A stretch of DNA of 63,460 nucleotides, the filler included. It is 8 parts of 8 records of this genome, joined end to end, with 100 filler letters (N's around TTAATTAATTAA, not from the genome) between each part and the next. Parts side by side here need not be neighbours in the genome. Positions count along the whole stretch, not along the records: positions 23,129 to 27,088 come from SRR7504441_3059; 7 more parts are not named here. The stretch is one strand, 5' to 3'. Each line of letters starts with the position of its first letter. The stretch's first letter is position 1. Shown piece after piece: positions 1 through 63,460 of the stretch. The translations under genes were made by a program, and so were the position numbers. A model generated the notes under the pieces. The model ran no database searches. It was not told the origin of the DNA and saw only the letters and a program-made list of their open reading frames with translations.

Positions 1-3000
1 ACAAGGTACCTGGCCCTGTGCCAGAAGAACCCCAAGGGCCTCCGCGGGATGCTCCACTGGCTCATCCACGTGCCCCGCCCGACCGGCAGACCTAACCGGC
101 TGGCAGGCCGTCGAGGCCAGCTGCCGGCCCGGCTGCGTGGTGTACGCGGCCCGGCCGATGCCAGGCGCCCCCGGCGGGCTCGCGCCGCTCCTCTACCCGA
201 TCCGGCTGTGGCTGTCGGAGCGGCAGCCCGAGGAGCCGGCGGTGCAGATAGACGCTGGCGCGAGACAGAGCTGGCTGGACGGTGGGTGGCCGGCTGGGCT
301 GGGCGAGCGCGATGCAGGGCTCGAGCATGGGTCTGAACTCGAGGCCGTTTACTCTACAGGCGACTGGTACCCGGCGGTCCTCACCGATGTGACGCACGAC
401 CTGGAGACATGCGCGGCCCAGTACACGGTGCAGTGGGTGGACGGTCCGCCCTGCCGGCCGCAGGGGCCCAGCAGGCGGCTCCAGGTGACCCGAACGACAC
501 CAGCAAGACCAGCGAGCAGATCCGGCCGGTGGGGTCCGGTCCGTTGGGGACAGACAAAGTGGGCCGCGACGGGCCGCCGCCCGGCACGGTGGAGATACTG
601 GTGGACCCGCTGCTGCCTGTGTCGGCGCTCCAGCAGCACCTGCTCCGGAGGTGGCTGATCAGCCCGCAGCGCCAATCGGGGGGGTAGGTGCGCGGTGAGC
701 AGTCCTGGGTACACTGGGTGGGCCGAGCAACTCACCGGCTGCTGGGTCGAGATCGAGCTGCCGGACGGCACAGCCGAGCGCCAGCTGGTGTGCGGTGTGC
801 GCTCACTCGGGCCCGGGCTCCCAATGGTGCATTGCCTGGCTGGGGACGCGCAGCACCGCCCCGGCGGAGTAGGGCCATCCAGGGCGGCGCGGGAGTTTGA
901 CGAACGAGTCAATCAAGCTGCCAAGATTGGTGTGGAGTGGCTTGCCAATCCTGCTTCAGAGCACGGGTTTGACCTGATACAGGAGCGAGTGCTGGCCGGG
1001 AGTCAATACAATGTACTTATTCCAGCAGCGTCGGCCTGCTCGGCCAAGGTCAAGCTGCAGCAGGCCATATGGAGCGCGAGCTACAGTGGTGCCTCAGTCC
1101 AAGACCTGCTGGCTGAAGCCCTCGAAGCCATCGTCAGCGGGCAGGCCCAACTCGAGACCGCCGGCCGACTCGGCGCTGCCACTCTCTGGAAGGCCCTCGG
1201 AGCCACTCAGACCAGCCAAACCGCCTGGAAGTTCAGTTCGGACGACCCTCTGGGAGGCCTCAGCTCGCTGGTCAGCGACGCAGTGGCCAGCTGCTCGACC
1301 AGCGTTGCGGCCCCAGCCGCTGAGCCGGCTGCCGATGAGCCGTCGCCATACCGGTGGACAGTGGCAGTGGTGTGCCCGGGAGGAGTGCCAGCAGATCTGT
1401 TCCTGGCTGAAGTGGTTCCAATGCTCTCGCAGATACTGGGGAACAACCTTCGGAGCACCCCCGAGCAGCTAGGCTGGCAGAATGGCTGGGAGGAGATGAT
1501 CGCATCCGTGCAGATCGGAGTTCCAGAAACCACGATGGGCACTGTGGCCCGGGCACAGACCCACGAGGAGGCGCTCAGTGTGCAAGCCGCCATAAGCGTG
1601 TGCATGACTCAGCTGTGGGAAGACGACAGGTTCTCGGAGCTGAGAGCAAAGCAGGTCCAGCAGCAGACTGCTAACCAGCTCAAGCCGGGCGTCCGAGTAA
1701 GGATTCCGGAGCTGGGACAGGACGGCACAGTGCTGCTGCTGGGACAGGAGCAGGCCGACTGTACAGTGAGTGTGGTGACCGACACGGGGCTGTTCTTGCC
1801 AGAGCTGCCGGAGTCATCTCTCCAGTCCGACGGCGGACGGGTGCAGAACCTCGGGCAGGCACCTCTGCACCCGCTCTCGCCCAATGGGCCCAAGCCGTCG
1901 CTGCTCAGCCGCAAGTTGAGTGCTTTCGAGCGGGATCCTTCCAAGCCGTCTGTCAACGTGCAGATGGAGGTCGCAGATGCTGAGTCGACGGGAGAGTTCC
2001 AAGAGGGCAACATGTATCGGGCAGTGCCTGAGCCCAGACTGGAGCTGCACTTCAGCCACGGGAAGGACCCTTACTCGCGGCAGAGCGATCAGATGTGCGT
2101 GTAGGTTTGTTGATTGGGCTTAGCTGTGACTCGCAGGTGTGTGTTCGAACTTCTCGCCCGGACAAGGCTGCCTAACAGCTTCTGGGGTCCTCCAGGTGCT
2201 GCCCGACCAAGCCCCATACAAGGCGCTGACTGTGGTCGCAGTGCGCGCAGAGTACTCCGTTGCACTCCCTGGGGAGGCCCCTGCTGCAGCCCAATTCGAC
2301 ATATCTAGCTGCGTTGGCTCAACAGCAAAGCTGGCTGAAGCCGCTATTCCATTCAAGGCACAAGAGGTGGACTCGGAGCTGAGCTTCGAACGGGCCTGCC
2401 ATCGCCGTGGCTGGGACTTGTCTAGGGTGTTAAGAGAATTGGACGCAAGCCGTCAGCCCTCGCCTGGTCTCAACTGGGGCGTGCTGCTGCGGCTGGCGAG
2501 GCAGAAGGGAGGCTATCCGATCAAGAGACTCTCTACCCGGCACTCTCAGCTATCGAGACAAGCTACTTCAATTGACGCCGCAGATGCAACTGAGGGGGTC
2601 CCAGAGGAGGTAACAATTAGCAAACAGATGGTGCGACTTGAGGCGCTGCTGTGCAGGCAATGCTGGCGCTGGATTCAATCAACATCTTGCGCAGGAAGGT
2701 GCAGGCTATGCCTGGCCTGCTGAGTAAGATGCCCAAAGACGCTTGGATTTCCAAGGTTCCTAGCCATTCTGGATTCAGGATCTGACCTCTGCTGCGCAGG
2801 GGCTCGAAGAAAAGATGCAGGAGCAGATCGCGGATACGCTGTCAATGGCCACTAACGCGCTGCCAGACTGGTTTGTGACTCTCCCCCGACTTGCTCCGTT
2901 TCTCTTCCCGCTGTCGACTCGTTTGATTCAGTTCCGCAGCATGGCGTTCGGCATGTCGCACAGCCTGTGGTGGATGCAGGAGGAGCTAATCAGGCAGCAA

Positions 3001-5148
3001 TTTGGCCCGCAGATGAAAGAGGCGCGGCAGCGCATGACTGATGCTCAGAGACAGAATCAAGACAACCAGCATCTGGTCTACGCCACCAGCATTGAGCTCA
3101 AATTTGCTGAAGCCATGGCGCCTCACCTGAAAACAAAGGCTGATCTTGAGACCCAGTTGGCAGCACGGCAGAGCGGCTCGGCGTACAAAGTGATGTGTGC
3201 CACAGGTGTCAACGTTCGAGTGGCTCCAAATCTGTCAGCCAACAAGGCCGGAAAGAAGCTCCAACAAGGGGAAATTGTGCCGACAACTGGCGACCTTTCG
3301 AAAGATCTCGAGTGGGTCAAGCTGGCCGAGCGTGATGGGCGCACTGGGCTGTGGGCCCGGCACCGGAAGAACACGACTCGGTTCATGGAACTAATGTCAG
3401 GCAAGTCTGGAGAGTCAATGGATACAATTACCCATCGTTTGGAACAATTAGAGACTACAATACAACAAGTGCTCAAGGACTTCGAGTCCAAGTATCCCGA
3501 TTTCTCGTTTGCTACAATGGAGCTGACAGAGAGCGCTTTGACAGAGACGCGGGGTCGACTGAGCAGTTACACTGGAAAGATTCAGCAGCTAGCGATGCGT
3601 GAAGCTGAGGCATGGCAGCCTATTTGGGACCTAGAAGAGCAGGTGATTCGGTGCCTTGCTACTAGTGCTGACCCAGGTGTGTTGCAGGAGGCAGCTGTGC
3701 GGCTTGGGCACAAGCAGTTGAAGTCAGACACAGTTACAGTGGACCGGGAGGCTATACTCGAAACGGCCACTCAGCTGATGACTCAGCGCACTGGCTCCAC
3801 ACATCGGCTCGAAATCAAGTATCTAAATGAGAATGCCTTTGGCAATGGCATTACCCAGTCATTTTACACTGAAGTGGCCACGGCGCTGCAGAGCAGGAAC
3901 CGATTCAGCCAGCTCTGGGGACCAGATCTTGGGAAATCGACCTCCGAGGGGCTTCTATGCCCGAATGGGTTCTTCCCCCGGCCAACAACAACACCTAGCG
4001 CCGAGACCTGTAGCGTATTCCACATGCTTGGGCAGCTGATGGCAACTGCCACCCGAGATGGGTTTGTGGTTCCCTTACATATCTCTCCATACTTCTTTGC
4101 ACTTGTGACGGGCAAAGTGCACGATCTTGACTCCGTCAGCAAAAAGATGGGCGCCCTCCGCTGCTTGGGCCCTATTGGAGAGCGATACAGCGCATTATGG
4201 CGCCTTTGTCTCCGTGTACCAAAGCCCAAAACGCCAGCCGAGGTCGAACAGCTCGCAAACACTGAATTCTGGAAAACCTATCTCAACCCAGAAGCAGAGT
4301 TTGAGTATTCTCTGCTCGACTTCCTCGACGAGATGGAAGATCGAGACCCACTGACCAACCAGCTATTGTGGCCTGTAGGCGACCCTCTGGATCCCATCAA
4401 CAGGCGACTTTTAGCACTTCTTAGCTCAGCTGACCTCTCGGGTTGGCAGGGCAGCCCAGATACACGATACCATCCCACACATCTGCAACCACTGGCTTGG
4501 CGAAGCGGTACAGCCACAAGTGTGTGCGTTCCGAGCTGGTATAGACACTGTCTTCTCTGTGGACTGGGTGAGACCGTCGCGCGCTAGCTCCTGAGGCTGG
4601 GTTCCCAGATGGCTAGCTTCACGACTGCCGAGCTCAAAGACCTGCTGTGCGGCGAGGAGCGGGTGCTGTGGGACAAGAACAGCCTGGCCAAGCATTTGCT
4701 TCCAGCCGGCGGGTAGCCCTTCTGTTCTGAAGCAGTGCTGACTGGGTGTCATAGCTACTCGAAAAGTTCGAAATCATTCAAGTGGATATGCCAGGCGACG
4801 CCTCCTGCTCCCCAGGACTAACCTGTTCTGCCAGATTTTGAATGGCATGAGCCACGAAGAGCGTCGCCAGTTCTTGGACTTCGCAACTGCCATGCCGATG
4901 CTACCCCCGGATGGGCTGCCTGGCCTGAATCTTGAAATTTCCAAGCCATCTCACCGAAAGAATAGGCGTGTACTGCAGCCTGAGCTTGTATCTGAGGGAA
5001 AGACAGGACCGACTGCCTCCCAACGGCCATGACCTGTGCACCCAAACTCTTTCTGCCTGAGTACGAGTCCAAAGAGCAGATGGCCACTCGCATAGAGGTC
5101 GCTATGCTAAATGCTTCAGGGTTTGACGACAGAGTGAGTCCCGTCTAG
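1..5148 (+). CDS. HECT E3 ubiquitin ligase (TRIP12/UPL3-UPL4-like), 5' truncated, about 12 short introns
   Basis: HECT N-lobe motifs LPRLAPFLFPLSTR and LEIKYLNENAFGNGITQSFYTEVA. After splicing introns (e.g. 4404-4449, 4795-4834, 4966-5006) the C-lobe reads ERRQFLDFATAMPMLP...LPTAMTCAPKLFLPEYESKE, with catalytic Cys TGT at 5035-5037 and stop TAG at 5146-5148. Confidence 0.9.
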
Positions 5149-5399
5149 CACTAGGCACTCCGGTGACCTGTTTGGTTAGGTGATCAATGCCAATTCGGTC
5201 GAGCTCGATGTAGACGTCGCGCTCATGCCAGAAGTTTTGCAACAACAAAGTCTCTCAGCCGAGGCCCACTACAGTTCATAGCAAATTAAGGCTAACGCTT
5301 GCCGCTACGGTACACATGTGCAAATCTGTGCAATCATTGATTAAAATTAATTAATTACCCTGATTACCGGGTACATGATTGTAAAGGAGAGAGGCAGAT

Positions 5400-5499
5400 N
5401 NNNNNNNNNNNNNNNNNNNNNNNNNNNNNNNNNNNNNNNNNNNTTAATTAATTAANNNNNNNNNNNNNNNNNNNNNNNNNNNNNNNNNNNNNNNNNNNN
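5400..5499. other. Artificial contig spacer (N44-TTAATTAATTAA-N44)
   Basis: Identical 100-nt linker with stops in all six frames, recurring at 9096-9195, 13333-13432, 23029-23128, 27089-27188, 32530-32629 and 58605-58704. Confidence 0.99.
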
Positions 5500-8400
5500 T
5501 GGTGAGCTGGCTGGCCGTGGAGGTAGTCGAGCTGCTCGAGCTCGAAGGCCGGCCGGAGCTGGTCCAGCTGGTGGGCACTGAGCTCTGCCAGATGCTGATT
5601 GCGGTCGGTCGGAGCTGCGAGATCGGGCTGCACACGCTGACGGTGGTCATGCGTGGAATAGTCTTCCTGGCAAGCAAGCACCGCGCGTTGCTCGATCAGC
5701 AGCTGGCGCTGCTGCTCATCCACATCCCGCTCAGGTTGATCGAGTCGAGCGCCGCCCCGGCCGAGCACAGGGTGCTTGGGTTGGAGTGTCTGAGCTCTCT
5801 CATCCAGATAGGGCCTCTGATGCCGGAGCTGTTCATTAACCACGACTGCTGCCAGACCAGCATCCACTCGCTGCACGACACCATCCTGGGCAGCCTCCAG
5901 AAGGGCGTCTATCCGGTGCCCCCATTCCCCTCCCCAGGATCAGCTGAGCCTTCCCGGCAGCTCGGGGCTCGGGTGGAACCAATCCACGCCGCCGCTTTGC
6001 ATGGGCTGGTGGCAGTTCTCCAGGCCTCGGCTACCCGGTTGGCTAGCGGCAGCCAGGGTGATCCAGAGCTGGAGGCCGAGCTGGCCGAGTCGCGCCGGCT
6101 CAAGCTGGAGAGCCGGGCCGGAGCCAGTGTGTTCAATGCGGCTCCCAAAAAGGCGAGTCCCGAGCCAGGCGAGGCAGGCTTGAGCCAGGGAGCAGGGACT
6201 GAAGCAGCTGCCGACTTTGTGGCCTTTGGATGAGGAGAAGGCGGCCAAGTTCCTGTCGCGGAATGTCTTTATTGAAAAGAAAGCGCTCGGCGAGTTCTTT
6301 GGGTCGCAATACGAGATCGTGACCGAGCAGACAGATGCAGACCCCAAAAAGTTTGCGCTGCGCACACTCAAGGCGTTCATAGCTAACTTTGACTGGACTG
6401 GCGAGACATTTGATCGGGCTCTGCGGGAGCTGCTGCACGCCTTTAGGCTGCCGGGTGAATCTCAAATGATTGACCGGATCATGGAGGCGTTCGCAGCCCA
6501 TTATTTCGGATGCAACCCGACTGCGTTTGACTGTGCGGACACTGGGTACACTCTAGCGTTCTCGCTGATGATGCTCAACACTGATCTTTACAATCCGAGC
6601 GTCAAGAACAAGATGAGCTGTCAGGATTTCATCAGGATGAATCGCGGGATTGGTGCTCAGGGCGCCGACGTGGATCCCGATTACCTCTCGATGCTCTACT
6701 CCTCAATTAAGAAGAACGAGATACGGATGGTGTCAGAGCAGTTGCCGGAGCATCTGGGCAGCTTTGAATGGGCCGAGCTCACCAGCTCCAGCCAGCAGTA
6801 CCAAAAGGTCGACCAGCGCTGGGGGAGCCGGCTCGAGAGCCTGATGCTAGAGTCTAGCTGGTCAGGCACGGTAGCCGCGCTCTCTGTGGTGCTCGAGGCA
6901 GACGAGGTCGAGGAGCTCGATGTAGGGGTGGCAGCTCGGGGGCTGCAGCTCTGTTGCCAACTGGCTGGCCAGCTGAATCAGCCTCAGGTGCTTGAGAGCG
7001 TCATCGCACTCTATGCTAAAAAGCTGAGCCCACTCGCCCTGGAGACAGTTTCAGGGCAACAGATGGACGCGGCACTGGCTACTGATAATGCTCTGAGAGC
7101 TGTGGTCCTTGGGCTGTTTCAGGCTGCCCATGAGCATGGCCAGCTGTTTACCGGCCCGTGTTGGACCCAGCTGGTGGAGCAGGCCTGCGGGCTCAATAGA
7201 TATGGCCTGGTGGTGCCGCACAACAGTCTGTGCGAGCCGCAGGGTTCCGAGCAGCCCAGCTCACCCAGGACAATCGCGGACTCATCTGGGACTGGGTCTT
7301 GGAGCGATCTGTTTGGCGAGTCTGCCGAGAAGCAGGCGGCCAACCAGCATCGGACAGCTGCACTGGAGCTGGTTGCAACGTCTGGGCTGCTCCAGCTGTT
7401 TGCCAATGACTCCCAGTTTTTGTCTCTCGAGTCGCTTGGCATGCTTGTCTCTTCGCTGCACGCGGGTTGCAGTCCGAGTGGTGCAGCCAGCCCGAGTGGT
7501 GCAGCTAGCACTTGTCTCTGCCTGCATCTGCTTGTCGAGCTGGCGCTGCACAATCGAGATCGCTGGCACACAGTCTGGCCTCCGCTGCAGGCGGCAATCC
7601 GGGAGCTCTTGGAGCAGGAGTCCAAGCAGGTCCGGTCCAGGGCCACTGCAGCACTCATGCGGCTTTGCTCGAGGCTGGCGCATAAAGCTGAGATCTCGAC
7701 TGTGCTATTCGAGGAGGTGGGCGACTTATTTGTGCGGCCAAATGACGCAAGCCCAGAGCCGAACGCGCAGGCCGCTCAAACCGAGCTTCTCGAGTGTGTC
7801 GGGCCGCAGCTGGCGGTGGGTGTGCTTTTGGTCATTCAGAACAACTTGTTGCACATTCAGAGGTCTCAGCATGCGTGGGACACCACTATTGCGCTGATAG
7901 GCACAGTCGCGCAGGGCCCGGAGGCGGCGATTGCGCTGTCCGCGCTCGAGCATGTGGTGCTCCACAGCCGTCCATTCACCGAGGTTGTCCTGCAGCAGTG
8001 CCTTGCAGTCCTTCGCCGAATGTTGCTCGGGCCATCTGTAGGCGGCCAGACTCAGAATGCGGCACTCCTCCTTCTGCTGACGATCCAGCATCAGCTGTGT
8101 CTCCAGCAGGCCGCCCAAGACCCCTCGTGCTGGCCTGTGCTCGGAAGAGACGTGACGATGCTTCTGAGCGAGATTTGCTGCTGCAGTTCGATCTCTGATG
8201 GGTTGAGCGTGGATGCACTCGGTGGTCTGCTCGAGTTGCTAAGCTTGGGCTCCCGAGAGCCACTCAGAGTCAGTGGGTCTGAGTGGCTCTGGCTGCTTCA
8301 GAAAGTGCTCTTTCCTACACTTCATCAGCTTCAGGTGATCCCAGCCTTCCCCGCTTCCCTCACCAATAGGCAGGCATCCGAGCCTAGAGCGCCCAACTGC

Positions 8401-9049
8401 CGAATCGCGGCTGGGATCACGGCATTCCAAGCCTCGATGGCCACCGCGCTGCCAGCCGTTGTCCACGGTGACAAGTTCGAACAGCTTTGGCGCTCAAGCC
8501 TGGTGTTGCTCGGCGGGTTTTCGCGGCTGAGCGAGCCGCTAGTGGCAGAGGTGGCCAGCGAGCTGTGAGCCGGCTGATCGGCGGTCCAGGTGCGACATGT
8601 GCTCGAGCAGCTGCTCTCGACCGCCGCACAGCTGCTGGCGCCGCGCTCCAACTTCCGCGACTCCGACATCTGGGCCGAGACTGTAGAGGCGAGCTGGCTC
8701 TGCGCTCGCCAATCTTGACGCATGGCGGCAGGTGGCATTGGCCTCGTTTGCCTCTGAGCTTGAGCTCTCGGAGGAAGTGCTGGATGGAATGATTGGGCTG
8801 GGCGATTTGGACTTGCTCGAGCCAACCCAGAGCCCGTCGACCGAGCCCAAACTAGTCGCAGCAGAACCACCTGCTGCGCCTGAAGTACAAACGGACACCA
8901 CTTTTGACAAATTGGACACGAACCGTGACGGCGCGATTGACCGTGCCGAGTTTGAGGCCGGGCTCAAGGCCGGGATCGTTGCAGCAACGCCGCCGCCGTT
9001 CGCGCCGTTGTTAGACGAAGTAGAGAATCTGGAGAGCGATCTCACGTAA
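5500..9049 (+). CDS. Large Sec7-domain ARF guanine nucleotide exchange factor (GBF1/GNOM-like), 5' truncated, with a C-terminal EF-hand-like motif
   Basis: Sec7 glutamate finger FRLPGESQMIDRIMEAFA and LAFSLMMLNTDLYN; upstream HUS-box-like ELFINHDC; downstream HDS-like LALHNRDRWHTVW. Introns include GC-AG 6153-6195 and 8689-8731. Stop TAA ends at 9049. Confidence 0.9.
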
Positions 9050-9298
9050 ACTATTAAATCTAACTACAAGTGCTAATATATACTCGTGAGCCGGCNNNNN
9101 NNNNNNNNNNNNNNNNNNNNNNNNNNNNNNNNNNNNNNNTTAATTAATTAANNNNNNNNNNNNNNNNNNNNNNNNNNNNNNNNNNNNNNNNNNNNCGAAT
9201 AAAGGCAACTTACGATGCGATAACAACTGTCCTTTGTGTAGAATTGTCTACTAAAATCCTCAGAGAATAGAGAATGGTTTGGACAGCCACGCAGTGAG

Positions 9299-11158
9299 AT
9301 GGAGCGCTTCCTGAGCCAACTGTCGGGAGACAGCGGTCTGGACACCCCGCCTCCGCCAGCTGGGTCGGGGTTCGCCACCCGGCTGACCCCGTTCAAAGAC
9401 CACCCCGAGAAGCAGGAGACCTCCATAGACAAGACCATCCTCTCGCCCACGACAGGCCTGCACAGCCCCGGTGGGCTCCCGGCTCACCGCCGAGAGCCAG
9501 GCGAGACGCTCCCGAGCACGATGAGCACCACCGACTACCAGATCGACCCAATGACCGCCGAGCCCAGCTCGGTGCCCCGCTGCCGCCGGCCGGCCGGACC
9601 CTGCGGCCGCAGTTGAACGAGACGCGTGCGCTGGTGGAGGCACTCCGGCAACGGACATGGGCCAGCCCGGGCAGAGCAGTGGGGGCAGGGAGCACTCGGT
9701 GATGATCGAGCGGGACAGGGCCCAGCTGGCGCTGCTGCTGGGGGAGACAAACGCCAAGAACAGCGCACTGCATGAGAAAGTGGCCGCGCGGGTGGGGTGG
9801 GCCAAGCGGCTGCGGGCAGGTGTCCTCGATCAGCCACAAGCTGGAGACGGCACGGCAGGAGAAGAACGCGCTGGTGGACATCACCACCAAGCTGGAGGAC
9901 TTGATGTGGGAGCAGGCACTGCCGTCGGCTGGCCGGGCCTGAACCAGCACAGGGCAGCGAGCATCAGGCCGAGATGGCCAACATGGAAAAGGCCTACGAC
10001 GAAGTCCTCCGGGTCAAGATCAAGGAGGTGCCCACCGGCCGCTGGCCCGGCTACTCAGCCCGGGACAGGCGCGGGAAGAGGGTGTCAAGTTGGGAATAGC
10101 CCAGCAAGCCGGACTGATGCCAGAGGTGCTCGGCGGCCGTGCCACTACTGAGTCTGTGCCCCGCAGAGCCCGGAGCAGGCCGGGGGCTCTCCTGGGTGCG
10201 GGGCAGGCCGGGCAGGGCGAGCTATGGTAGGTCGGGTGATCATAAGAGCGGAGGGCTGTTCGGGGATTTATTTTCGTTTGGGGGCTCAGACAGCGGTGCG
10301 GCCGCGGCCGGCTGGGTCGAGGCGGGTCAGGCGAGCTCAAGATTTTACGAGAGAAGCTTGAGGCGCTGCAGGCGAGCGTGGATGCGGTGCGCGGGCGGCT
10401 GACGGGGGTCAGGGTGAAAATTTATGCAAAGACGAGGAGATTAGGAGCTTTTCGACAGATCGAGAGTACTACGAAGGGCAGATCGCCCAGGCAGGCCGGC
10501 CTGGTGGTTCCCGTTACAATTGGGACAGGAGAAGGCCGAGGTTGATCAGGCCAGGCAGAAGCTGAGCCACCTCACTCAAGAGATGGATGAGTACCGTAAC
10601 GGGCATTATTGCAAACAGCAAGAGAAGGAAGTCCGAGAGGTCATAGAAGAGGCCGCGCCGGTCTGAGCCAGTGCCTCAGCACAACCGGATCCAGAGCTAC
10701 GTTAAGAAGCACATGTTCCATCTGTTTAAGAGCTGTGGCCAGGAGAGAGTGCGTGAATACATGAAAGAGGTCGCCCCGGTCAGCTTTGGTTCGTGATCAA
10801 TTCCATCAGGTGTTCGCCGGAAACTGGAAATGCTCCCCACCGATGGAGCTGAACAAGGCTTCTGGCTCGCAGCAACCAGTAGAGAAGAGCCTCCAGGCAC
10901 TTGCTTGGCCCTTGGGCCCGCTCTTAAGAGTCGAGTGTGCAGAAGGAGATTTCGGTGCTAGTGAAGCGGTGTACTGCTCTAGAGGGCCAGAACGCCGAGA
11001 AGGACGAGGAAGTGGTGGCGATGGAAAAGGAGCTGAGATACACGGAGAAGGAGCTGGCCAAGGAGCGGAAGCGGGTGAAGCGAGCCGAGGAGCTACTGTT
11101 GAGCATGTCTTCGAAGAAGGAGAAGAACCAGAGCGTGTGGAAGAAGTTGGTCAGTTAG
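9299..11158 (+). CDS. Multi-exon coiled-coil protein of unknown function
   Basis: ATG at 9299; successive E/K-rich helical exons separated by ~40-nt G(T/C)...AG introns; last exon ...EKELRYTEKELAKERKRVKRAEELL...KKLVS then TAG. Several internal junctions are ambiguous. Confidence 0.6.
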
Positions 11159-11556
11159 TAATCAACCATCATTAACTGCACGCTCCAGTTGTAGGCAGCA
11201 GGCTGGCATATTCGTTCATCAATCTGGTGATGGTTGATTGACGAATCTGCCTACGTGTCGCCTATACGAGTCGTACACGTACTGTACCATAGCACCCAGT
11301 CCCTGGGCAAGGCCTAGAAAAATAGGTACATGTATCTACTAGTACTTAGATAATTAACAATAAACGATTTTAAACTCTCCCCCTGTTTAGTACGTGTGTA
11401 GGTTGCCGGATGACGATCCCGCGTGCACTGAAAGGTGGCTATTGGACCTTCAAGGTTAGCTATTAACTTATTAACTATTATCTTCAATCTGGAACGGTCG
11501 CAGGAGTACGTACGATAACGTCAACTATTGCCGGAACTTTCAAGAGACTTACGAAT

Positions 11557-13230
11557 CTAGAGCAAGGTACTGTTGCGTTTGATGCGCGATGCAGGCCACT
11601 CTCCTAGCCACTGCCACCCGTCTATGACCACCATTGATTTGACCTCAAATGTCAACAAATTGTCCAGTCCACCCGAGATCAGTCCGGCCTCTGCGACTGC
11701 CTCGGCTGGATGGAGCGCCTGGCATATATTCAATGCGCCTCGGAGGACCCTGCCCTTTATGTCGCGGTCGAGCGCAGCTTCGCAACGGAAACTGGGCGAG
11801 TGGTTCACCTCCAGGAGCCACGGGTTTAAGTGCTCGTCGATCAACATATCAAATCCGAGAACTTCAAAACACCGACAAGGTGCGCCGGTCGCCTCATGTG
11901 GCACACATCGGCGATATGTGTTGCACAGCTCTAAATGAGCTGAGAGAAGAGTATGGGCTGCCAGCCCAGCCATCGATGCCCAAAGTTCTGCTGAGTCGCA
12001 CTTGGTGGTCTCTGCTAGCCATTGCATCAGCCACCTCACACTGCGTTTATTGCCCTCTGCGCCCTCTGTCCCGTCAGTGTGGTCGTAGTCAGCATGCGTT
12101 TTGTTGACTGCATAGTTTGTCAGATGCACACACGAGTTGGAGAGATTGCCACTGCATGGTACCTCATAAGGCTCCGCGCATATCCTGACCAATCCGTCGT
12201 GAAAGAACCACAGCCGCAGCGGGTCGACGTGACTCACGAGCAAGTAAAGCCTGACATCAAACTTGCACCCGTCAATAAGCAGAGGATTTCCAATGTAACT
12301 CTGCGCCACTCCCTTCCGCCGCAGCAAACTCCGGGGTGGCATCCCGCGGCACAACACAATCCCCTTGCCCTGCGAGCCAGTATTCGGCTTCACAATCAGC
12401 GTCCTGTTCGTATCCGCTTGGCACCACCGTTCCAGCCTCACAGATTCTTTAGGGAGCAGCCAGGTCATCGGCGTCCGCATCAGCTCGTGCGGCTCACAGG
12501 CCTCATTCCACTGACGTGCCCTCTTGGCCAGCGACTGCTTGCGGCAAATGCTCAGCATGCCAGCAAAGTGGTTCACCTGCTGCCCATGGTCCAGCCTCAT
12601 CACCACCCCCTCCCCCACACTGCTGTCCTGCCAGGTCACGTCCGGCTTATCCCGGCTCTTCTCCCGGCTGGAGCGCACGTCGAGCGGCTGGAACACGTCG
12701 ACGTACCCTACAGCCCGAGCACTGCTCCGCACAGCGTCATAGTTGCACTTGGCGGTGCAGATCCTCAGCCGACGCCGGGAGCTCTGGCGGACCACCGCTA
12801 TCCCTTGGTCCAGCTTGTGTGGGAGCGAGTGCCGCCTGGGGCCTAAGTTGCCCGGTCTTGGCTGGTCCACCCGGGGCAGCGGCAGCACGCTGGTGGGGGA
12901 CGGGGTGGCTGATTTGGTCTTCTTGGCCCTCCGGTGTGGGCTGACAAAGGGGAGGGGGTGCGGCTCCGGGCCGCTGAGAGAGATCGGGGCCGGGGCGGCC
13001 GGGGGCGGCCGGGTGGCCTTGCCGAGCAGGTTTGCGGCCTTGCCGCCGTGCCAGGCCGAAGCCTCCAGCGCGGCGATGATGGCGGTGCGCGCGAGGGTAG
13101 GGAAGCGGAGGATGAGGTTGGTCAGTATCTGGTCGCGAGGGAGGCAGTTCCTGCAGTCCATTATGGTGGCCGGCCGCTCCGGTAGCGGGTGGGCTAGCGG
13201 CTCCAGGGCCGTGCCCTTCAATGCATGCAT
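11557..13230 (-). CDS. Tubulin-tyrosine ligase-like polyglutamylase (TTLL6/7/13-like) with an N-terminal CUE-like domain
   Basis: TTL motifs VNHFAGMLSICRK, IVKPNTGSQGKGI, QSYIGNPLLIDGCKFDVRLY, HLTNYAVNK and CFEVLGFDMLIDEHLNPWLLEVNHSPSF. Exact start and 3' end are uncertain. Confidence 0.9.
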   Translation of the reverse strand: MHALKGTALEPLAHPLPERPATIMDCRNCLPRDQILTNLILRFPTLARTAIIAALEASAWHGGKAANLLGKATRPPPAAPAPISLSGPEPHPLPFVSPHRRAKKTKSATPSPTSVLPLPRVDQPRPGNLGPRRHSLPHKLDQGIAVVRQSSRRRLRICTAKCNYDAVRSSARAVGYVDVFQPLDVRSSREKSRDKPDVTWQDSSVGEGVVMRLDHGQQVNHFAGMLSICRKQSLAKRARQWNEACEPHELMRTPMTWLLPKESVRLERWCQADTNRTLIVKPNTGSQGKGIVLCRGMPPRSLLRRKGVAQSYIGNPLLIDGCKFDVRLYLLVSHVDPLRLWFFHDGLVRICAEPYEVPCSGNLSNSCVHLTNYAVNKTHADYDHTDGTEGAEGNKRSVRWLMQWLAETTKCDSAELWASMAGLAAHTLLSAHLELCNTYRRCVPHEATGAPCRCFEVLGFDMLIDEHLNPWLLEVNHSPSFRCEAALDRDIKGRVLRGALNICQALHPAEAVAEAGLISGGLDNLLTFEVKSMVVIDGWQWLGEWPASRIKRNSTLL

Positions 13231-14084
13231 GATTATGTACGGCTATAGCCCTTTCCATGGCCGGGACCCCATGCAGGGAGGAATGTGCCGACTTTGGCCT
13301 GTCAGGTTCGGATGAGTTTCTGGGTGGTTGATNNNNNNNNNNNNNNNNNNNNNNNNNNNNNNNNNNNNNNNNNNNNTTAATTAATTAANNNNNNNNNNNN
13401 NNNNNNNNNNNNNNNNNNNNNNNNNNNNNNNNCGCCGTGGCGTGCATATACCTAGACCGGTCGGGACTGGAATCCAGTGGGTGCCGGTGTCGCGAGCCAC
13501 CTGCTGCCGCTGATCGAGCGGCCGGCAGGGCCACGGCCCGGCGGCGCCCCCGAGTCAGGCGGGGCGGGGTCAGGGCTGCCTCCGGAGCGGAACGTCTCAT
13601 GTCCCATCCGGGAATGGGGCCCTCATCTTTACCATCGCCCCCATCGCCCATCGCGTTGGGTGCCTGCCGGACGGTCAGTCAAGCGGCCGCAGCGGGGATT
13701 GTTCGCTATAGGCGCGTACAAGGAGGAGAGCGATGCCGAGGAGTGCGAGCTAGCCTGCGGCAAGTGGCAAGGCCAATGGTACCTACGAGTGAGCGCTTTA
13801 ATAATTAAGAAGCACTCTAGATACTCGTACACGAGTATCATTAGTTACATACCAGTTACAGGACTTGCCGTGGTCTAAGTGCTTGATTGACCACTTGAGT
13901 TCATCGGAGTTAATTCTTACTGTAAGCTTACATGATTGTACTTCTGAATAAATACGGAGATCAGACCCTCGTCTTCACTTATGGTAAGTCAATGGCTTCT
14001 AATCGTTTAATCACAAGCCGTCACCTAGTCCAAACTCGTCCATGGCTGGAGCAAGCTTGCGAGGCTCTAGCTAGGCTCGAATTC

Positions 14085-15725
14085 TCACGGGCCCGATTGC
14101 AACAGCTCCGCCACCTGTCCCCGGGCTGGCACGCGAGCAGCCGACCGCGCACCTTCCGTAATTCCACTTGCTCAGCGTACTCGTCCGCATCCACTGCCAG
14201 CCAGCTCAGCCGATAGCTGCAGACCGCCGCGCCTTCCTCTGCGCTATCATTGTCCGAGTCGGCGTTTGGCTCGGGCTCTGGGCCACCAATCAACACCTCG
14301 CCCTTGGCTGCGCGCTCAATCTCGCTCTGGTTATTTAGATCCTGCTCGAATTGCCGCATCGAGTCGGCTTTGAGCTGCTCCATCTCGGCCGCCTGGCCCG
14401 GATAGTTTGGGCTCAGCCAGGCCAAGGGCACCTTGGCCGCTTTCCGCTGTTCCAGATCAGGCCTATAGTTCTGCCAATCCAGTTAGAGATGCTGTGTGTA
14501 AAGCACACCTTGGCGTACTCTGCCGCTGCCTGGTCAATCGCCACAAACAAAGAGTCCATCCCGGCGCCTGCACAGACTCAGCCGGCCCCCGGCCCGGCCA
14601 GCCACCGGACACGGCCGACAGCCCAACAGCCTTGAGCGTCTCATAGAACTCATCCAGAACCTATACAGGCCCAGCAGTCGGCTGGCAGCCGAATAGCGCG
14701 GCGCACCAGGCTCTGAGAGTGGCACAGGTCGCTTAAATACGATGTCTCGGTCTGGAGTGCGTCCTGTCCGCCGGCTCAGGGGCGGGGATGCTGTTGGGAT
14801 TGCTTGGAACGCCTCGCAGTCGGTCATCCAGCTGAGGCAAGTCTCGTGAGACACCACATCGATCTTATTGAACACGAGCACCATCGGCAGCTTCATTTTG
14901 TACATGATGCTGGCCCGGGCTCAGGCCTAGACTCTGGGGCCACGGCTCGCCTGCATGCGTATAGCATGTTGCTCATAAAAGTGATTGCGGACTGGCAGCT
15001 GCCCGGCCTCCCAGCTGCCCAGCCCGGCCGCCGCACCGGCACGTGTCCACCACGTACAGCAGCACTGTAGGGAACGAGGAGGCAAGCAGCTCCGTCACGA
15101 TCGCGCCTGGCGCTGCTCAGCTCGAGAGCCCAGCCACCCACCGGAGGCCGACCAGGTGAAGATTTCTATCTGGCCGGGCGTGTCCACTAGAATGTGCCTG
15201 CCACAGCTCAGGCCGGCTGCGGGCGGGGCCGGCGGGCACTCGAGCTCGCCTTTGGCCGCCCGGCTCTCGGCGAACTTTAGAACTTGATCGAACCTGCGGC
15301 CGGCTAGCCGCCGGGCGCCGGGGCCGGGCGCCTGGTTGCAAAGAGATTGAGCGAGGTGAGGATCCCGCCGTTGGGTCCCAGCGAGTACCTGCCCGGGTTG
15401 GGGGTCGGCCGGCCCGGGCCGCACTGTTTCATAACTTGCTTGTAGTTGACTGTGTCCCTGATGTCGATGCTCGCGTTGAACGGGACCTGCCGGACGGCTC
15501 GGGACGCAGGGCACGGCCGGCTGCCTCCAGCACGGCTGGGTCTAGGTTGATCATGTAAGACTTGTCGCCGTGCGCGTGCGAGTACGAGTCCAGGGCCTGA
15601 GGCGGCTCAGCCGAGCCCGGGGGGGCGCCCGCCTGCATCAGGGTGGTCTTGCCGCTGCCGGCCATCCCGATCACGATGCACGCCACCGGACTCGCCCCGC
15701 CGCCCGGTTCAGCCGTCGCAGCCAT
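14085..15725 (-). CDS. GPN1: GPN-loop GTPase 1, about 15 short introns
   Basis: Spliced translation gives [10 protein letters not shown] (P-loop), [36 protein letters not shown] (GPN loop), [36 protein letters not shown] and FNKID. The acidic tail and stop are less certain. Confidence 0.93.
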
Positions 15726-15877
15726 CAGGTTTCGGCGGGGCGGCACAGTGCCAGCTTCCGCGCGAACCCAGCTGATCCGTTACTGACAGCTGTCGCGCGG
15801 CGCTCGAGACAGGCCCACTCGCGACTACTCGGTCGACCGGCTGCAAGTGTAGCACCGACACAGACCGCTGGGCCGAG

Positions 15878-18800
15878 ATGCCGCCGAAGAAAAAGCAGGA
15901 CAAGTCGCAGACGCTGCCGCCCAAAGAAGCGGCACTCTTCAAGCAAGTCGTGGTGCCAGCCCGGCCGGCGGCTGGGCGGCTCACCGGGCGAATCCGCAGC
16001 AATTCTACGAGAGGAAACAGTACAAGAAAGGGATCAAGGCGGCCGACTCGATACTCAAGAAACACCCGGAGCATGGCGGTGCCGCCTGCGCCCGCTGCCC
16101 GGCCGAGCGAACCGGTGCAGAGACACTGGCTATGAAGGGGCTGACAATCAATTGTCTGGGAGACGACAAGAAGGAGGAAGCTTACGAGCTGGTCAAGAAG
16201 GTGCTGGCGGGCGGGGCGGGCGGCTGAGCTGGCGCGCAGGGGATCAAGTTCAACATGATGAGCCACGTCTGCTGGCACGTCTATGGCCTCCTGTACCGCT
16301 CGGACCGCAACTACACTGCGGCGATCAAATCGTACAGCCAAGCGCTGCGGATGGACAAGGTGTGCCGGCCGGGTGGGCAGCGCGCGATGGGGCGGGGCAG
16401 GACAATCTTCAGATCCTACGTGACCTGGCGCTGCTGCAGATCCACATGAGGGACCTCAGGGGAGGGATCAAAACGAGGCAACAGGCCCCCGCTGGCGCAG
16501 CGGTGAGCGCTGCGGGCAGGCACACGCTGCTCACGCTGAAGCCGACGCAGCGGGCCAACTGGATGGGCTACGCGATGGCGAATCACATGCTGCGCAGGTT
16601 TCAGACTGCGATCAAGGTGAGGCTGGCTGCCAGGCGGTCAGTCAGCCGAGCCGCAGGTGCTCGAATCGTACGAGAACATCGGGGACGAGAGCGACGGGCC
16701 CTACGAGATCAGCGAGCTGATTTTGTACAAGGCCACTATCCTAAGCGAAGCTGGCGAGCTGGCTGCGGCGTACGACACACTGAAGGTCGGCTGCGGCACG
16801 ATGTCGGCTGAGCGTGTGCTGACAGAAGTCTGAGGACAAAATCAGAGATAAGCTGGCGGCCGACGAGCTGGCGGCCGAGCTGCTGCTCCAGCTGGAGCGA
16901 TACCCGGAGGCGGCTGAGGCGTATCGGGGGATGATAGACCGCAATGTCGATAACCTCAACTACCACGAAGGACTGCGCAAGGCGATCGACGGCGGCGGAT
17001 CGGGCGAGTCGCGCCTGGAGGTGTACACTGCGCTCCGGACCAAGTTCCCGAAGTCGAATGCGCCGCTTCGGATTTGCCTGGACTTTACGTGCGGGGAGGC
17101 GTTTAAGAGCCACGCCGACATGTGCCGCGCCCGGCTGGTGCAGGCTGACGGCGTGTGGCAGTTACATCCGGAAGTTCCTCCGGCGCGGGATCCAGTCACT
17201 CTTCTCCGACCTCAAGCCACTTTACAAGGACGAGGCCAAGGTGAGTCGCTCAATCGAGTGCGGCTGAGCACAGCGCAGGTGGGGCTGCTGTCTGCACTGT
17301 ACGCCGAGCTGTTGGCGAGCTTGGAGGCGGACGGGAAGTTCCCGGCCTCGGAGACCGAGCCGGAGCCGCCGCAGGAGGGGCCGATGGTGATCATGTGGCT
17401 GCTGCTGCTGCTGGCCAACCATTACGACGTGGTTGGCGAACCGATCAAGGCACTCGAATGTGTGAACAGGGGGATCGAGCACACGCCCACCTGCATCGAG
17501 CTGCAGCTGTGCAAGGCCCGGGTGCTTAAGCACCACGGCGACATGGCGCAGGCAGTTGAGGTGATAGACAAGGCTCGGGGGATGGACCTTGCTGACCGGT
17601 ACCTCAACACTCGCTGCACAGTCTATATGCTGCGGGCTGACCAGGCCGAGCGGGCCGAGAAGGTGGTGGTGCTGTTCACCAAGGAGGAGCTGACGGGGGG
17701 GACCAACTTGTATGATATGCAGTGCATGTGGTGGGAGACTGAGAGTGGCCGGTCGTATATCCGGCAGGGCCGGTGGGCCGAGGCTCTCAAGAAGCTGACA
17801 GCGGTCGAGAAGCATTTCGAAGATATCCATGAGGATCAGTTTGACTTCCACTCGTACTGCCTGCGGAAGATGACACTCCGGTCGTACATGGCGATGCTCC
17901 GAACGCAGGACAAGGTGAGGACAAACAAATTCTTCCTCCGGGCGGCCCAGTCTGTGGTCGAGATCTGTCTACACCTGCATGAGCACCCGCCAGCGACTGA
18001 GGTCGAGGAGAGCATGGAGGGCCTGACGCTTCAGGAGAAGAAGAAGCTGCTTAAGAAGAAGGCCAAGGAGGAGAAGCGCAAGGCCGAGGCACTGGAGAAG
18101 GCAAAGCAGGAAGCGGCCAAGAATAAGCGCAGAGGGCCGATTGATGAGGATCCGAATGGCGATCAGCTGTTAAAGGACACGATGGAGCAGGGACCGCTCA
18201 AGCTAGCCTCTAAGTATGTGCTTTTGCTCCAGCAAGCCTGGCCAGGGAAGGTTGTTACGCACGTGCTTGCGTACAAACTATACAGAACACTCAACAAGCC
18301 GCTGCTCTGTGCCCAGGCAGTGCTGCGAGGCTCCGCGCTGGACCCGGCAGACCCCGAGCTGCATGGCTGCCTGGTCGACTTTTGTGAGCTCGAGCTCGCG
18401 GAGGACACTGTGCCAATGGTGGCCGAGGTGGTGGCCGAGGTGCGGCCGACGGGACAGGGGCGGCGTCTGATAGCAATGGCTAGGTGAAACAAGAGATCTT
18501 GGCAGGGCCCGGCAGTCTAGCCAGCCTAGTGACAACGTACAGAGAGGAGCACGGCTGCAGCTCCGCTGCGCACAAGATGGCCGCGGTCGCCTCTTGGTGA
18601 GTCTGGGCCACTGACCACGGCCTGAGCCTGACCCAGGCTACGGATGGACGCCGCTGCGCAAGACAGCGCCGTGCAGTTCCTTGCCGATCCGCAATTCCTC
18701 AACGAGAAGGCAAGCCGCGCCCGCGGGCAGCCTGCGAGCTGCAGGCAGGTGGGGTGGGCCGATGCGATCAAGATGCATCAGCAGCTTCAGGGTCTAGTCG

Positions 18801-18907
18801 GCGGCGAGGACGCCAGGACCACGGCGTTCCACAAGGCCAGCGCCGCCAAGTTCCCGCTCTCTACCTACTTCAATCCAGCCGAACCGGGGGCGGCATCGGA
18901 GGCGTAG
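15878..18907 (+). CDS. NAA15: N-terminal acetyltransferase A auxiliary subunit (NAA15/NAA16/Nat1), multi-exon
   Basis: [85 protein letters not shown] and C-terminal FPLSTYF; stop TAG ends at 18907. Confidence 0.95.
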
Positions 18908-19227
18908 AACGCGGCTTGAGGATGGCGAGCGTGAGGGCACGCAGTGGCTGGTGCGACTCGCTAGCTACTCACGCCGGGTGTCTTTATGTGGTCTCGACTA
19001 GTCTCGACCAGCCGGATCATGTTCAAGATTCAAATGCGAATAATAAACTAAATCGTAATGTAAGTACTTACTCCAACCCCACCCGTGTGTGCCCACGTGC
19101 TCGTGCTGCTACATACATGTGCCGGTGCATGCACTAACCGGTCTAACCCCCCTCTCCTACGTGTACCTGGTACTGTAGACTCTAGATCTACGTGTACATC
19201 TAATCTGCGCCAGTTGCCAATTTAACG

Positions 19228-20906
19228 ATGCATCTCCGAACCGACGCAGCCACGTCAGCCGACGCAGCCACAGCGTCGGACGCAGTCACAGCGTCGGACG
19301 GAGCCATGTCAGCTGGGCGCGACCTTCACACCTCTCCTGAGCAGACCGTGCGGCAGCTGTCCGAGCACAAGTCCGAGCAGGACATGCCCGTGGCCTTCAT
19401 AAGCCACGGCGCAGGGCCCTGCTTCTTCATCCGCGATTTCTGGCGCACCCAATCCGACCCAGGCATTGGGGTGGGCTCGCCGACAGCCGACTTCCTCTCG
19501 TCAATCGCGCAAGCCTTCCCCCGGCCCCGCGCCATCCTCTGCGTGAGCGCGCACTGGGAGTCCAACAAGTCTCGGCTGGCGGTCTCCTCCAGTCGGGCGC
19601 CCGGTATGATCTTTGACTACGGCGGATTCCCGGAGCACACGTACAGGCTAAACTACCCAGCCCCGGGCGACCCGGAGCTCGCCGACCGGGTTGCCGACCT
19701 GCTTACCAAAGGTGGGCTGCCGTGCGAGCCAGAGGATCGCGGATTTGACCACGGAGCGTTCGTACCGCTGCTGCTCATGTACCCTGATGCGGACATCCCG
19801 GTGGTGACCCTGTCCATCCACGGGGGGTACGACGGCCCGGTCCACCTGCGGATGGGCGAGCTGCTCCGACCGCTCCGGCGGGAGGGCGTGCTGATCATGG
19901 GCAGTGGGTCGGCCTCGCATAGCACCAGGGATCCGGCCAAGGTACCTGAGTGGCACCGCTGGATCACAGAGACCCTGTGCGAACTCCCACCCGGTGAGCG
20001 GCAAGCCCGGCTGTCGGACTACCAGGACAGCGCTATCTGCAGTGCGGCGCACCCCCGGCCTGATCATTTGATGCCCCTGCTGGTGGCAGTGGGGGCCGCA
20101 GGGCAGCATCCAGGATACAAGGTCCACGCTCGGATGGCCGCCTTAGACCTGTCCTCGTTCGTATTCTCGTCAGCACTCGATCAGAACCGGCAGCCGGCTG
20201 CGACCGATCCGGCCTCAATGGCAGTGGCCTGGGCGGTGGCTAATAGCCGAGCCGGGGACCCCGAGGGCACGCTCAATGCACTAGATAGGTTCGGGTGGGA
20301 GCAGCAGTGGCTGATGAACGTCGGCGACCGCAAGGGCCAGATCCTGGACTCGGCGGTGCGTCAGGCGCTGGCTGAAACCGACGGGCCGGTGACCGCGCTG
20401 GAGCTTGGGGCGTTTGTGGGGTACTCTGCAGTGCGGATAGCTCGGATCCTGGCGACAGTGCCGGGGAGTCGCTTGATTTCAGTGGAGTCGGAGGCGAGGC
20501 ACGTGGCGCTGGCCCGACGAGTAGTGAAGCACGCCGGGCTGGAGCACGTGGTGCTGGTGGTGCACGCGCCGTCGGGCGAAGCGGTGCGAGGGTTTGTGGA
20601 GCGCAAGGCTGAGTTTGAACTCGTGTTTCTGGACCATCTGAAGGATCTCTACTCGCCAGACGCGCAGGCACTCCAACAAGGCGGCTGCCTGCTCCCAGGC
20701 CGGTCCGTGCTGGTGGCGTTTTCCCGGGCTGCCCGGAGTATCTGGATTGGGTTCGCCAGTGCGGTTTGTTTGAGTCGAAATTTCACGAGGCCGAGTTGGA
20801 ATACACTGAGCGAGGGGGCAAGTGGCAGGTTTACGGGAAGGCCAAGGACCAAGCCTTCCCGGATGGGGTGGAGGTCTCGCGCTATCTGGGCCCGGCGCCG
20901 GAATAG
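19228..20906 (+). CDS. Fusion of a LigB/DODA-type extradiol ring-cleavage dioxygenase and a catechol O-methyltransferase; intronless, frameshifted at ~20719
   Basis: N-half: FISHGAGP, SAHW, IFDYGGFP, RGFDHGAFVPL, GSGSASH, HPRPDHLMPL. C-half: WLMNVGDRKGQILD, LELGAFVGYSAVRIAR, VFLDHLKDLY. The COMT C-terminus FPGCPEYLDWVR...LEY...DGVEVSRYLGP continues in another frame from 20721 to TAG at 20904-20906. Confidence 0.85.
19242..19313 (+). repeat. Four imperfect 18-nt tandem repeats encoding DA(A/V)T(S/A)(A/S)-like units
   Basis: cgacgcagccacgtcagc / cgacgcagccacagcgtc / ggacgcagtcacagcgtc / ggacggagccatgtcagc. Confidence 0.85.
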
Positions 20907-21175
20907 TCACAATCAAAGATAATAAAAGCGATTTATGAAAAACAACAGTAACATTTGTATTAACTAATCTAAAAGTTCTCACCGCCCAAGATCCCCAAGT
21001 GATAAGTGCTCAGTGATTGCTCGCGAGGTACGGAGCTGGCAGGCATGGAAGGTACACTATAGTGCTTGCGCAGCAGGCAGTACATCTGTAGAACAACGCA
21101 CTTATCACTGGCTCACGCATCGGTTGGCACGAAGGCTGCTCTGTGACGACCAAGCTCGCGTGCGAAGAAGGTTAC

Positions 21176-23005
21176 CTACGGTCCGCTGAGGAGCTCCCCA
21201 AGAGAAACCATTTGGCGCAGCTTGAGCCACTTTTCACTAGCTATAAAGTAGTCCACAAAAGCCTGATCGTCGCTGCTGGTGCTCTTTATGTGCCCCATCG
21301 GGAAGTACAACGACACAAACTGGCCGACTAACGGAAACTGCTCCAGCGAGCTGGTGTTGTTGTTGTCCGCCAGCGCGCTGGCCGGCACTAGATTGTAGAC
21401 TGGCTCAGACCTGGTCGCGAACTCGCTGACTGACTCAGGCTTGGCCCGCACCCCCAGCGGTTCCAGCCTTTTCAGCTGGGCAGCGATCGGCGCATTGGCC
21501 GGATCATACGACACAGTCACCGCCTCGAATGCGTTGGTCACAAAGAAGGGCAGCAGCGTGGGCGCCAGCTCGTCAAAGACCGTGTCGCTCTCGCATCGAA
21601 GCACCGTGTCTTGCCCATTGAGCGGCGGTCGCTGCAACCCAAACAGAATCGTCCTGTCCGGACCGCCGGTATGCTTGCCGTCCCCGCGCTGCGGCCCGAC
21701 CGCGTCGGCTAGGTGCTCGAGCAGCTGAAGGCAGAAGCCACGGACAGCTGGCCGCTGGATCAGATCTAGTATCTGAATGCTGAACGCGAGCTCGGTAGGC
21801 GGGGCACTACAGGCCTTTTTGGCAAGGAACGCCGGAGTGTAGTGCGCGTTGTACGCGGGAGTGGGCGACGGGATGATCACTGGGTAGCGGGTGTAACGAG
21901 AAAGCTGGCTGCGAACTGGAAACTCACCGAAAACCTCGCCCTCCTGCGGCCTAGCCTGGCATGTGAGCGCTGGGTTGCCTTCGCTCCCGACCGTGTAAAC
22001 CACCTGACTGGTCTGCTCGAACAGCTGGCGAGCGTAACTCAAGTCCCCGCCGACCGTGTTCATCGCCAGCGATATAGGCTGGTTCCGGACCAGCCAGCCC
22101 GCCAGCTGCTCCATCTGCTCCTGCCCTCCAAACTGCTCCACAGAGGTCACATCCACATAAGTCATCCGCCACTGCTCGTTGATCCCATCAGGCGGGAGCT
22201 CAGAGCCCAGCTTGTAGCATATGTTCCCGTCCTTGCCGGCCGCAGTGTACCCAGCCTCCTGCTCGAACGGCGCTGAATCGAACACACCGGCAAAGGCGCC
22301 GTTCCGAAGCGCGTCTGCAGGAGTGCTCACTGTTGGGGCGTCGACGAACATGCGCTCCATGTCGGCCGGGGTGGTCCCGCCCACGAAGGCGTGCCGGAGC
22401 GCGGTGCACTGGCCCGAGTTTTCTATCATTGCGGAGAGCTGCACGGCGTCACTGATCTCCGAAGTCATCTTCGGTGCAACCAGTGTGTTTGGGCCGCCAG
22501 TCGAGCTGATCACGTTGGGGTGGGTCTGCTTGACGGACTCGGCAACCTCGCGGCTGCTGGTGATGTACATCGTGCCGTCCGGGCAGGCGGCGAACATCTT
22601 GTGCACCTCTGGGATTGTGCATGCAGCGTACGTGACCAGCCCTGTGTCGACCCCGTGCTTTTTCATCAGCCCGAGCAGCAGATCAGCCCAACGGAACATG
22701 TGCTGGGTGGTGTTTGAGCGGGAGAGCACTACCACCGGCACCCCGAGCTCGATGTTCCGTAGCGTCTTGCGCGAGAGATCCAGGAAGTTGGAGAAATTGG
22801 AAACGCACCCGACATACGCGACCGCCCTGCAGATCTCTACTCTCCCAGCCACCTCGTCGGCCAGCAGCAGATCGTTCAGCCGGCGCTCGACCAGGTTGGC
22901 CTGGACTGACTCCTCGATCTCGGTCACGCCGTCCTGCTTCCTAAAGTCCAGCGCCTGGTTCCCGATCAGCTCGGCCGCGTGCTCAGCAAACAACTCCGCC
23001 TCCAC
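21176..23005 (-). CDS. Aldehyde dehydrogenase-superfamily protein (divergent), 5' truncated at the contig edge
   Basis: 609-aa ORF with CVSNFSNF, STGGPNTLV (cf. ELGGKNP) and IENSGQCTALR (catalytic-Cys loop, cf. xGQxCxA); preceded by an intron acceptor ...ggcggcag. Confidence 0.65.
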   Translation of the reverse strand: MEAELFAEHAAELIGNQALDFRKQDGVTEIEESVQANLVERRLNDLLLADEVAGRVEICRAVAYVGCVSNFSNFLDLSRKTLRNIELGVPVVVLSRSNTTQHMFRWADLLLGLMKKHGVDTGLVTYAACTIPEVHKMFAACPDGTMYITSSREVAESVKQTHPNVISSTGGPNTLVAPKMTSEISDAVQLSAMIENSGQCTALRHAFVGGTTPADMERMFVDAPTVSTPADALRNGAFAGVFDSAPFEQEAGYTAAGKDGNICYKLGSELPPDGINEQWRMTYVDVTSVEQFGGQEQMEQLAGWLVRNQPISLAMNTVGGDLSYARQLFEQTSQVVYTVGSEGNPALTCQARPQEGEVFGEFPVRSQLSRYTRYPVIIPSPTPAYNAHYTPAFLAKKACSAPPTELAFSIQILDLIQRPAVRGFCLQLLEHLADAVGPQRGDGKHTGGPDRTILFGLQRPPLNGQDTVLRCESDTVFDELAPTLLPFFVTNAFEAVTVSYDPANAPIAAQLKRLEPLGVRAKPESVSEFATRSEPVYNLVPASALADNNNTSSLEQFPLVGQFVSLYFPMGHIKSTSSDDQAFVDYFIASEKWLKLRQMVSLGELLSGP

Positions 23006-23298
23006 CTGCCGCCCGCTCCCCCCCCCCCNNNNNNNNNNNNNNNNNNNNNNNNNNNNNNNNNNNNNNNNNNNNTTAATTAATTAANNNNNNNNNNNNNNNN
23101 NNNNNNNNNNNNNNNNNNNNNNNNNNNNCTCCTTGCACGCACTGCGCCGCCGGCCGTGCGGACATGGCATTGCTCGTGTCAGCGGGTGTTTCGAGTGTTG
23201 ATGGACGCGTGATCCTAATGAATCAGCCACGTAATACTCCCAGAACCGGGGCAACACACGCCGGGGCAACACAGGTCGCTGGGCGCACCCCGCTAGAC

Positions 23299-24323
23299 AT
23301 GCCGCCGGTGCGGTACGGGGTCGACCACACTTACGAGCCTCCGGGCCCGGGCGACGACTGCTGCGCTTCGGAGCCCTCCGGGCAGATGCCAGCGGACGCC
23401 AACGCAGCGTACGGGGTGGTGCGCGCGGCCTACGCGATGGTGGCCGAGGACAAGGGCGGCTGCTGCGGGACCGACCGGCCCGACTCGGCCTACCTCGGAT
23501 ACTCAGGCGCCCCGCCGGGGGGGTGCCGGTGCGAGCCAGGGGTGCAGCGGAGGACTTGGCGCGGGCGGCGAGCGGGGACATCGGGCAGGGTTGCGGCAAC
23601 CCGCTGAGCTTTGCGCAGCTGCGCCCGGGCGAGACGGTGGTGGACCTCGGCTCAGGCGGCGGGATGGACTGTTTCATCGCCGGCACGCGCGTCGGGTCCA
23701 CTGGCCGGGTGATTGGAGTTGACATGACGGTATCCCCGGGTTGGATCTTTTGAGTTAATGCTGGTTCGGCAGCCGGAGATGATCTCCCGCGCGCGGGCGG
23801 CGGCGACCGAGGGCCAGCACAAGAATGTTGAGTTCAGGCTGGGCGAGATCGAGCACTTGCCCCTCCCGGATGGGGCGGCCGATTGCGTCATTTCGAATTG
23901 CGTGGTCAACCTGTCACCGGACAAGCAGCAAGTGCTTCACGAAATCTTCAGGGTGCTCCGCCCAGGCGGCCGGCTGGCGATCGCCGACGTGGTGACCGAC
24001 GCCGAGCTGCCTGATAGGCTCAAGACTGCTGAGGCGCTGGCCTGCTGAGTATCGGGTGCGGAGGCGCTCGCTTGCGGCATGACGGCCAGGCAGGCGCTTC
24101 GGACATGAACAGACTCGAGCTGATGTTGTCGGAGGCGCGTTTCGAGCGGGTCTCGATTGTGGTCAAGGAGGAGAGCCGGGAGGTTATTGCCCAGTGGATG
24201 CCCGGATCCGGCGCGGAGGAGTTTGTGGTAAGCGCCAACATCACTGCTTTCAAGCCCGAGGCACCGGTCGCTTCTTCAACGTGCGAACCGGCCAAGCCTG
24301 AATCAAGCGGCGGCTGAGCCTAA
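23299..24323 (+). CDS. AS3MT: Arsenite S-adenosylmethionine methyltransferase (ArsM/AS3MT), selenoprotein
   Basis: Exons 23299-23506, 23548-23729, 23773-24055 and 24094-end give [63 protein letters not shown](24046-48)-VSGA and [11 protein letters not shown]. The CDS ends at TGA 24317 or, if that codon is also recoded, at TAA 24323. Confidence 0.92.
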
Positions 24324-24374
24324 GCGGTGTGCTGCTACGAAGCGGTGCGAGGCGTACACAACGGCGTGAGGCGA

Positions 24375-24440
24375 GGCTTGTGCGGTATGACGGCCCTACT
24401 TTAAAGCTTAGCAAGTAGCCGGCCTGAGAATGCGCAAGCC
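24375..24440 (+). promoter_or_regulatory. Eukaryotic SECIS element (type II-like) in the AS3MT 3' UTR
   Basis: Helix I ggcttgtgc (24375-83) pairs with gcgcaagcc (24432-40). Core ATGA (24387-90) faces TGAG (24425-28). Helix II ggcc/ggcc plus ctactt/aagtag. Unpaired AAA at 24403-05, then a gc-tta-gc mini-stem. Confidence 0.9.
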
Positions 24441-24560
24441 CCACACGCAATCGAAGAATCTATCTACAACACTTTCAAGAATGATTAAAATGATAGTTTA
24501 CGAACAATAGAAGCTCACGCCAATGCTTACGATTCGGTTGCTGACCGTTCTAAAGACGCT

Positions 24561-26877
24561 ATGGGGAGATTCGAGTGGGCGCTCGTCCTGCTCCTCTCCC
24601 TTTTGCACGGAACTGGGGCCCGGTCGGCGGCCGAGTGGCGGGCGGTCCGCCAGCGGGTAGTCGATACCATATGGGACCGGGGGCTGCCGTTGGACCGCCA
24701 GCTGCCGGACCGCACGAGCCGGACAAACCACAGCCGACTGGAGCAGCTGCACTGGACCATCAACGGCTCACTGCTCGAGCTCGAGGCGAGCGCGTACTAT
24801 CACCCGCAGCCGGCTAGGAGCAAGGTGCTGGTGCTGCTGCACCACGGACACGCGTATGACAACTGGAACTATACGAGCAACTGCTTTAGATTCGGCGACT
24901 GCTACAACGAGAGCAGCAGACGGTGCGATCTGGGCTGCAGATTCTGGGATCTGAATAACGTATCCCGCTGGTTGCACCAGGAGCTTAATCTGGACTACAT
25001 GATGCTGTATATGCCGCTCATGTGGCCCAACGCTCTGCCCTTTGGCACGGCCGGAGTGGAGCACGATGCAACCGGCAATCACACCGGTCACGAGTGGCTC
25101 AGACAGTGGCAGGCGAGGGGCGAGAGCCCGATCCGTTTCTTTATTGAGCCAACAGTGCTGGCTGAATCGGCTCGGGTATGAGCAGGTGATTGTGATGGGT
25201 TTGTCCGGCGGCGGCTGGGCAACCACGCTGATTGCAGCCATCGACCCTCGGATAAAGCTCTCAGTACCGGTCGCCGGCAGTCTGCCGTGGTACCTGTTTA
25301 CGGACCATCAAGTGGGCGACTATGAGCAGAGGCCGGAGCTGTGTCGTAGGGACACGTGCACTGCAGGCTCCTGCACAGCTGATGGCTCGCGCTGCGCAGA
25401 TTGGTTTCTTACACAAGCCAACTTCACAGAGCTGTACCTGCTGGCTGCGATGGAGCCTGGGCGGACTGCGCTCCAGGTCTTGCACGAAAACGACCCTGTC
25501 TGCTTTCACGGTCGGTCAAGGCACGAGGCGATCCGTGGATACGGTGATCGGGTCGGGGCAGAGCTGGATGCAGCTTTTGGCACTGGTACTGGGTCGCACG
25601 GCGCTTTCTCCACATCGATCGTGGACTGGAATCAGCACGCCTGGGACCCGCACTCCAAGCTCTTAGTCAAGACAGTGGTTGGGCGCTGGCTTACAGGACA
25701 GTTGCGACCTGCCGACCTTGAGAAACTGCCTTGTGACATTCTTCATCATAATTCGACGGCAGTTACATGCCCAGAGCCACCGCCATGCGCCGGTATTAGT
25801 ACCCACCGCACAGCGCTGGCTGGGAGGACCCCTCCTGTGCTGACCCCTGGGTATTTTGGCGCCAACGGGAGCACAGTGAGGTGCAACTCGAGCTGGGGGC
25901 ATGGACGGAGCCTGGCGCCGCAGCCGGAGAATAGCAGGTCTGTAACATTCTGGGGGAGCTGGAGCACCCCGTGCAGCGCTGACTGGGGATTCACAGCCGC
26001 GCATCCGCTCGGCACACCGGCAGGGGCTAGCCGCGGTTTCTTCCCTTCGTGTGACCAGGAGTACGGACCGAGCGTGGAGGCCGATTTGGAGCTCGAGGGG
26101 GGAGGGCTGATGCATCTAATACGGACCGTATCGGATCGTACCGGCCCGTTCAGAGGATACACGTCGGATGGCCAGCCGCCGAGCGGGGCCAATGCGCACA
26201 TTGCTGCTACTTACACCGACTTCAACCCAATTTACCAGGTCTCAGAACCCAATCGGATGAAGCCGTTTGCCAATGCAAAAAGTATGGTGCTCAGGGCAAA
26301 GCAGGCAGTCACGAGGGCTACGCTACCAGATCCGATCACACAACAGCTTCAGCAGGATATGACGGTGTGTTTGATCAACGAGCGGTGTAACGAGACCGCC
26401 TCGAGCTCCTTCTGCCAGATTGGGTTCAACATAAAGACTCACATATCGGGCGTGAACGCAAATGCCCCCTCTGACGACGCGACCGTCCTTAACGACCAAG
26501 GCCAGGGGGGGCTCATCGTTGTTCTGGGTCCTGTCAATGCATATGGCAAAAGCACAAGCTTTTCACTGGGCAAGCGCAAGTTGGTTGCGTGGACCTCAGG
26601 TGGCAACGAGACTCAGTCTGGGACCTTTGGACTAAGCCGTTTCCAGATCGAGGTCAGCTGGACGAGCTTTCTGGGGCTCCTGAGGGCGGTCGTACCCAGC
26701 CCAGAGGGCACCTATGGACCGGAGTGGGACCAGCCAGAGGCCTGGGTGCTGCTCCGGGCTGGATATGGCCAAGAGAACTTCAACAATGATACTAGCGGCT
26801 CCACCAGTGTAATTGAGGGCTGGATCGAGTCGCTCGAGGTGCTGAGCGCTGATCCCAGCATTCCTAGCCTAGGCTAG
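24561..26877 (+). CDS. Secreted alpha/beta-hydrolase with a C-terminal unknown domain; intronless, frameshift at ~25160
   Basis: Signal peptide MGRFEWALVLLLSLLHGTGA; LVLLHHGH; nucleophile elbow VMGLSGGGW; AAIDPRIKLSVPVAGSLP; HENDPVCF; NQHAWD. The two ORFs join out of frame between RFFIEPTVLA and LNRLGYEQ. Confidence 0.75.
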
Positions 26878-27278
26878 CTATAGGCTAGCTACATGTAGTG
26901 ATGGCTAGCCTGATCATGATGTGGCACCTGACTATACAATATCAATTGTGCACAGCTCGTATTACGAGTATTGTGTGGTTCAGATTTTTATCAGACGGAA
27001 TCCAATTCGCTAGATTCGAGCCGACCTGGAAACCGATCGTTAGTCCATTCTCCATTCTAGGCTCCGGAGGGAAGCCCTCGTGTGTCCCNNNNNNNNNNNN
27101 NNNNNNNNNNNNNNNNNNNNNNNNNNNNNNNNTTAATTAATTAANNNNNNNNNNNNNNNNNNNNNNNNNNNNNNNNNNNNNNNNNNNNATAATTTTATAG
27201 AGAGAAGATGCGCACATTGGTCTTTGCACGCTATTTGCACGCTCTTAGCAGGCTTTTTGCTTACATGTACAATCTGAA

Positions 27279-30200
27279 TCAGGGGCTGCCGGTGCTAGCC
27301 GGGCTACTATTCGAGTCTATATCTATATCTGTGTCCATGTCCTCCAAGTCCATTTTGTCCGAACCAGTCTCCGGATCCTCCCATGTGACAAACTCTACCC
27401 AGAGATCGATGAGCTCTTGGTGCGTGTCCTTGTCAGGGTATGTGTCCAGCCACTGCCCTATCCAATTCCATTCATGCCTCGTCTGACCAACACCATGCTC
27501 AGAATCTGTTTGCTGGCACAGCCTGGGGGTGCTTAGCTACCTCGAAGAGACAGCTTGCTGCTTCGATATGCGTGTCAAGTAAGTTGAGAATAAATCGCAC
27601 GAGACACAGGGTGCACTGCACGGCCGAGTCGTCTTGTGGAAATACCTGCGCAAAGCGTCAAGTGGCATGGCAACAAAGGCTGGCACCGAGAGCAGCCCAT
27701 CTGTCGGACTCAGCAACTCAGCGCACCTCGGTTGCTGCAGGCCGTCAGACAGGCTGAGCAACGTTAGCGAGAGATCGAGGCCTGCCTTGAGTGGCTCGAG
27801 CTTCTGAGCAGCGCATGCCTCCTGTACCTGCGCTACGAGTACCGAGACCAACGGATCCGTGAACAGCGGATTGTCGTGGCAGAGCATAGTCACGATTTTG
27901 CCAAGTGCACCAGCAGCAAACTGAGCGGCGTCTGGGTGCTCCAGCCACGTCTGGTACACCTCTTGAGTGCGAAGCATGTCGGTGTCCCGTCGAGTGAACT
28001 TATTCTGCTCTCTTACAATCACTTCAATGCAATGCAGCACGCGGCCAGTGATAGGCCCGATGGCGATATCACACAGCAAACTGATCGCCGAGTGCTTGAC
28101 TAGTAGCAGCGTGCAGCTCGATTCGAGCTCTATAGCCTGAAGCATCAGTTGGAGCACAAGATCTTCTGGCTGCAGCTCAATCACTGTGAGTAGATGCTCG
28201 CACAGGGCTGGCAACAGGACGGGTCGAGCCTGCGCGTCGCAGTGCTGCATCCAGGTGGCGAGCAAGGTGCACAGCACTTTCTTGGGTGCAGGCTCGGGGC
28301 ACTCTGTGAGTATCAGATGAAGGATCGACCGCTCTTTAGTGGTAGGCTGGTCGAGCAGCTGCCGCCCTGCGACACGGTTCATGATCTTGTTCAGCCCCCA
28401 ATTGCATGCTGCTGGGTTCCGCTTGCACGATGCGATCAGCAGCTGGACTAGTCTGGGGACCTCTGGCTGGCGCTTGGCTCGTACAAACCACTGGAACAAC
28501 ATCAGCGTGCCCGCCTGCACAGCTGGTAGGGCTGCTTTTGTATCGGTGGCGACTGCCACAATATGTCCAACAAAGAGCGCGAACTCAGCACTCAGCAGCT
28601 GTCATCAGAGCTCAGCTTGGGGCGGCCAGGGGCAGGCACCTGCTTGTCGTGGGCCAGTTTGGCATTGCTCTTGGCAACCAGACTGCCTTCAGAGGCACAC
28701 CACGGCAACTCTCGCTTACTAGGCACTGACTGCTTGGCACATGGCTTGCCCCACACCATAGAGATCAGGTTGGCTACCAGCCCATGGTTCTCTTGTTCGG
28801 ACTGCACGGGTGAATCCGGTTCTGGCTGCTGAGTTTTGGGACCGACTGACTGGGTACCACTAGAGCTGCAGGTGTAGACGAGCATGTAAGCTGATCGGTG
28901 GGCTGCACCTGCATCAACAAATCAAGATGATTCCACTGAGTAGCCCGCCACACACCTTCACCATAGCACTCGCTCTCGAGCACCGAATTCAAGTCAATGT
29001 TCGAAGTAAGATGGTCATCGCAGCGATACCACGATCCGGCTGCGCTCTGCTCAAGGGCCTGCTCACTGCGATCCACCGGGTCAAGCCTAAACTTGGCCAG
29101 GCTGCACACCTCGCCACCGCCGGCTCTTCAGAGAGGCGCTTGACAAACGAATAATAATGGCCCGACTGGGCCGAGCCCACGTGTACCACCACCCCGCTCA
29201 ACTCATACTGGCCCACCGGCTGGGCAGCTTGGGCCTGCACCCAGGCTCAGCTCGCCGGTTACTACCGCAACCACCATGAATGGAGAAAGGTCCAGCTTGA
29301 TCGGGAACTGCAGTCGATCGTCCAGTTTGCGTCGACTGAGCAACTGATAATCGAACTCGAACCGTTTCAACTGAATCACCAGCGTGTTCCGTAGCCTAGA
29401 GACGTGAGAGCTCCGCTTCACCTGCAGCAAGCTAAGCCAGCAGCCGGCGTTGAAGCTTGACCTGGACTTTCTTCTTGCAGCCGCTGCACAGATAATCGGC
29501 GATGATCTCGGCCTGGGTGTAAGCGTGAAGCGCCTCCTGCAGCGTGTGGAAGCCCTTGACATTCACACTCAAGCAGTAGAAATCCTCGTCAGCTCTGGCA
29601 ACATGCCCGCACTCTTCACATACGAGCACAGTCTCGCTCACTCCCTTGATGCAGTCCCCTATCAAACTCGGCACACTGCTCAACGCCAGTTGCTGCTCCA
29701 GCTGAGTGCACAGCCCCACAAAGAACTCGGAAGCGTCCATCTGAATCGTCGGATCCAGTGGTCTGCCGTCCTGGTCCACATAAGCGGCGCACAGTCCGGC
29801 AGGCTTCATCCAGGGACCCCTAAAGTGCTCGAGCCAGTAGAAGATGCGGCTGATTTGGTACAGCACGGAGGTCTCTTGGGGCATCTTGGCTAGCTGTTTG
29901 CTCGGCACAGTGCTATTGAGCATCTGGTGCCGCAGCTCCCGCTGGTTGAAGAGCTGCTGTAGAATGCAGTTGAGATAACACGTGTTGCCCAAGCTTGCGA
30001 GCCCGACCACCGCACGCTCATCCGCTCTGATGGCCACAGGGTCCAAGCCCCAGCCGACCATCGATCCGCGGAACTCAAGCTCGCTCTTAAGCAGCTGGAC
30101 CACGGTCATCTGGTTGAGCAAGCAGTCCTCGCATAGCTCTGCCACCATCCGGAGCACCTCCGGTTGCAACCGACTCCAGGCACCCCCCCCTGGCTTGCAG

Positions 30201-32529
30201 AACAGGACCTCGTGCCACAGGTGCCGGATCAGTGCTTCACCCAGCTCTCTCTTTTTAGTGGACACGCAACCCGCCACCAGTGTTCGCAGCACCGCCACCT
30301 GACCTGTCAAAATCGGGAGTGCTGGCGGATCCCGACTGCTAGACTGGACCAGCCTTACATCTAGTTTGATCTGCTGCACCAGCTTGTCGCAGTGCGTCTG
30401 AAGCTCGGCTGGCGGCTCCAGACTTAGCACTGCACACAGTGCCTGGAACCCCTCCGCGCACTGCTCGCCCTCCAATACGACTGCTGGCCGCAGCAGCCAC
30501 TCGATGAGTACCCACCGCAGCTCAGCCCTGTGCTCAGCCCGGCTCTGAGGCAGCCAGTGGTGCAGCACAGCCAGCACGGCCACCCTGGCCGCTGGCTCGT
30601 CCGCCCGGAGCATCCGCACTATCCACTCAGCGCACTGCTCCCACTGCGATGGATCGTAAGCCAACCAGGCCAGCAACACCCCTAGACCCCCAGTGGCCAG
30701 TTGCTCTTGCGCCAGCCTGGCCACCAGCGCGGTGCTGCTGCGGAGTACCTGCCCCCACCCTGAGTGCCATTAGCCGGAAATAGAGTCACTGCGTCCATTG
30801 TGCCCGGCTCAGCGAGCAGCTCCCTTGCTTCTTCAGACTCTAGACTCCAGCCAAGCATGCCCTTGAGGACTCGGAGCATCAAGTGCACACACTCAGCCCC
30901 AATCGAGTCCAGTTCGGCCGGCTCTGTGCTCAGACAGTGCTGCAGGCTCGCGTCCAGCACCGTGAGCCCTCCGTGTGACACAAACGCAACTGACCACTCG
31001 TGTGGAGGCTGGTCAGTGGCGAGTGCGGCCTGTAGCCAGTACAGCCAGCCGATGGAGTTGGGCGGGCCCTCGAGCTCGGCCCAAGCATGCGCCTGCACCT
31101 TCTCGAGCACAGCTGCGCTGGTGGGCAGTTGCTGCAGCAGAACGTAGGTCGCGTCCGTGGTGCTAGAGCAGCGCTGCATAAGGTGATCCGTGTGCTCATC
31201 CGCCAGCCAAGCCCCGAGCTGCCCCGCGTACGGCGCCCGCTCGCACAGCTCACACGAGTGCTGCCCCAGCGCTCCAGAGTCGGGTGGGACCGGCCTCACT
31301 TGCCCTTGCCGTATTGGCCCAATGAGCGGGCTGGCCTGCGCTGCCAGGCCATGCACCAGTCGATCACCTGACCCAGGACCTCAGCCGCCGCGCAGCACCG
31401 CGCCCACCTTCCGGCTTGAGCAGCACCCGCTGGCTCTCTGCAATAGCTAGTGCCGCTACAGCCGCAGCCTGGTCACTCGATGCCTGAAGACAGTACTGCA
31501 ACTGCACCCTCGCCTGCTCAGTGGCCAGCAGCAGGCGGGAGGCACCAGCAGCTGATATCCTAGGAACGGGCAGCTGTAGCAGCGCAGTGGCAGCTTGCTC
31601 AGGAAGCTAGAGGCCCGCTGCACGATCTCTGGCTGCTCACCTTGCTCCATGATTGCCCAAAGCGTCCCAAACCCACTCAGCTGCTCCAGTGGCTCGCTGG
31701 CCGGCTGCTGCCCACTGTTGACCACAGCGAAGAAGCTCTCCAGGCACGAGTATGCTTCGTCTGTGAATTCCAACGGATCAAGCTGACCAAGCAGCCGATT
31801 CAAAACTAGAGTGTGCAGTGAGCTGTCGAGCATTGGCAGCAGCGCAAGCAGCCACTGGCACCAGGCGCGCAGGCTGGGCTCAGTCTTCTCGTCGGCCCTC
31901 CAGAGACCCTCTAGGTGCTCAGCAGACAGCTCGGCCCCGGCAGCCATCAGCGCCCTGGTCAGCAACAGCTTGGCCGGTAGCCAGCTGGCCAGCCCGCCCG
32001 CTTTCATTAGCTGCGGCACCAGGCTCAGTCCCACCATCCAGTCCAAGGTGCGCTGGCAGTCGCTCAGCGCCGTGAGCAGGCACAGCCCGGCCCACGCCCG
32101 CTCGGGAAGCCTGAGCAGCTCGCTTGCACTCGTGACCATCTGCTGAGACAATTGGTCGGAAGCCGGCTCCGTAACCAGCCCGGCAAGCTCCTCAGCTGCA
32201 GTGCTGGTCAACTCCTCCGGGCAGCCGGGCTGCGAGCTGGCGTCCCATAGCATCAGCAGCGCCCCGGCCTCGGGATGGCCTGCCTGCAGTTGCCCCGGGC
32301 TGGGCAGCGGCTGCAGGGCCGCCAGCTTGGCGAGCAGCGCCACCCTCTGACCTGTCAGCCTCCCCGGGGGCCGGATTGCCCCGCACAGCTCGGCCAGCGC
32401 CTGGCTGGAGAGCGATTCAGCCAGCTCAAGCACCACGCCCGAAACAGCTTGTTCGAGCCAGGGCAGCGGGCTCCCGAGTGCCTGGCCTATTGATTGCATC
32501 AGCTCGTGCACCCCAGACCAGTTCTGGCT
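27279..32529 (-). CDS. Large ubiquitin carboxyl-terminal hydrolase (USP9/USP24/USP34-like), 5' truncated, multi-exon
   Basis: Cys box GLASLGNTCYLNCILQQLF, QMDASEFF, LVIQLKRFEFDY, His box YELSGVVVHVGSAQSGHYYSFVK and WYRCDD; last exon ...WNWIGQWLD...SPASTGSP ends at TGA (plus-strand tca 27279-27281). Confidence 0.9.
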
Positions 32530-32629
32530 NNNNNNNNNNNNNNNNNNNNNNNNNNNNNNNNNNNNNNNNNNNNTTAATTAATTAANNNNNNNNNNNNNNN
32601 NNNNNNNNNNNNNNNNNNNNNNNNNNNNN

Positions 32630-35600
32630 TCGTCAACTCCTGTCGACTCTTGCGCGTCACCCTCATCGCTACTGGCCAGCAGGGCATCAAGATCGGACAA
32701 ATCCTCTTCCGTCTCCTCCTCGCCACTGCTGCCTTCCTCACTCTCGTCCTCGTCCTTGTCAGCATCTGTTTCCTGCCGATTGCCTTCTTCTGCCAGCCTA
32801 GTTTGTGCTCCAAGCAGTGCGTCGAGGCCAGCAAAGTATCCACCGGCCACAGCATCCGGGCCGCCTAGTGATGGAGCCTCAACTTTGAATTTCACATCCA
32901 CCGATGGCATCGCAACTTCATTGCTTGACGATGGTTGTTTGAGGTCGCCAGCCTTGCTATTCTCGACCTGGGACCTCCGCTTCGTCAAGCTTGCCTCGCT
33001 CAGATAGTCCTGACAGGCCCGTTCGAGCTCACGCATTGAAATAACACCGTCGCGATTTGCATCATGTTTGAGCATCTTGTCCCACTGCCTGGTGAGCCAT
33101 GGGGTGAACGGGTGGTCAGGCAGGTAGGCTTGCAGCTCAGTCACAGTGAGTACGCCATTGTGTGCATGCCGGTCAGCTTTGCTCATTATCCAATGAGCCA
33201 GCTTGCTGGCCTCTGCGCCAGGACCATCCCCGTGTACGCCATTCGCTGCTCGCATAGTCCGCTTGCGAGCTTTGGGTAGCTTGAGAGGGTCCGTTCTACT
33301 GCCACGTTTGATGACTTCGTCCCTGAAGCCAACATGCTTGGGAGTTTTGACAGAAGTTGCACCATCCTTGGCCTCGGCCGCTCGACAGTCGGTCTCCCAA
33401 TCCCCGGTGTATGCTTGACCATCCTGACCAATCCATCGAGATTTCAGAGGAACCGACGACTCCGAGTCCACTGGCGAACCTAGATCAATCCCTTCAAGGC
33501 CCTGCATCCACGTTGCCTCTCTTTGTGCTTTCCACTTCGCCAACCTCGCTGCGTTTCTATTGATTTCCTTCGAACTAGGGCCTTTCGTGCTCACTTTAGC
33601 TATTTTCCACGCATTCCCCCCAGAGTTCAGAACTGTCACATATATGTGCGCAAGATTGGTGAGCCCAGTGTCCCGTGAATGGACCTAAAAACAAACAATC
33701 ACAATCTGCATGCTCATAGAATATTTCACCTCAGAACTCCATTCGGTTGCAAAAACAGCCCCAGTTTTAGCACACACTCGAAGCTCATAGGTTCCCGGCT
33801 GCGGGTTGGTCTTGTCGAATCCAGGGAGTTGGGCCAGCCAGTCTCTTACAGATTCCATCGTTGCCGCAGGGTGTTTCTCTGACTTGGACTTCTTGCTCTT
33901 GGATGGTGATCCTTTTCGTAAATCCAGTGGAGGCACGGGCGAGGGTCGGTCCGCAGCAGTCCTCCCTGACTTTGGAGAAGATTTTGCCTTAGGAGAGTCT
34001 CTGTCTCTGGTCGGCCCAGTGGTCGCAGTACTTGGAGGCGTCTTATGACTGAGCACTGACGGAGTTGACGATCTAGACTTGGATCGAGAGGTCGCTGCTC
34101 GCTTGTGTGCCTTGCTGAGAGCAGACACGAGCTCCTTGTACTCCACACGCCCATCCTTGTCAGAATCAAGGTGATCGAACACCATGTGTAGCTCTTTGCT
34201 AGAGACAGGCGCGCCAATCTTGGCCAGGCCGCGCTGCAACTCGTCCAAATCGATCCTGCCAGACCGGTCCTTGTCCATCTCCCAAAACACAGCATGCACA
34301 GTCGAGATCCGCTCCTTCAGATACCCTGCAAGCAGCAGCCTCACATCAACCCCTCCAGTATGCGCAGCACCGTGAAGGGCCGCAGTAACACGTTCGATCG
34401 GGTTTCCTCCAGGGGTGTGCGAGCCATGAAGGTTCGATTTCTGGATCAGCTTGTCGATAAAGGTGTGCAGGTCGTTCACGTTGATCCTGCTGGCCCGATT
34501 GGCAGTGAGTGCAGCCATCACATCGTTCACAGCAAGCCCCTGTGCCTCCATGTGCATGTGTACCACCCCAACGAGGTCGTCAACCTGCAACCGAATGGAG
34601 TCAGAACTGGTCGATGCCTCATCACCTCTTGGGTCACTATCTGCTCCTCTGGCAAGCTCATGGCCCATCCAAACGCCCCAAGCAGCTCATGCAGCTCTAT
34701 CATGTCGTCACCATTCGGGTCCATGGCGCGCTCGATCTATTCCCCAGTCAAACCAGAAGCACGCAGCTAGTCACCGCCGTGAACTCTGCTATCGAGAGCA
34801 CGCCCGGTGCTATTCGGCATAGACCCTCCTGCAGCTTTGATCTACACAGCCCCGGAGTTAGCACCAAACGCTTGCTCAAAGCATTCACCTTGTGACTACT
34901 CCGGTCTTTCGGTGATCTAACATATCGAACAGCTGCTCCTGCGAGATACACTCCGTTTCCAGCCATTCTCCCAGCCGCGCCAAAGCCCCGTGACTCTGCC
35001 CCTACATCGGCCGGCAGCAGATGTGCGGCGCACCCGGCTCTCCCACGAGGCCACCGTCTCGGCCTTGTGCTTGCTGAATCGCCTCATGACCTGCCTGGGC
35101 CTCGAGCCTGCGAGCAGGCAGACAGCACCGATTCAAACTCCGCCAGATTCACCGCACTGTCCCCGTTCTTGTCTAGGTAGACCATCAGCCGGGCTATCTG
35201 GTCGTGCACCGAGACTGCCCGCCAGGCCACCCCCTTGATTCTATCGAGCTCCGGGCCGGCTGCACCGCCCCACCCGCTCGCTGGATCCTCTGGCGCCCTG
35301 CACAACACCTCAGCCACCCTCTCACAGCTCCCAAACAGCGCACCTGATTTGGAGCCGCAGCCGCCGGGCGCACCAGCTGCGCCATACCCGGACGGCAGGC
35401 TTGGCCCAGCGCGCCAATCTGTGTCGCTTGGCCCTTCTAAGGCTCCGCTTGGCTGCACCGACAATTGCAGCTCTGTGCCAGCGCACACAGCTCTGCCAAA
35501 GGCTGCGCAGACCCCAGGCATTGCTGCACCACCGCTCGAGCTGGGCCTGGTGCAGCTCCGACCGATGCAACATGACCCACCCGCGCCACCCCCACCCTAG

Positions 35601-36059
35601 CGCCCGCGCCCGGTGCCGAGCGGCTCCCTCGTCGGCCCGGGCCTGGGCTGGCTCGCCGCGCTGCCGGCCGTGGGCCACCACGCGGCCCACGGTGCGCACG
35701 TTGGCCTTGTGCAGCTCGATTGAGCGCATCAGCGGTACCCACGCCTGGTCCCGGACCGCGGCGCTGCGGCTGTATGGCCGACGGGCCAGCTGGGCCAGCC
35801 TACTGATCAACTCCTTTGTCTCCCGGTCGAGCGCCCGCCGGACATCATCGGCAGCTCGATACACCCCGCCGAACTGGCCGGCGGCCTTGGAGGCCACCCG
35901 AGCAGCCCGCCGGGGGGGCGCCTCGGCCGGGCGCTCCCAGACGGGGAGCAAAGGCTTGGCGTGGGCCGAGGAGAGCCGGCGCTTGGCCGGCCTGAGCGGG
36001 TGGTCCGCGATGCTCACACGCGACCGCCGCCGGCCGGCCGCCTGGGCACCGCGATCCAT
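32630..36059 (-). CDS. Multi-EF-hand Ca2+-binding protein, multi-exon, 3' truncated
   Basis: EF loops DKNGDSAVNLAEF, DPNGDDMIELHEL, DKDRSGRIDLDEL, DSDKDGRVEYKEL and DANRDGVISMREL in successive minus-strand ORFs; W/R-rich helical N-terminal region. Assignment to a single gene is inferred. Confidence 0.7.
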
Positions 36060-36244
36060 GCTCTCGAGCTGCTTTGCCAACGGCCGCGGTCGCCGGTCGG
36101 GGCTCCTTCACAGTGTCGCGACAAGGAGCCCTGGCCGGGCCATCAGGAGGCCAGTGGTCGCACATAGGGCCCGATGCAGCGCCGAGCGACGCGGTGGCTC
36201 TCCCACCGCAGCGCGGGGTCGGAGGGTGCGGACTACGCCGCCCG

Positions 36245-37234
36245 ATGGTGCTGGCGCTGGCAGCGACGCTGTTGTGCAGCCTGGTGGCCAGCTCGGCCTT
36301 TCTCAGCTGGCGGGGCGTGCGCAGTGTGGCGAGCTGGAATCGGAGCCAGGGCGGGCCGAGGGTATCCCTCGCATCGGGTGGCCTGTCGCTCGTGTTCGTC
36401 AAGACCTACAAGTGCGCCTCGTCCACGGCCGGCGGGGTGCTCCGGCGCGTTGCCGCGCTCAACGGTCTCCACGGCGCCCGGCTGACGCACAAAAGAGCCC
36501 GCTGGTGGGAGCTGCCAGAGCCCAAGGTGTGGGCGACCCACGAGACCCGTGCCAACCTGGAGTCGCCCCTCCGGCAGCTGCACACCGCGGCGTTTAAAAT
36601 GACCATGGTGCGGAGGCCCGAGCAGCGGTGCCTCTCGCACTTCTACATGCGCGCCAACGACCATCCAGAACATCCGGAACGGGTCCTGCAGACCTGGACC
36701 AAGCTGGAGTACCTGCGCACCCACTGCAACGACCTCATGTTCCGCTACGTCGCTGTGGACCGTCAAGCGAGCAGCGTGAGCCAGGTCATCAGCGACTACG
36801 ACCTCGTAGGCGTGGCGGAGCGTTTCGAGGAGACCATGATTGTGCTGGCCCACTTGCTGGACCTGCCACTGGCTCACGTGCTGTACTTGTCCTCTAAGAA
36901 TTCGACTCGAGAGCGCGGGGTGGCCTTCCGCCACACTCCGCTCAGGCAGGAGCCCAGCGAGGTCATGGCTTTCTTCGAATCGGAGGTCTGGCGGAAGAGG
37001 AACCGCAGAGACACGGCGCTGTTTAGGGTGGCCAACGCGAGGCTGGACGCGCACATCGCTCGGATCGCCAACTTCACCTCCCGCAAAGATCGCTACAAAC
37101 ATTTGCTCCGCAAGGCGACCGAGGCATGTGCCTTGCCGCCCTCGATGCCGCGCGATCAGCGGGACTGCCTGTGGCGCGACAACGGTTGTGGCTTCCACTG
37201 TTTGAACCGGTTTATCTCAAACCATAAACAATGA
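36245..37234 (+). CDS. Golgi-type sulfotransferase (galactose-3-O-sulfotransferase-like), intronless
   Basis: N-terminal signal anchor; 5'-PSB motif FVKTYKCASST; 3'-PB motif TMVRRPEQRCLSHFY; YDLVGVAERFEETMIVLAHLL. Confidence 0.85.
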   Translation: MVLALAATLLCSLVASSAFLSWRGVRSVASWNRSQGGPRVSLASGGLSLVFVKTYKCASSTAGGVLRRVAALNGLHGARLTHKRARWWELPEPKVWATHETRANLESPLRQLHTAAFKMTMVRRPEQRCLSHFYMRANDHPEHPERVLQTWTKLEYLRTHCNDLMFRYVAVDRQASSVSQVISDYDLVGVAERFEETMIVLAHLLDLPLAHVLYLSSKNSTRERGVAFRHTPLRQEPSEVMAFFESEVWRKRNRRDTALFRVANARLDAHIARIANFTSRKDRYKHLLRKATEACALPPSMPRDQRDCLWRDNGCGFHCLNRFISNHKQ

Positions 37235-37242
37235 TAATCAAC

Positions 37243-38748
37243 CTAGCAACCAAACCCGGCGGCCGCTCCTATCGCAATCGCCTCGTCGGGATCGATCGTA
37301 TTGTGGAGCAGGTCCCGCCCAAAGTACTCAATGAGCTGCTTGCCTATTCGCGGCATCCGGGTGGATCCGCCCACCAGCACCACTTCGTCCACCTCGGCCG
37401 GCGCCGTGTGCGTCAGCGAGAGTAGTTTATCCACTGGAGCCAGCGCCCTCACAAATAGCTGTTCAGTCTGCTGCTCGAATTGCTGACTCGAGAGCGTCAG
37501 CCGGCAAGCCTCCCCAAGATCCACCTGCCCACACTCCACACGGCCCAGCCCTAAAAGCACCGTGACCGGCTGCTCGCCAGCACTGCTCAGCTGCCGCTTG
37601 GCTGCCTCGGCAGCAATCAGAAAGATGTGTTGGGCAGGCAGTCCGGTCTGGCATTGCTCTGCAGCCCGCTCACGGAGCAACTCGGCCAGCGCCATGTCAA
37701 AGTCGTTCCCTCCCAGCCGCGGGTCCCCTGCATTAGACTCGGGCCCGGCGGCAGCCCGGCGCACCCTCGGTGTGCTCTACGCGGAACACGCCGTCCTCTA
37801 GAGCCAGCAAAGCCACATCGAGCGTGCCTCCGCCGAGATCATACACAATCACGTTGCTGGCCCACCCTCCAGCCATCGCTCACTCGCGCCCGCACCGGCG
37901 CTGCCGCGACAGGTGGAGCCCATACGACATGGCTGCAGCCACCGGCTCCTCCACAAGCCTCACTTGCCTGCTCCCAATCGCGGCTAGCCAGGCCAGTTGA
38001 GTACCGAAACCCCGCAAGCCGCGCAGCATGCCGCGTGGCCTTGCGTTGCTCCGCAGCGAACGACACCGGCACGGTCACCTGGCCTGGGCTCACAGGCTGG
38101 CTGCCGGCGACCCACCGTTGCGGCTTTGAATCGGAATCCGAGTGTGTACCGCCAGCCTTGGGCCAGCCTGCCCCACGCTCGGCCAGCGCTAGTCGCGGGA
38201 GCCCACTCTGCGGCCTGCTTGAGCTTGGTCAGCACTGCGCCGCTCAGTCGCTCAGGTGCGAACCAGCTTGCCCCCTGCACGCCGCTCGCCCGGCCCGGCC
38301 GGCCCGTGGGTACCAGCTGAATTTCCACAGACCCGTTGCCACTAGCCCGCAGCTGGTACGGCAGCCGGCCGGCCTCGGCGTCCACCTCGGGATCGGCCCA
38401 CTCCCGGCCGATCAGCCGCTTCACCTGGCGAGCCGCTCACCCGCAAGGCCCCGGCGCGCGCACGTTGTAAGCCGTCTGGGCAGGCAGGCTCGGCCGGAGC
38501 GCGGCCGCCGGCTCGCCAACCAGCAGCTGCTGCGGGGCGGCGGGATTGTGGATCACAGAGGGGACGATCCGGCGGCCGTCGATCGGTATGACAGTGGTGT
38601 TGCCCCCGGCGCAGACCGCGCTCACGCTAAAAGTGGTGCCCAGGTCAATCCCGAGCTGAGTCTCGCTCATCAGGAACTTGGGCGCCGCGAACGTGAGCGC
38701 CACCAGCAGCGCCCCCGCCGACAGCAGCAGCGTGCTCAGCTCTACCAT
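37243..38748 (-). CDS. Hsp70-family protein with a signal peptide and ATPase domain only (HSPA13/STCH-like), multi-exon
   Basis: [64 protein letters not shown] and [12 protein letters not shown], followed by a stop; no substrate-binding domain. Confidence 0.88.
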
Positions 38749-39076
38749 CTACTCCTCGCGGCGCGCTGATCCCACCAGAGAGGGCGTGCGAGCTCGATGA
38801 CGCAACGTGCCGTTAGTTGTTAGTCTAGTCGTTGCGGAGCAGCTGAACTCTTCTCAAACTAGCATTCTATTCCAAACTATGCTGCGCGCGCCGTCACCAT
38901 CCAGCCATACTCCAACCATCACACACCCTCAACAGCGCTCTCAGTACGTACCGGCGCTACATCGTAAGCTTAGTAATATGATTAAACTAACCAACTACGA
39001 GTAACTATGAACAGACTATTACCGGTAGTTAACTCTTTATCAATCGAAGGCTTCGAAGATCAATCTGATTGCTTAA

Positions 39077-41271
39077 TTAAAAATCCATGAAAATGTTCTT
39101 CTCTAAGAGCTGCTCTTCTTTGGTCAACGTAGCATTGATTATGGCGGAACTAGAAGTGCAACACGAAGTTGCCAGTTGGTAGCCTTCTGCTAAGCAGAAC
39201 CGCAATGCCAGCCTGCGAACCTTCCCGCTGATCTTGGGCTTGATACAAGCGTTTGCTGCTGACTTCCACTTATCTCTACAGACTCGCTTTGTCCCAAATA
39301 TTATTTTGGGTGCTGGCGTTTTCTCTGACTCAGGTGCCTCCATGAGTTCTCGTTTCCTTCTCCTTCGTTTCGTTCGCACAGTTCTACATTTTTTCTCTTG
39401 CCATTTGCAGATGAACTTGGCAGTAGAGCTGTGTTTTGGAGAATGTCGACCCAGCTTTGGTCTGAATTGCCTTCTTTGAGACTGACACTTTCACCTCAGT
39501 CATCTTGGAGACTGACGTTCTTGTTGGCAGACAGTCAGAGATGTGATCAGTAAATGGAAAGTTTCCCAGGACGGTCACCCTTATCGCACTCCTCAGCACC
39601 GGTTCATCCACCACCCACCTTTGCCACAGCACTTAGCATCACCCGTCCGAAGGTTGTTTGCCTGCTTTGCGGCCTGCTCTTCAGCAGCCCCTTCTGGCTT
39701 TGAATACTCGTATTTTTTACGTCGGCGTTCTCCTTTCTTGTATTTTTTACGTCGGCGTCCTCCTTTCTTGTATTCTTTTTCTTCACGTTGGCGTCTTCCT
39801 CGTTTCCGGCGCCTCCGGCGGTTGCCTCCAGCCTCTTCCTGGAGGAACTCTATGAATCAAGTTGCTCGCACACTACCATTTTCGCCTTTTTATCAGCTTT
39901 TGATCCAGACAACATTGCTTGTTGTTGGTGGTACAGCTCCTTATTCTTTTGCTCAATCAAATTCGCTAATTTGGATAATTGATCAATGCCGTTTGAGACT
40001 TCAACCTGGGAGCCTTTTTGCACGCTATCACAGGCCTCCTTGACCCCCATAGCCTCATCTGGAACTTGTGTGTTATTCTTGATATCTATGATTGCCGTAG
40101 TCTCGATTGGTACACCTTCACCCCTGCTTTCACTGGAGTTTTCCTCTTTAGCATCAACGACTGACGGTGGGCACAGAACAACTGTCTGCTCTGAGCTCAC
40201 AGACTGCATTGGAGCCCAAGATGACGAAGCAGTCGGCAAGGTCCTTGTGCGGACAGATTCCTGCGCAACTTCGAGGCAGATTCTGGCGTGTGCACCTGGA
40301 TGAAACGTTGGTATGATGGCATCAAATGCAATTTCACCTTCTAGAAGGCTGGGTTCCAAAGCCTGCAATGTTGTTAATCTCGGTGGCGAAAACCACTCCT
40401 CCGAAGATTCATTGCGTTGCCAGCTAAAGTCTGCAGCGACGCAGTAATGAAGTCGTGAGAGCTGTGCTATCGAAATCAAGTCGATCTTTCTGATTCTAAT
40501 TTTGAGGATTGCAAGCATTGCGTCTTGACGAGTGTGAATGCCAAGAGTGTCTGCGAGATTTCCCCTGTATTTTGACGACGGAAACAATGCGAGGGGCATT
40601 CGAATAGCAGACTTTGCATCTGGCCTTGATAGCAGCCCCGTGACGATCTGTCCCGACAGCTGAAGTCAGTCCCTGCCTGTTGATCTGAGGGAAGCACCTG
40701 ATTGACGTTCATACTGTTCCGCAGCCCAGCCTGTGCTAGCAGGTCATTGCCATTCCATAGGGTGCGGACTCCATTCTCGAGCTGTCGCTTTTGAGACGCA
40801 GCTTGCACGTGTCGAAACAAATTCGTCGATCTTCTAATAACCCGCCACAGCCGGAGGTGTCTTGATTGCATCTGTCGGGCAAAGAAAAGGCACGCAACCG
40901 TAGTCTTATCTTCCCACTGCCGCCTTGTCAGCGCCAGGTTGTGCCCCCACCCAGCCAGCCCGATCCGCAGACTCGCGTGACACCGGGCCTCGATCAGCAC
41001 TGAGACCATTGCCTTGAACCCGAGAAACATCCGGCGCTTCGTGGCAGACACGAACGAGAACAGCCCTGGCGCCCCCGGCAGCTCTCAGCGCACCCAGCTG
41101 CGGCAGGCGCTCACCCTGCTGACCGCTGGTTGCGGTGCGGGCGCCCAGGTTCCGCAGCACCAGCCCGCGCACAGTCGCGGCGATCTGGGCCGATTCTTCC
41201 AGGTTGCCCACCTCCTTGAGGGTGCGCGACAGCTTTCGCAGCGTGCGCAGCGTGTGGTCCGTGGCCATCAT
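39077..41271 (-). CDS. Protein(s) of unknown function, multi-exon, low complexity
   Basis: Chain of same-strand ORFs (40906-41328, 40476-41051, 39850-40599, 39604-39786, 39077-39379) with intron-sized breaks; no recognisable domain. Boundaries are uncertain. Confidence 0.4.
39710..39774. repeat. 30-nt tandem repeat (about 2.2 copies) encoding NTRKE(D/N)ADVK on the minus strand
   Basis: gtattttttacgtcggcgttctcctttctt followed by gtattttttacgtcggcgtcctcctttctt. Confidence 0.9.
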
Positions 41272-41380
41272 CGGCCCGCCCTCCCCCAAGCAGCCAGGCG
41301 CCCCCTCCAGTGGGGTGGCACCGCGCACCTTTGGAAGTCCGTTGTGAGGGGGACTGCTGTGCGCGCCTTACCACTCTCCG

Positions 41381-42776
41381 ATGGGTGAGGCGGCAGCCGA
41401 CAGTGGGCTGGGCGTGCGGGCCAGTCCGGTCCGGTGGGCCACGCTCCAGCCCCGGAACCGGCCGCTGAGGGCCGAATACGGGAAGAGCGACGTCCGCCGG
41501 TGAGCGCTGCCGCCGCGCAGCCGATCGGGCGGGGGCAGGGTGCCGCACGTAATACTCCGGAGCAGGGGTGAGGTCAGCGCTAGCATTGACACGGAGACGG
41601 TGCCCGAGGCAGGTGGGCGACGTTGAGATTGGGGGGCAGGGGTTTAGGGTGTACCCGCACCGGGCGACCATCCCAAAGCCGCTGCTGATTTTCATCCCTG
41701 CCGGCAAACAGCGGGGCGGGCTCGAATTGGCCACCAATTTTTTCGAGCGGAGCGGGCTGCTCGAGCAGGGCTGGCTGGTGGTGGCCATGATCAATCCGGA
41801 GAGCGAGCCCAGGCCGTTCTACGCCCAACGGAACTGGAGCGAGCAGCTGGTGCCGGACTTTCTCAGCTGGCTGTCCGAGCACTACATGGTCGAGGCCAAG
41901 GCGCACCTGATGGGGGTGGGGAACGGGGGGCGGGCCGCGTTCGAGGCCGCCTCGCGCAACCCAGGGCTGTTCTGCTCACTCACCATGATCAACGCCACAC
42001 CGAGCTGCTCAATTCGAGGGGTTGGGCTCCCTGGGAAGAAGATGCTAGTCAAGCAGTGCTTCCAGATCCGAGACACGCAGGTTATACTCGCGGTGGGCTC
42101 GGAGCACCAGGAGCTGCTGCCGGATGCGGTCAGGGTGGCGGGAGTGATCAACACGATGGCCGGCCGCGCCACGATGCAATGTGTGCTGGAGGTGGTCCAT
42201 GGAGCCAGCTGCACCGACATCCTACTGGCTCAGACCATGAGCACGCCTAGCTACCCGAATCCGCTGGCCCGAGACCTCAAGTTTCATCTGTGCAAGCTGC
42301 ACCAGGCGCAGGAGAACGTGCTCGATCAAGCCTCTCAGCCGCCTTACCTAGGTCACTTGTATGAGTCGAGGGCAGTCAAAGCGGGGGCGCGGTGGAACGT
42401 CAGTAGACCGGGCCGGCGTGTGGTGCGGCATGGAGAGCACTCGCATGAGCAGAGTGGGTTTGACGCCAACTTGGACCATCTGCACAGCGAGGAGCACATG
42501 GCGTTCCTGGCCCAGGCGGTGAACTACGATAGGGCCGTGATTGCCATGTGGGAGCATAATCCGCCGCACGATCCGGACGAGACGCCGCGTGGCTCCTGGG
42601 GGAAAGTGCAGCACAACCACGGGCGTTCAGTGGATTCGGATGATGATGAGATTGTGGCTGCTATCGAGAACAACGAGATCGATCCGAGCACAATTCAAAC
42701 GTATATGGCTGACTTCGAGGCCGCGCCTCAAGTGGTTCGATTCGATCAGCACGGTACCTCCCTTAGTCATGATTGA
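41381..42776 (+). CDS. Alpha/beta-hydrolase-fold protein, probably catalytically inactive
   Basis: PLLIFIPAG, GWLVVAM and HLMGVGNGGRAAF (Gly at the nucleophile position of GxSNGG). Start ATG 41381 and the 5' introns are inferred. Confidence 0.55.
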
Positions 42777-42864
42777 GATATGCTATTAAACCAAATATTA
42801 CAATCATGTAATTTTCCTCAAATCTAAGTGAAGCTCGTTCACTTAAGTTTTATGTTTTACTCAA

Positions 42865-45744
42865 TTATTCGAGCGTCTTCCTCATGATTCCTTGGCCCAT
42901 TGAATTAATGTAAAAGTCATTCTCGTACCAATTAGCTGGACCCGGGCCCATTGTAACGATGTCCCCAGTCTCGTCAGTCCACGTAGTGCCATCATCCTTG
43001 CTTTGCCAAACAAACGCAGCATGCGGATGCTCAGCGCTCTGTGTCCCACCAGAGCCCATAAGAACAAGAGTTTTACCCGACCAAGAGTAGATCGCGGTGT
43101 AGCTGAAGGTTGCCACCGCTGCACAGCTTGTCATTGGCTCCCAGTTGTTTCCACCATCAGTTGTGCGCAGCGGTACGTCGCCGGAGCGCGTCACAATCAT
43201 AAAGCTTTCGTTTTTGATCGCCAGGCCTGCAAAGCTGCCCACGAGGCCTGTTGCGTTGCCATGCGGGGTCGGTGGTGGCGGCGGCAGCGGCTTGGTGTAA
43301 GATACCCACCCAGTGTTGCCGTTACCACCAGCGGCGGGTCTCTGCTTAAACCAAATCTGCTTCACATCCGCTGGAGCAGATACCGTCGTGGTGAAGCCCG
43401 TGCAATTGAGCTGGGCCTTGCACCAGATCTCGGCGTTGTGCTCGGTCATGTTAGTCTTGTAGATGTCGCCCCCTGCCGCTAAGAACCCGTCTGACTTGTG
43501 GAACCCGTAAGCGTCAACTGGTGGTGGTGGAGGTGGAGCATTCCAGCAAGGCGCCCACGTCTCGCCCTGGTCAAAGGAACGTGCAATACAGCTAGAGGAT
43601 AAGGAGTAGAGCGTGCTCTTGCCAGTAGAATCTACAGGCCCAGACACAAAGCCTGCCGCTACATGGGGTGGGGTGGCGATGTAAGTAAAGTTGAGGCCCT
43701 GGAAGAAGTTGCTGTTCTTGAGCACGTACACATTGCTCGCGCCCAGCTCAACCTTGTCGTCACGCTTGTCGTGGTCTTCATCATCCTTGTCGTCGTCACG
43801 CTTGTCGTGGTCTTCGTCATTCTTGTCATCGTCACGCTTGTCGTCATCGTCATGCTTGTTGTCATCCTCATCCTCCTCGTCGCTGCTGTCATTGTCCTCT
43901 TCAGGTAGATTCATCGACGCCCTGAGGTCAAGCTCGTCGATCATGCCATCGCCGTTCGCATCAAACTTCATCATCGCCTTATAAGACGCCGCGCTCTTGG
44001 CAGACTGGATTGAGTAGCTTATGGCGCCCTTGCGAGCTGTGTACTGCCAATGCGACGCGTTTGAGTCTGCCATGTGGCACAGAACGCAGTGCTTGTCGCT
44101 GTCGCCGCGCCACACTGCATAATTAGTCCCGGGATACCAACCCATGTTGGTGCCAAGGTCCACGGCTGATAGGCAGGATCCGTTGGTCATTGCGCCCAGG
44201 TCCATCCCCTGCTCGGAGGCCTGGCAGCTGACCACCTCGTCCATGTGCTGATCCCACGGGAGCGGGCCCATGATCAGTGGAGCATAGACCTGGCCGGTGG
44301 GCTCGGCAATCGAGCCAGCCCGGGGTGTGTAAGTCGGCCCGAACACAGTGGAGCCGTGTGGCGTGATGAACCTGGTCAGATTCTTGCCGCCTTGTTTGGA
44401 GCTCAAAATGTTATGATGATGCATTAGAAGCATGTTGTTCGATGAGCCCATTGCATACGCACCGCCGCCTTCGCCGATACACGAACCGGAGGCCCCATCC
44501 TCGGGCGTCTGCCAGCTGGGCCAGTGTGTGCCCGAATCCCAGGAGGCCACGGGCGCCCAGTCCCAAATGGCAGTCACAATGTATCTTTTGCCTGGCCCGT
44601 CGCCTTTGGAGATGGCCGCCTTGAGCGCAATGTTGTTCGACAGGTTCCCGTTGGCCTTGTACAGCTCGAGGCTCCCGTCTGTGGGCATGATGAACAGCCC
44701 TTGGTCCGACGGGAATGCCACTGTGCCCGCAAAGTCCATCGAGATCCTCTGGTAGTCGTGGGCACCCCTGATCACCACTCGCCCTGTCCTGCGCTGGGTC
44801 CGGTTATCGTAGGTGCTGAGCCAGCTGCACGGGCGCTTCATGTTGGGCCCAGGGCCGCAGTCCCGGCTCACAAACGCCCCGCCCATGGCCGCGGTGTACA
44901 AGTTGCCTCTCCGGTCGATCCCACAGTGGAAGATGTTGCTGTGATTCAGACTCTCATAACTCTGCCCGCCGTCCATCGACTGGTAGGTCAGCGGCGGCTT
45001 GGTGTAGATGAAGTGCTCAGGGTTGTTCGGGTTGAGCGCCAGCATCGTGCACGGCCGGTCCGGAAAAGATTTCCAATCGGCCGCAGTCGTATTTATCACC
45101 GTCCCAATCGTAACGTGCCCGCCCAGGCAGGCCCCGAGCATGCTGTTCTTGCCGTTGTTGTCCGAGAGCGTCAAATAGCCGGCGCGGCCCCACCCGCCGG
45201 GCGGGATCAGGCTCCACTGGCCGCCGGCCGCCGGGATGTTTGCAATCCCTCCGTCGCAGCTGGCAAATATGGTGACCACCCCGTTGATGGTGCCGTTTTT
45301 GAATGTCCAGCACGAGCCGAACTTGGTGCTCTCGTTCACAAAGCTCCACGAGGCGGCGCCGTCGGTGGTCTGGTAGATCCCCGAATAGGTGGCCACGAAC
45401 AGGTGATCGCAGGCCACGTTCACACATCCGAGCGCCTTTATCCGGGTGTTGAACAGGCCGTTGCTGGCCACGGTCCAGGTCTTGCCTCGGTCGGTCGACT
45501 TGAGCACGCCGCTGGAGGCCCCGTTGTTCTGGCCGCCCGCGTAGATTAGCTCTGGGTTGGAGGCCGGCGAGACGGCGTCGGCCAGCGTGCCGGCCTCGCC
45601 GCTGCCGTTGATGTCGTCGCCGATCCCGTGCGGTCCCACGTTGATCCAGTCGCCGGTGATGCCCTTTGGAGGCCAGGCCCCCGAGGCGGCCACCGCTGAG
45701 GCGACGAAGCAGACCAGGCCGGCTGCTTTCACGGCTACTTTCAT
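42865..45744 (-). CDS. Secreted BNR/Asp-box beta-propeller protein (Vps10/GH74-like), 959 aa, intronless
   Basis: Signal peptide; Asp boxes STDRGKTW, TTDGAASW, SMDGGQSY, SWDSGTHW, SFDQGETW, TTDGGNNW and SKDDGTTW; internal EF-hand-like loop and D/K-rich repeat. Confidence 0.8.
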   Translation of the reverse strand: MKVAVKAAGLVCFVASAVAASGAWPPKGITGDWINVGPHGIGDDINGSGEAGTLADAVSPASNPELIYAGGQNNGASSGVLKSTDRGKTWTVASNGLFNTRIKALGCVNVACDHLFVATYSGIYQTTDGAASWSFVNESTKFGSCWTFKNGTINGVVTIFASCDGGIANIPAAGGQWSLIPPGGWGRAGYLTLSDNNGKNSMLGACLGGHVTIGTVINTTAADWKSFPDRPCTMLALNPNNPEHFIYTKPPLTYQSMDGGQSYESLNHSNIFHCGIDRRGNLYTAAMGGAFVSRDCGPGPNMKRPCSWLSTYDNRTQRRTGRVVIRGAHDYQRISMDFAGTVAFPSDQGLFIMPTDGSLELYKANGNLSNNIALKAAISKGDGPGKRYIVTAIWDWAPVASWDSGTHWPSWQTPEDGASGSCIGEGGGAYAMGSSNNMLLMHHHNILSSKQGGKNLTRFITPHGSTVFGPTYTPRAGSIAEPTGQVYAPLIMGPLPWDQHMDEVVSCQASEQGMDLGAMTNGSCLSAVDLGTNMGWYPGTNYAVWRGDSDKHCVLCHMADSNASHWQYTARKGAISYSIQSAKSAASYKAMMKFDANGDGMIDELDLRASMNLPEEDNDSSDEEDEDDNKHDDDDKRDDDKNDEDHDKRDDDKDDEDHDKRDDKVELGASNVYVLKNSNFFQGLNFTYIATPPHVAAGFVSGPVDSTGKSTLYSLSSSCIARSFDQGETWAPCWNAPPPPPPVDAYGFHKSDGFLAAGGDIYKTNMTEHNAEIWCKAQLNCTGFTTTVSAPADVKQIWFKQRPAAGGNGNTGWVSYTKPLPPPPPTPHGNATGLVGSFAGLAIKNESFMIVTRSGDVPLRTTDGGNNWEPMTSCAAVATFSYTAIYSWSGKTLVLMGSGGTQSAEHPHAAFVWQSKDDGTTWTDETGDIVTMGPGPANWYENDFYINSMGQGIMRKTLE
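43753..43866 (-). repeat. Coding 18/36-nt tandem repeats (DDDKRDDDKNDEDHDKR...)
   Basis: Repeated cttgtcgtcgtcacgcttgtcgtggtcttc units on the plus strand. Confidence 0.85.
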
Positions 45745-45816
45745 TGCCCTGGCAGCTGCAGCTGTAACTGCAAATCGGGGATCTCTGAGACCTCTCCCGG
45801 CTCACTCGACTGCATC

Positions 45817-48661
45817 ATGATGAACCGGCCCTCGCGGGCGGCAGCCGACAAGGCGCGCGGCCAGATCGCAGAGCAGAGCGCCGTGTTCCAGAACGAGGAC
45901 GACATCGCCGAGCTGCTCGAGCTCGATGACGAGGAAGACGACGCCCCGCCCCGCCCGCGCAAGGCAGTCGGAGGGTACAATCCGCGGCGGCCGAGCTACC
46001 TCGTGGGGGGGGGGATTCGAGCACATCTTCGACCAGCTGGTGGAAGCCCACACCGCCATCACAGCCGCCGAGCTCTACCGACGTAAGCCCCCCCCCCAGC
46101 CTGGCTCACTGCTGTTTGTCGCAGTGCGGGCGACTGCAAAGGGCCTGACTGCGATGGTCGACCAAAGCATGTCTGCATTCCGCAAGATGTATTCCCAACG
46201 CAAGCCGGTCTTTGAGTTTGCCATCGACAGCCGCGTCCCGGTATCGACGGCGGTCCAGCTCGCGCGCAGTGCCGGGCAGCTCGGAGCGCGAGTGAGCCGG
46301 CTCGGCTCTGCCGCCCTCGAGCACGGTGTTGCGCGCATCCAAATCGTTCCTGCTTGCGCGGTCCGAATCACGGATCCAACCCGACCAGAGCTAGCTCCGA
46401 TGTCTTACGGGTGCAGCTACGGATTGTATTGCATGACGCCAGAGCTCGCACTCCGATGGTTTGACTTATGCATAAGCCAGGAGTCCCTGGGGAGTCCCGA
46501 AGCGTTCAGCCTACTTTCAACTGAACCGTCCGACAAGCGGCTCTCCCGACGTGGCGGCGAAAGCTGCTATGGCGGGACGGATTTTACAGTCCCATCGGAA
46601 GTGGATTCTGTGCTATTCTTTCCCTGGTCAGCATGCAGAAGTACTAACACAAGTACTGAAGCTGCACACATTGTTTATCAGCATTACTCAGCTGCACAGA
46701 TTATGGCACGTCGCCCAGAAAAGAATGTCGAGGTATGGCTGGTCGACAAGCAGCTATGGACAGTGGCAAAGGTCCTGCGAAACTATATGGGGCATCGTCT
46801 GTACGTACAGTCACTGCGTCTGTACGCACAGTCACTGCTAACATCTGGCAAGGAGCTTGACCAGCATGTGGACGCTATCTTGCAGGACCTTGCAGCAGAG
46901 CAGAAGGGTGGCTACCTCAGCAGGGTTCTGATTAACATTGTCAGTGATTCACCAACCACGCAAATCAGCTCCAAATACCTGATGGGCGAGTCCTTGATCA
47001 ACGACTCCCCTTCTGAGCTACTCACTGGGGTCGAATGCTTTGTCAAGCGTTGGACCGTCGAAGAGATTGAACAGCTTGTGCCAAGCTTCTCAGTTCCCTC
47101 TGTGACTGGGCTTTTGCCGGACCACGAGCTTTGGAAAGCCCATTCTGAGGTGACGAATTTCGAAGTTCCAGATGGAGAATCGTATTTTCAGTTGTGGCTT
47201 GACCGCCAGCCGGTTAAATTGATCAACACACTGGGCTGGGCTCCTAAGATTCCTCCTGTTCGAATTCTCCAATGCATCACGGTGTCTGGTGGCTATCTCT
47301 ACCTTCTGCGCACAGATGATGGCAAAATACTTCGAATGGATTCGTATCCGACGGAAGAATGTGAGCTATGCCCTGGTCAGTGTTGCGTTCAGCTGTGCAG
47401 GAATATGGATGGTGAGCAGACGAATCGGGATGTTGTTGCGATCTTTGATGACGGTAGTGCTTCGCTTTTGAAGATCAGCTCACCTACAAGCCCCGGCCAA
47501 CCACTGTCCTCTTTGGTGCCCGCTGTCGCTACGCAAAGCATTGAGGATGTACACTTCTGTGGAACGTACATGCTGATCAGGACCAAGGAAGCACTCTTTC
47601 TGGTCCAGGCGAATGTCACCCAGGTTGGTTATTGGAGGCGATGGCGAAGTTACTCCTGGACTGCTGCGAGTGTCGTCTATACGACGAATATCTGCACGCA
47701 AGAAGCATTTCTGTTCTTTGGCTGTAAGAGCATTGCATGTGTCAGAGACAACATTTGCATTGTCGCTCGAGATGCAAGTGGCCAAATGATCACCTGCTGT
47801 CCGCCCTTTGAGACAGGAAACTACGGAAAGAACGACTGCCCTAAGCCTCGACACATCAAAGCGATACAGCGGTCACTCGGCCGAACCGTCAGCAACACTC
47901 AGCCAGCAAATGAATTCCATCCTGTAAATTTCAGCGAAGCCGTCAAACAGATTGCTGTTGGCAGAGACCATGTATTGGCCGTGACAGTAAAGTCGCAGCT
48001 AGTTGGATGGGGCTCCACACAAGCAGGGAAGCTAGCCGTGCCTCCTTTCACAGATTGCTTGTCTGCGCCTCGGGCGATTCTTGGCCAGCACATCAAAGTA
48101 GTACGCGCATCTGCAAGCCACGAGCACTCTGCCGTCGTGACCTCAGAAGGCCGCATCTTTTGCACTGGCAACCGTAAGGCTGGACGTCTTGGTACTCGTG
48201 ACAAGAAGGGGACGCAGCTTAGCTTTGTTGAGATGGACATCCCTGCCTATCAGCGTGCAATCAGGAACGGGATGACGCCTACTGACGTCACAGTCTATCA
48301 CAACGGCACACTCGTTCTCTTTGGAATGAACCAGGCCTCCATCAATCAACCAGGTTGTGTTGAGGAGCCAGCATCAATCGTTTCGCCTGACGTCGCTGAG
48401 ACGCAGCGCTTGTTCAACGACGGGCAGGGGTACATAAGCAGCATGCCACAGTCGGAAGATAAACAGTTTCTTCAGCTCCTTTTCAGCCAGCTGAGAACCC
48501 GTGTCCAGGGCTTGCTCGAACCTCCCGAGCCAGCCCATGGAGCTGACCAGCCGCAAGGGGCGTCTAATGAATCCACCCTGCCACAGCAAAAAGGTCGAAA
48601 GCGGCCAGCCAGCGGCTCAAAGTCCAAGAAAGCACCGGGCAAACGGGCCAGGCGCCTCTAG
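45817..48661 (+). CDS. RCC1-repeat protein with a C-terminal basic NLS-like tail; apparently intronless, +1 frameshift in the G10 run
   Basis: VKQIAVGRDHVLAVT...WGSTQAGKL and ASASHEHSAVVTSEGRIFCTGNRKAGRLG; tail KGRKRP...KRARRL. The ATG 45817 frame joins the long ORF if G10 (46005-46014) is read as G9. Confidence 0.7.
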
Positions 48662-49039
48662 AGTACGAGGATGTCGACGGTTTGTCCCGTGTCTTTCACG
48701 TTCACTTATGTTCTTTTCACATGTACAAGGCCATTGTACAAAGAATGTCATTTACCAAGTCACACACAACACTGCAATAACCGAGCAAGCTCAGAGCACC
48801 CTGGTGGAGCGGTAATTGTATGGCATACTACTGAAGTGGACTATCTTCGCATTTCCTAATCTCGGGTCGGGTATTGTTGAGATCGACTTGGCTCTACTCG
48901 TTCATGAATTGCAACATTCGTCGAATATTCAATAATATCCGAATAATAGAATGCAGAAGCTCGTTTCACGGCCATTGTTAAAAGATTTATGCGTACTTAA
49001 TACGTACTTTTCATACTGCGTACTTAGGTTACAATAGAC

Positions 49040-50606
49040 TTACGCAGCCAAGGGACTATCGCACTTGCCTTCATGAGAAGATAGCCCGCCATGTAGCCGT
49101 ACTGACAACGGCTTCGTCGCCTCCGCTGCTATCTTGGAACTCGGATTTGCGTGCGGCTCGGGGAAAGCTTTATTCAAATGGTCGGAGAGGCGAGCGAAGA
49201 TACGGTGGAACTGGTCAAACTGTTGGCACACCTGCCCACCTGTCGGTCCAGCCCAGAGCAGCTGCCAAAGAAGCACCATCTTGTGAGCCAGCGCATTGTT
49301 TGCCTCGACACAGCGCTTATCAAATCCAGACCTCGCTTGTGCCATCTGGGATACCCGGTCCATCGCCACTTCTTCCAGCAAGTACTCCTTGGTGTTGAGG
49401 CAGCTCTTAGAGCAATACTCCAGCTCAGCACCAATCCCAGCAGCAGCCTTTGTGTACAGTTCCACCTGGCAGGCCATTCAGCCACCAAGCAGACGTCTGC
49501 GACCTGATCCATGTGCCGTGCAATCTCGGCTGCACGAGCTTCGCTAGTGCTCTTGCAGCTCTCGCGCTCGGCCTTGGTCTGCTCGAGCTCAAGCTCTGCA
49601 CTCTCCCTGGCCTGTTGCTCCATCCGCAGCTGCAGCGCCGTCAGCCGATGCCCAAAGCAGCAGCACCTGCTCGCTGAGTTCATCGCACTCGCGCTGGACC
49701 TGCAACAGCCGGCCGTCCGACTCCGCCTTGGCCGCCTCCAGCTGTCCGTCAACCGCCTCCACTTTTGTGGCAGCTGCTTCGAGCTTCATCTCCGACCAAC
49801 TTCGGCCCGCTTCGGCCTGCCAACCACTCACTCGCAGCCCACTCGGCCCGCACCTCGACGCACTTCATCCGAAGCCGGTCGAGCTCCTGCTGCAGCGCCT
49901 GGCTCTCGGCCCGTGCACTCTGCAGCTCGCACTTTGTGGTCAGCTGTGCTTCGTGCTCCGAGCTCATCCGATCCAATTCGGGCCGCTGGGCGTTCAGCTG
50001 CCGGTTGAGCCGATCATACATGTCGCCTACAAGTTCCAGCTGCGCCCGGAAGCTGGACGTTTTCTCTTCCAGCTCGTCCTCTAGCTCTCTGACACGAGCC
50101 TCCCCCGACAGGCGCCGATCGGCCGCCAAACTGGCTGCACCCCGGGCCTCCGCCCTCACCGCGGCCAGCTGGATGGTCAACTCGTCGACTTGTCGCTGGG
50201 CCGTCGGCCCCTCGGCCTGGCCCTCCTCGGCCTGCTCCTCCCGCCCAGCCAGCGCGGCCCGCAGCTCAGCCTTCTCCCGCTCGGCTCGCTCCAGCGCCTC
50301 CCGAAGCTCCTTCTGCCGCCGCTGGGCCACCTGCCGCTGCTTGGCCAGCCCACTGGCTAGATCCGGCTGCTGCGGCTCAGGTCGGGGCCGCTGGGCGTCG
50401 GCCATGGCCACGGCCAGCCGCCGCTTGAGTTCGCCGTTGCTCCGGCCGGCCGCCTCCAGCTTCCGGCTGAGCTCGGCACACTCGGCCTCGGCAACGCTGG
50501 CCACGCTCTCGGCTGCTGCCTTCTGCTGCAGGCAGCGCGCAAGGTCCCCCCGCAGCTCGGCGGTGGCCTCGTCGATCCGGCCGCGCAGAGCCACCGTCCC
50601 TGCCAT
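49040..50606 (-). CDS. Coiled-coil protein of unknown function, multi-exon
   Basis: Continuous E/A/R/Q-rich heptad pattern across ORFs 49749-50606, 49589-49831, 49174-49752 and 49040-49477. Confidence 0.6.
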
Positions 50607-50840
50607 TCTTCAATTTTGGACTCGGGCAGCTGTTCGGGCCAGTCAGCTAGCTGCCAGTGGCCATTAATATTCAGTTTCGGCCACTGGCACTCAGACTGGC
50701 AGGCAGCTACATGTAGGCCGACCTATCATATATATAGAATGAACTGTCGGTTCGAGTGGTTAATGAATCGATTATTTGGGTCATTGGGGTGGCTTTGCTC
50801 AAGCACATTTACTTTGTTTTTAGGTAGTTTTTAGGTAAGC

Positions 50841-52178
50841 TTAGTCAGCTTTGACAAGGCCATGCATGATGAAAGCTGTGTGCTGGCCACCTGTGGCCCA
50901 GTGGCTGCCCCGATCCATGTTGTAAACCACAGCGAATGACCGCGGGCCGGTTGCCACGATTGAGGTGTAAGCGATAGACGTGGTCTGGTTAGCGCTAGGG
51001 TGCGTGCTGTTGACACCGTCGTCAAAGAGGAACTGCTTGTCGCCTTTCCAAAGCTGGTTGTGCGCAGCAGAGATCGAGTGCCGGACCCAATTCTTCCGTT
51101 GATCACCCCCATCCACCCCTCCCATCCCGTCCTGGTTCACCCAGAGGAAAATGCCGCTAGTCTCTTCCACACAGAGCCGGCCTCCACTCAGCAGCAGCGG
51201 CCCGCCGGTCAATTTGTGCAGTCTCGGCAGCACGCAGCCCGCTCCCTCGATGGGGACTGGCTTGGACCAGCTGGCTGCATTATCAGTGGAGAACATGGCA
51301 TGATAATACTTGTACGTAGTAGTCGCAGCCGTGCCACAGCCGCCGTCGCCATCCATACGGACAACTGATATCAGCGTCTTATTATCCTCCAGCAGTGCCA
51401 GGTCGCACTCGTTAGGTCCAGCCAGCCGGGGAATGCCCAGGCTTGACCAATTGGCGATTGTGGACGAGTAGTGCCAGTCGTAGCTGTCCGTCGAGGTGAA
51501 AGCAAGCACCGAAAAGGGCGGATGCGACCCAAACCGCTCCCGCAGCCCGTTCCAGATGATTGCTGTCTGCAGGCACAGCCTGCCGTCGGCCATGCGCGCC
51601 AGGCCGAAGTTGCGCATCCCGCTGCCGTACCCTGCGAAGCTGGCCCCGGGGAACGGGATCCCTGAGAACCTAACTGTCCGCGGGTCCGGGCCGCTCATGC
51701 TGAACCGCTGACCGTCAGGGGCGAGCCTGAACTGGCGGCGTCCGTTGAGCGTCCAGCTCGAGTACCCCTCCGGCAGCAGCACCGGGTCCCCGCCTCCGAG
51801 CGTCTGGAGCGGCTCGCCCGGGGCTGACGGCAGGTGCATGTCGGCGGTGGCGGCCCACCCATCCGAGTCTATTCCGGTTGGTCTGCGGCTGGATGGCGGC
51901 TCGGACACTACGGCGCCCTGATGCGCGCGCCAGGTGCGCCCACCGTCCGAGGAGAAGGCCCAGGTGTTGTTGAACGCGGGCCCCAGCAAGTGCCGTGCGT
52001 CCCACGCCCGGAAGTTCATCCCGAAGCCGATCGGCCCACGCACACCGACGCTGCTCCCGCCTATCAGCGCCGGCTCGGACCATTCGACGAGGGTGCTGTG
52101 CGCTGCGAGGGTGCTGTGCGCCGCGATCCCGCAGGCCCAGAGCAAAGCAGCCCGCCGCCACTGCGACCCCATTGGCAA
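50841..52178 (-). CDS. Secreted sialidase-like BNR-repeat protein, intronless
   Basis: Signal peptide; Asp boxes SSDGGRTW, STDSYDW and STDNAASW; GPNECDLALL..VVRMD; LLSGGR; TSIAYTSI. Confidence 0.7.
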   Translation of the reverse strand: MPMGSQWRRAALLWACGIAAHSTLAAHSTLVEWSEPALIGGSSVGVRGPIGFGMNFRAWDARHLLGPAFNNTWAFSSDGGRTWRAHQGAVVSEPPSSRRPTGIDSDGWAATADMHLPSAPGEPLQTLGGGDPVLLPEGYSSWTLNGRRQFRLAPDGQRFSMSGPDPRTVRFSGIPFPGASFAGYGSGMRNFGLARMADGRLCLQTAIIWNGLRERFGSHPPFSVLAFTSTDSYDWHYSSTIANWSSLGIPRLAGPNECDLALLEDNKTLISVVRMDGDGGCGTAATTTYKYYHAMFSTDNAASWSKPVPIEGAGCVLPRLHKLTGGPLLLSGGRLCVEETSGIFLWVNQDGMGGVDGGDQRKNWVRHSISAAHNQLWKGDKQFLFDDGVNSTHPSANQTTSIAYTSIVATGPRSFAVVYNMDRGSHWATGGQHTAFIMHGLVKAD

Positions 52179-52391
52179 TCTGCCGTTAGACGGCGATGAT
52201 TCGCTAACGGCAGAGCTTCATAGAGCGGGCGCGGACGAAGATGATCGAGCCCAGGCTGCCGCTGGATGTCAGCGAGCTCGTAGCTACAGACAATAAGAAA
52301 CAAGACACGACTCAGCACACTACAGTAATATACTGTATAGCTTACAGTAATATATTGTATAGCTCTCTCTCTCGAGTGCACAATCATAATG

Positions 52392-53130
52392 TCAGCTGTT
52401 GGTCTTGCTTGCCGGGTCCTCATCCGCGGCCTGGACGCTGGCCAGCTCATCCTTATGAACAAACACAATGTGGAAGTCTCGCAGCTCCGGATGCGCCTTC
52501 AGGATCGAACCCCGGAGCCGCTCGCACTCATCAGCCGATAGCTGAGGCCCGACCGAGCTCGCCGGGCTTGCCGGCTTGCTCCCGCCGGAGTCCATCAGGA
52601 TCTTGGCCCAACGGTAGCCCGGCTGCCGCTCCACCACTGATTTGAGCAGTGCCTGCCCAAACCCGGGCGCCTGGCCCTCCAGCTTGTTGACGGTCTGCCA
52701 GATCTTCTGGGCCGCCTCCGAGCCCTGCAGCCCCTGCCCGCGGCCAGCTCTCGCCCGCTGGTGCCGGAGGCGCCACCTTGATCGATCGCCGGAGCTGCTC
52801 GATGGCCTGGTCCACCTGATCGTGCACCGGCTTCGGGTAGATCCCTCCGGCCAGGCAGCTCTGGTTGACCTGCACCGGCGGTGAGGATGGCTCGATGGGG
52901 GCAGCCACCTCTCTGAGCTTGTCCAGCGTCTGCTCCGCCCCGATCTTGGCCACCACGCTGGCCAGCACCGGCTTTTTGATCGCCCCGATCGCACCGAGCG
53001 CCTTGGCCCCGAGCGCCCCCAGGATAGGCAGGTGGATGATCCCTCGTGCCAGCCGGCCGCGGGCGGTGGGTGCCAGCACAGTGGGGGGCCGCAGTGGCCG
53101 CCCGATCAGGCGGCGCAGGCCCCGGATCAT
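52392..53130 (-). CDS. Small protein of unknown function, possible mitochondrial transit peptide, multi-exon
   Basis: R-rich N-terminus MIRGLRRLIGRPLR followed by IIHLPILGALGAKAL; C-terminal exon LKAHPELRDFHIVF. Confidence 0.5.
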
Positions 53131-53284
53131 GCGAGCCACTCAGGTGCGCCGTGGACCGCTCATTTGCCCAACGGAAATAGAAACTCGGCCCTGCGAACCC
53201 AAGGAGACACTTGCATGCAGAGGGTCAGAGGCTGAACCACAGCAGCTGCCACCTACCCCCGCCTGCCCGGGCAGCGCCCGAGCG

Positions 53285-54316
53285 ATGCCGCATGCCGGCC
53301 AGATCACCAGCCCCCGGCCGATCGGCTCCCCCCCGGGTGAGGCGCCGCCGGTCAGCCGGCTGCTCAGCGTGGAGGGCGACCTGTTTGACTGGATCATGGG
53401 AGCCAACTCGCCCCAGCCCGACACCCCGCACACCCGGCTGGCGTCGCCCCAGCGCGCCCAGCCCGCCGCACGCCCCCCGCCGGTGCTGCCGCCGGTGCTG
53501 GTCCCAGCCCCCGGACCTGTCGAGTCCGGCCCGCCCAAGCGCTCGCCGCGGGACTCGCCCACGTTCATGAACCTCTGCCTGTCCCCGATCCAGCCCGGAC
53601 TGGACGACTCGCCCACTGGGGCCCACGCCACCCCGGGCGCCTCCCGACTGCTCGCCCGCGCGCTGAAGCGGAGCTGGAGCGACAGGTCGATCGGTGCGCC
53701 CCTGCCGGCCCGCCCAGCCGTGAGTCGGCCGTGTCGCAGGTCCGATCGAGAGCCTGGATGCGCGGCCGACGCAGCGTGTGAGACCTAGCTGCGAGTTCGA
53801 GCTGGCCGCACCGCCCGAGGCGGCGGCGCCAGCCGAGGCAGAGGAGCCACGCACAGTGCAGCGGCCCTGCAAGTGCCGGAAGAGTAAATGTTTAAAGATG
53901 TACTGCGAATGCTTCGCGCTCGGGGGTTTCTGCCGCAGAGGTGAGCTGCCTCAGCGCGGGCTGGGCCGAGCGGCGGGCAGAGTGCAGCTGTCTGGACTGT
54001 GGGAACGTGGCCAGCAATCCGGAGGCTGTCGCTCGGAGTCGAAGGCCACGCCCGCGACCGCAGAAGCTGGAGGGGAAGGCGTGCCGTTGCAAGCGGTCCG
54101 GCTGTCAGAAGAAGTACTGCGACTGCTTTCAGAACGAGGTGGCCTGCACGGATCAGTGTCAGTGTGTCGGCTGTTTCAACACTGAAGAAGACAGGTGGCC
54201 GGGTGCTAGACCCGAGGGCTGACTGTTGGGACAGGCTCAAGTTTCTGCAGCTCAAGCTCAGAATGGAAGCCGCCCGCCCGCTTGCCCCGCTAATGCTCCG
54301 CCCAGCCCCCTCGTGA
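53285..54316 (+). CDS. Tesmin/TSO1-like CXC (CRC) domain protein (LIN54 family)
   Basis: Two CXC domains, CKCRKSKCLKMYCECFALGGFC..CSCLDCGN and CRCKRSGCQKKYCDCFQNEVACTDQCQCVGCFN, joined by a short R/P-rich linker. Confidence 0.88.
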
Positions 54317-54512
54317 GTGCGCTCACTCTAATTGTGGAAAGCGCTCTGGAGCAACACTCGTACATTAGGGCCGTCCTTAGGACAGTCCTTGCAATTGGCC
54401 CGTAAACTAATTAAAATCTTAACCACGTAAAGCATGCTACTTTGGCGGTCCGATTGAGGTCTATATTCCTTTACATGGGGATTATTTAGAGTTGATCCAT
54501 CGCTGCCTGCTA

Positions 54513-55149
54513 CTACTGCGGGGCGGCCAAGCCCTCGCCCTCCTCCATCGGGGCATCTGCCATCTCCTCTTCTACGGTCAGCTCGGGCTCCGGCTCCCCG
54601 GGCTGCTGAGTGGTCTGGGCTTGCATGAACTTTAGGATCGCCGTCACCACATCCTCGTGCCCCAGGTTGGCCGCTTGCATCACCGCCGTCAGGCCCGCCT
54701 CGTTGGTCAGCTCCGAGTCGCACCCTGCCCCCGGGCTCGGCCCAGCCCGACCAGCGGCCGCACCCGCTGTGAGCAACACGCCCGCCGCCTCGGCTTGGTT
54801 GGTCATGGCGGCCCAGTGCAGCGCCGTGTTTCTATTCTCATTCTGCAGCCCCACCGCCGCACCTGTCCGCCCGGCTCGGCCCGCCCGATGGGGGGAGGGG
54901 CACCCCGGCCGAGCAGCTCGCGCACCGCCTCCATGTGTCCGTTGGCCGAGGCCATCATCAGCGGGGTGGTGCCCCGATCGTCCGTGCTGTCCACCGGCGC
55001 CCCGCCCGCGTCCAGCGCTGTGCTCGGCCCGGTCGGCCCGGCCGGCGGCTGGCGCGGGCACCGGCGCGGAGCTCCTCCATGTCGCCGGCCCGAGCCGCGT
55101 ACAGCAGGTCGTCCACCGCCTCCGCCAGAGCATCGCCCGGCCCGTCCAT
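54513..55149 (-). CDS. Small ankyrin-repeat protein (Yar1-like), multi-exon
   Basis: DDLLYAARAGDMEEL, GTTPLMMASANGHMEAVRELL, NENRNTALHWAAMTNQ and an acidic tail. Confidence 0.78.
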
Positions 55150-55290
55150 CCGTGATCGCCCGCACGCCAAAAAGAGCCGTTGGCGCGGCGCCGCTGCTGG
55201 GCGACTGCACTACTAGATCTACCAGGAGCAACACACCGCGGTCAGACGCGTCCTCTGGGGGAGGAAAGACTGGTTCGAGAGACCGAGACA

Positions 55291-57103
55291 ATGGACAACG
55301 CCACGCTGTCGGGGCTCCGGAGCTCGCTGCTCCCGCACCTGCCGCTCAGGGCGCTGGCGGACGACCCGAGCACCGAGCCGGTGCTCACCTCGCTGGCCCG
55401 GGAGGACTCGCTGGCTGACCTGCACCGCCGGGCCGACCCAGTGCTCCCCAGAGCGCTGCTCGACCGGCAGCGATCGGAGCGCGACCTCAAGGCGGCCGAG
55501 TACTTCTGCTGCGTCAAAATCTTCGTCACCAAGATGGACTTTGAGCCGCTGATGCCCTGGCACCGCAAGGAGGTCGGCCACGTCACCGGGAGCGGGTTCG
55601 GAGTGCGCTACGCAGACGGGCGGCGCTGCCTGCTCACCAACCACCACGTTATCAATAAAGCCAGCATGGTTGAGGTCCGCCGGTACGGATCGGGCCGGCG
55701 GCATCTGGCGAAAGTGATCTGCTCGAGCGATCAGCTGGACATCGCGATCTTGGACGTTCCGGATGACGACGCGTTCTGGCAGGGCGGCCAGAAGCTGGGT
55801 CCTCTGCCGCTGTGCGAGGTGGGGGATGGCCTGCCGCAACTGGCGGATTCGATCACGGTTGTCGGGTTTCCCAAGCAGGGGGACGACATCTGCGCCACTG
55901 TCGGGGCCGTCTCAAGGGCTTCGAGTGCCGGGTTCCTGGGCTCCGAGGCGCTCAAGATACAGGTGGACGCTGCGATCAACGCCGGGAATAGCGGCGGACC
56001 GGCGTTCACCGCGGACCACCAGCTGGCCGGGATCGCGTACCAGAGTATGAACCCGGCGTCCGATTCGATAAACATTGGCTGGATCATCCCGTTGCCTGTG
56101 ATCAAGGTCTTCCTGGAGGACTTTGTGAGGTCTGGCAGGCACTCAGGGATGGTCACGCCGCCGGTCACGATGCAGGTAACTACAAACCCGGCGCTCCAGA
56201 AGGGTCTCGGCATGACGGACGGTCTCGGGACGACCGTCTTCACGGGCGTGCTGGTCACAAAGGTGCTCGCCAAGAGCTTCCTCGACGGCGTGCTTGTGCC
56301 GGGAGACGTGCTACTCTCCGTTGACGACGTGGCCATCGCCTGCAACGGCACCATCTCACTCCACGATGTCGGGCTCGGCCAGCTCGGGCAGAGAGTGCAC
56401 GTCGACTTTCTGTTCACCCGCAAAGGTGCCGCCGTGCGAGCGCTCTGAATGACTTGTGGCAGTGCCGGGCGACCCTATGAAGCTGAGCTTCCTGAGCTCT
56501 AAGGAGCTCAAGGAGGTCCAAGTGGTCGCTCGGCCGCCCCCGCTCAGCATGATCGAAGAGACCCAGAACGCGCTAGACGCCTCGGCTGAGAGCTGTTACA
56601 TGGTGGTCGGAGGTCTGGTGCTGGTCGCCATGAGTCGGGCCTACGTCCGGCTGCTGCTCCCGCGGTCGGATGCGGCCGCTTTCGAGAAAGGGGTCAAGCC
56701 TCCTGAGGAGCCGGGCGAGCAGATCCTGCAGCTGGTCAACGTGCTGCACTGCCCGGTCACGATGGGGTGCCGGCTGCTGAGTTGCAGGCTGAGCCAGCTG
56801 GCAGGTATGAGAGAGGGTTCACGGGCCCGCTCGACAGCTTCAACGACCAGGCTGTGCTCAACCTAGCCGAGCTGCGCAGCAAGGTGGAGGCGTGTGCGGC
56901 CAGTGGCGAAATGCTCCGATTCAATGTTGCCGGGTCCAAGACGCTATTCCTGGATCCAGGTAGCCAGTGGCTGCTAGGCGCGGTGAGTGATTCGGCTGGC
57001 AGCGCAATGCGCAGAGGCGGCTGTTCCGATGGCATCGCTGTACGGGATTCCTATCACGCAGTTTGCCTGGATGCCAGGAATGCCCGAACTGCCCGATTCT
57101 TGA
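55291..57103 (+). CDS. Deg/HtrA serine protease with PDZ domains (plant DEG2/DEG9/DEG10-like)
   Basis: VTGSGF; triad LTNHHV (His), LDIAIL (Asp), DAAINAGNSGGP (Ser); NIGWIIP; GDVLLSVDDVAIACNGTI; YMVVGGLVL. Three 3' introns; stop TGA at 57101-57103. Confidence 0.9.
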
Positions 57104-57210
57104 CCTCCAAGGCTAGAGTAGTTATACTACGAGTCCGATACGAGCGAGTACGTAGGTATTAACGTGTTATTGTACATTATAAACTATCCGGTATTGATTA
57201 GACAATCCGA

Positions 57211-58425
57211 TTATTTACCGGCATTTGCATGTGCCGCTCGAATGTTGGTCACAGCATCCGGGTCAAATTTGCATAGCGTCGACCTGAGCACCGCCTCCAC
57301 TCGCCATCTTGTCAGGTCTCTTTGCAGCTGCTCTGGTCTGATACTCTTGGGCAGACTCATGTCGGCCCCGGCCTGCATGTAAACCTCCTGGTCCTCTGCG
57401 GTGTCGTTCCCGCTTCTAATCAGCACCACGCCAACGAACCCTGCCGCCCGCCATGTCTCCACTATGTCTGTTCCGAGCACGTTTTGCGATGCATCAGGGT
57501 AGTCCAAGTGCTGGTCCACAATGCACACAACCGGACGGTCCTGCTGCTGCCACGACATCTGCCCACCCAGCCGGTCAGAGCGCCCACTCAGGCGAGGCAC
57601 CAGCAACTCTGAGAGTTGATCAGCATGTGGCGGCTCAGCCCCTCCACAGACCACGTGCTCGTTGCACACGCAGCACCGACTCGCCTTCTCTTCGGGGGTC
57701 CAGGCGCGCGGCTTGCCGTCGCCTGTGGTGTACTGCTCTGTGTAAGCCGGGCTCTGGTTGTTGACCATGTGGAACAGCTTCCATAGCTGCATCCGCGGCC
57801 CGAGCGCGTCGTCGAGCACCAGCAAATTGACCAGCTCCGAGTGGCTTCGTTTCTCCTGCTGCTCGTCCGCGTTGCTGAACTTGTTCCACATCCCGGTGAT
57901 GAACTCCTCCATCGGCCCGCTGTCGCCCTCCTTGTTGCACTCACTCCAGATCCGGCCGAAGATCTCCTCCATCGTGTTCTGCAGATCGGTCGGGTTGTCC
58001 GTTGTAAAGCACAGCCCCTTCCGGTTCTTCCCGTCGCTCTGCCGGTAGGTGGAGGTGAGCTTCTTGACGGTCGGGTGGCAGTTAAGAGTGGGGAACAGCC
58101 AGAACTCGTCAGCCCGCACCGCCCAGCACTCGATCTCAAAGTACAAAAGCCGACAGAGCAGCTTCCTACCGGGGGGCGGGCCGTTGGGGTTGTTGCCGTG
58201 TGTTGCCGCGTGGGCTTGGAGCGAGAAGAGCTCGAGCGCCACGTTGGTCAGTTTGATGGTGGCCTCGGTGTGGCTGTTCTTGTGAGAGTTGCCCGGGTTC
58301 TCCACAGAGAACTGGCCATGGTACTCGGCCTCGTTCCCCAGCCCGGCCAGGTTCCAGTTGGACGGCAGGAAGTCCTCCACCGTCGGCATGCCCTTGTCAA
58401 ACAGCTTGCTCTGCCCCTCCCCCAT
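57211..58425 (-). CDS. Protein with an N-myristoylation motif and a C-terminal response-regulator receiver domain
   Basis: N-terminus MGEGQSK; receiver motifs LLVLDD, CIVDQHL (phospho-Asp), GTDIV, IRSGND and AGADMSLPK. Confidence 0.7.
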   Translation of the reverse strand: MGEGQSKLFDKGMPTVEDFLPSNWNLAGLGNEAEYHGQFSVENPGNSHKNSHTEATIKLTNVALELFSLQAHAATHGNNPNGPPPGRKLLCRLLYFEIECWAVRADEFWLFPTLNCHPTVKKLTSTYRQSDGKNRKGLCFTTDNPTDLQNTMEEIFGRIWSECNKEGDSGPMEEFITGMWNKFSNADEQQEKRSHSELVNLLVLDDALGPRMQLWKLFHMVNNQSPAYTEQYTTGDGKPRAWTPEEKASRCCVCNEHVVCGGAEPPHADQLSELLVPRLSGRSDRLGGQMSWQQQDRPVVCIVDQHLDYPDASQNVLGTDIVETWRAAGFVGVVLIRSGNDTAEDQEVYMQAGADMSLPKSIRPEQLQRDLTRWRVEAVLRSTLCKFDPDAVTNIRAAHANAGK

Positions 58426-58555
58426 GATTACACGCCCCTCAGCACACCCTCTGGCGAGCGAGTCAAGTCAAGCTGCCACCCTGGCAACGGAAGACGGTCA
58501 AGATCTCCAATCTTTCCGTTACCGCGTGGGAATCACTCGCCGGAGAGGAGCTGAG

Positions 58556-58599
58556 GGCGAGGTGTGGCACGGACGCCGGCGAGGTGTGGCACGGACGCC
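58556..58599. repeat. Perfect 22-nt tandem duplication at the contig end
   Basis: ggcgaggtgtggcacggacgcc x2, 5 nt from the spacer. Confidence 0.9.
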
Positions 58600-59131
58600 G
58601 AGGANNNNNNNNNNNNNNNNNNNNNNNNNNNNNNNNNNNNNNNNNNNNTTAATTAATTAANNNNNNNNNNNNNNNNNNNNNNNNNNNNNNNNNNNNNNNN
58701 NNNNAAGAGATGCACGGTGGCACATTGCCGGAAGAGCAACGCCCTAGATCTAGTACGATAGTTTAGTCTAGTCCCAACTTAGTCCAAGCCAATTATAACT
58801 TACTTTAAAGATTGAAACTTTCAAGCTACAAAACTAGTACGTACAACCTCCGGAATAATATTTGCCGGCAACCAAAATTAATTAAATCGGCCGGTTCAAA
58901 GGGCTGCACCAGTCAGGGCTGTCGGGCGCGCTGCTCGAGGGTACGTAGAGGGTACGGTAGCTCGAGCGCAAGGCGGTGGTGGCGCTCTTCTTCGAATTCG
59001 GCTACTCTCGGTCGTCTCGGTAGTCGGGGCTGTGGCTGTGGCTACGTGCCTCGGTGCCTGTGGTACCTGTACTTAAAATACCTGGCAAGATTTCAGACCT
59101 TACCCCAAAGTAACGGAAATTTTACTCCACC

Positions 59132-60412
59132 ATGATGGGCCGCCTTCTCACCCTCGCAGGGATTGTGGCCGCCGCGCACGGACATGCTTCCTTGATTATG
59201 CCACCGAGTCGTAACGCGATCGATTCGACCCTGCCGGGATGGAGCGACGGCAAGCATCCCGAGACCGGCTGGATCGAGCCCTAGTGAGCTGCGCGCCTGT
59301 AGTACGCCTGTATGCTCTCGTTGGCCATAGCTGACGGATGCTCTCGCAGCAACTGCGCGTGCACCAACGGGACCGAGGCCGAATGCAACTCGGGCCAGTC
59401 GTGCTTTTGGTTCTCGCAAGGCTGCACGGTGGGCTGCAAGGAGTGCGACGGACAGGGCCAGCGGTACCCGTCTTGGGACCATTGCCCTGGCACCCCGAGC
59501 CCGGCAAAGGACCCGAACTACCTGGCAAAGAAGTACTGGACCGCCAACCACAACGCCACCCCCGGAGCTATCGACGACATTTGGAGGTTTCATCCCTGGC
59601 GGGCCCCGGTGCTTTCGTCTGCGTATCAGGGCTGATTGGGGTCAGGGCCACGCCCCGGTGTGGGACCCATGTGGAATGGCTGGAGGCACCAACAAGGAAG
59701 TGTTCAATGCCGGCGCGTACAACACCACCGCGTTCGCCAAGCAGGGCGACCTCGGCAGCAAGACGTTGAAACCAAGACCTTCAGGCACCAACTGGAAGCG
59801 AGGCCAACTGGTCAAGGCTCGCTGGCAAATGACTGCCCAGCACGGCGGGGGCTACCAGTACCGCATTTGCCCGGCAGACCAGCCGTTGACCGAGGCCTGC
59901 TTCCAGAAGACGCCGCTTGAGTTTGCGAATCCAACAACCCACACGATATTGTTTGCCAACAGCAACGCCTCAATTCCCGCAACCCTGGTGACCGAAGGTC
60001 CGGCCAAGGGGTGGATGCGCCAGCCGTTCCCGGATTTTGACTCGCACCCGTGCGACTACGACACCACCGCGTCCGGCGAGCACTGCTGGGCCGGCTGCCC
60101 CGGGTGCAAAGCGCCGTGGTTTGCAGCTGACTCTGCCTGCCCCACCCCGTGCCACAAAGCCTTCCCGAACCTGCCAGACAGGGCCTACTCGGCGGACCCA
60201 GCCGTGTTCCCGGATCCGCTGCCGGCGCACGATTTTCACTCTTACGCAATCGAAGATGAGCTCGTGGTGCCGGCGGAACTGAAGCCAGGCAAGTACGTGC
60301 TGGGCTGGCGGTGGGACTGCGAGATGACTAGCCAGGTGTCCACCGCGGGGCACGGGCAGGGTTAGCCTTGGTCCAGGTGTGGAGCACGTGCGCAGACATC
60401 AACATCGAGTAA
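59132..60412 (+). CDS. Secreted histidine-brace, LPMO-like protein (AA15/AA11-like), 3 introns
   Basis: Signal peptide ending AAHG, then mature His1 (HASLIMPPSRN; CAT 59183-85); PWRAPG..P..DPCG; TAQHGGGYQYRICP (second His, 59841-43); YVLGWRWDCEMTSQVWSTCADI; stop TAA at 60410-60412. Confidence 0.8.
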
Positions 60413-60690
60413 CTCGACAGCTCAAATCTGAGCTTTTGGCAGCTTTTGGATCGTATCGATGATGGGTCGTAATAGTGCATGCATGAGATTTCACCATGAC
60501 TTAGTATGGTATACTCTATGAAAGAAGAAGTTAAAGCTCTAGAAAAGAGAGAGTACTCATACGTACTTGTAGTCACTTGCAATCATATACAAAGAGATTT
60601 CTTCCGTGGCTCCACTAAGTCTCACTAACTGATTTGCCACGTGAGCTTGTGCCTTTTGCCAGATTATTGAGCTTATTTGTATAGTCTTTC

Positions 60691-62443
60691 TCAATCATTT
60701 TGGAACTGCTCGCGCAACACATTTGAGAGCGCTGATCGCACAGAAGCATACTCTGGTTGCAAGGCCAAGTTGACATTCTCAAACGCGTCAAAGTCGTCAC
60801 CTCGGTCTTGCCTATGATCATACAGCTCAGCAGCATGCAGACTGGCCCAGTCCACCGCTCCGACCGACTTGTTATACCGCTTCCACTCGGTATACCGCCA
60901 CTCATCGCTGCGGACCGAGAACCCCATGAAGTCCGCTGCTTGAGGCCCCTGTGGGTGACAAAACATGCACACGTCCCATGGTTCCGTCTGCCCGTGGAAG
61001 CTTGATATCCGCTTTGCAAATTGCGAGAAGGCATATTGGTTCGGACCAGGCCCACCCTGGATGGCACTCACAAGGCTAGCACCCTGGACCGGCGTTTCGG
61101 CCTCAGGAAGCGATATGCCGGCCAGCTCTGATAGCGTCCTGTACAGGTCGACAGCTTCAGCAAACGCGTCTGTGCGGAGTCCAGCTGAGCGTTGGAGCCA
61201 GGGCACACGCAGTATGAACGGGACCCGAACAGCCAGCTCGAAGTTCGTCATCTTGGCCCACAGGTTATGCTCTCCAACTTGCTGCCCGTGGTCGCCAATG
61301 AAGCTCACAACGGTCGAATCCTCCAGCCCGAGAGCTCGCAGCTCTTCGAGCACTCGGCCTATCTGGGCGTCCACGTACGACATTGTCGCGTAGAGCCCTC
61401 GCCGGGCCCTTAGCGCCAGAGTGCGATTCATTGGCTGGTCGATTGTGGTGCCTGCGTACGGGTGCCAGGCGACGGCCGGCATCCCGGTCGGCACTGTCGG
61501 GTGCTCCGGGCCCGCAATCTGCTCTGCAGGCGGATACAGATCAAAGTACTCACTTGGGGCTACCCACGGCAGGTGCGGCCGGTGAAACCCAGCCGCCAGG
61601 AAGAAAGGCCGGCCCGTGGCATTGCGTTGCCTCGCAGCATACTGTAATCTCTCAATGGCCAGGCTGGCCTCAGCCTGATCCCAGAGCGGCCGGTCGAGTT
61701 TGCTCATGTTGAGTGAGCACCAGTTACTATCTCCGTCGATCCGGGCCTCGAGCGGGCAGTCCTCAATTCCGTAGGAGCAGCTCACGGTGCTGTTATCGCA
61801 CGGCATGCGGTCGCTGGTCGTGTTGGGCCAGGCTGGCTTATGACCAGCGAACGGACCCCCACCAAACACGTACGGCAGCTCAGTCGACCACGAATGCGGG
61901 TAGTCAAACTGCCACGGGTCGCCGGGGTGGAACTGCACACCACACGTCTCAGGCCGGCAGGCACCCTGCTGGCTCACTGTCTTGCCGTTGCCCAGCGTCA
62001 AGTATCCTTGCCGCCGGAAGTTGCCCGGCAGCGTGGTCCAGTTCGCCCCAGCGCCTGGTACAGTGCACTGCTCGCCGCTGCCCGGCTGCCCGCGCCCCTC
62101 TCGGCAGCGGAAGTTGTCCTGTCCAGGCTCACCCCTGTCGCAGCACGGGGGGCGCCAGGAAGTTCCAGACGCGGGTGCGATCCGGTCGCCGCCCGGTCAT
62201 GAACGAGTTGCGCGAGGGTGCACAGAATGCGTATTGCACATAGGCCCGGTTGAACAGGGTTCCAGTGCTGGCCAGCCGGTCCAGGCTCGGGGTGTGCATG
62301 AACGGGTGCCCGTAGCAGCCCAGCTGCGGTCGCATGTCGTCGGCGATCAGAAACAGCACGTTAGGACGAGCTGGCCGCCCGGCAGAGACGGCGCTCGAGC
62401 CAGCCAGCAGCAGACAGCAGACCCCGATCTCTGCTCTTCGCAT
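60691..62443 (-). CDS. Secreted formylglycine-dependent sulfatase (iduronate-2-sulfatase-like), 2 introns
   Basis: Signal peptide; RPNVLFLIADDMRP; CAPSRNSFMTGRRPD (CxPxR); GKT-FHP after splicing; PFFLAAGFHRPHLPW; GDHGQQVGEHNLWAK. GC-AG intron at 62119-62155. Confidence 0.92.
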
Positions 62444-62478
62444 GCTCGGTCCGGCGGATCCGTTACTTCGCGCTCGAC

Positions 62479-63460
62479 ATGGTGGCTGCGAGCGCGAAGG
62501 CCTTTGAGCGGTGCTGTGGGCAGGACGACTGGGCCAAGCTGCTGGCCGGGGAGGATCTGGACGACGACGAGAGCGACGGCAGCTGGGACGAGCAAGAGGA
62601 GGAGGAGATCCCGCCGCTCCCGCTCCACGACGCCGCCGAGGCACCGGGCGCCGCCCGAGCCCCGCTGACCGGCAGCCGACAGAACGGCGACTTGGACCGT
62701 CTGCGGGCGCTGCTCAACCCGCCGGAGGGGCCGGACGACTCGGCCGAGCCGGCGGCCCAGCCCGGGCCGCCGCAGGTGGTCGGGATGGAGGTCGAGTTGC
62801 GCGACCCGATGTGGAACATGACGCCGCTGCACACGGCGCTGCTCCACCGGCAGCTGGGCGCGATGGCGCTGCTGCTCGAGGCCGGGGCCACTGCCACCGC
62901 CTCGTGCGAGGGCCTCAAGCCGGTGCACATGGCGCTCCGGATGTCTGGCTTCCCGGAGTGCGAACAGTTCAGCCTCGACGCCACCCGGCTGCTCCTGAAG
63001 CACGGGGCCAGCGTGCGGCCTCCAGGCCGGGCCCGGGCCGACCGGACGACAGGTGCGCAGCTCCGACGACGAGGGCCGGAGCGCTGTGCACGTGGCGGCC
63101 AGCCTGGGGCTGGTGGGGCTGCTTCCCGAATTGCTCGGGGCGGAGCCGGCAGTCGGGCTGGCGGCCACCGACCACGAGGGGGACACTCCGCTGCACGCGG
63201 CAGCCAGTAGCCGGGCGGCCGGGCTGGAGACTGTCTCGCTGCTTCTGGAGCTCAAAGCGGATCCGGCAGCTCGCAACACGGAGGGCCGAACCGCGCTCCA
63301 CCTGGCAGCAGTCACCGGTGGCAGAGCCGCTGTGCTCGAGAGGTGCGGCCGGCCGGGTCTGCTGGCCGAGCCGGCGGGTGCCAGGCTGATGAAAGCGGCC
63401 CCTGAGATGGCAGCGCAGGCCGACTGCTTCGGTGCGGCCGGCGCTGTGCTGGCGGTGACA
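62479..63460 (+). CDS. Ankyrin-repeat protein, multi-exon, 3' truncated
   Basis: LPLHDAAE, NMTPLHTALL, GLKPVHMAL, GRSAVHVAASLG, GDTPLHAA and GRTALHLAA in successive frames separated by ~40-nt introns. Confidence 0.8.

Follow-up and report, generated by a model that had tools for sequence, protein, structure and literature searches.

Uniformly short introns with frequent GC-AG donors in contigs of a G+C-rich marine eukaryote

The introns in eight contigs (60% G+C) of a marine eukaryote are tiny, nearly uniform in length and rich in GC-AG donors. The window that we analysed is a 63,460-nt stretch of DNA in which these contigs are joined by linkers of the form N44-TTAATTAATTAA-N44. An initial annotation had described introns mostly of 36–47 nt, with GC donors making up a quarter to a third, and we confirm this observation: the 24 introns that we could verify by RNA or homology measure 35–47 nt (median 40), and GC donors begin 8 of these 24 and 26 of the 109 introns in a broader catalogue. 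RNA joints show that the GC donors are genuinely used, and they are frequent. We assign a probability of about 0.7 to the reading that they are ordinary spliceosomal introns of the U2 type, held at a near-minimal and near-constant length of 35–47 nt in a marine protist whose genome is G+C-rich and has many introns. They are removed from RNA, use both GT and GC donors and a CAG acceptor, lack a polypyrimidine tract and contain a CTGAGC-like box; length and this 3' module plausibly carry much of intron definition.

Results

Verified introns and the intron catalogue

Our RNA source was metatranscriptome contigs aligned to contig 4 only and covering it in part; a lack of cover elsewhere does not speak against an intron. 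Among the 15 joints listed of 19, nine were short (36–47 nt), in records with 0–1 mismatches to the window, and six skipped 66–689 nt with sides of 20–27 letters; five of these six were set aside as probable foreign or repeat matches. Each of the nine short joints has a single G[TC]..AG placement, five being GT-AG and four GC-AG without an equivalent GT placement. For homology, the aligner was permitted intron sizes of 25–150 nt, and chosen boundaries were ranked against alternatives with any dinucleotide (139–306 per intron in NAA15). The verified set comprises 12 introns in NAA15 (2 GC), 11 in the core of GPN1 (5 GC) and 1, with a GC donor, in a Sec7 gene; all 24 have G at +1, T or C at +2 and a 3' AG. 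A first metagenome scan yielded no genomic relatives, and a profile scan yielded 175 relatives, of which 80 were kept and only two were close (72% identity, 2.6-kb transcript-like records).

We also applied a gene finder. A version using codon usage alone and a flat intron penalty called too many introns (52 GC, 32 GT) and lost RNA-backed boundaries, and a decoy test of coding potential failed to single out GC (gain 47 for GC, 59 for TG, 45 for GA and 38 for AG). Base-level placement of boundaries is beyond coding potential, and we replaced it by a signal model, trained on the verified introns, that permits GT, GC, GA and GG and is neutral at donor +2. This model picked 81 GT, 27 GC, 3 GG and 1 GA introns; decoys at +2 are therefore rare compared with GC (3 + 1 versus 27). 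It also recovered, with no preference for C at +2, all nine GC-AG introns that the initial annotation had listed.

The catalogue (n=109) was selected by this model from its scoring of length, branch box and flanks, and this selection dictates in part how narrow its lengths and how frequent its motifs are; only the 24 verified introns are free of that bias. Two entries were edited: one GC call was changed to an RNA-backed GT intron, and the intron at 62119–62155 was added from an earlier iteration. Genes scoring below 30 were excluded, at 32632–33255 and 39384–41271 (the latter with four predicted introns: 2 GT, 1 GC, 1 GG). Two predicted introns, 10331–10371 and 10372–10412, follow each other directly without an intervening exon, surely an error of the model, and the contig-3 gene model is weak. 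Intron density is 2.5 per kb of coding sequence and reaches 14 per kb.

Could the GC calls be an artefact of hand or model placement, with nearby GT donors truly used? Coding potential alone cannot place boundaries, the RNA-backed GT intron 15953–15999 was called by the gene finder as a GC intron at 15959–15999, and for the GC intron at 20716–20759 a GT-AG alternative is equally good. Against this stand the four GC-AG joints in RNA, the rarity of decoys, and the alternatives themselves: 8 of the 26 catalogued GC introns have no GT-AG alternative and 17 have a clearly worse one, so that 20716–20759 is the sole exception among 26. We consider an artefact extremely unlikely overall, and for contig 4 it is largely refuted.

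The NAA15 and GPN1 genes

The gene for NAA15, the NatA auxiliary subunit (15878–18907, + strand; Pfam NatA_aux_su, E=2e-135), was resolved by spliced alignment to four homologues of 60–73% identity and contains 12 introns, 2 of them GC-AG. Its best matches are environmental and transcriptome proteins at this same 60–73%, and named relatives, mostly land plants, reach at most 41% identity among the top 120 matches; the organism thus seems to have no close kin among named genomes, Emiliania among them.

For 9 of the 12 introns, the boundary that the alignment chose has the top rank. Three GT-AG introns combine an RNA joint with a first rank: 15953–15999 (47 nt; joint in X1; 1/306), 16079–16120 (42 nt; X1; 1/282) and 18440–18483 (44 nt; X3; 1/186). 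At 16201–16239 (GT-AG, 39 nt, 1/265), the sixth long joint is consistent with the intron: the X2 record skips 66 nt with 27 other letters between, a net loss of 39. Homology also places first the GT-AG introns 16360–16400 (41 nt, 1/284), 16617–16656 (40 nt, 1/286), 17122–17161 (40 nt, 1/285) and 18597–18636 (40 nt, 1/139), and the GC-AG intron 16478–16519 (42 nt, 1/286), which belongs to the nine listed earlier and has no GT-AG alternative. Lower ranks were obtained for the GT-AG introns 16786–16825 (40 nt, 4/197) and 17241–17278 (38 nt, 5/269). The latter and 17122–17161 lie hidden within an open frame of 554 codons (16823–18484) that reads through both. For the second GC-AG intron, 18710–18748 (39 nt), homology is uninformative (rank 63/269) and the evidence is a joint in X1 with a side of 72; both spliced (X1) and unspliced forms occur, X2 record 13 being ungapped over 18636–18772.

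The GPN1-type GTPase gene (14085–15725, - strand) is the most densely interrupted: its 1059-nt coding sequence is split by 15 predicted introns (14.2 per kb), taken from spliced alignment to P0167, P0158 and P0168 together with the gene finder. The earlier count of about 6 GC introns among 15 holds, as 6 of the 15 predicted introns are GC-AG and 5 of these 6 belong to the 11 that are verified; the remaining four introns, below 14568, come solely from the gene model. The GC-AG intron 15597–15632 (36 nt, rank 1/251), one of those listed earlier, has a joint in X1, X2 and X3 (three runs, two studies) with a sole G[TC]..AG placement. Joints also support the GC-AG introns 15487–15524 (38 nt; X2, side 63; 1/270) and 15294–15331 (38 nt; X1, side 54; 1/269) and the GT-AG intron 15389–15424 (36 nt; X2, side only 26; 1/249). 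At 15198–15239 (GT-AG, 42 nt) a joint in X1 decides, homology alone having slightly favoured a 48-nt GC variant (330 versus 314).

The other six rest on homology. First ranks went to 15107–15141 (GT-AG, 35 nt, 1/227), 14661–14706 (GT-AG, 46 nt, 1/184) and 14910–14950 (GC-AG, 41 nt, 1/263), whose canonical-like alternatives are all GC too. The GC-AG intron 14764–14803 (40 nt) ranks 3/269 and has no GT alternative, and 14568–14605 (GT-AG, 38 nt) ranks 9/252 in a weakly conserved region. At 14999–15036 (GT-AG, 38 nt) we took the best-scoring boundary (379) in place of the aligner's own choice, which ranked 18th; with it, eight boundaries of the GPN1 core score highest, seven of them chosen by the aligner itself.

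Introns of other genes

In the Sec7 domain of a GBF1/GNOM-like gene, the GC-AG intron 6153–6195 (43 nt, + strand, among those listed earlier) ranks 1/292 against eight homologues, the nearest GT-AG boundary scoring 272 versus 337, and the Sec7 profile begins at position 31 in the downstream exon. A spliced alignment of this whole gene to homologues of 26–34% identity gave inconsistent, gap-filling 'introns', and only this local test was retained. Homologues of a UCH gene (two matches, 24–25% identity) were useless as boundary evidence.

Profiles of HECT, Methyltransf_31, Hsp70, UCH and PDZ_3 continue across further introns. The HECT profile runs through positions 222–261 before and 266–304 after the GC-AG intron 4966–5006 (41 nt, + strand), for which GT alternatives are at least 13 nats worse; the first residue of the exon after the predicted GC-AG intron 4795–4834 (40 nt, +) is HECT profile position 222, and the GT alternative there is worse by 8.5 nats in the gene-finder model. 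In a HECT-type ligase gene, a frame change in the sequence accompanies the gene finder's GC-AG intron 4404–4449 (46 nt, +). For this intron and the predicted GC-AG intron 23507–23547 (41 nt, +), no frame-compatible, stop-free GT-AG alternative exists within 24 nt. The GT-AG intron 23730–23772 (43 nt, +) is bounded exactly by Methyltransf_31, positions 2–37 ending at the last residue of one exon and 38–124 starting at the first residue of the next. Two further GC-AG predictions are 8689–8731 (43 nt, +), whose single GT alternative is worse by 12.4 nats, and 62119–62155 (37 nt, - strand) in an iduronate-2-sulfatase-like gene, whose GT alternative of 28 nt is 13.5 nats worse, both in the gene-finder model. 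Against 5fql_A, the exon upstream of the latter aligns to its second-last residue and the downstream exon only from residue 25. All of these introns except 23730–23772 had been listed in the initial annotation.

An Hsp70-like gene on contig 7 (37243–38748, - strand) has eight predicted introns, all GT-AG. The Hsp70 profile is continuous across 38425–38463, 37968–38004, 37857–37895 and 37728–37764, and roughly so across 37525–37566.

Splice signals

The donor had been summarised as G(T/C) followed by a purine. Those positions stand (+3 is G or A, and +4 mostly C or A), but the summary understates the context: in the catalogue G occupies -1 in 84–92% of donors, and GC donors also have A at -2 in 88% and C at -3 in 69%. 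The resulting GC context, CAG/GCRA, is stronger than that of GT donors, whose consensus G/GTGCSS departs markedly from the classical U1 target over +4 to +6. Scored against the classical CAG/GURAGU, GC donors match at 4.62 of the 7 other positions versus 3.42 for GT donors in the catalogue (Mann-Whitney p=5e-6) and 4.62 versus 3.62 in the verified subset (p=0.04). A at -2 is present in 8/8 verified GC donors versus 7/16 GT donors (Fisher p=0.0095). Neither length nor composition sets GC introns apart from GT introns.

At the 3' end, the described absence of a polypyrimidine tract and the CAG-type ending are borne out: pyrimidines make up 0.44–0.49 of the last 15 nt of these G+C-rich introns, and intron position -3 is C in 103 of 109 catalogued introns. 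The reported CTGA box is real as well. Of the 24 verified introns, 11 contain CTGA[CG] at 8–26 nt from their 3' end, compared with 0.44 on average and 4 at most over 500 shuffles, and the fuller motif is a CTGAGC-like box with an invariant A, about 11–14 nt upstream of the 3' end. Its enrichment suggests that the box is branch-like and may be the branch site. The best branch-like heptamer carries 5.1 bits versus 2.3 in shuffled controls; the donor carries about 6.2 bits (-3 to +8) and the acceptor 7.2. In 87 of 109 introns there is no AG between box and acceptor.

The initial annotation had gone on to propose relaxed recognition of +2, with introns defined largely by length and branch point. 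The second part is plausible, given the near-constant length, the enriched box and the missing pyrimidine tract; the first is not supported as stated, given the flanks of GC donors. In its full form the proposal would be that a change in U1C, in U6 or at the 5' end of U1 has left the lineage's spliceosome unable to discriminate at +2, so that T and C are interchangeable and introns are defined by length and branch point alone. The GC share in the verified set, a donor of only about 6 bits and the poor fit of GTGCSS to the U1 target would agree with this. Equivalence of T and C does not, however, predict the better flanks that GC donors need, a 26-kb contig with the same intron style has no GC donor at all, and Aureococcus and Micromonas pusilla have 22–40% GC-AG introns with a canonical U1 5' end (PMC3033335). 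Better flanks at GC donors are the usual compensation for a U1 mismatch, as one would expect with a conventional U1/U6 still reading the site and C at +2 being costly; a +2-blind spliceosome is not needed, and we think it quite improbable.

A search of the window for snRNAs gave no Rfam match at the gathering score or at E<=1. The canonical U1 snRNA 5' end is AUACUUACCUG. The poor match of GTGCSS to U1 at +4 to +6 also counts against our preferred reading, and an altered U1 5' end is conceivable.

Shared sequence among introns might instead point to copies of a mobile 'introner' family, with GC donors inherited from the element. Sharing of 8- to 12-mers does exceed shuffled controls (for example, a 10-mer in 77 pairs versus 30 expected), and Micromonas and Aureococcus, with their high published GC-AG shares, are also introner hosts. 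But this sharing comes down to the branch box and to low-complexity strings of GCCGGCC type, a 12-mer is common to only 10 of 5886 pairs, the intron listing reveals no terminal repeats or common core, and GC and GT introns are alike in length and composition. An introner origin seems to us very improbable.

A contig without GC donors

GC donors are unevenly distributed: contig 7 (32630–58604) has the same intron style and 0 of 29 catalogued introns with GC, versus 26 of 80 on the other seven contigs (Fisher p=1e-4). The branch-like box differs too, CTGA occurring in 6/29 introns versus 36/80 elsewhere and SSGAG/GTGAG in 12/29 versus 13/80. One explanation would be that the window, being made of joined contigs, mixes two close relatives binned together, GC donors being frequent in one and never used in the other; in that case the GC 'share' would describe the bin and no single genome. 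Intron length and G+C content are nevertheless alike in contig 7 and the others, tetranucleotide profiles correlate at 0.79–0.95 without setting contig 7 apart, and codon usage correlates at 0.93–0.96 within and between contig groups. On these comparisons we rejected a foreign origin of contig 7; a sister species might nonetheless show the same picture, and we hold a two-organism mixture to be unlikely, if worth keeping in mind.

GC3 of the host gene does not predict a GC donor (r=-0.09, p=0.35) and contig 7 lacks GC donors, so that G+C pressure within the window fails as an explanation, which counts against our preferred reading.

Discussion

Comparison with known systems

Compensation at GC donors is said to have been described by Kralovicova in 2011 and by Thanaraj and Clark in 2001. 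The GC 5' splice sites of mammals and plants share compensation with those studied here, where it takes the form CAG/GCRA; their share there is about 1%, and here a quarter or more.

U12-type introns have a strong branch box near the 3' end and no pyrimidine tract, and our introns resemble them in both respects. They differ at the 5' end, for which the U12 consensus is ATATCC or GTATCC-like (PMC3033335): donors here are GTGCSS or GCRA, not /RTATCC, and we rejected a U12-type assignment. Nor is there a case for a green-algal affinity: TGTAA lies within 400 nt downstream of the stop in 11 of 21 genes, not clearly above expectation for an A+T-richer UTR.

Earlier publications describe abundant GC-AG introns in Emiliania, Aureococcus and Micromonas, and the present case is similar. 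Across 61 species, the survey cited above gives 98.6% GT-AG and 1.3% GC-AG, with 39.6% GC-AG in Aureococcus anophagefferens and 22.2% in Micromonas pusilla CCMP1545, genomes of 66–70% G+C; the authors called this 'an enigma' and noted a canonical U1 5' end (PMC3033335). Later estimates, in a preprint, are 14–17% for Aureococcus and about 14% for Pelagomonas, and pelagophyte introns there average 103–177 bp at fewer than one per gene (10.1101/2024.10.30.620910), unlike the roughly 40-nt, densely spaced introns described here. The haptophyte Emiliania huxleyi is a further parallel: GC is a main donor there, in 56% of 241 hand-mapped junctions and 61–65% by RNA-seq, with an AG acceptor and frequent intron retention (PMC4028052). 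It too is a G+C-rich marine protist, and one GC intron here is both spliced and retained. However, the share here is lower (about 24–33%) and uneven between contigs, and introns here are uniformly 35–47 nt.

How these introns may be recognised

Under our preferred reading of ordinary U2-type introns, the whole intron would be recognised as a single unit. U2 would pair with the strong 3'-proximal branch box, the acceptor would be the first suitable AG downstream of it, and we infer that a conventional U1/U6 reads the rather weak donor. A GC donor lowers donor strength through a U1 mismatch at +2 (PMC7242645); C at +2 would be a tolerated mismatch, persisting mainly with well-pairing neighbours (C at -3, A at -2, G at -1, A or G at +3, A at +4). 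In a G+C-rich genome, T-to-C changes at +2 could then accumulate until, on most contigs, between one quarter and one third of all donors carry them.

It is tempting to speculate, although we think it doubtful, that the contigs come from an undescribed marine protist lineage with a minimal-intron system (35–47 nt, G+C-rich and free of a pyrimidine tract), read mainly through a CTGAGC box at a fixed distance from CAG, in which +2 is nearly free and a regional force acts on the GC share. If so, the regional variation, from none in 26 kb to a third elsewhere, would mark a force such as recombination-linked biased conversion, expression level or intron age, and nature would in effect have set up a test of the way in which +2 is read by U1 and U6.

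For the organism itself, the practical consequence is that gene callers expecting GT-AG and prokaryote-style ORF callers will misread it; a GT-only model would misplace a quarter of its introns. G+C-rich marine protists with abundant GC-AG introns are few, and the present organism, probably a member of an unsampled lineage, joins them. Here abundant GC-AG goes together with G+C-rich introns that are among the shortest and most uniform, at local densities of up to 14 per kb. The contrast between contigs offers a way to find what sets the share of GC donors, and the compensation in their flanks is an argument that no rebuilt spliceosome is required for the trait to arise.

Composition of the window

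The 63,460-base window comprises eight contigs linked by N44-TTAATTAATTAA-N44, a six-frame stop spacer (5400–5499, 9096–9195, 13333–13432, 23029–23128, 27089–27188, 32530–32629 and 58605–58704), so gene adjacency across these points is meaningless. The contigs are 56–67% G+C. Of 923 open frames, the 150 longest were searched against Pfam, revealing eukaryotic genes: a GBF1/GNOM-like Sec7 exchange factor, a tubulin-tyrosine-ligase-like protein, a GPN-loop GTPase, NAA15, a UCH protease, an Hsp70-like protein, and RCC1, ankyrin, DegP/PDZ and sulfatase genes, with the C-terminus of a HECT ligase recognized exon by exon. One open frame (19204–20919, +) joins a LigB-type extradiol ring-cleavage dioxygenase to an O-methyltransferase domain, an unusual pairing.

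Introns fixed by RNA

Metatranscriptome contigs were matched to contig 4 only (13433–23028, an N-free stretch), 6–8% of whose sampled words are present in three marine runs from two studies. There are at least 15 joints, gaps at which an RNA record skips window letters, and nine of the 15 listed skip 36–47 nt. For each short joint we tried every equivalent cut placement; in all nine cases a single placement reads G[TC]..AG on one strand. Four are GC-AG, at 15294–15331, 15487–15524 and 15597–15632 on the minus strand, the last seen in all three runs, and at 18710–18748 on the plus strand. The five GT-AG joints lie at 15198–15239 and 15389–15424 on the minus strand, the latter with only 26 letters on its shorter side, and at 15953–15999, 16079–16120 and 18440–18483 on the plus strand. 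The joint-carrying records differ from the window by 0–1 letters, which indicates that they derive from the window's organism or a near-identical population.

The remaining six listed joints skip 66–689 nt, with 20–27 letters on the shorter side, and five of them were excluded. The 66-nt joint contains 27 unmatched letters, a net loss of 39 nt that equals the length of intron 16201–16239. The GC-AG intron 18710–18748 is spliced in one run (X1), and one record of a second run (X2) is ungapped from 18636 to 18772 and hence retains it, which adds 39 nt and leaves the reading frame intact. This unspliced record appears to represent either intron retention or an intermediate of splicing.

Introns fixed by homology

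The closest relatives of NAA15 are unnamed environmental and transcriptome proteins (60–73% identity); named NAA15 proteins reach at most 41% among the best 120 matches. Using a purpose-written protein-to-DNA aligner with intron states of 25–150 nt, we obtained the same 11 introns with four homologues, only the last intron being variable, which makes 12 introns in total with GC donors at 16478–16519 and 18710–18748. Each boundary was then scored against the homologues together with all frame-keeping, stop-free pairs up to 15 nt away, whatever their dinucleotides. The G[TC]-AG boundary ranked first in nine of the 12 introns (139–306 alternatives each) and fourth and fifth in two more. In 18710–18748 it ranked 63rd by homology; the protein is unconserved there and the RNA joint is decisive. 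A 554-codon open frame (16823–18484) runs straight through introns 17122–17161 and 17241–17278 (78 nt together), and the true exon between them uses a different frame. Long open frames in this G+C-rich DNA are unsafe as exon calls.

For GPN1, a 67-residue N-terminal query found 30 relatives, and three longer ones fixed 11 introns in the conserved core, including all five that are backed by RNA. Five of the 11 are GC introns, namely the three RNA-backed ones plus 14910–14950 and 14764–14803. At 15198–15239 homology slightly favoured a GC variant (330 vs 314) and the RNA joint is GT. In the Sec7 domain, the GC intron 6153–6195 ranked first of 292 alternatives with eight distant homologues. Taken together, RNA and homology verified 24 introns of 35–47 nt, eight of them with GC donors, which confirms the initial annotation's observation of introns of about 40 nt with abundant GC-AG donors.

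Submitting in-frame exons singly to Pfam showed profiles continuing across introns elsewhere. The HECT profile covers 222–261 and then 266–304 on either side of GC intron 4966–5006, and Methyltransf_31 reaches the last residue of one exon (2–37) and resumes at the first residue of the next (38–124) across GT intron 23730–23772. Hsp70 is continuous from exon to exon over four or five GT introns on contig 7, UCH over two and PDZ_3 over one. At 62119–62155 the upstream exon aligns to iduronate-2-sulfatase as far as its second-last residue, and the downstream exon aligns only beyond a 17-residue surplus relative to the human enzyme; support for this predicted GC intron comes mainly from the gene-finder model. 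The surplus, about 17 Gly/Pro-rich residues directly after the predicted intron (62046–62118, −), could be a true insert or an unresolved splice variant.

Window-wide intron count

A first gene finder, which relied solely on codon usage, was unable to place boundaries and failed the decoy test. We therefore turned to a second finder whose donor, acceptor, branch and length terms were trained on the 23 introns then verified. Donor +2 was left neutral, with a choice of GT, GC, GA and GG; since G and C are equally common in this DNA, GG serves as a fair decoy for GC. Across three penalties it called 61–83 GT, 27–34 GC, 2–4 GA and 3 GG introns and recovered 21–22 of the 23 training introns. Two rounds of retraining gave 81 GT, 27 GC, 1 GA and 3 GG, or 63, 18, 1 and 3 when the two training genes were excluded. 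The rare GA and GG choices fall 3 nt away from a GT and appear to be misplaced.

The cleaned catalogue (genes scoring at least 30) holds 109 introns: 80 GT, 26 GC, 1 GA and 2 GG. Within 24 nt, a GT-AG alternative that keeps the frame and contains no stop is missing for eight of the 26 GC introns; for 17 such an alternative exists and scores more than 3 nats lower, and one (20716–20759) is ambiguous. All nine GC-AG introns proposed in the initial annotation fall within the catalogued GC set. On contig 3, two 41-nt GC-AG introns were called directly adjoining each other, leaving no exon in between (10331–10412, +), the first resembling coiled-coil coding sequence, and the gene model (9299–11158) is thus unreliable there.

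Intron anatomy

Introns are 35–47 nt long (median 40). For catalogued introns this range is in part a product of the model; the verified set is free of this effect, and its G+C is 63–92% against about 62% in coding sequence. There is no pyrimidine tract (last 15 nt: pyrimidines 0.44–0.49, T 0.13–0.19), and C occupies acceptor position −3 in 103 of 109 introns. A branch-like box, (G)CTGAGC with an invariant A, lies mostly 11–14 nt from the intron 3′ end; CTGA[CG] is present in 11 of 24 verified introns versus 0.44 in shuffles, and the interval from box to acceptor is free of AG in 87 of 109. Avoidance of lengths divisible by three was not seen (7/24 verified, 28/109 catalogued). U12-type introns were ruled out by the wrong 5′ end, and no introner-like family was found among the introns.

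Coding sequence carries 2.5 introns per kb overall, but very unevenly, with 4.7 per kb in NAA15 and 14.2 in GPN1 (14085–15725, −), where 15 introns in 1.06 kb leave exons of about 55–105 nt. Several genes of 1.2–3 kb have 0–1 intron, as do the 1.7–3 kb genes at 11557–13230, 21176–23026 and 42865–45905 (all −).

Donor context

GT donors follow G|GTGCSS or G|GTGAG and GC donors CAG|GC(A/G)(A/C). Compared to GT donors, GC donors more often have C at −3 (69% vs 39%), A at −2 (88% vs 50%), A at +3 (35% vs 6%) and A at +4 (50% vs 20%). At the seven positions of CAG|GURAGU besides +1/+2, catalogued GC donors average 4.62 matches and GT donors 3.42 (Mann-Whitney p=5e-6), and verified donors 4.62 and 3.62 (p=0.04); A at −2 occurs in 8/8 verified GC and 7/16 verified GT donors (p=0.0095). 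Catalogue selection used one pooled donor matrix for both classes, which should blur rather than create this difference. The +2 of a GC donor is described as a mismatch with U1 (PMC7242645), and the stronger flanks are the compensation already known from GC 5′ splice sites in other organisms. The initial annotation had envisaged a spliceosome with relaxed +2 recognition that defines introns largely by length and branch point; the length and branch architecture stands, while a +2-indifferent spliceosome is neither shown nor needed.

GC donors are not predicted by the GC3 of the host gene. Their distribution is uneven: contig 7 (32630–58604; 26 kb, ~14 genes) has none among 29 catalogued introns, against 26/80 on the other contigs (Fisher p=1e-4). 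Its introns match those elsewhere in length and composition, and its GT-donor flanks are those of GT donors elsewhere. The SSGAGC/GTGAGC box occurs in 12/29 introns there vs 13/80 elsewhere, and the CTGA box in 6/29 vs 36/80. Neither tetranucleotide profiles nor codon usage separated contig 7 from the other window contigs. The contrast could reflect either regional variation within one genome or a co-binned sister genome.

Relation to known systems

High GC-AG shares in G+C-rich marine algae are already published. Reported values are 39.6% in Aureococcus and 22.2% in Micromonas pusilla, with a canonical U1 5′ end (PMC3033335), 14–17% with introns of 103–177 bp in newer pelagophyte annotations (10.1101/2024.10.30.620910), and 56–65% in Emiliania huxleyi, where intron retention is reported as frequent (PMC4028052). 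A word-matching literature search did not find a description of the combination of ~40-nt G+C-rich introns, a 3′-proximal CTGAGC box and at least a quarter GC donors, and we do not claim that it is unpublished. In practice, these introns matter chiefly for gene prediction in genomes of this kind.

Follow-up and report, generated by a model that had tools for sequence, protein, structure and literature searches.

The stretch of DNA analysed here (the window) comprises 63,460 bases with a G+C content of 60.6%, and consists of 8 contigs joined by linkers of the form N44-TTAATTAATTAA-N44. The gene under study lies on the piece at 23129-27088. It belongs to a marine microbial eukaryote, has four exons on the + strand, runs from 23299 to 24317/24323, and is predicted to encode a selenocysteine (Sec, U) form of the arsenite methyltransferase ArsM. 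The splicing evidence consists of contigs from four public runs (X1, X3, X4 and X5) placed on 23200-24560. Other open reading frames (ORFs) of the window encode eukaryotic domains, namely Sec7, tubulin-tyrosine ligase, NatA auxiliary subunit, UCH, RCC1 and ankyrin, in a scan that covered 53 out of 120 ORFs with at least 150 aa. The features of the locus are as follows.

23299..23506, + strand: exon 1, reading frame with the CC pairs C21C22 and C55C56; the start ATG at 23299 is uncertain.
23507..23547, + strand: intron 1, 41 nt, GC..AG, joined in RNA contig X5 record 8.
23548..23729, + strand: exon 2, with the GQGCGNP cysteine and the SAM-binding DLGSGGG; NF008823, 82.1 bits; Pfam Methyltransf_31.
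23730..23772, + strand: intron 2, 43 nt, GT..AG, joined in RNA contigs X3 (record 4) and X5 (record 9).
23773..24055, + strand: exon 3, with the SNCVVNL cysteine C173 and then ...AEALAC-U-VS; NF008823, 138 bits.
24046..24048, + strand: in-frame TGA, the putative Sec222, unchanged in RNA contigs X3 record 5 and X5 record 10.
24056..24093, + strand: intron 3, 38 nt, GT..AG, joined in X3 record 5, where the two flanks of the joint measure 176 nt and 47 nt.
24094..24323, + strand: coding part of exon 4, for the C-terminal domain of ArsM and a P/A/S-rich tail whose end reads ...SSGG-TGA-GCC-TAA.
24315..24317, + strand: second TGA, annotated as the stop, alternatively a candidate codon for Sec299 (GG-U-A-stop).
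24376..24439, + strand: SECIS-like element in the 3'UTR; Rfam SECIS_1 (24.6 bits), our own descriptor, fold z -2.73, present in RNA contigs X4 and X3.

All three tiny introns are removed in oligo-dT RNA contigs. The joint of intron 1 (23503 to 23545) can be moved by 3 places and is near-canonical in one placement only. Intron 3, which a preliminary description of this DNA had proposed from the sequence, is seen as a junction in a poly(A) RNA contig that retains the TGA. This contig (X3 record 5) follows 23879-24054 without differences, TGA included, and then splices 24055|24094 exactly (placed 24093/24094). The same description had claimed that the frame continues past ...AEALAC as TGC TGA GTA TCG G / GC GCT with about 70 further residues; these codons are present, and after U come V, S, G and another 73 residues before the next TGA is reached. 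The UGA is kept in the mature mRNA, and the frame is conserved on both sides of it. The 3'UTR hairpin lies within RNA contigs X4 (24186-24485) and X3 (24350-24500). Cover of the gene by the RNA runs is partial, 24140-24185 for example being uncovered. The X1 contig (23262-23781), from a run whose kind is not on record, retains introns 1 and 2, the pattern expected of genomic DNA; as it possibly derives from the source sample, it does not count as independent support.

The two N-terminal CC pairs noted earlier were found at C21C22 and C55C56. The contig starts at 23129, and from a further in-frame ATG at 23165 the frame is free of stops to 23299. The N-terminus is longer in several relatives, some of which have a thioredoxin-like domain there.

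The predicted product is an ArsM/AS3MT-type arsenite S-adenosylmethionine methyltransferase of about 300 residues. The family profile NF008823 (arsenite methyltransferase, PRK11873) matches exon 2 at profile positions 58-110 and exon 3 at 112-206, in register; exon 1 or exon 4 searched alone gave no match to it. The cut-off of this profile is 263 bits, and the window gene was scored exon by exon rather than as a spliced protein. Two intronless members of the same clade, P0122 and P0123, score 272.8 and 288.1 bits when read through the TGA. Pfam Methyltransf_31 (class I methyltransferase; cut-off 27) gives 27.3 bits with exon 2 and 79.7 bits with exon 3, and a SAM-binding motif of the GxGxG type is visible in the translation as DLGSGGG. 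The spliced protein shares 52-60% identity with named bacterial ArsM proteins (52.5% with the Paenibacillus dendritiformis arsenite methyltransferase, 55.8% with that of Cohnella), and its closest relatives are metagenome proteins, with 80% identity in exon 3. Identity to P0122 is 57.7% over 248 aligned residues, an alignment that crosses the TGA and extends into the tail. The PDB matches of P0122 with E values of 1e-26 to 1e-24 are all ArsM/AS3MT (5evj, 8xt7, 4kw7, 4fr0, 5eg5); the next is an unrelated methyltransferase at 2e-11. With exon 3 alone as the query, the PDB alignments end before U.

In the ArsM family, the equivalents of Cys174 and Cys224 keep As(III) bound while both methyl groups are transferred, and a disulfide formed by the N-terminal cysteines reduces the pentavalent intermediate. 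Cys174 and Cys224 are the CmArsM residues that we take to bind As(III). Counting along the printed 4kw7 chain, the SNCV cysteine is Cys174 and the cysteine aligned with U is Cys224. The window protein has cysteines equivalent to CmArsM C44, C72 and C174, with U222 at C224. Conservation of these positions is high, with Cys at C55 in 91/98, at C56 in 90/98, at C85 in 97/98 and at C173 in 98/98 homologues. CmArsM, CrArsM and human AS3MT (4fr0, 4kw7, 5evj, 8xt7) belong to the same fold family and share the conserved cysteine set, but they have Cys where the window protein has U, Glu before that Cys where the window protein has Cys, and another C-terminal domain.

The register at the UGA codon was examined by writing U as C and aligning 98 full-length homologues. 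Of these, 96 have Cys and 2 have W in the U column, whilst the preceding Cys221 column is variable (G 63, S 14, A 12, C 7). In HMMER alignments, the U of P0122 falls on the GEC(L)(G/A)GA cysteine of 5evj, 8xt7 and 4kw7, that is on Cys224 of 4kw7/4fr0. The window motif U-V-S-G also fits the 'UxxG' of bacterial Sec-ArsM. The earlier proposal that U aligns with a conserved Cys is borne out by these comparisons. One alternative register was tried and rejected: with the Sec codon entered as X, MAFFT paired Cys221 with the invariant Cys (98/98) and left U as an insertion, an artefact of a neutral X beside Cys. Since the X-based alignment is contrary, the register adopted here draws on the gap-free U-x-x-G-A fit, on the alignment with U written as C, and on HMMER.

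We consider it very probable that the gene encodes an ArsM-type enzyme with selenocysteine replacing one arsenic-binding cysteine. The SECIS-like hairpin, about 290 nt downstream of the UGA at 24046-24048 along the mRNA, would direct the ribosome to decode that codon as selenocysteine. The selenolate of U222 would then bind As(III) together with C173 of the SNCV motif, and C55/C56 with C85 would supply the N-terminal redox pair of the ArsM family. Cys221 beside U222 would make a vicinal Cys-Sec pair. More speculatively, this pair and a Sec-tipped tail may act in redox recycling or substrate capture.

A reading of the TGA as Trp, Cys or Arg, through a variant code or near-cognate read-through, would also carry the frame forward. 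Two database relatives (P0059 and P0101) are indeed translated with W at the codon; they read ...AC-W-V(A/S)GA..., from which we conclude that the same TGA has been translated as Trp. Set against this are the longest stop-free ORFs of the window under the standard code (978, 945 and 794 codons), which lack TGA and so show that it does not serve as a regular sense codon in this DNA. The homologues have Cys at the position, the usual partner of Sec, and the 3'UTR holds the SECIS-like element. In the accessible text of PMC13188914, moreover, ArsM is listed in Table 1 as an experimentally verified bacterial selenoprotein. Decoding as another amino acid is very improbable.

If the TGA were a true stop, the gene would yield a 221-residue truncated methyltransferase, or be a decaying pseudogene, and the downstream exon would be untranslated. 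Standard gene callers agree with such a stop, 22 database proteins end there, and the SECIS match is under the Rfam threshold. The truncated product would, however, be without the invariant arsenic-binding residue. The part after the TGA is conserved at the protein level in the window and in two related metagenome loci (L013 and L062), the exact 38-nt splice restores the frame, and only with the TGA read through does coverage of NF008823 extend to position 269-270 of 272 (P0122, P0123). We regard termination at this codon as very improbable. An assembly or sequencing error for TGC/TGT, or RNA editing, is scarcely credible even in a low-coverage, fragmented assembly of 8 joined contigs, since X3 record 5 and X5 record 10, RNA contigs of separate runs, both cover the codon without a listed difference and the same stop recurs in 24 of the best 120 homologues and in 2 independent eukaryote-like loci.

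The preliminary description had reported a hairpin of full SECIS geometry about 60 nt past the coding sequence, and most of this stands: the place, the core, the helices and the AAA are as described, but the mini-stem is marginal and the score is below the Rfam threshold. The hairpin begins 58 nt after the TGA at 24315-24317, on the same strand. Rfam SECIS_1 matches 24376-24439 over its full length (model 1-64) with 24.6 bits against a gathering score of 35. Across the entire window, five Rfam matches reach an E value of 10 or better, and this is the sole SECIS among them. Its E value is 2.1 for the whole window over 4,227 families, for which we calculate by division a single-family equivalent of ~5e-4; at E up to 1 the whole-window Rfam search returned nothing. 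In the hairpin, helix I measures 8-10 bp, the core reads UAUGA...UGAG, helix II has ~10 bp interrupted by a CC bulge, and the apical loop contains AAA, 12 nt after AUGA. The mini-stem amounts to 2 bp closing a 3-nt loop in the MFE structure, and the centroid lacks it. The 72-nt element folds into a hairpin of this shape at -29 kcal/mol (z -2.73), with 2/200 shuffles as good. Our own SECIS descriptor, which demands (A/G)UGA, at least 8 pairs, AA 10-14 nt downstream, GA, and a helix I of at least 5 pairs, finds 1 site in a scan of both strands of the window, the element at 24376-24439; the average over 20 mononucleotide-shuffled windows is 1.45 sites. ARAGORN found 0 tRNAs in the window, and so no tRNA-Sec, and there are no Sec-machinery genes among the 53 scanned of the 120 window ORFs of at least 150 aa.

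Related sequences show how the UGA is distributed and how it has been annotated. Among the best 120 of 7,983 matches to exon 3, 24 are of the TGA type: 22 terminate precisely with ...A(L/F/M)AC, and 2 have W at the codon. The prediction that standard gene callers would truncate this protein was correct, as the 22 proteins stop at the Sec codon. One clade member cut there is a protein of the diatom Cyclotella cryptica (P0064, EukProt). The NCBI model of the same C. cryptica gene (KAL3780108.1, P0125) jumps from ...TAEALA to ...EVEVTLKEESREV..., which indicates that the Sec-bearing stretch was removed as a false intron. A search with exon 4 recovered 22 database fragments that begin beyond the first U, and in these the part downstream of the UGA is conserved too. 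Surveys of arsM in marine eukaryotes that use full-length proteins would miss or mangle the Sec clade.

At the DNA level, 80 metagenome loci were kept from 594 confirmed, and 3 of the 80 have TGA at the Sec column. Two of these, L013 and L062, are intronless and eukaryote-like, and the third, L048, lies on a 103-kb bacterial-looking contig and carries ...CG-U-VTGA. In all three the frame continues past the TGA into the conserved C-terminal domain, and the exon 4 product of the window is conserved with L062 and L013 up to the tail. Rfam gave no SECIS match in L013, L062 or L048, of which L013 ends 96 nt after its stop and is too short to show one. A pattern-level SECIS candidate in L062 (1252-1293), with no Rfam match, has a fold z of -0.07, no better than shuffles.

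A FastTree phylogeny of the core region was built from 119 rows, 27 of the TGA type and 92 of the Cys type; four Cys-type matches that the motif filter missed are not in it. All 27 TGA-type rows fall on one side of one branch with SH-like support of 93, and 0/500 label shuffles were as low. The Sec form among the sequences of the tree may have a single origin.

Sec-ArsM is already known in bacteria and aquatic eukaryotes, and the window gene is a further member. Reports of such forms had been described beforehand as only sporadic; this has to be revised, as the accessible parts of three papers treat them as a listed selenoprotein family of bacteria and aquatic eukaryotes (PMC2398784, PMC2375036, PMC13188914). 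The published record, as far as the accessible text of each source goes, can be summarised as (i) a Sec methyltransferase (MT) of the algae Ostreococcus tauri, O. lucimarinus and Thalassiosira pseudonana, identified by way of its SECIS and described as homologous to a bacterial selenoprotein (PMC2375036); (ii) 'arsenite S-adenosylmethyltransferase PRK11873' among the selenoproteins of the ocean metagenome (GOS), with arsM named as a family common to prokaryotes and aquatic eukaryotes (PMC2398784); (iii) MT among the algal selenoprotein families (PMC7539508); (iv) arsenite methyltransferase (UxxG) under 'experimentally verified' prokaryotic selenoproteins in Table 1, together with three ArsM-type multi-Sec families in bacteria, NF047649, NF041536 and NF041537 (PMC13188914). 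A study of diatom arsM treats the gene as a transfer from bacteria, and selenocysteine appears there only in a reference title (PMC5552862).

The Cyclotella cryptica protein P0064 places a diatom in the same truncated clade as the window gene, and we infer that the published algal MT sequences belong to this exact clade. Bacterial Sec-ArsM (NF008823, UxxG) has the same family profile and Sec position as the window gene, and L048 is such a locus. According to the accessible text of PMC13188914, the bacterial SECIS lies inside the coding region. The window gene differs in having a eukaryote-type AUGA...AAA...GA hairpin in the 3'UTR and an intron-bearing, polyadenylated mRNA. Arsenic methylation by marine phytoplankton is a large share of the ocean arsenic cycle. 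Sec-ArsM would link this marine methylation to the supply of selenium.

The second TGA (24315-24317) is followed by GCC TAA, and a read-through product would end ...SSGG-U-A-stop. L062 ends in the same manner (...KGG-U-G-stop), and L013 reads ...GGG-U-G... and then ...VGC-U-G-stop. We somewhat favour the reading, drawn from comparison of these ends, in which this UGA is also decoded as Sec and the protein terminates ...GG-U-A. The DNA basis is three sequences (window, L062 and L013), the database fragments being known as protein only. Of the 22 C-terminal fragments, 11 end in G (GG 5, SG 4, AG 1, EG 1) and 4 in C; a final G occurs in 11/22 clade fragments against 7/96 Cys-type proteins (Fisher p 1.2e-5). 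The tails of the fragments are unalignable, Pro/Ala/Glu-rich, 17-60 residues long and often with CC pairs. Against a second Sec, P0059 and P0101 (TGA translated as W) end soon after ...ARK/...AKK and have no such tail. The second UGA is about 70 nt before the SECIS core, and the minimal UGA-SECIS spacing is 51-111 nt.

A wider proposal, for which we put the chances at about even, is that the marine eukaryotic Sec-ArsM clade is a double selenoprotein. Its members would carry, besides the active-site Sec, a penultimate Sec on a flexible, Cys-dotted, Pro/Ala-rich tail ((S/G)-(G/C)-U-x-stop), decoded by the one 3'UTR SECIS. One SECIS would then serve two UGA codons, one of them very near, and a methyltransferase would bear a selenium-containing arm. 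Such an arm might capture As(III) or re-reduce the catalytic disulfide of the enzyme.

Bacterial double selenoproteins (NF047649 methyltransferase/UXPK-star, NF041536 and NF041537) combine an ArsM-like UxxG domain with a further Sec, close to the C-terminus in NF047649, as given in the accessible text of PMC13188914. The tail candidate of the window has the form (G/C)-U-(A/G)-stop, against UXPK-stop in NF047649. The window exons score 49-83 bits with these families, whose cut-offs are 460-575; with the family cut off at 460 bits the exons give 49.1 and 82.5 bits, P0122 147.7 and P0123 138.8. As these scores are far under the cut-offs, the window gene is not a member of the bacterial families. 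For the algal MT selenoprotein, unlike the window candidate, no second, C-terminal Sec is mentioned in the accessible text of PMC2375036 and PMC7539508. More generally, the accessible literature on eukaryotic ArsM, with the supplements of the algal selenoproteome papers outside the search, contains no mention of a C-terminal Sec.

Many Cys-type ArsM proteins have Cys-rich tails, and a Cys pair occurs in the last 15 residues of 25/98 homologues. The second Sec would replace these tails by tipping a flexible Pro/Ala/Ser-rich one. The C-terminal motif of thioredoxin reductase is GCUG-stop, in which Sec is next to last, preceded by Gly/Cys, and sits on a flexible C-terminal arm. Thioredoxin reductase is a different enzyme family, and its resemblance to the candidate Sec tail is in design only; L013 ends exactly ...GC-U-G-stop.

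The three introns of the putative Sec-arsenite methyltransferase (ArsM) gene are all just 38-43 nt long and all are borne out by RNA contigs; the first is bounded by GC..AG.

Window 23507-23547: intron 1 of the ArsM gene, GC..AG boundary

The window carries A at position 23717, where every run that covers the base (3/3: X1, of unrecorded kind, and the oligo-dT RNA runs X3 and X5) has C. The difference falls at a third codon position, is synonymous (GGA to GGC) and probably reflects strain variation.

Two models of one diatom gene, from Cyclotella cryptica, treat the Sec codon differently. In the deposited protein P0125 (NCBI KAL3780108.1) the stretch containing it has been taken out like an intron, such that ...TAEALA is fused straight to the later C-terminal domain. 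The model in EukProt ends at ...ALAC.

Many members of the Sec clade, the homologues with TGA at the invariant arsenic-binding Cys column, possess an N-terminal extension (columns 40-200 of the protein alignment A1). Within this extension three of the database homologues (P0005, P0033 and P0054) have a precomputed thioredoxin Pfam match (PF00085), and CC-rich linkers also occur in several extended members. The contig with the window's ArsM gene begins 170 nt 5' of the ATG.

The window consists of eight separate contigs, joined by linkers of the form N44-TTAATTAATTAA-N44, and the gene 5' of the ArsM gene lies on a different contig. Since the pieces are separate contigs, neighbourhood of genes from different pieces is not shown.

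Window 5400-5499, 9096-9195, 13333-13432, 23029-23128, 27089-27188, 32530-32629 and 58605-58704: linkers

Pfam searches (E up to 1e-5) gave no match for the ORFs of 607 codons (window 2764-4584, +), 616 codons (21179-23026, -) and 978 codons (42868-45801, -). A further ORF has two recognisable domains.

Window 19204-20919, +: ORF of 572 codons, LigB-type extradiol dioxygenase domain and O-methyltransferase domain (Methyltransf_3)

A Sec-ArsM is also encoded on a 103-kb metagenome contig (locus L048) that appears bacterial.

L048:2462-3259: Sec-ArsM, ...LYCG-U-VTGA

Close 3' of this gene lies a Cys-rich ORF that starts MNKELWGKCVEFHGHECPG.

Follow-up and report, generated by a model that had tools for sequence, protein, structure and literature searches.

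The terminal TGA of a marine protist's ArsM/AS3MT gene is probably a conserved second selenocysteine (Sec) codon, carried on a disordered, cysteine-bearing tail of an enzyme that already has a Sec codon in its active site. The gene lies in a window of 63,460 nt, by which we mean the whole stretch that was analyzed, eight joined parts with filler included, and all coordinates refer to it. ArsM selenoproteins and bacterial relatives with two Sec residues are already known; what appears to be new is the terminal Sec in eukaryotes, as we came across no earlier report in searching the literature for eukaryotic ArsM with a second or C-terminal Sec.

A scripted gene model, together with RNA contigs, places the gene on the plus strand from an ATG at 23299, with four exons and three introns (Table 1), and RNA contigs bear out all three introns. 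At the junction of exons 1 and 2 one RNA contig jumps 41 nt; the cut can slide by 3 bases, and we set intron 1 at 23507–23547 because no other placement keeps the frame. For intron 3 we adopted a 38-nt model over a 41-nt model because 38 nt are missing from an RNA contig of run X1. One RNA contig spans 24186–24485 with zero differences from the DNA, and the TGA-GCC-TAA ending and the SECIS element are therefore present in the mRNA; RNA contigs reach across the SECIS to 24485–24500. A PDB sequence search with exon 4 returned no match, and P0001 (139 aa), considered as a longer exon 4 relative, was rejected as its match is limited to the conserved exon 4 core and does not include the tail.

Table 1. 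Features of the ArsM/AS3MT gene and its 3' UTR, in window coordinates.
Feature	Position	Strand	Content and evidence
Exon 1	23299..23506	+	ATG to ...AYLGYS plus first base of the next codon; scripted gene model
Intron 1	23507..23547	+	41 nt, GC..AG ends; skipped in an RNA contig of run X3
Exon 2	23548..23729	+	Ends ...VIGVDMT; SAM-binding GxGxG region and conserved GCGNP Cys; Pfam Methyltransf_31, NF008823 85 bits
Intron 2	23730..23772	+	43 nt, GT..AG; absent from RNA contigs of runs X1 and X3
Exon 3	23773..24055	+	PEMISRAR...AEALAC-U-VS plus G; holds the first in-frame TGA; Methyltransf_31, NF008823 and PDB matches
First Sec codon, TGA	24046..24048	+	Conserved arsenic-binding Cys site of the C-[VI]-[AS]-G-A motif; with the Cys before it, a C-U dyad
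Intron 3	24056..24093	+	38 nt, GT..AG; skipped in an RNA contig of run X1
Exon 4, coding part	24094..24323	+	Ends with the tail and TGA GCC TAA; sequence, 22 related fragments, related loci
C-terminal tail	24258..24320	+	Pro/Ala/Ser/Gly-rich, one Cys; sequence
Terminal TGA, proposed second Sec codon (penultimate residue)	24315..24317	+	Ending conserved in Sec-type relatives
GCC (Ala, 24318-24320), then TAA (24321-24323), the true stop on the two-Sec reading	24318..24323	+	Sequence
SECIS element, 3' UTR	24376..24439	+	Rfam SECIS_1, full model length, 24.6 bits, E 0.067

Exon 3 matches Pfam Methyltransf_31 (E 2.5e-22) and the PDB ArsM chains 5evj, 8xt7 and 4fs8. Scored singly, exons 2 and 3 have NF008823 as their best NCBIfam match, at 85 and 141 (140.7) bits; the cut-off of this model is 263, and five of six full-length relatives pass it with 273–287 bits, L024 scoring 248.5. 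Four conserved Cys positions are described for ArsM in the available text of PMC6138428: an N-terminal Cys and those of GCGNP, SNCV and C-[VI]-[AS]-G-A. The spliced translation of the window gene has all four positions, as GGCCG (from the Cys pair ..KGGCCG.. encoded in exon 1), GQGCGNP, ISNCVVN and AC-U-VSGA, with Sec at the fourth. We matched positions to residue numbers of the solved algal enzyme through motifs alone, since the PDB alignments end five residues before the fourth position. The column of the first TGA holds TGA in 45 Sec-type loci and Cys in 108 Cys-type loci (those with a parsable site), consistent with a first Sec that would take the place of the arsenic-binding Cys in the C-V-S-G-A motif. 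At the neighboring position, a Cys directly precedes the active-site residue in 44 of 45 Sec-type loci versus 0 of 108 Cys-type loci. The pairing of this Cys with the active-site Sec suggests that the catalytic cycle may include a selenenylsulfide step absent from Cys-type ArsM.

Downstream of this site the gene ends ...SSGG TGA GCC TAA. The first-pass annotation described this layout of tail, TGA and TAA as we find it, except that its start at 24278 is one base early; codons 24279–24314 read ACG TGC GAA CCG GCC AAG CCT GAA TCA AGC GGC GGC. It also placed a Cys 11 residues before the TGA, which is the TGC at 24282–24284 and the sole Cys of the tail. No Cys adjoins the putative terminal Sec in the window tail (GG-U-A), the closest being this one at −11. 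In an AlphaFold2 model of the closest full-length relative there is no secondary structure past the last strand (block pLDDT 50, 66 and 47), and the tail is predicted to be unstructured.

Judged from the window gene alone, the TGA-x-TAA ending is mildly unusual, which is weak evidence. Of the window's stop-to-stop frames, 246 reach 100 aa or more; 149 of these close with TGA, and three then have TAA or TAG within two codons. At a minimum of 150 aa the TGA ending with a second stop within two codons occurs in 2 of 111 frames. The two other TGA-TAA/TAG endings in the window (7895, 37232) were set aside as chance-like, since neither has a Gly or Cys ahead of the TGA or an evident SECIS. The TGA could be read as an ordinary terminator and the TAA as a fail-safe stop, one that would be favored if the nearby SECIS made the TGA leaky; any Sec-Ala extension would then be a by-product not under selection. 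In this GC-rich window TGA is the most frequent stop, tandem stops arise by chance both in the window and among Cys-type loci (L064, L075/L078 and L077), and the UGA-SECIS spacing lies at the lower limit reported for decoding. With an ending that is only mildly unusual in one gene, the case for more than chance therefore rests on relatives.

We found 255 related stretches in metagenome contigs and took the best 80, which divide into 45 Sec-type and 35 Cys-type loci. L045, a Sec-type locus cut off by the end of its contig, was left out, and the remaining 79 loci formed 53 clusters at 85% identity, 30 of them Sec-type (eukaryotic) and 23 Cys-type; these clusters of metatranscriptome and metagenome contigs are our lineages, their independence judged by sequence divergence alone. 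In this sample of the best 80 of 255, a TGA followed by zero or one codon and then TAA or TAG closes 25 of the 30 clusters of Sec type, or 38 of 44 loci, compared to 1 of 23 Cys-type clusters (L064; Fisher p 4.0e-9). The 80 prokaryotic genome loci closest to the tail include no Sec-type gene and no instance of the terminal pattern, though 48 of them end in TGA. These counts strongly favor reading the terminal TGA as a second Sec codon, as the first-pass annotation proposed. Two further Sec-type lineages end in the same way: L008 has a 1-nt frame change and then the ending of L006, and L079 closes with ..VGC-TGA-GGT-TAA following an earlier in-frame TGA. Counting both, the ending is found in 27 of 30 Sec-type lineages; the terminal TGA is missing from the other three and is therefore not essential to the enzyme.

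This pattern is hard to reconcile with an ordinary terminator. Were termination the selected outcome, a single G-to-A change would yield a clean TAA, yet 27 of the 30 diverged lineages retain TGA, AT-rich ones such as L011, L027 and L057 included. The second stop is never TGA (TAA in 26 lineages, TAG in 1), and the Sec-type lineages that lack a tail, L022 and L053/L055, stop with TAG. The residues on either side of the codon are also restricted and enriched in Cys, which is not expected of a non-coding codon. The residue before the terminal TGA in the 27 lineages is C in 13, G in 6, S in 5, A in 2 and K in 1; after it there is none in 12, C in 5, G in 5, R in 3, A in 1 and Q in 1. The codon between TGA and the second stop is TGT/TGC, GGT/GGC, CGC/CGA, GCT/GCC or CAA, with synonymous variation among lineages. 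We consider simple termination, with an unselected extension, very unlikely. The first-pass expectation that orthologues would keep GG-(TGA)-x-stop is borne out in a looser form, [C/G/S/A/K]-TGA-(0 or 1 codon)-TAA/TAG. L043 and L054, considered for shared residues past the TGA, were rejected as closely related bacterial Cys-type genes that end in CC.

The pattern might also be a sampling artefact, inherited once by a few close organisms or produced by paralogues or assembly chimeras, and would then have little bearing on selection. The loci are environmental contigs, several clusters contain near-identical copies (six loci in the L024 group, for example), and two contigs are odd, L012 with telomere-like repeats on both sides and L008 with its frameshift. 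Yet the counts are of clusters at 85% identity, and the full-length relatives, 17 in all, share only 47–70% identity with L001. Their tails differ wholly in length and sequence and are unalignable except for the last column, so that "same position" means merely the last or next-to-last residue; the terminal TGA has no column-level alignment to a Cys in homologues. SECIS elements are of different types, the codon past the TGA varies by lineage, and tail-less members of the same family use TAG. Common inheritance in a narrow or faulty sample is, on these observations, extremely improbable. Among the shorter matches, all 22 relatives that cover exon 4 begin past the first Sec site; the last residue of their variable tails is G in 11, C in 4, S in 3, A in 2 and D in 2. 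No Pfam match was found for the N-terminal extensions of L013, L023, L046 and L052.

Composition of the tails is consistent with a thiol-selenol function for a second Sec. All 25 tails compared bear Cys, and 22 of 25 have CU, UC or C-x4-U. Cys-Sec is the commonest ending in relatives (12 of 25), UC closes 5 of 25, and three relatives (L052, L068 and L079) end in exact GCUG. Cys-type ArsM has clusters of its own, with CC-x3-CC in 32 of 108 loci and a terminal CC in 5 of 108. The eukaryotic Sec tails CCPPGK-U and CCAPGA-U have the CC-x3-CC spacing with Sec replacing the last Cys.

We then considered whether the 3' UTR could support decoding of the terminal codon. The SECIS_1 match in the window scores under the Rfam gathering score of 35, and the element has an ATGA core at 24387–24390, AAA in the apical region and GA on the 3' side. 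A duplex-energy heuristic scan returned the same place and no second element; it replaced a strict pattern scan, which gave nothing useful and also missed the window element. In an alignment with 14 relatives the SECIS does not vary in its core, AA motif or spacing; MAFFT aligned the 5' halves only of these 15 candidates. SECIS calls in other loci are heuristic, with those of L002, L004, L005, L011, L020, L052 and L059 made by eye, and in the multi-locus scan Rfam SECIS_1 gave sub-threshold matches at corresponding places in L007, L009 and L013 only. The core is ATGA in some lineages and GTGA in others.

From the last base of the terminal TGA it is 70 nt to the start of the SECIS core, matching the approximate figure in the first-pass annotation, and 58 nt to the start of the stem; the first TGA is ~300 nt from the SECIS in the mRNA. 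Six lineages besides the window have SECIS-like elements 66–86 nt after the terminal TGA, to our knowledge the shortest natural UGA-SECIS spacing, and in others the distance is 129–247 nt. A minimum spacing of 51–111 nt has been reported, with mammalian cases at 207–5207 nt (PMC3316567). At 70 nt the window gene falls within this minimum range and far below any mammalian case, and decoding could therefore be inefficient. We found no significant stem-loop after the terminal TGA of the window gene (z +0.42). Strong stem-loops directly after TGA-TAA occur in 5 of 20 folded sequences (L003, L006, L007, L011 and L027; z −2.5 to −3.8), and a conserved post-TGA stem-loop was dropped as a general feature, being present in these five only and absent from the window.

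The TGA might also be a dual-purpose codon: the cell would make proteins ending ...GG and ...GG-Sec-Ala, their ratio depending on selenium supply and on the short UGA-SECIS distance, and Sec would be a regulated option. Comparable dual use has been considered for SELENOS and, at its second UGA, for type 2 deiodinase. The very short spacing relative to the reported minimum would fit such an arrangement, as would decoding aids that differ among lineages and the three of 30 lineages that manage without a terminal TGA. The strict conservation of the codon argues that the Sec form is selected, though it is silent on the amount made. We regard regulated dual use as unlikely; it overlaps with a conserved second Sec and does not contradict it. 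That the ribosome inserts Sec at the terminal TGA, and how efficiently, we infer from conservation only.

If the terminal TGA is indeed a second Sec codon, the nearest precedents are of several kinds. A eukaryotic 'methyltransferase' selenoprotein (MT, arsenite S-adenosylmethyltransferase, PRK11873) of marine algae, found in Ostreococcus, Thalassiosira and other algae, belongs to the same gene family as the window gene, with the ArsM fold, Sec at the arsenic-binding Cys and one 3'-UTR SECIS (Lobanov et al. 2007, PMC2375036; Zhang & Gladyshev 2008, PMC2398784; Jiang et al. 2020, PMC7539508). The available text of these papers lists MT as a selenoprotein and makes no mention of a second, C-terminal Sec, which the supplementary sequences of PMC2375036 and PMC7539508 might show; the multi-Sec cases named in that of PMC7539508 are PDI_e, SELENOW and SELENOJ, with MT not among them. 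[quoted passage not shown] NF047649 resembles the window gene in joining an ArsM-like methyltransferase with a UxxG active-site Sec to a second Sec that lies a few residues short of the C-terminus. Exon 3 (83 bits), exon 2 (51) and the full-length eukaryotic relatives (144–161) remain far under its cut-off of 460 bits, and five of six of these relatives pass NF008823, which makes them a separate family by score. The U-X-P-K-stop ending of NF047649, as deduced from the family name only, is absent, the window having U-A-stop and its relatives U-stop or U-[C/G/R/A/Q]-stop. Each bacterial UGA requires its own local hairpin, according to the available text of PMC13188914, whereas in the eukaryotic gene one 3'-UTR SECIS would serve both TGAs. 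The same text describes SaoC as a 'Cys-Cys-COOH' selenoprotein with terminal CU. Like the eukaryotic Sec tails, SaoC and the CC-x3-CC tails of Cys-type ArsM present vicinal thiols at the extreme end of the protein, but the Cys-type tails lack Sec, and SaoC, which has it, is an unrelated small bacterial protein.

Thioredoxin reductase has a Gly-Cys-Sec-Gly tail, and SELENOS and SELENOK have a near-terminal Sec. In these proteins, as in the window gene, Sec would be the last or next-to-last residue of a flexible tail and is followed by a non-UGA stop; they have no sequence or fold relation to the window protein, whose catalytic domain is a SAM methyltransferase. The first-pass annotation likened the tail to that of SELENOS, a resemblance that proved confined to the window tail, as the relatives, most commonly ending in Cys-Sec (GCUG included), are nearer to thioredoxin reductase. 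Although the GCUG motif found in three relatives is missing from the window tail, this tail may work like that of thioredoxin reductase.

Together these comparisons suggest a model in which the single 3'-UTR SECIS would recode the terminal TGA as well as the first, so that the protein would end ...PESSGG-Sec-Ala and translation would stop at the TAA. The unstructured tail would then be a mobile thiol/selenol arm, with Sec and at least one nearby Cys. By analogy, we prefer, with a little under even confidence, a version in which the arm binds As(III) or methyl-As(III) and hands it over to the Cys/Cys-Sec site through ligand exchange; such an arm would be the selenium counterpart of the CC-x3-CC clusters that close many bacterial ArsM proteins. 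A second version, which we hold as a possibility with less conviction, has the arm act as the GCUG of thioredoxin reductase does, supplying the catalytic disulfide or selenenylsulfide with reducing equivalents drawn from thioredoxin or glutathione. Both versions could hold at once. An algal ArsM truncated at its C-terminus was reportedly active in vitro, which we count against the model. As set out in the available text of PMC6138428, the ArsM cycle needs thioredoxin or GSH to reduce enzyme disulfides, as well as a ligand exchange that starts from As(GS)3. A more far-reaching proposal, somewhat doubtful as a whole, is that most marine eukaryotic ArsM selenoenzymes carry an overlooked terminal Sec that makes them self-sufficient, the Cys/Sec arm both harvesting nanomolar arsenite and recycling the Cys-Sec center, with the UGA decoded 66–86 nt from the SECIS and a stem-loop after UGA-UAA helping in some lineages.

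If the second Sec is real, current gene models and selenoproteome catalogues truncate this enzyme twice, at the active site and at the tail, and under-count its selenium demand. Within the family, UGA-SECIS spacings also vary naturally between 66 and ~250 nt, some genes having a post-UGA stem-loop and others not, and this variation would make the minimum spacing and context for eukaryotic Sec decoding, a long-standing question, directly testable. So far the mobile selenol arm is known as a design of thioredoxin reductase and a handful of small selenoproteins, and a terminal Sec on a methyltransferase tail would extend it to metalloid metabolism. Marine phytoplankton methylate much of the ocean's arsenic, and a two-Sec ArsM would link selenium supply to arsenic detoxification in these organisms.

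Our gene model places an arsenite methyltransferase (ArsM) gene of four exons on the plus strand of the window, at 23299-24323. All three introns are very short. The RNA contigs used to check splicing come from marine metatranscriptomes and, because they contain the third exon junction, the reading ..EALAC-U-VSGASDMN.. around the first in-frame TGA is settled. A single RNA contig spans 24186-24485 with zero differences from the window, so the TGA-GCC-TAA ending and the SECIS element lie in one transcript, with the ATGA core of the SECIS starting 70 nt 3' of the terminal TGA. The sequence of this ending was as the first-pass annotation gave it, with only the start coordinate one base off.

Features of the ArsM gene in the window
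Feature	Position	Strand	Remarks
Exon 1	23299-23506	+	gene model
Intron 1	23507-23547	+	41 nt, skipped in RNA contigs; GC..AG boundary, not GT..AG
Exon 2	23548-23729	+	Pfam Methyltransf_31; best NCBIfam match NF008823 (arsenite methyltransferase)
Intron 2	23730-23772	+	43 nt, skipped in RNA contigs
Exon 3	23773-24055	+	Pfam Methyltransf_31; best NCBIfam match NF008823; matches solved ArsM structures
C-U dyad	24043-24048	+	sequence
First in-frame TGA	24046-24048	+	at conserved Cys of C-[VI]-[AS]-G-A motif
Intron 3	24056-24093	+	38 nt, skipped in RNA contigs
Exon 4, coding	24094-24323	+	gene model
Terminal TGA	24315-24317	+	then GCC, then TAA 24321-24323
SECIS_1 match	24376-24439	+	Rfam, full model length, 24.6 bits, below gathering score of 35

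Contigs are joined 170 nt upstream of the ArsM ATG, as shown by an N run at 23029-23128 around the linker TTAATTAATTAA; given this join, the 5' end and promoter of the gene may be incomplete in the window. A long open frame on the minus strand (21176-23028, listed as 634 aa) enters the same gap head-to-head with the ArsM gene.

Judged on the window alone, an ending of TGA followed by TAA or TAG is hardly beyond chance: TGA closes 149 of the 246 frames that run 100 aa or more from stop to stop, and in 3 of the 246 a TAA or TAG lies at most two codons beyond it. The two other long frames with such endings look like chance.

With exon 4 as query and TGA translated as Sec, a search of a protein collection matched 22 short proteins. 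All begin downstream of the first Sec site, the expected product of gene callers that stop at Sec codons, and the final residue of their unalignable tails is G in 11, C in 4, S in 3, A in 2 and D in 2. Scanning metagenome contigs with an alignment of these relatives yielded 255 related stretches; among the best 80, which were retained, 45 carry TGA at the active site (Sec-type) and 35 carry Cys (Cys-type). One Sec-type locus that runs off its contig was left out, and clustering the other 79 at 85% identity gave 30 Sec-type and 23 Cys-type clusters. Closure with TGA, zero or one codon and then TAA (TAG in one cluster) was found in 25 of 30 Sec-type clusters (38 of 44 loci) versus one of 23 Cys-type clusters, locus L064 (Fisher p = 4e-9). 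Locus L008 carries an L006-like tail in frame-shifted form and arrives at the same ..RS-TGA-TAA, and L079 ends in ..VGC-TGA-GGT-TAA downstream of another in-frame TGA. L079 (1047-1097) has three in-frame TGAs overall, at the active site, after ..KKGGG and in ..AVGC-TGA-GGT-TAA, which reflect either three Sec residues in one protein or an error in sequencing. Three Sec-type exceptions lack the terminal TGA. The L022 and L053/L055 lineages are tail-less, with TAG directly after the folded domain, and L012 is the sole tailed Sec-type locus to end in TAA; telomere-like CCCTAA-type repeats flank its ArsM fragment, and the assembly is probably chimeric or sub-telomeric. In a second control of 80 loci picked from prokaryotic species genomes with the same query, none was Sec-type, and 48 end in TGA, none with TAA or TAG within one codon.

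Across the 27 lineages, the terminal TGA is preceded by C in 13, G in 6, S in 5, A in 2 and K in 1. It is followed directly by the stop in 12, and by C in 5, G in 5, R in 3, A in 1 and Q in 1, a pattern with which GG-TGA-GCC-TAA of the window agrees. The codon after the TGA varies synonymously among lineages (TGT/TGC, GGT/GGC, CGC/CGA, GCT/GCC). Cys is present in all 25 directly parsed tails, as Cys-Sec in 12, Sec-Cys in 5 and C-x4-Sec in 6, and three lineages end in exactly Gly-Cys-Sec-Gly. Were the terminal TGA simply a terminator with a back-up stop, its retention in lineages whose tails have diverged past alignment, AT-rich ones included, would be hard to explain; moreover, TGA never occurs as the second stop, members without a tail stop with TAG, and the terminal TGA shows enrichment of Cys to either side. 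A terminator with a back-up stop would not account for these four observations, so we interpret the terminal TGA as a conserved codon for Sec, very probably the second of the window's ArsM gene. A second Sec in a SELENOS-like C-terminal tail had been proposed in the first-pass annotation, and the conserved ending in Sec-type relatives makes that second Sec very probable. The tail and its terminal TGA may be likened to the tails of thioredoxin reductase, SELENOS and SELENOK and to the second of the UGAs in type 2 deiodinase.

Some tails carry further features. In those of L005, L009/L010 and L057, the terminal Sec is immediately preceded by His-Gly repeats, for example (HGGG)n or HGHGHG, which look like putative metal-binding stretches. 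The L024, L025, L028 and L047 groups, on long contigs with GTGA-type SECIS elements, have a long tail in which a conserved ..ARHHA.HTD.. stretch precedes a ..GC-U or ..C-U-R ending.

A heuristic scan (ATGA or GTGA core, AA motif 12-13 nt on, two helices) found SECIS-like elements 3' of the terminal TGA in 16 of 27 lineages, and sub-threshold Rfam SECIS_1 matches fall in the same places in L007, L009 and L013. Aligned over their 5' halves, 15 elements show an invariant core and AA. All long genomic contigs carry the GTGA-type core, a form described for Ostreococcus by Lobanov et al. (PMC2375036). The window and six other lineages have a spacing of 66-86 nt from terminal TGA to core, and the remainder one of 129-247 nt; a vertebrate selenoproteome review gives an experimentally defined minimum of 51-111 nt and a mammalian range of 207-5207 nt (PMC3316567). 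Since its spacing places the family at the lower limit, decoding of the terminal TGA may be partial. Strong stem-loops begin a few bases past TGA-TAA in L003 (866-927), L006 (1108-1169), L007 (1005-1066), L011 (977-1038) and L027 (1205-1266), with z between -2.5 and -3.8 relative to shuffles; the window and the other 14 folded sequences had no such stem-loop or no significant one. We take those of the five relatives to resemble the Sec redefinition element of SELENON.

At the active site, Cys directly precedes Sec in 44 of 45 Sec-type loci (C-A-U in L023). Among 108 parsed Cys-type loci the residue before the active-site Cys is G in 94, A in 8, S in 4, F in 1 and Y in 1, and never Cys. This difference suggests a selenenylsulfide step at the active site, specific to the Sec forms. 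An N-terminal extra region of about 120 residues occurs in L013 (13-390), L023 (37-450), L046 (43-420) and L052 (64-450; all approximate); none has a Pfam match. Stretches within it, e.g. ..VCVLFYAEWS.., look thioredoxin-fold-like by eye. L046, L052 and L068 do not have the ArsM N-terminal Cys pair.

ArsM selenoproteins have been catalogued in bacteria and algae (PMC2398784, PMC2375036, PMC7539508, PMC13188914, as far as covered). Bacterial multi-Sec forms listed in the portion covered of a 2026 review include a methyltransferase/UXPK-star double selenoprotein, one Sec of which is near-terminal (PMC13188914), so a two-Sec ArsM design has precedent. The window protein lies outside that family by both score and ending. 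Five of six full-length contig frames tested pass the ArsM model (273-287 bits, cut-off 263; L024 scores 248.5), whereas all full-length frames tested fail the UXPK-star model (144-161, cut-off 460). In eukaryotic ArsM, a single 3'-UTR SECIS would serve both Sec codons. The 2020 algal survey, in the part covered, names other multi-Sec proteins, ArsM not among them (PMC7539508). The literature covered does not mention that eukaryotic ArsM has a terminal Sec, with survey supplements and Haft & Tolstoy 2025 outside that scope, and we provisionally regard it as new.

We modeled L001, the closest full-length relative, with AlphaFold2 from a 17-sequence alignment (mean pLDDT 82, pTM 0.80). The last strand comprises residues 246-255, and the 34-residue tail has no predicted secondary structure (block pLDDT 50, 66, 47), consistent with a flexible arm. 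Near the end of Cys-type ArsM, 32 of 108 loci have a CC-x3-CC cluster and 5 a CC ending; eukaryotic tails such as CCPPGK-Sec and CCAPGA-Sec share the CC-x3-CC spacing, Sec taking the final position. In the published ArsM cycle, as far as the source was covered, As(III) is acquired from glutathione conjugates via thiol exchange, and the enzyme disulfides that also form need reduction by thioredoxin or glutathione (PMC6138428). Because of this cycle, the predicted flexibility and the CC-x3-CC likeness, we propose that the tail would act as a mobile thiol/selenol arm. Such an arm could serve as a thioredoxin-reductase-like reducing arm, a role that we rank second, as somewhat less likely; in the version that we tentatively prefer, it would capture arsenic and hand it off.
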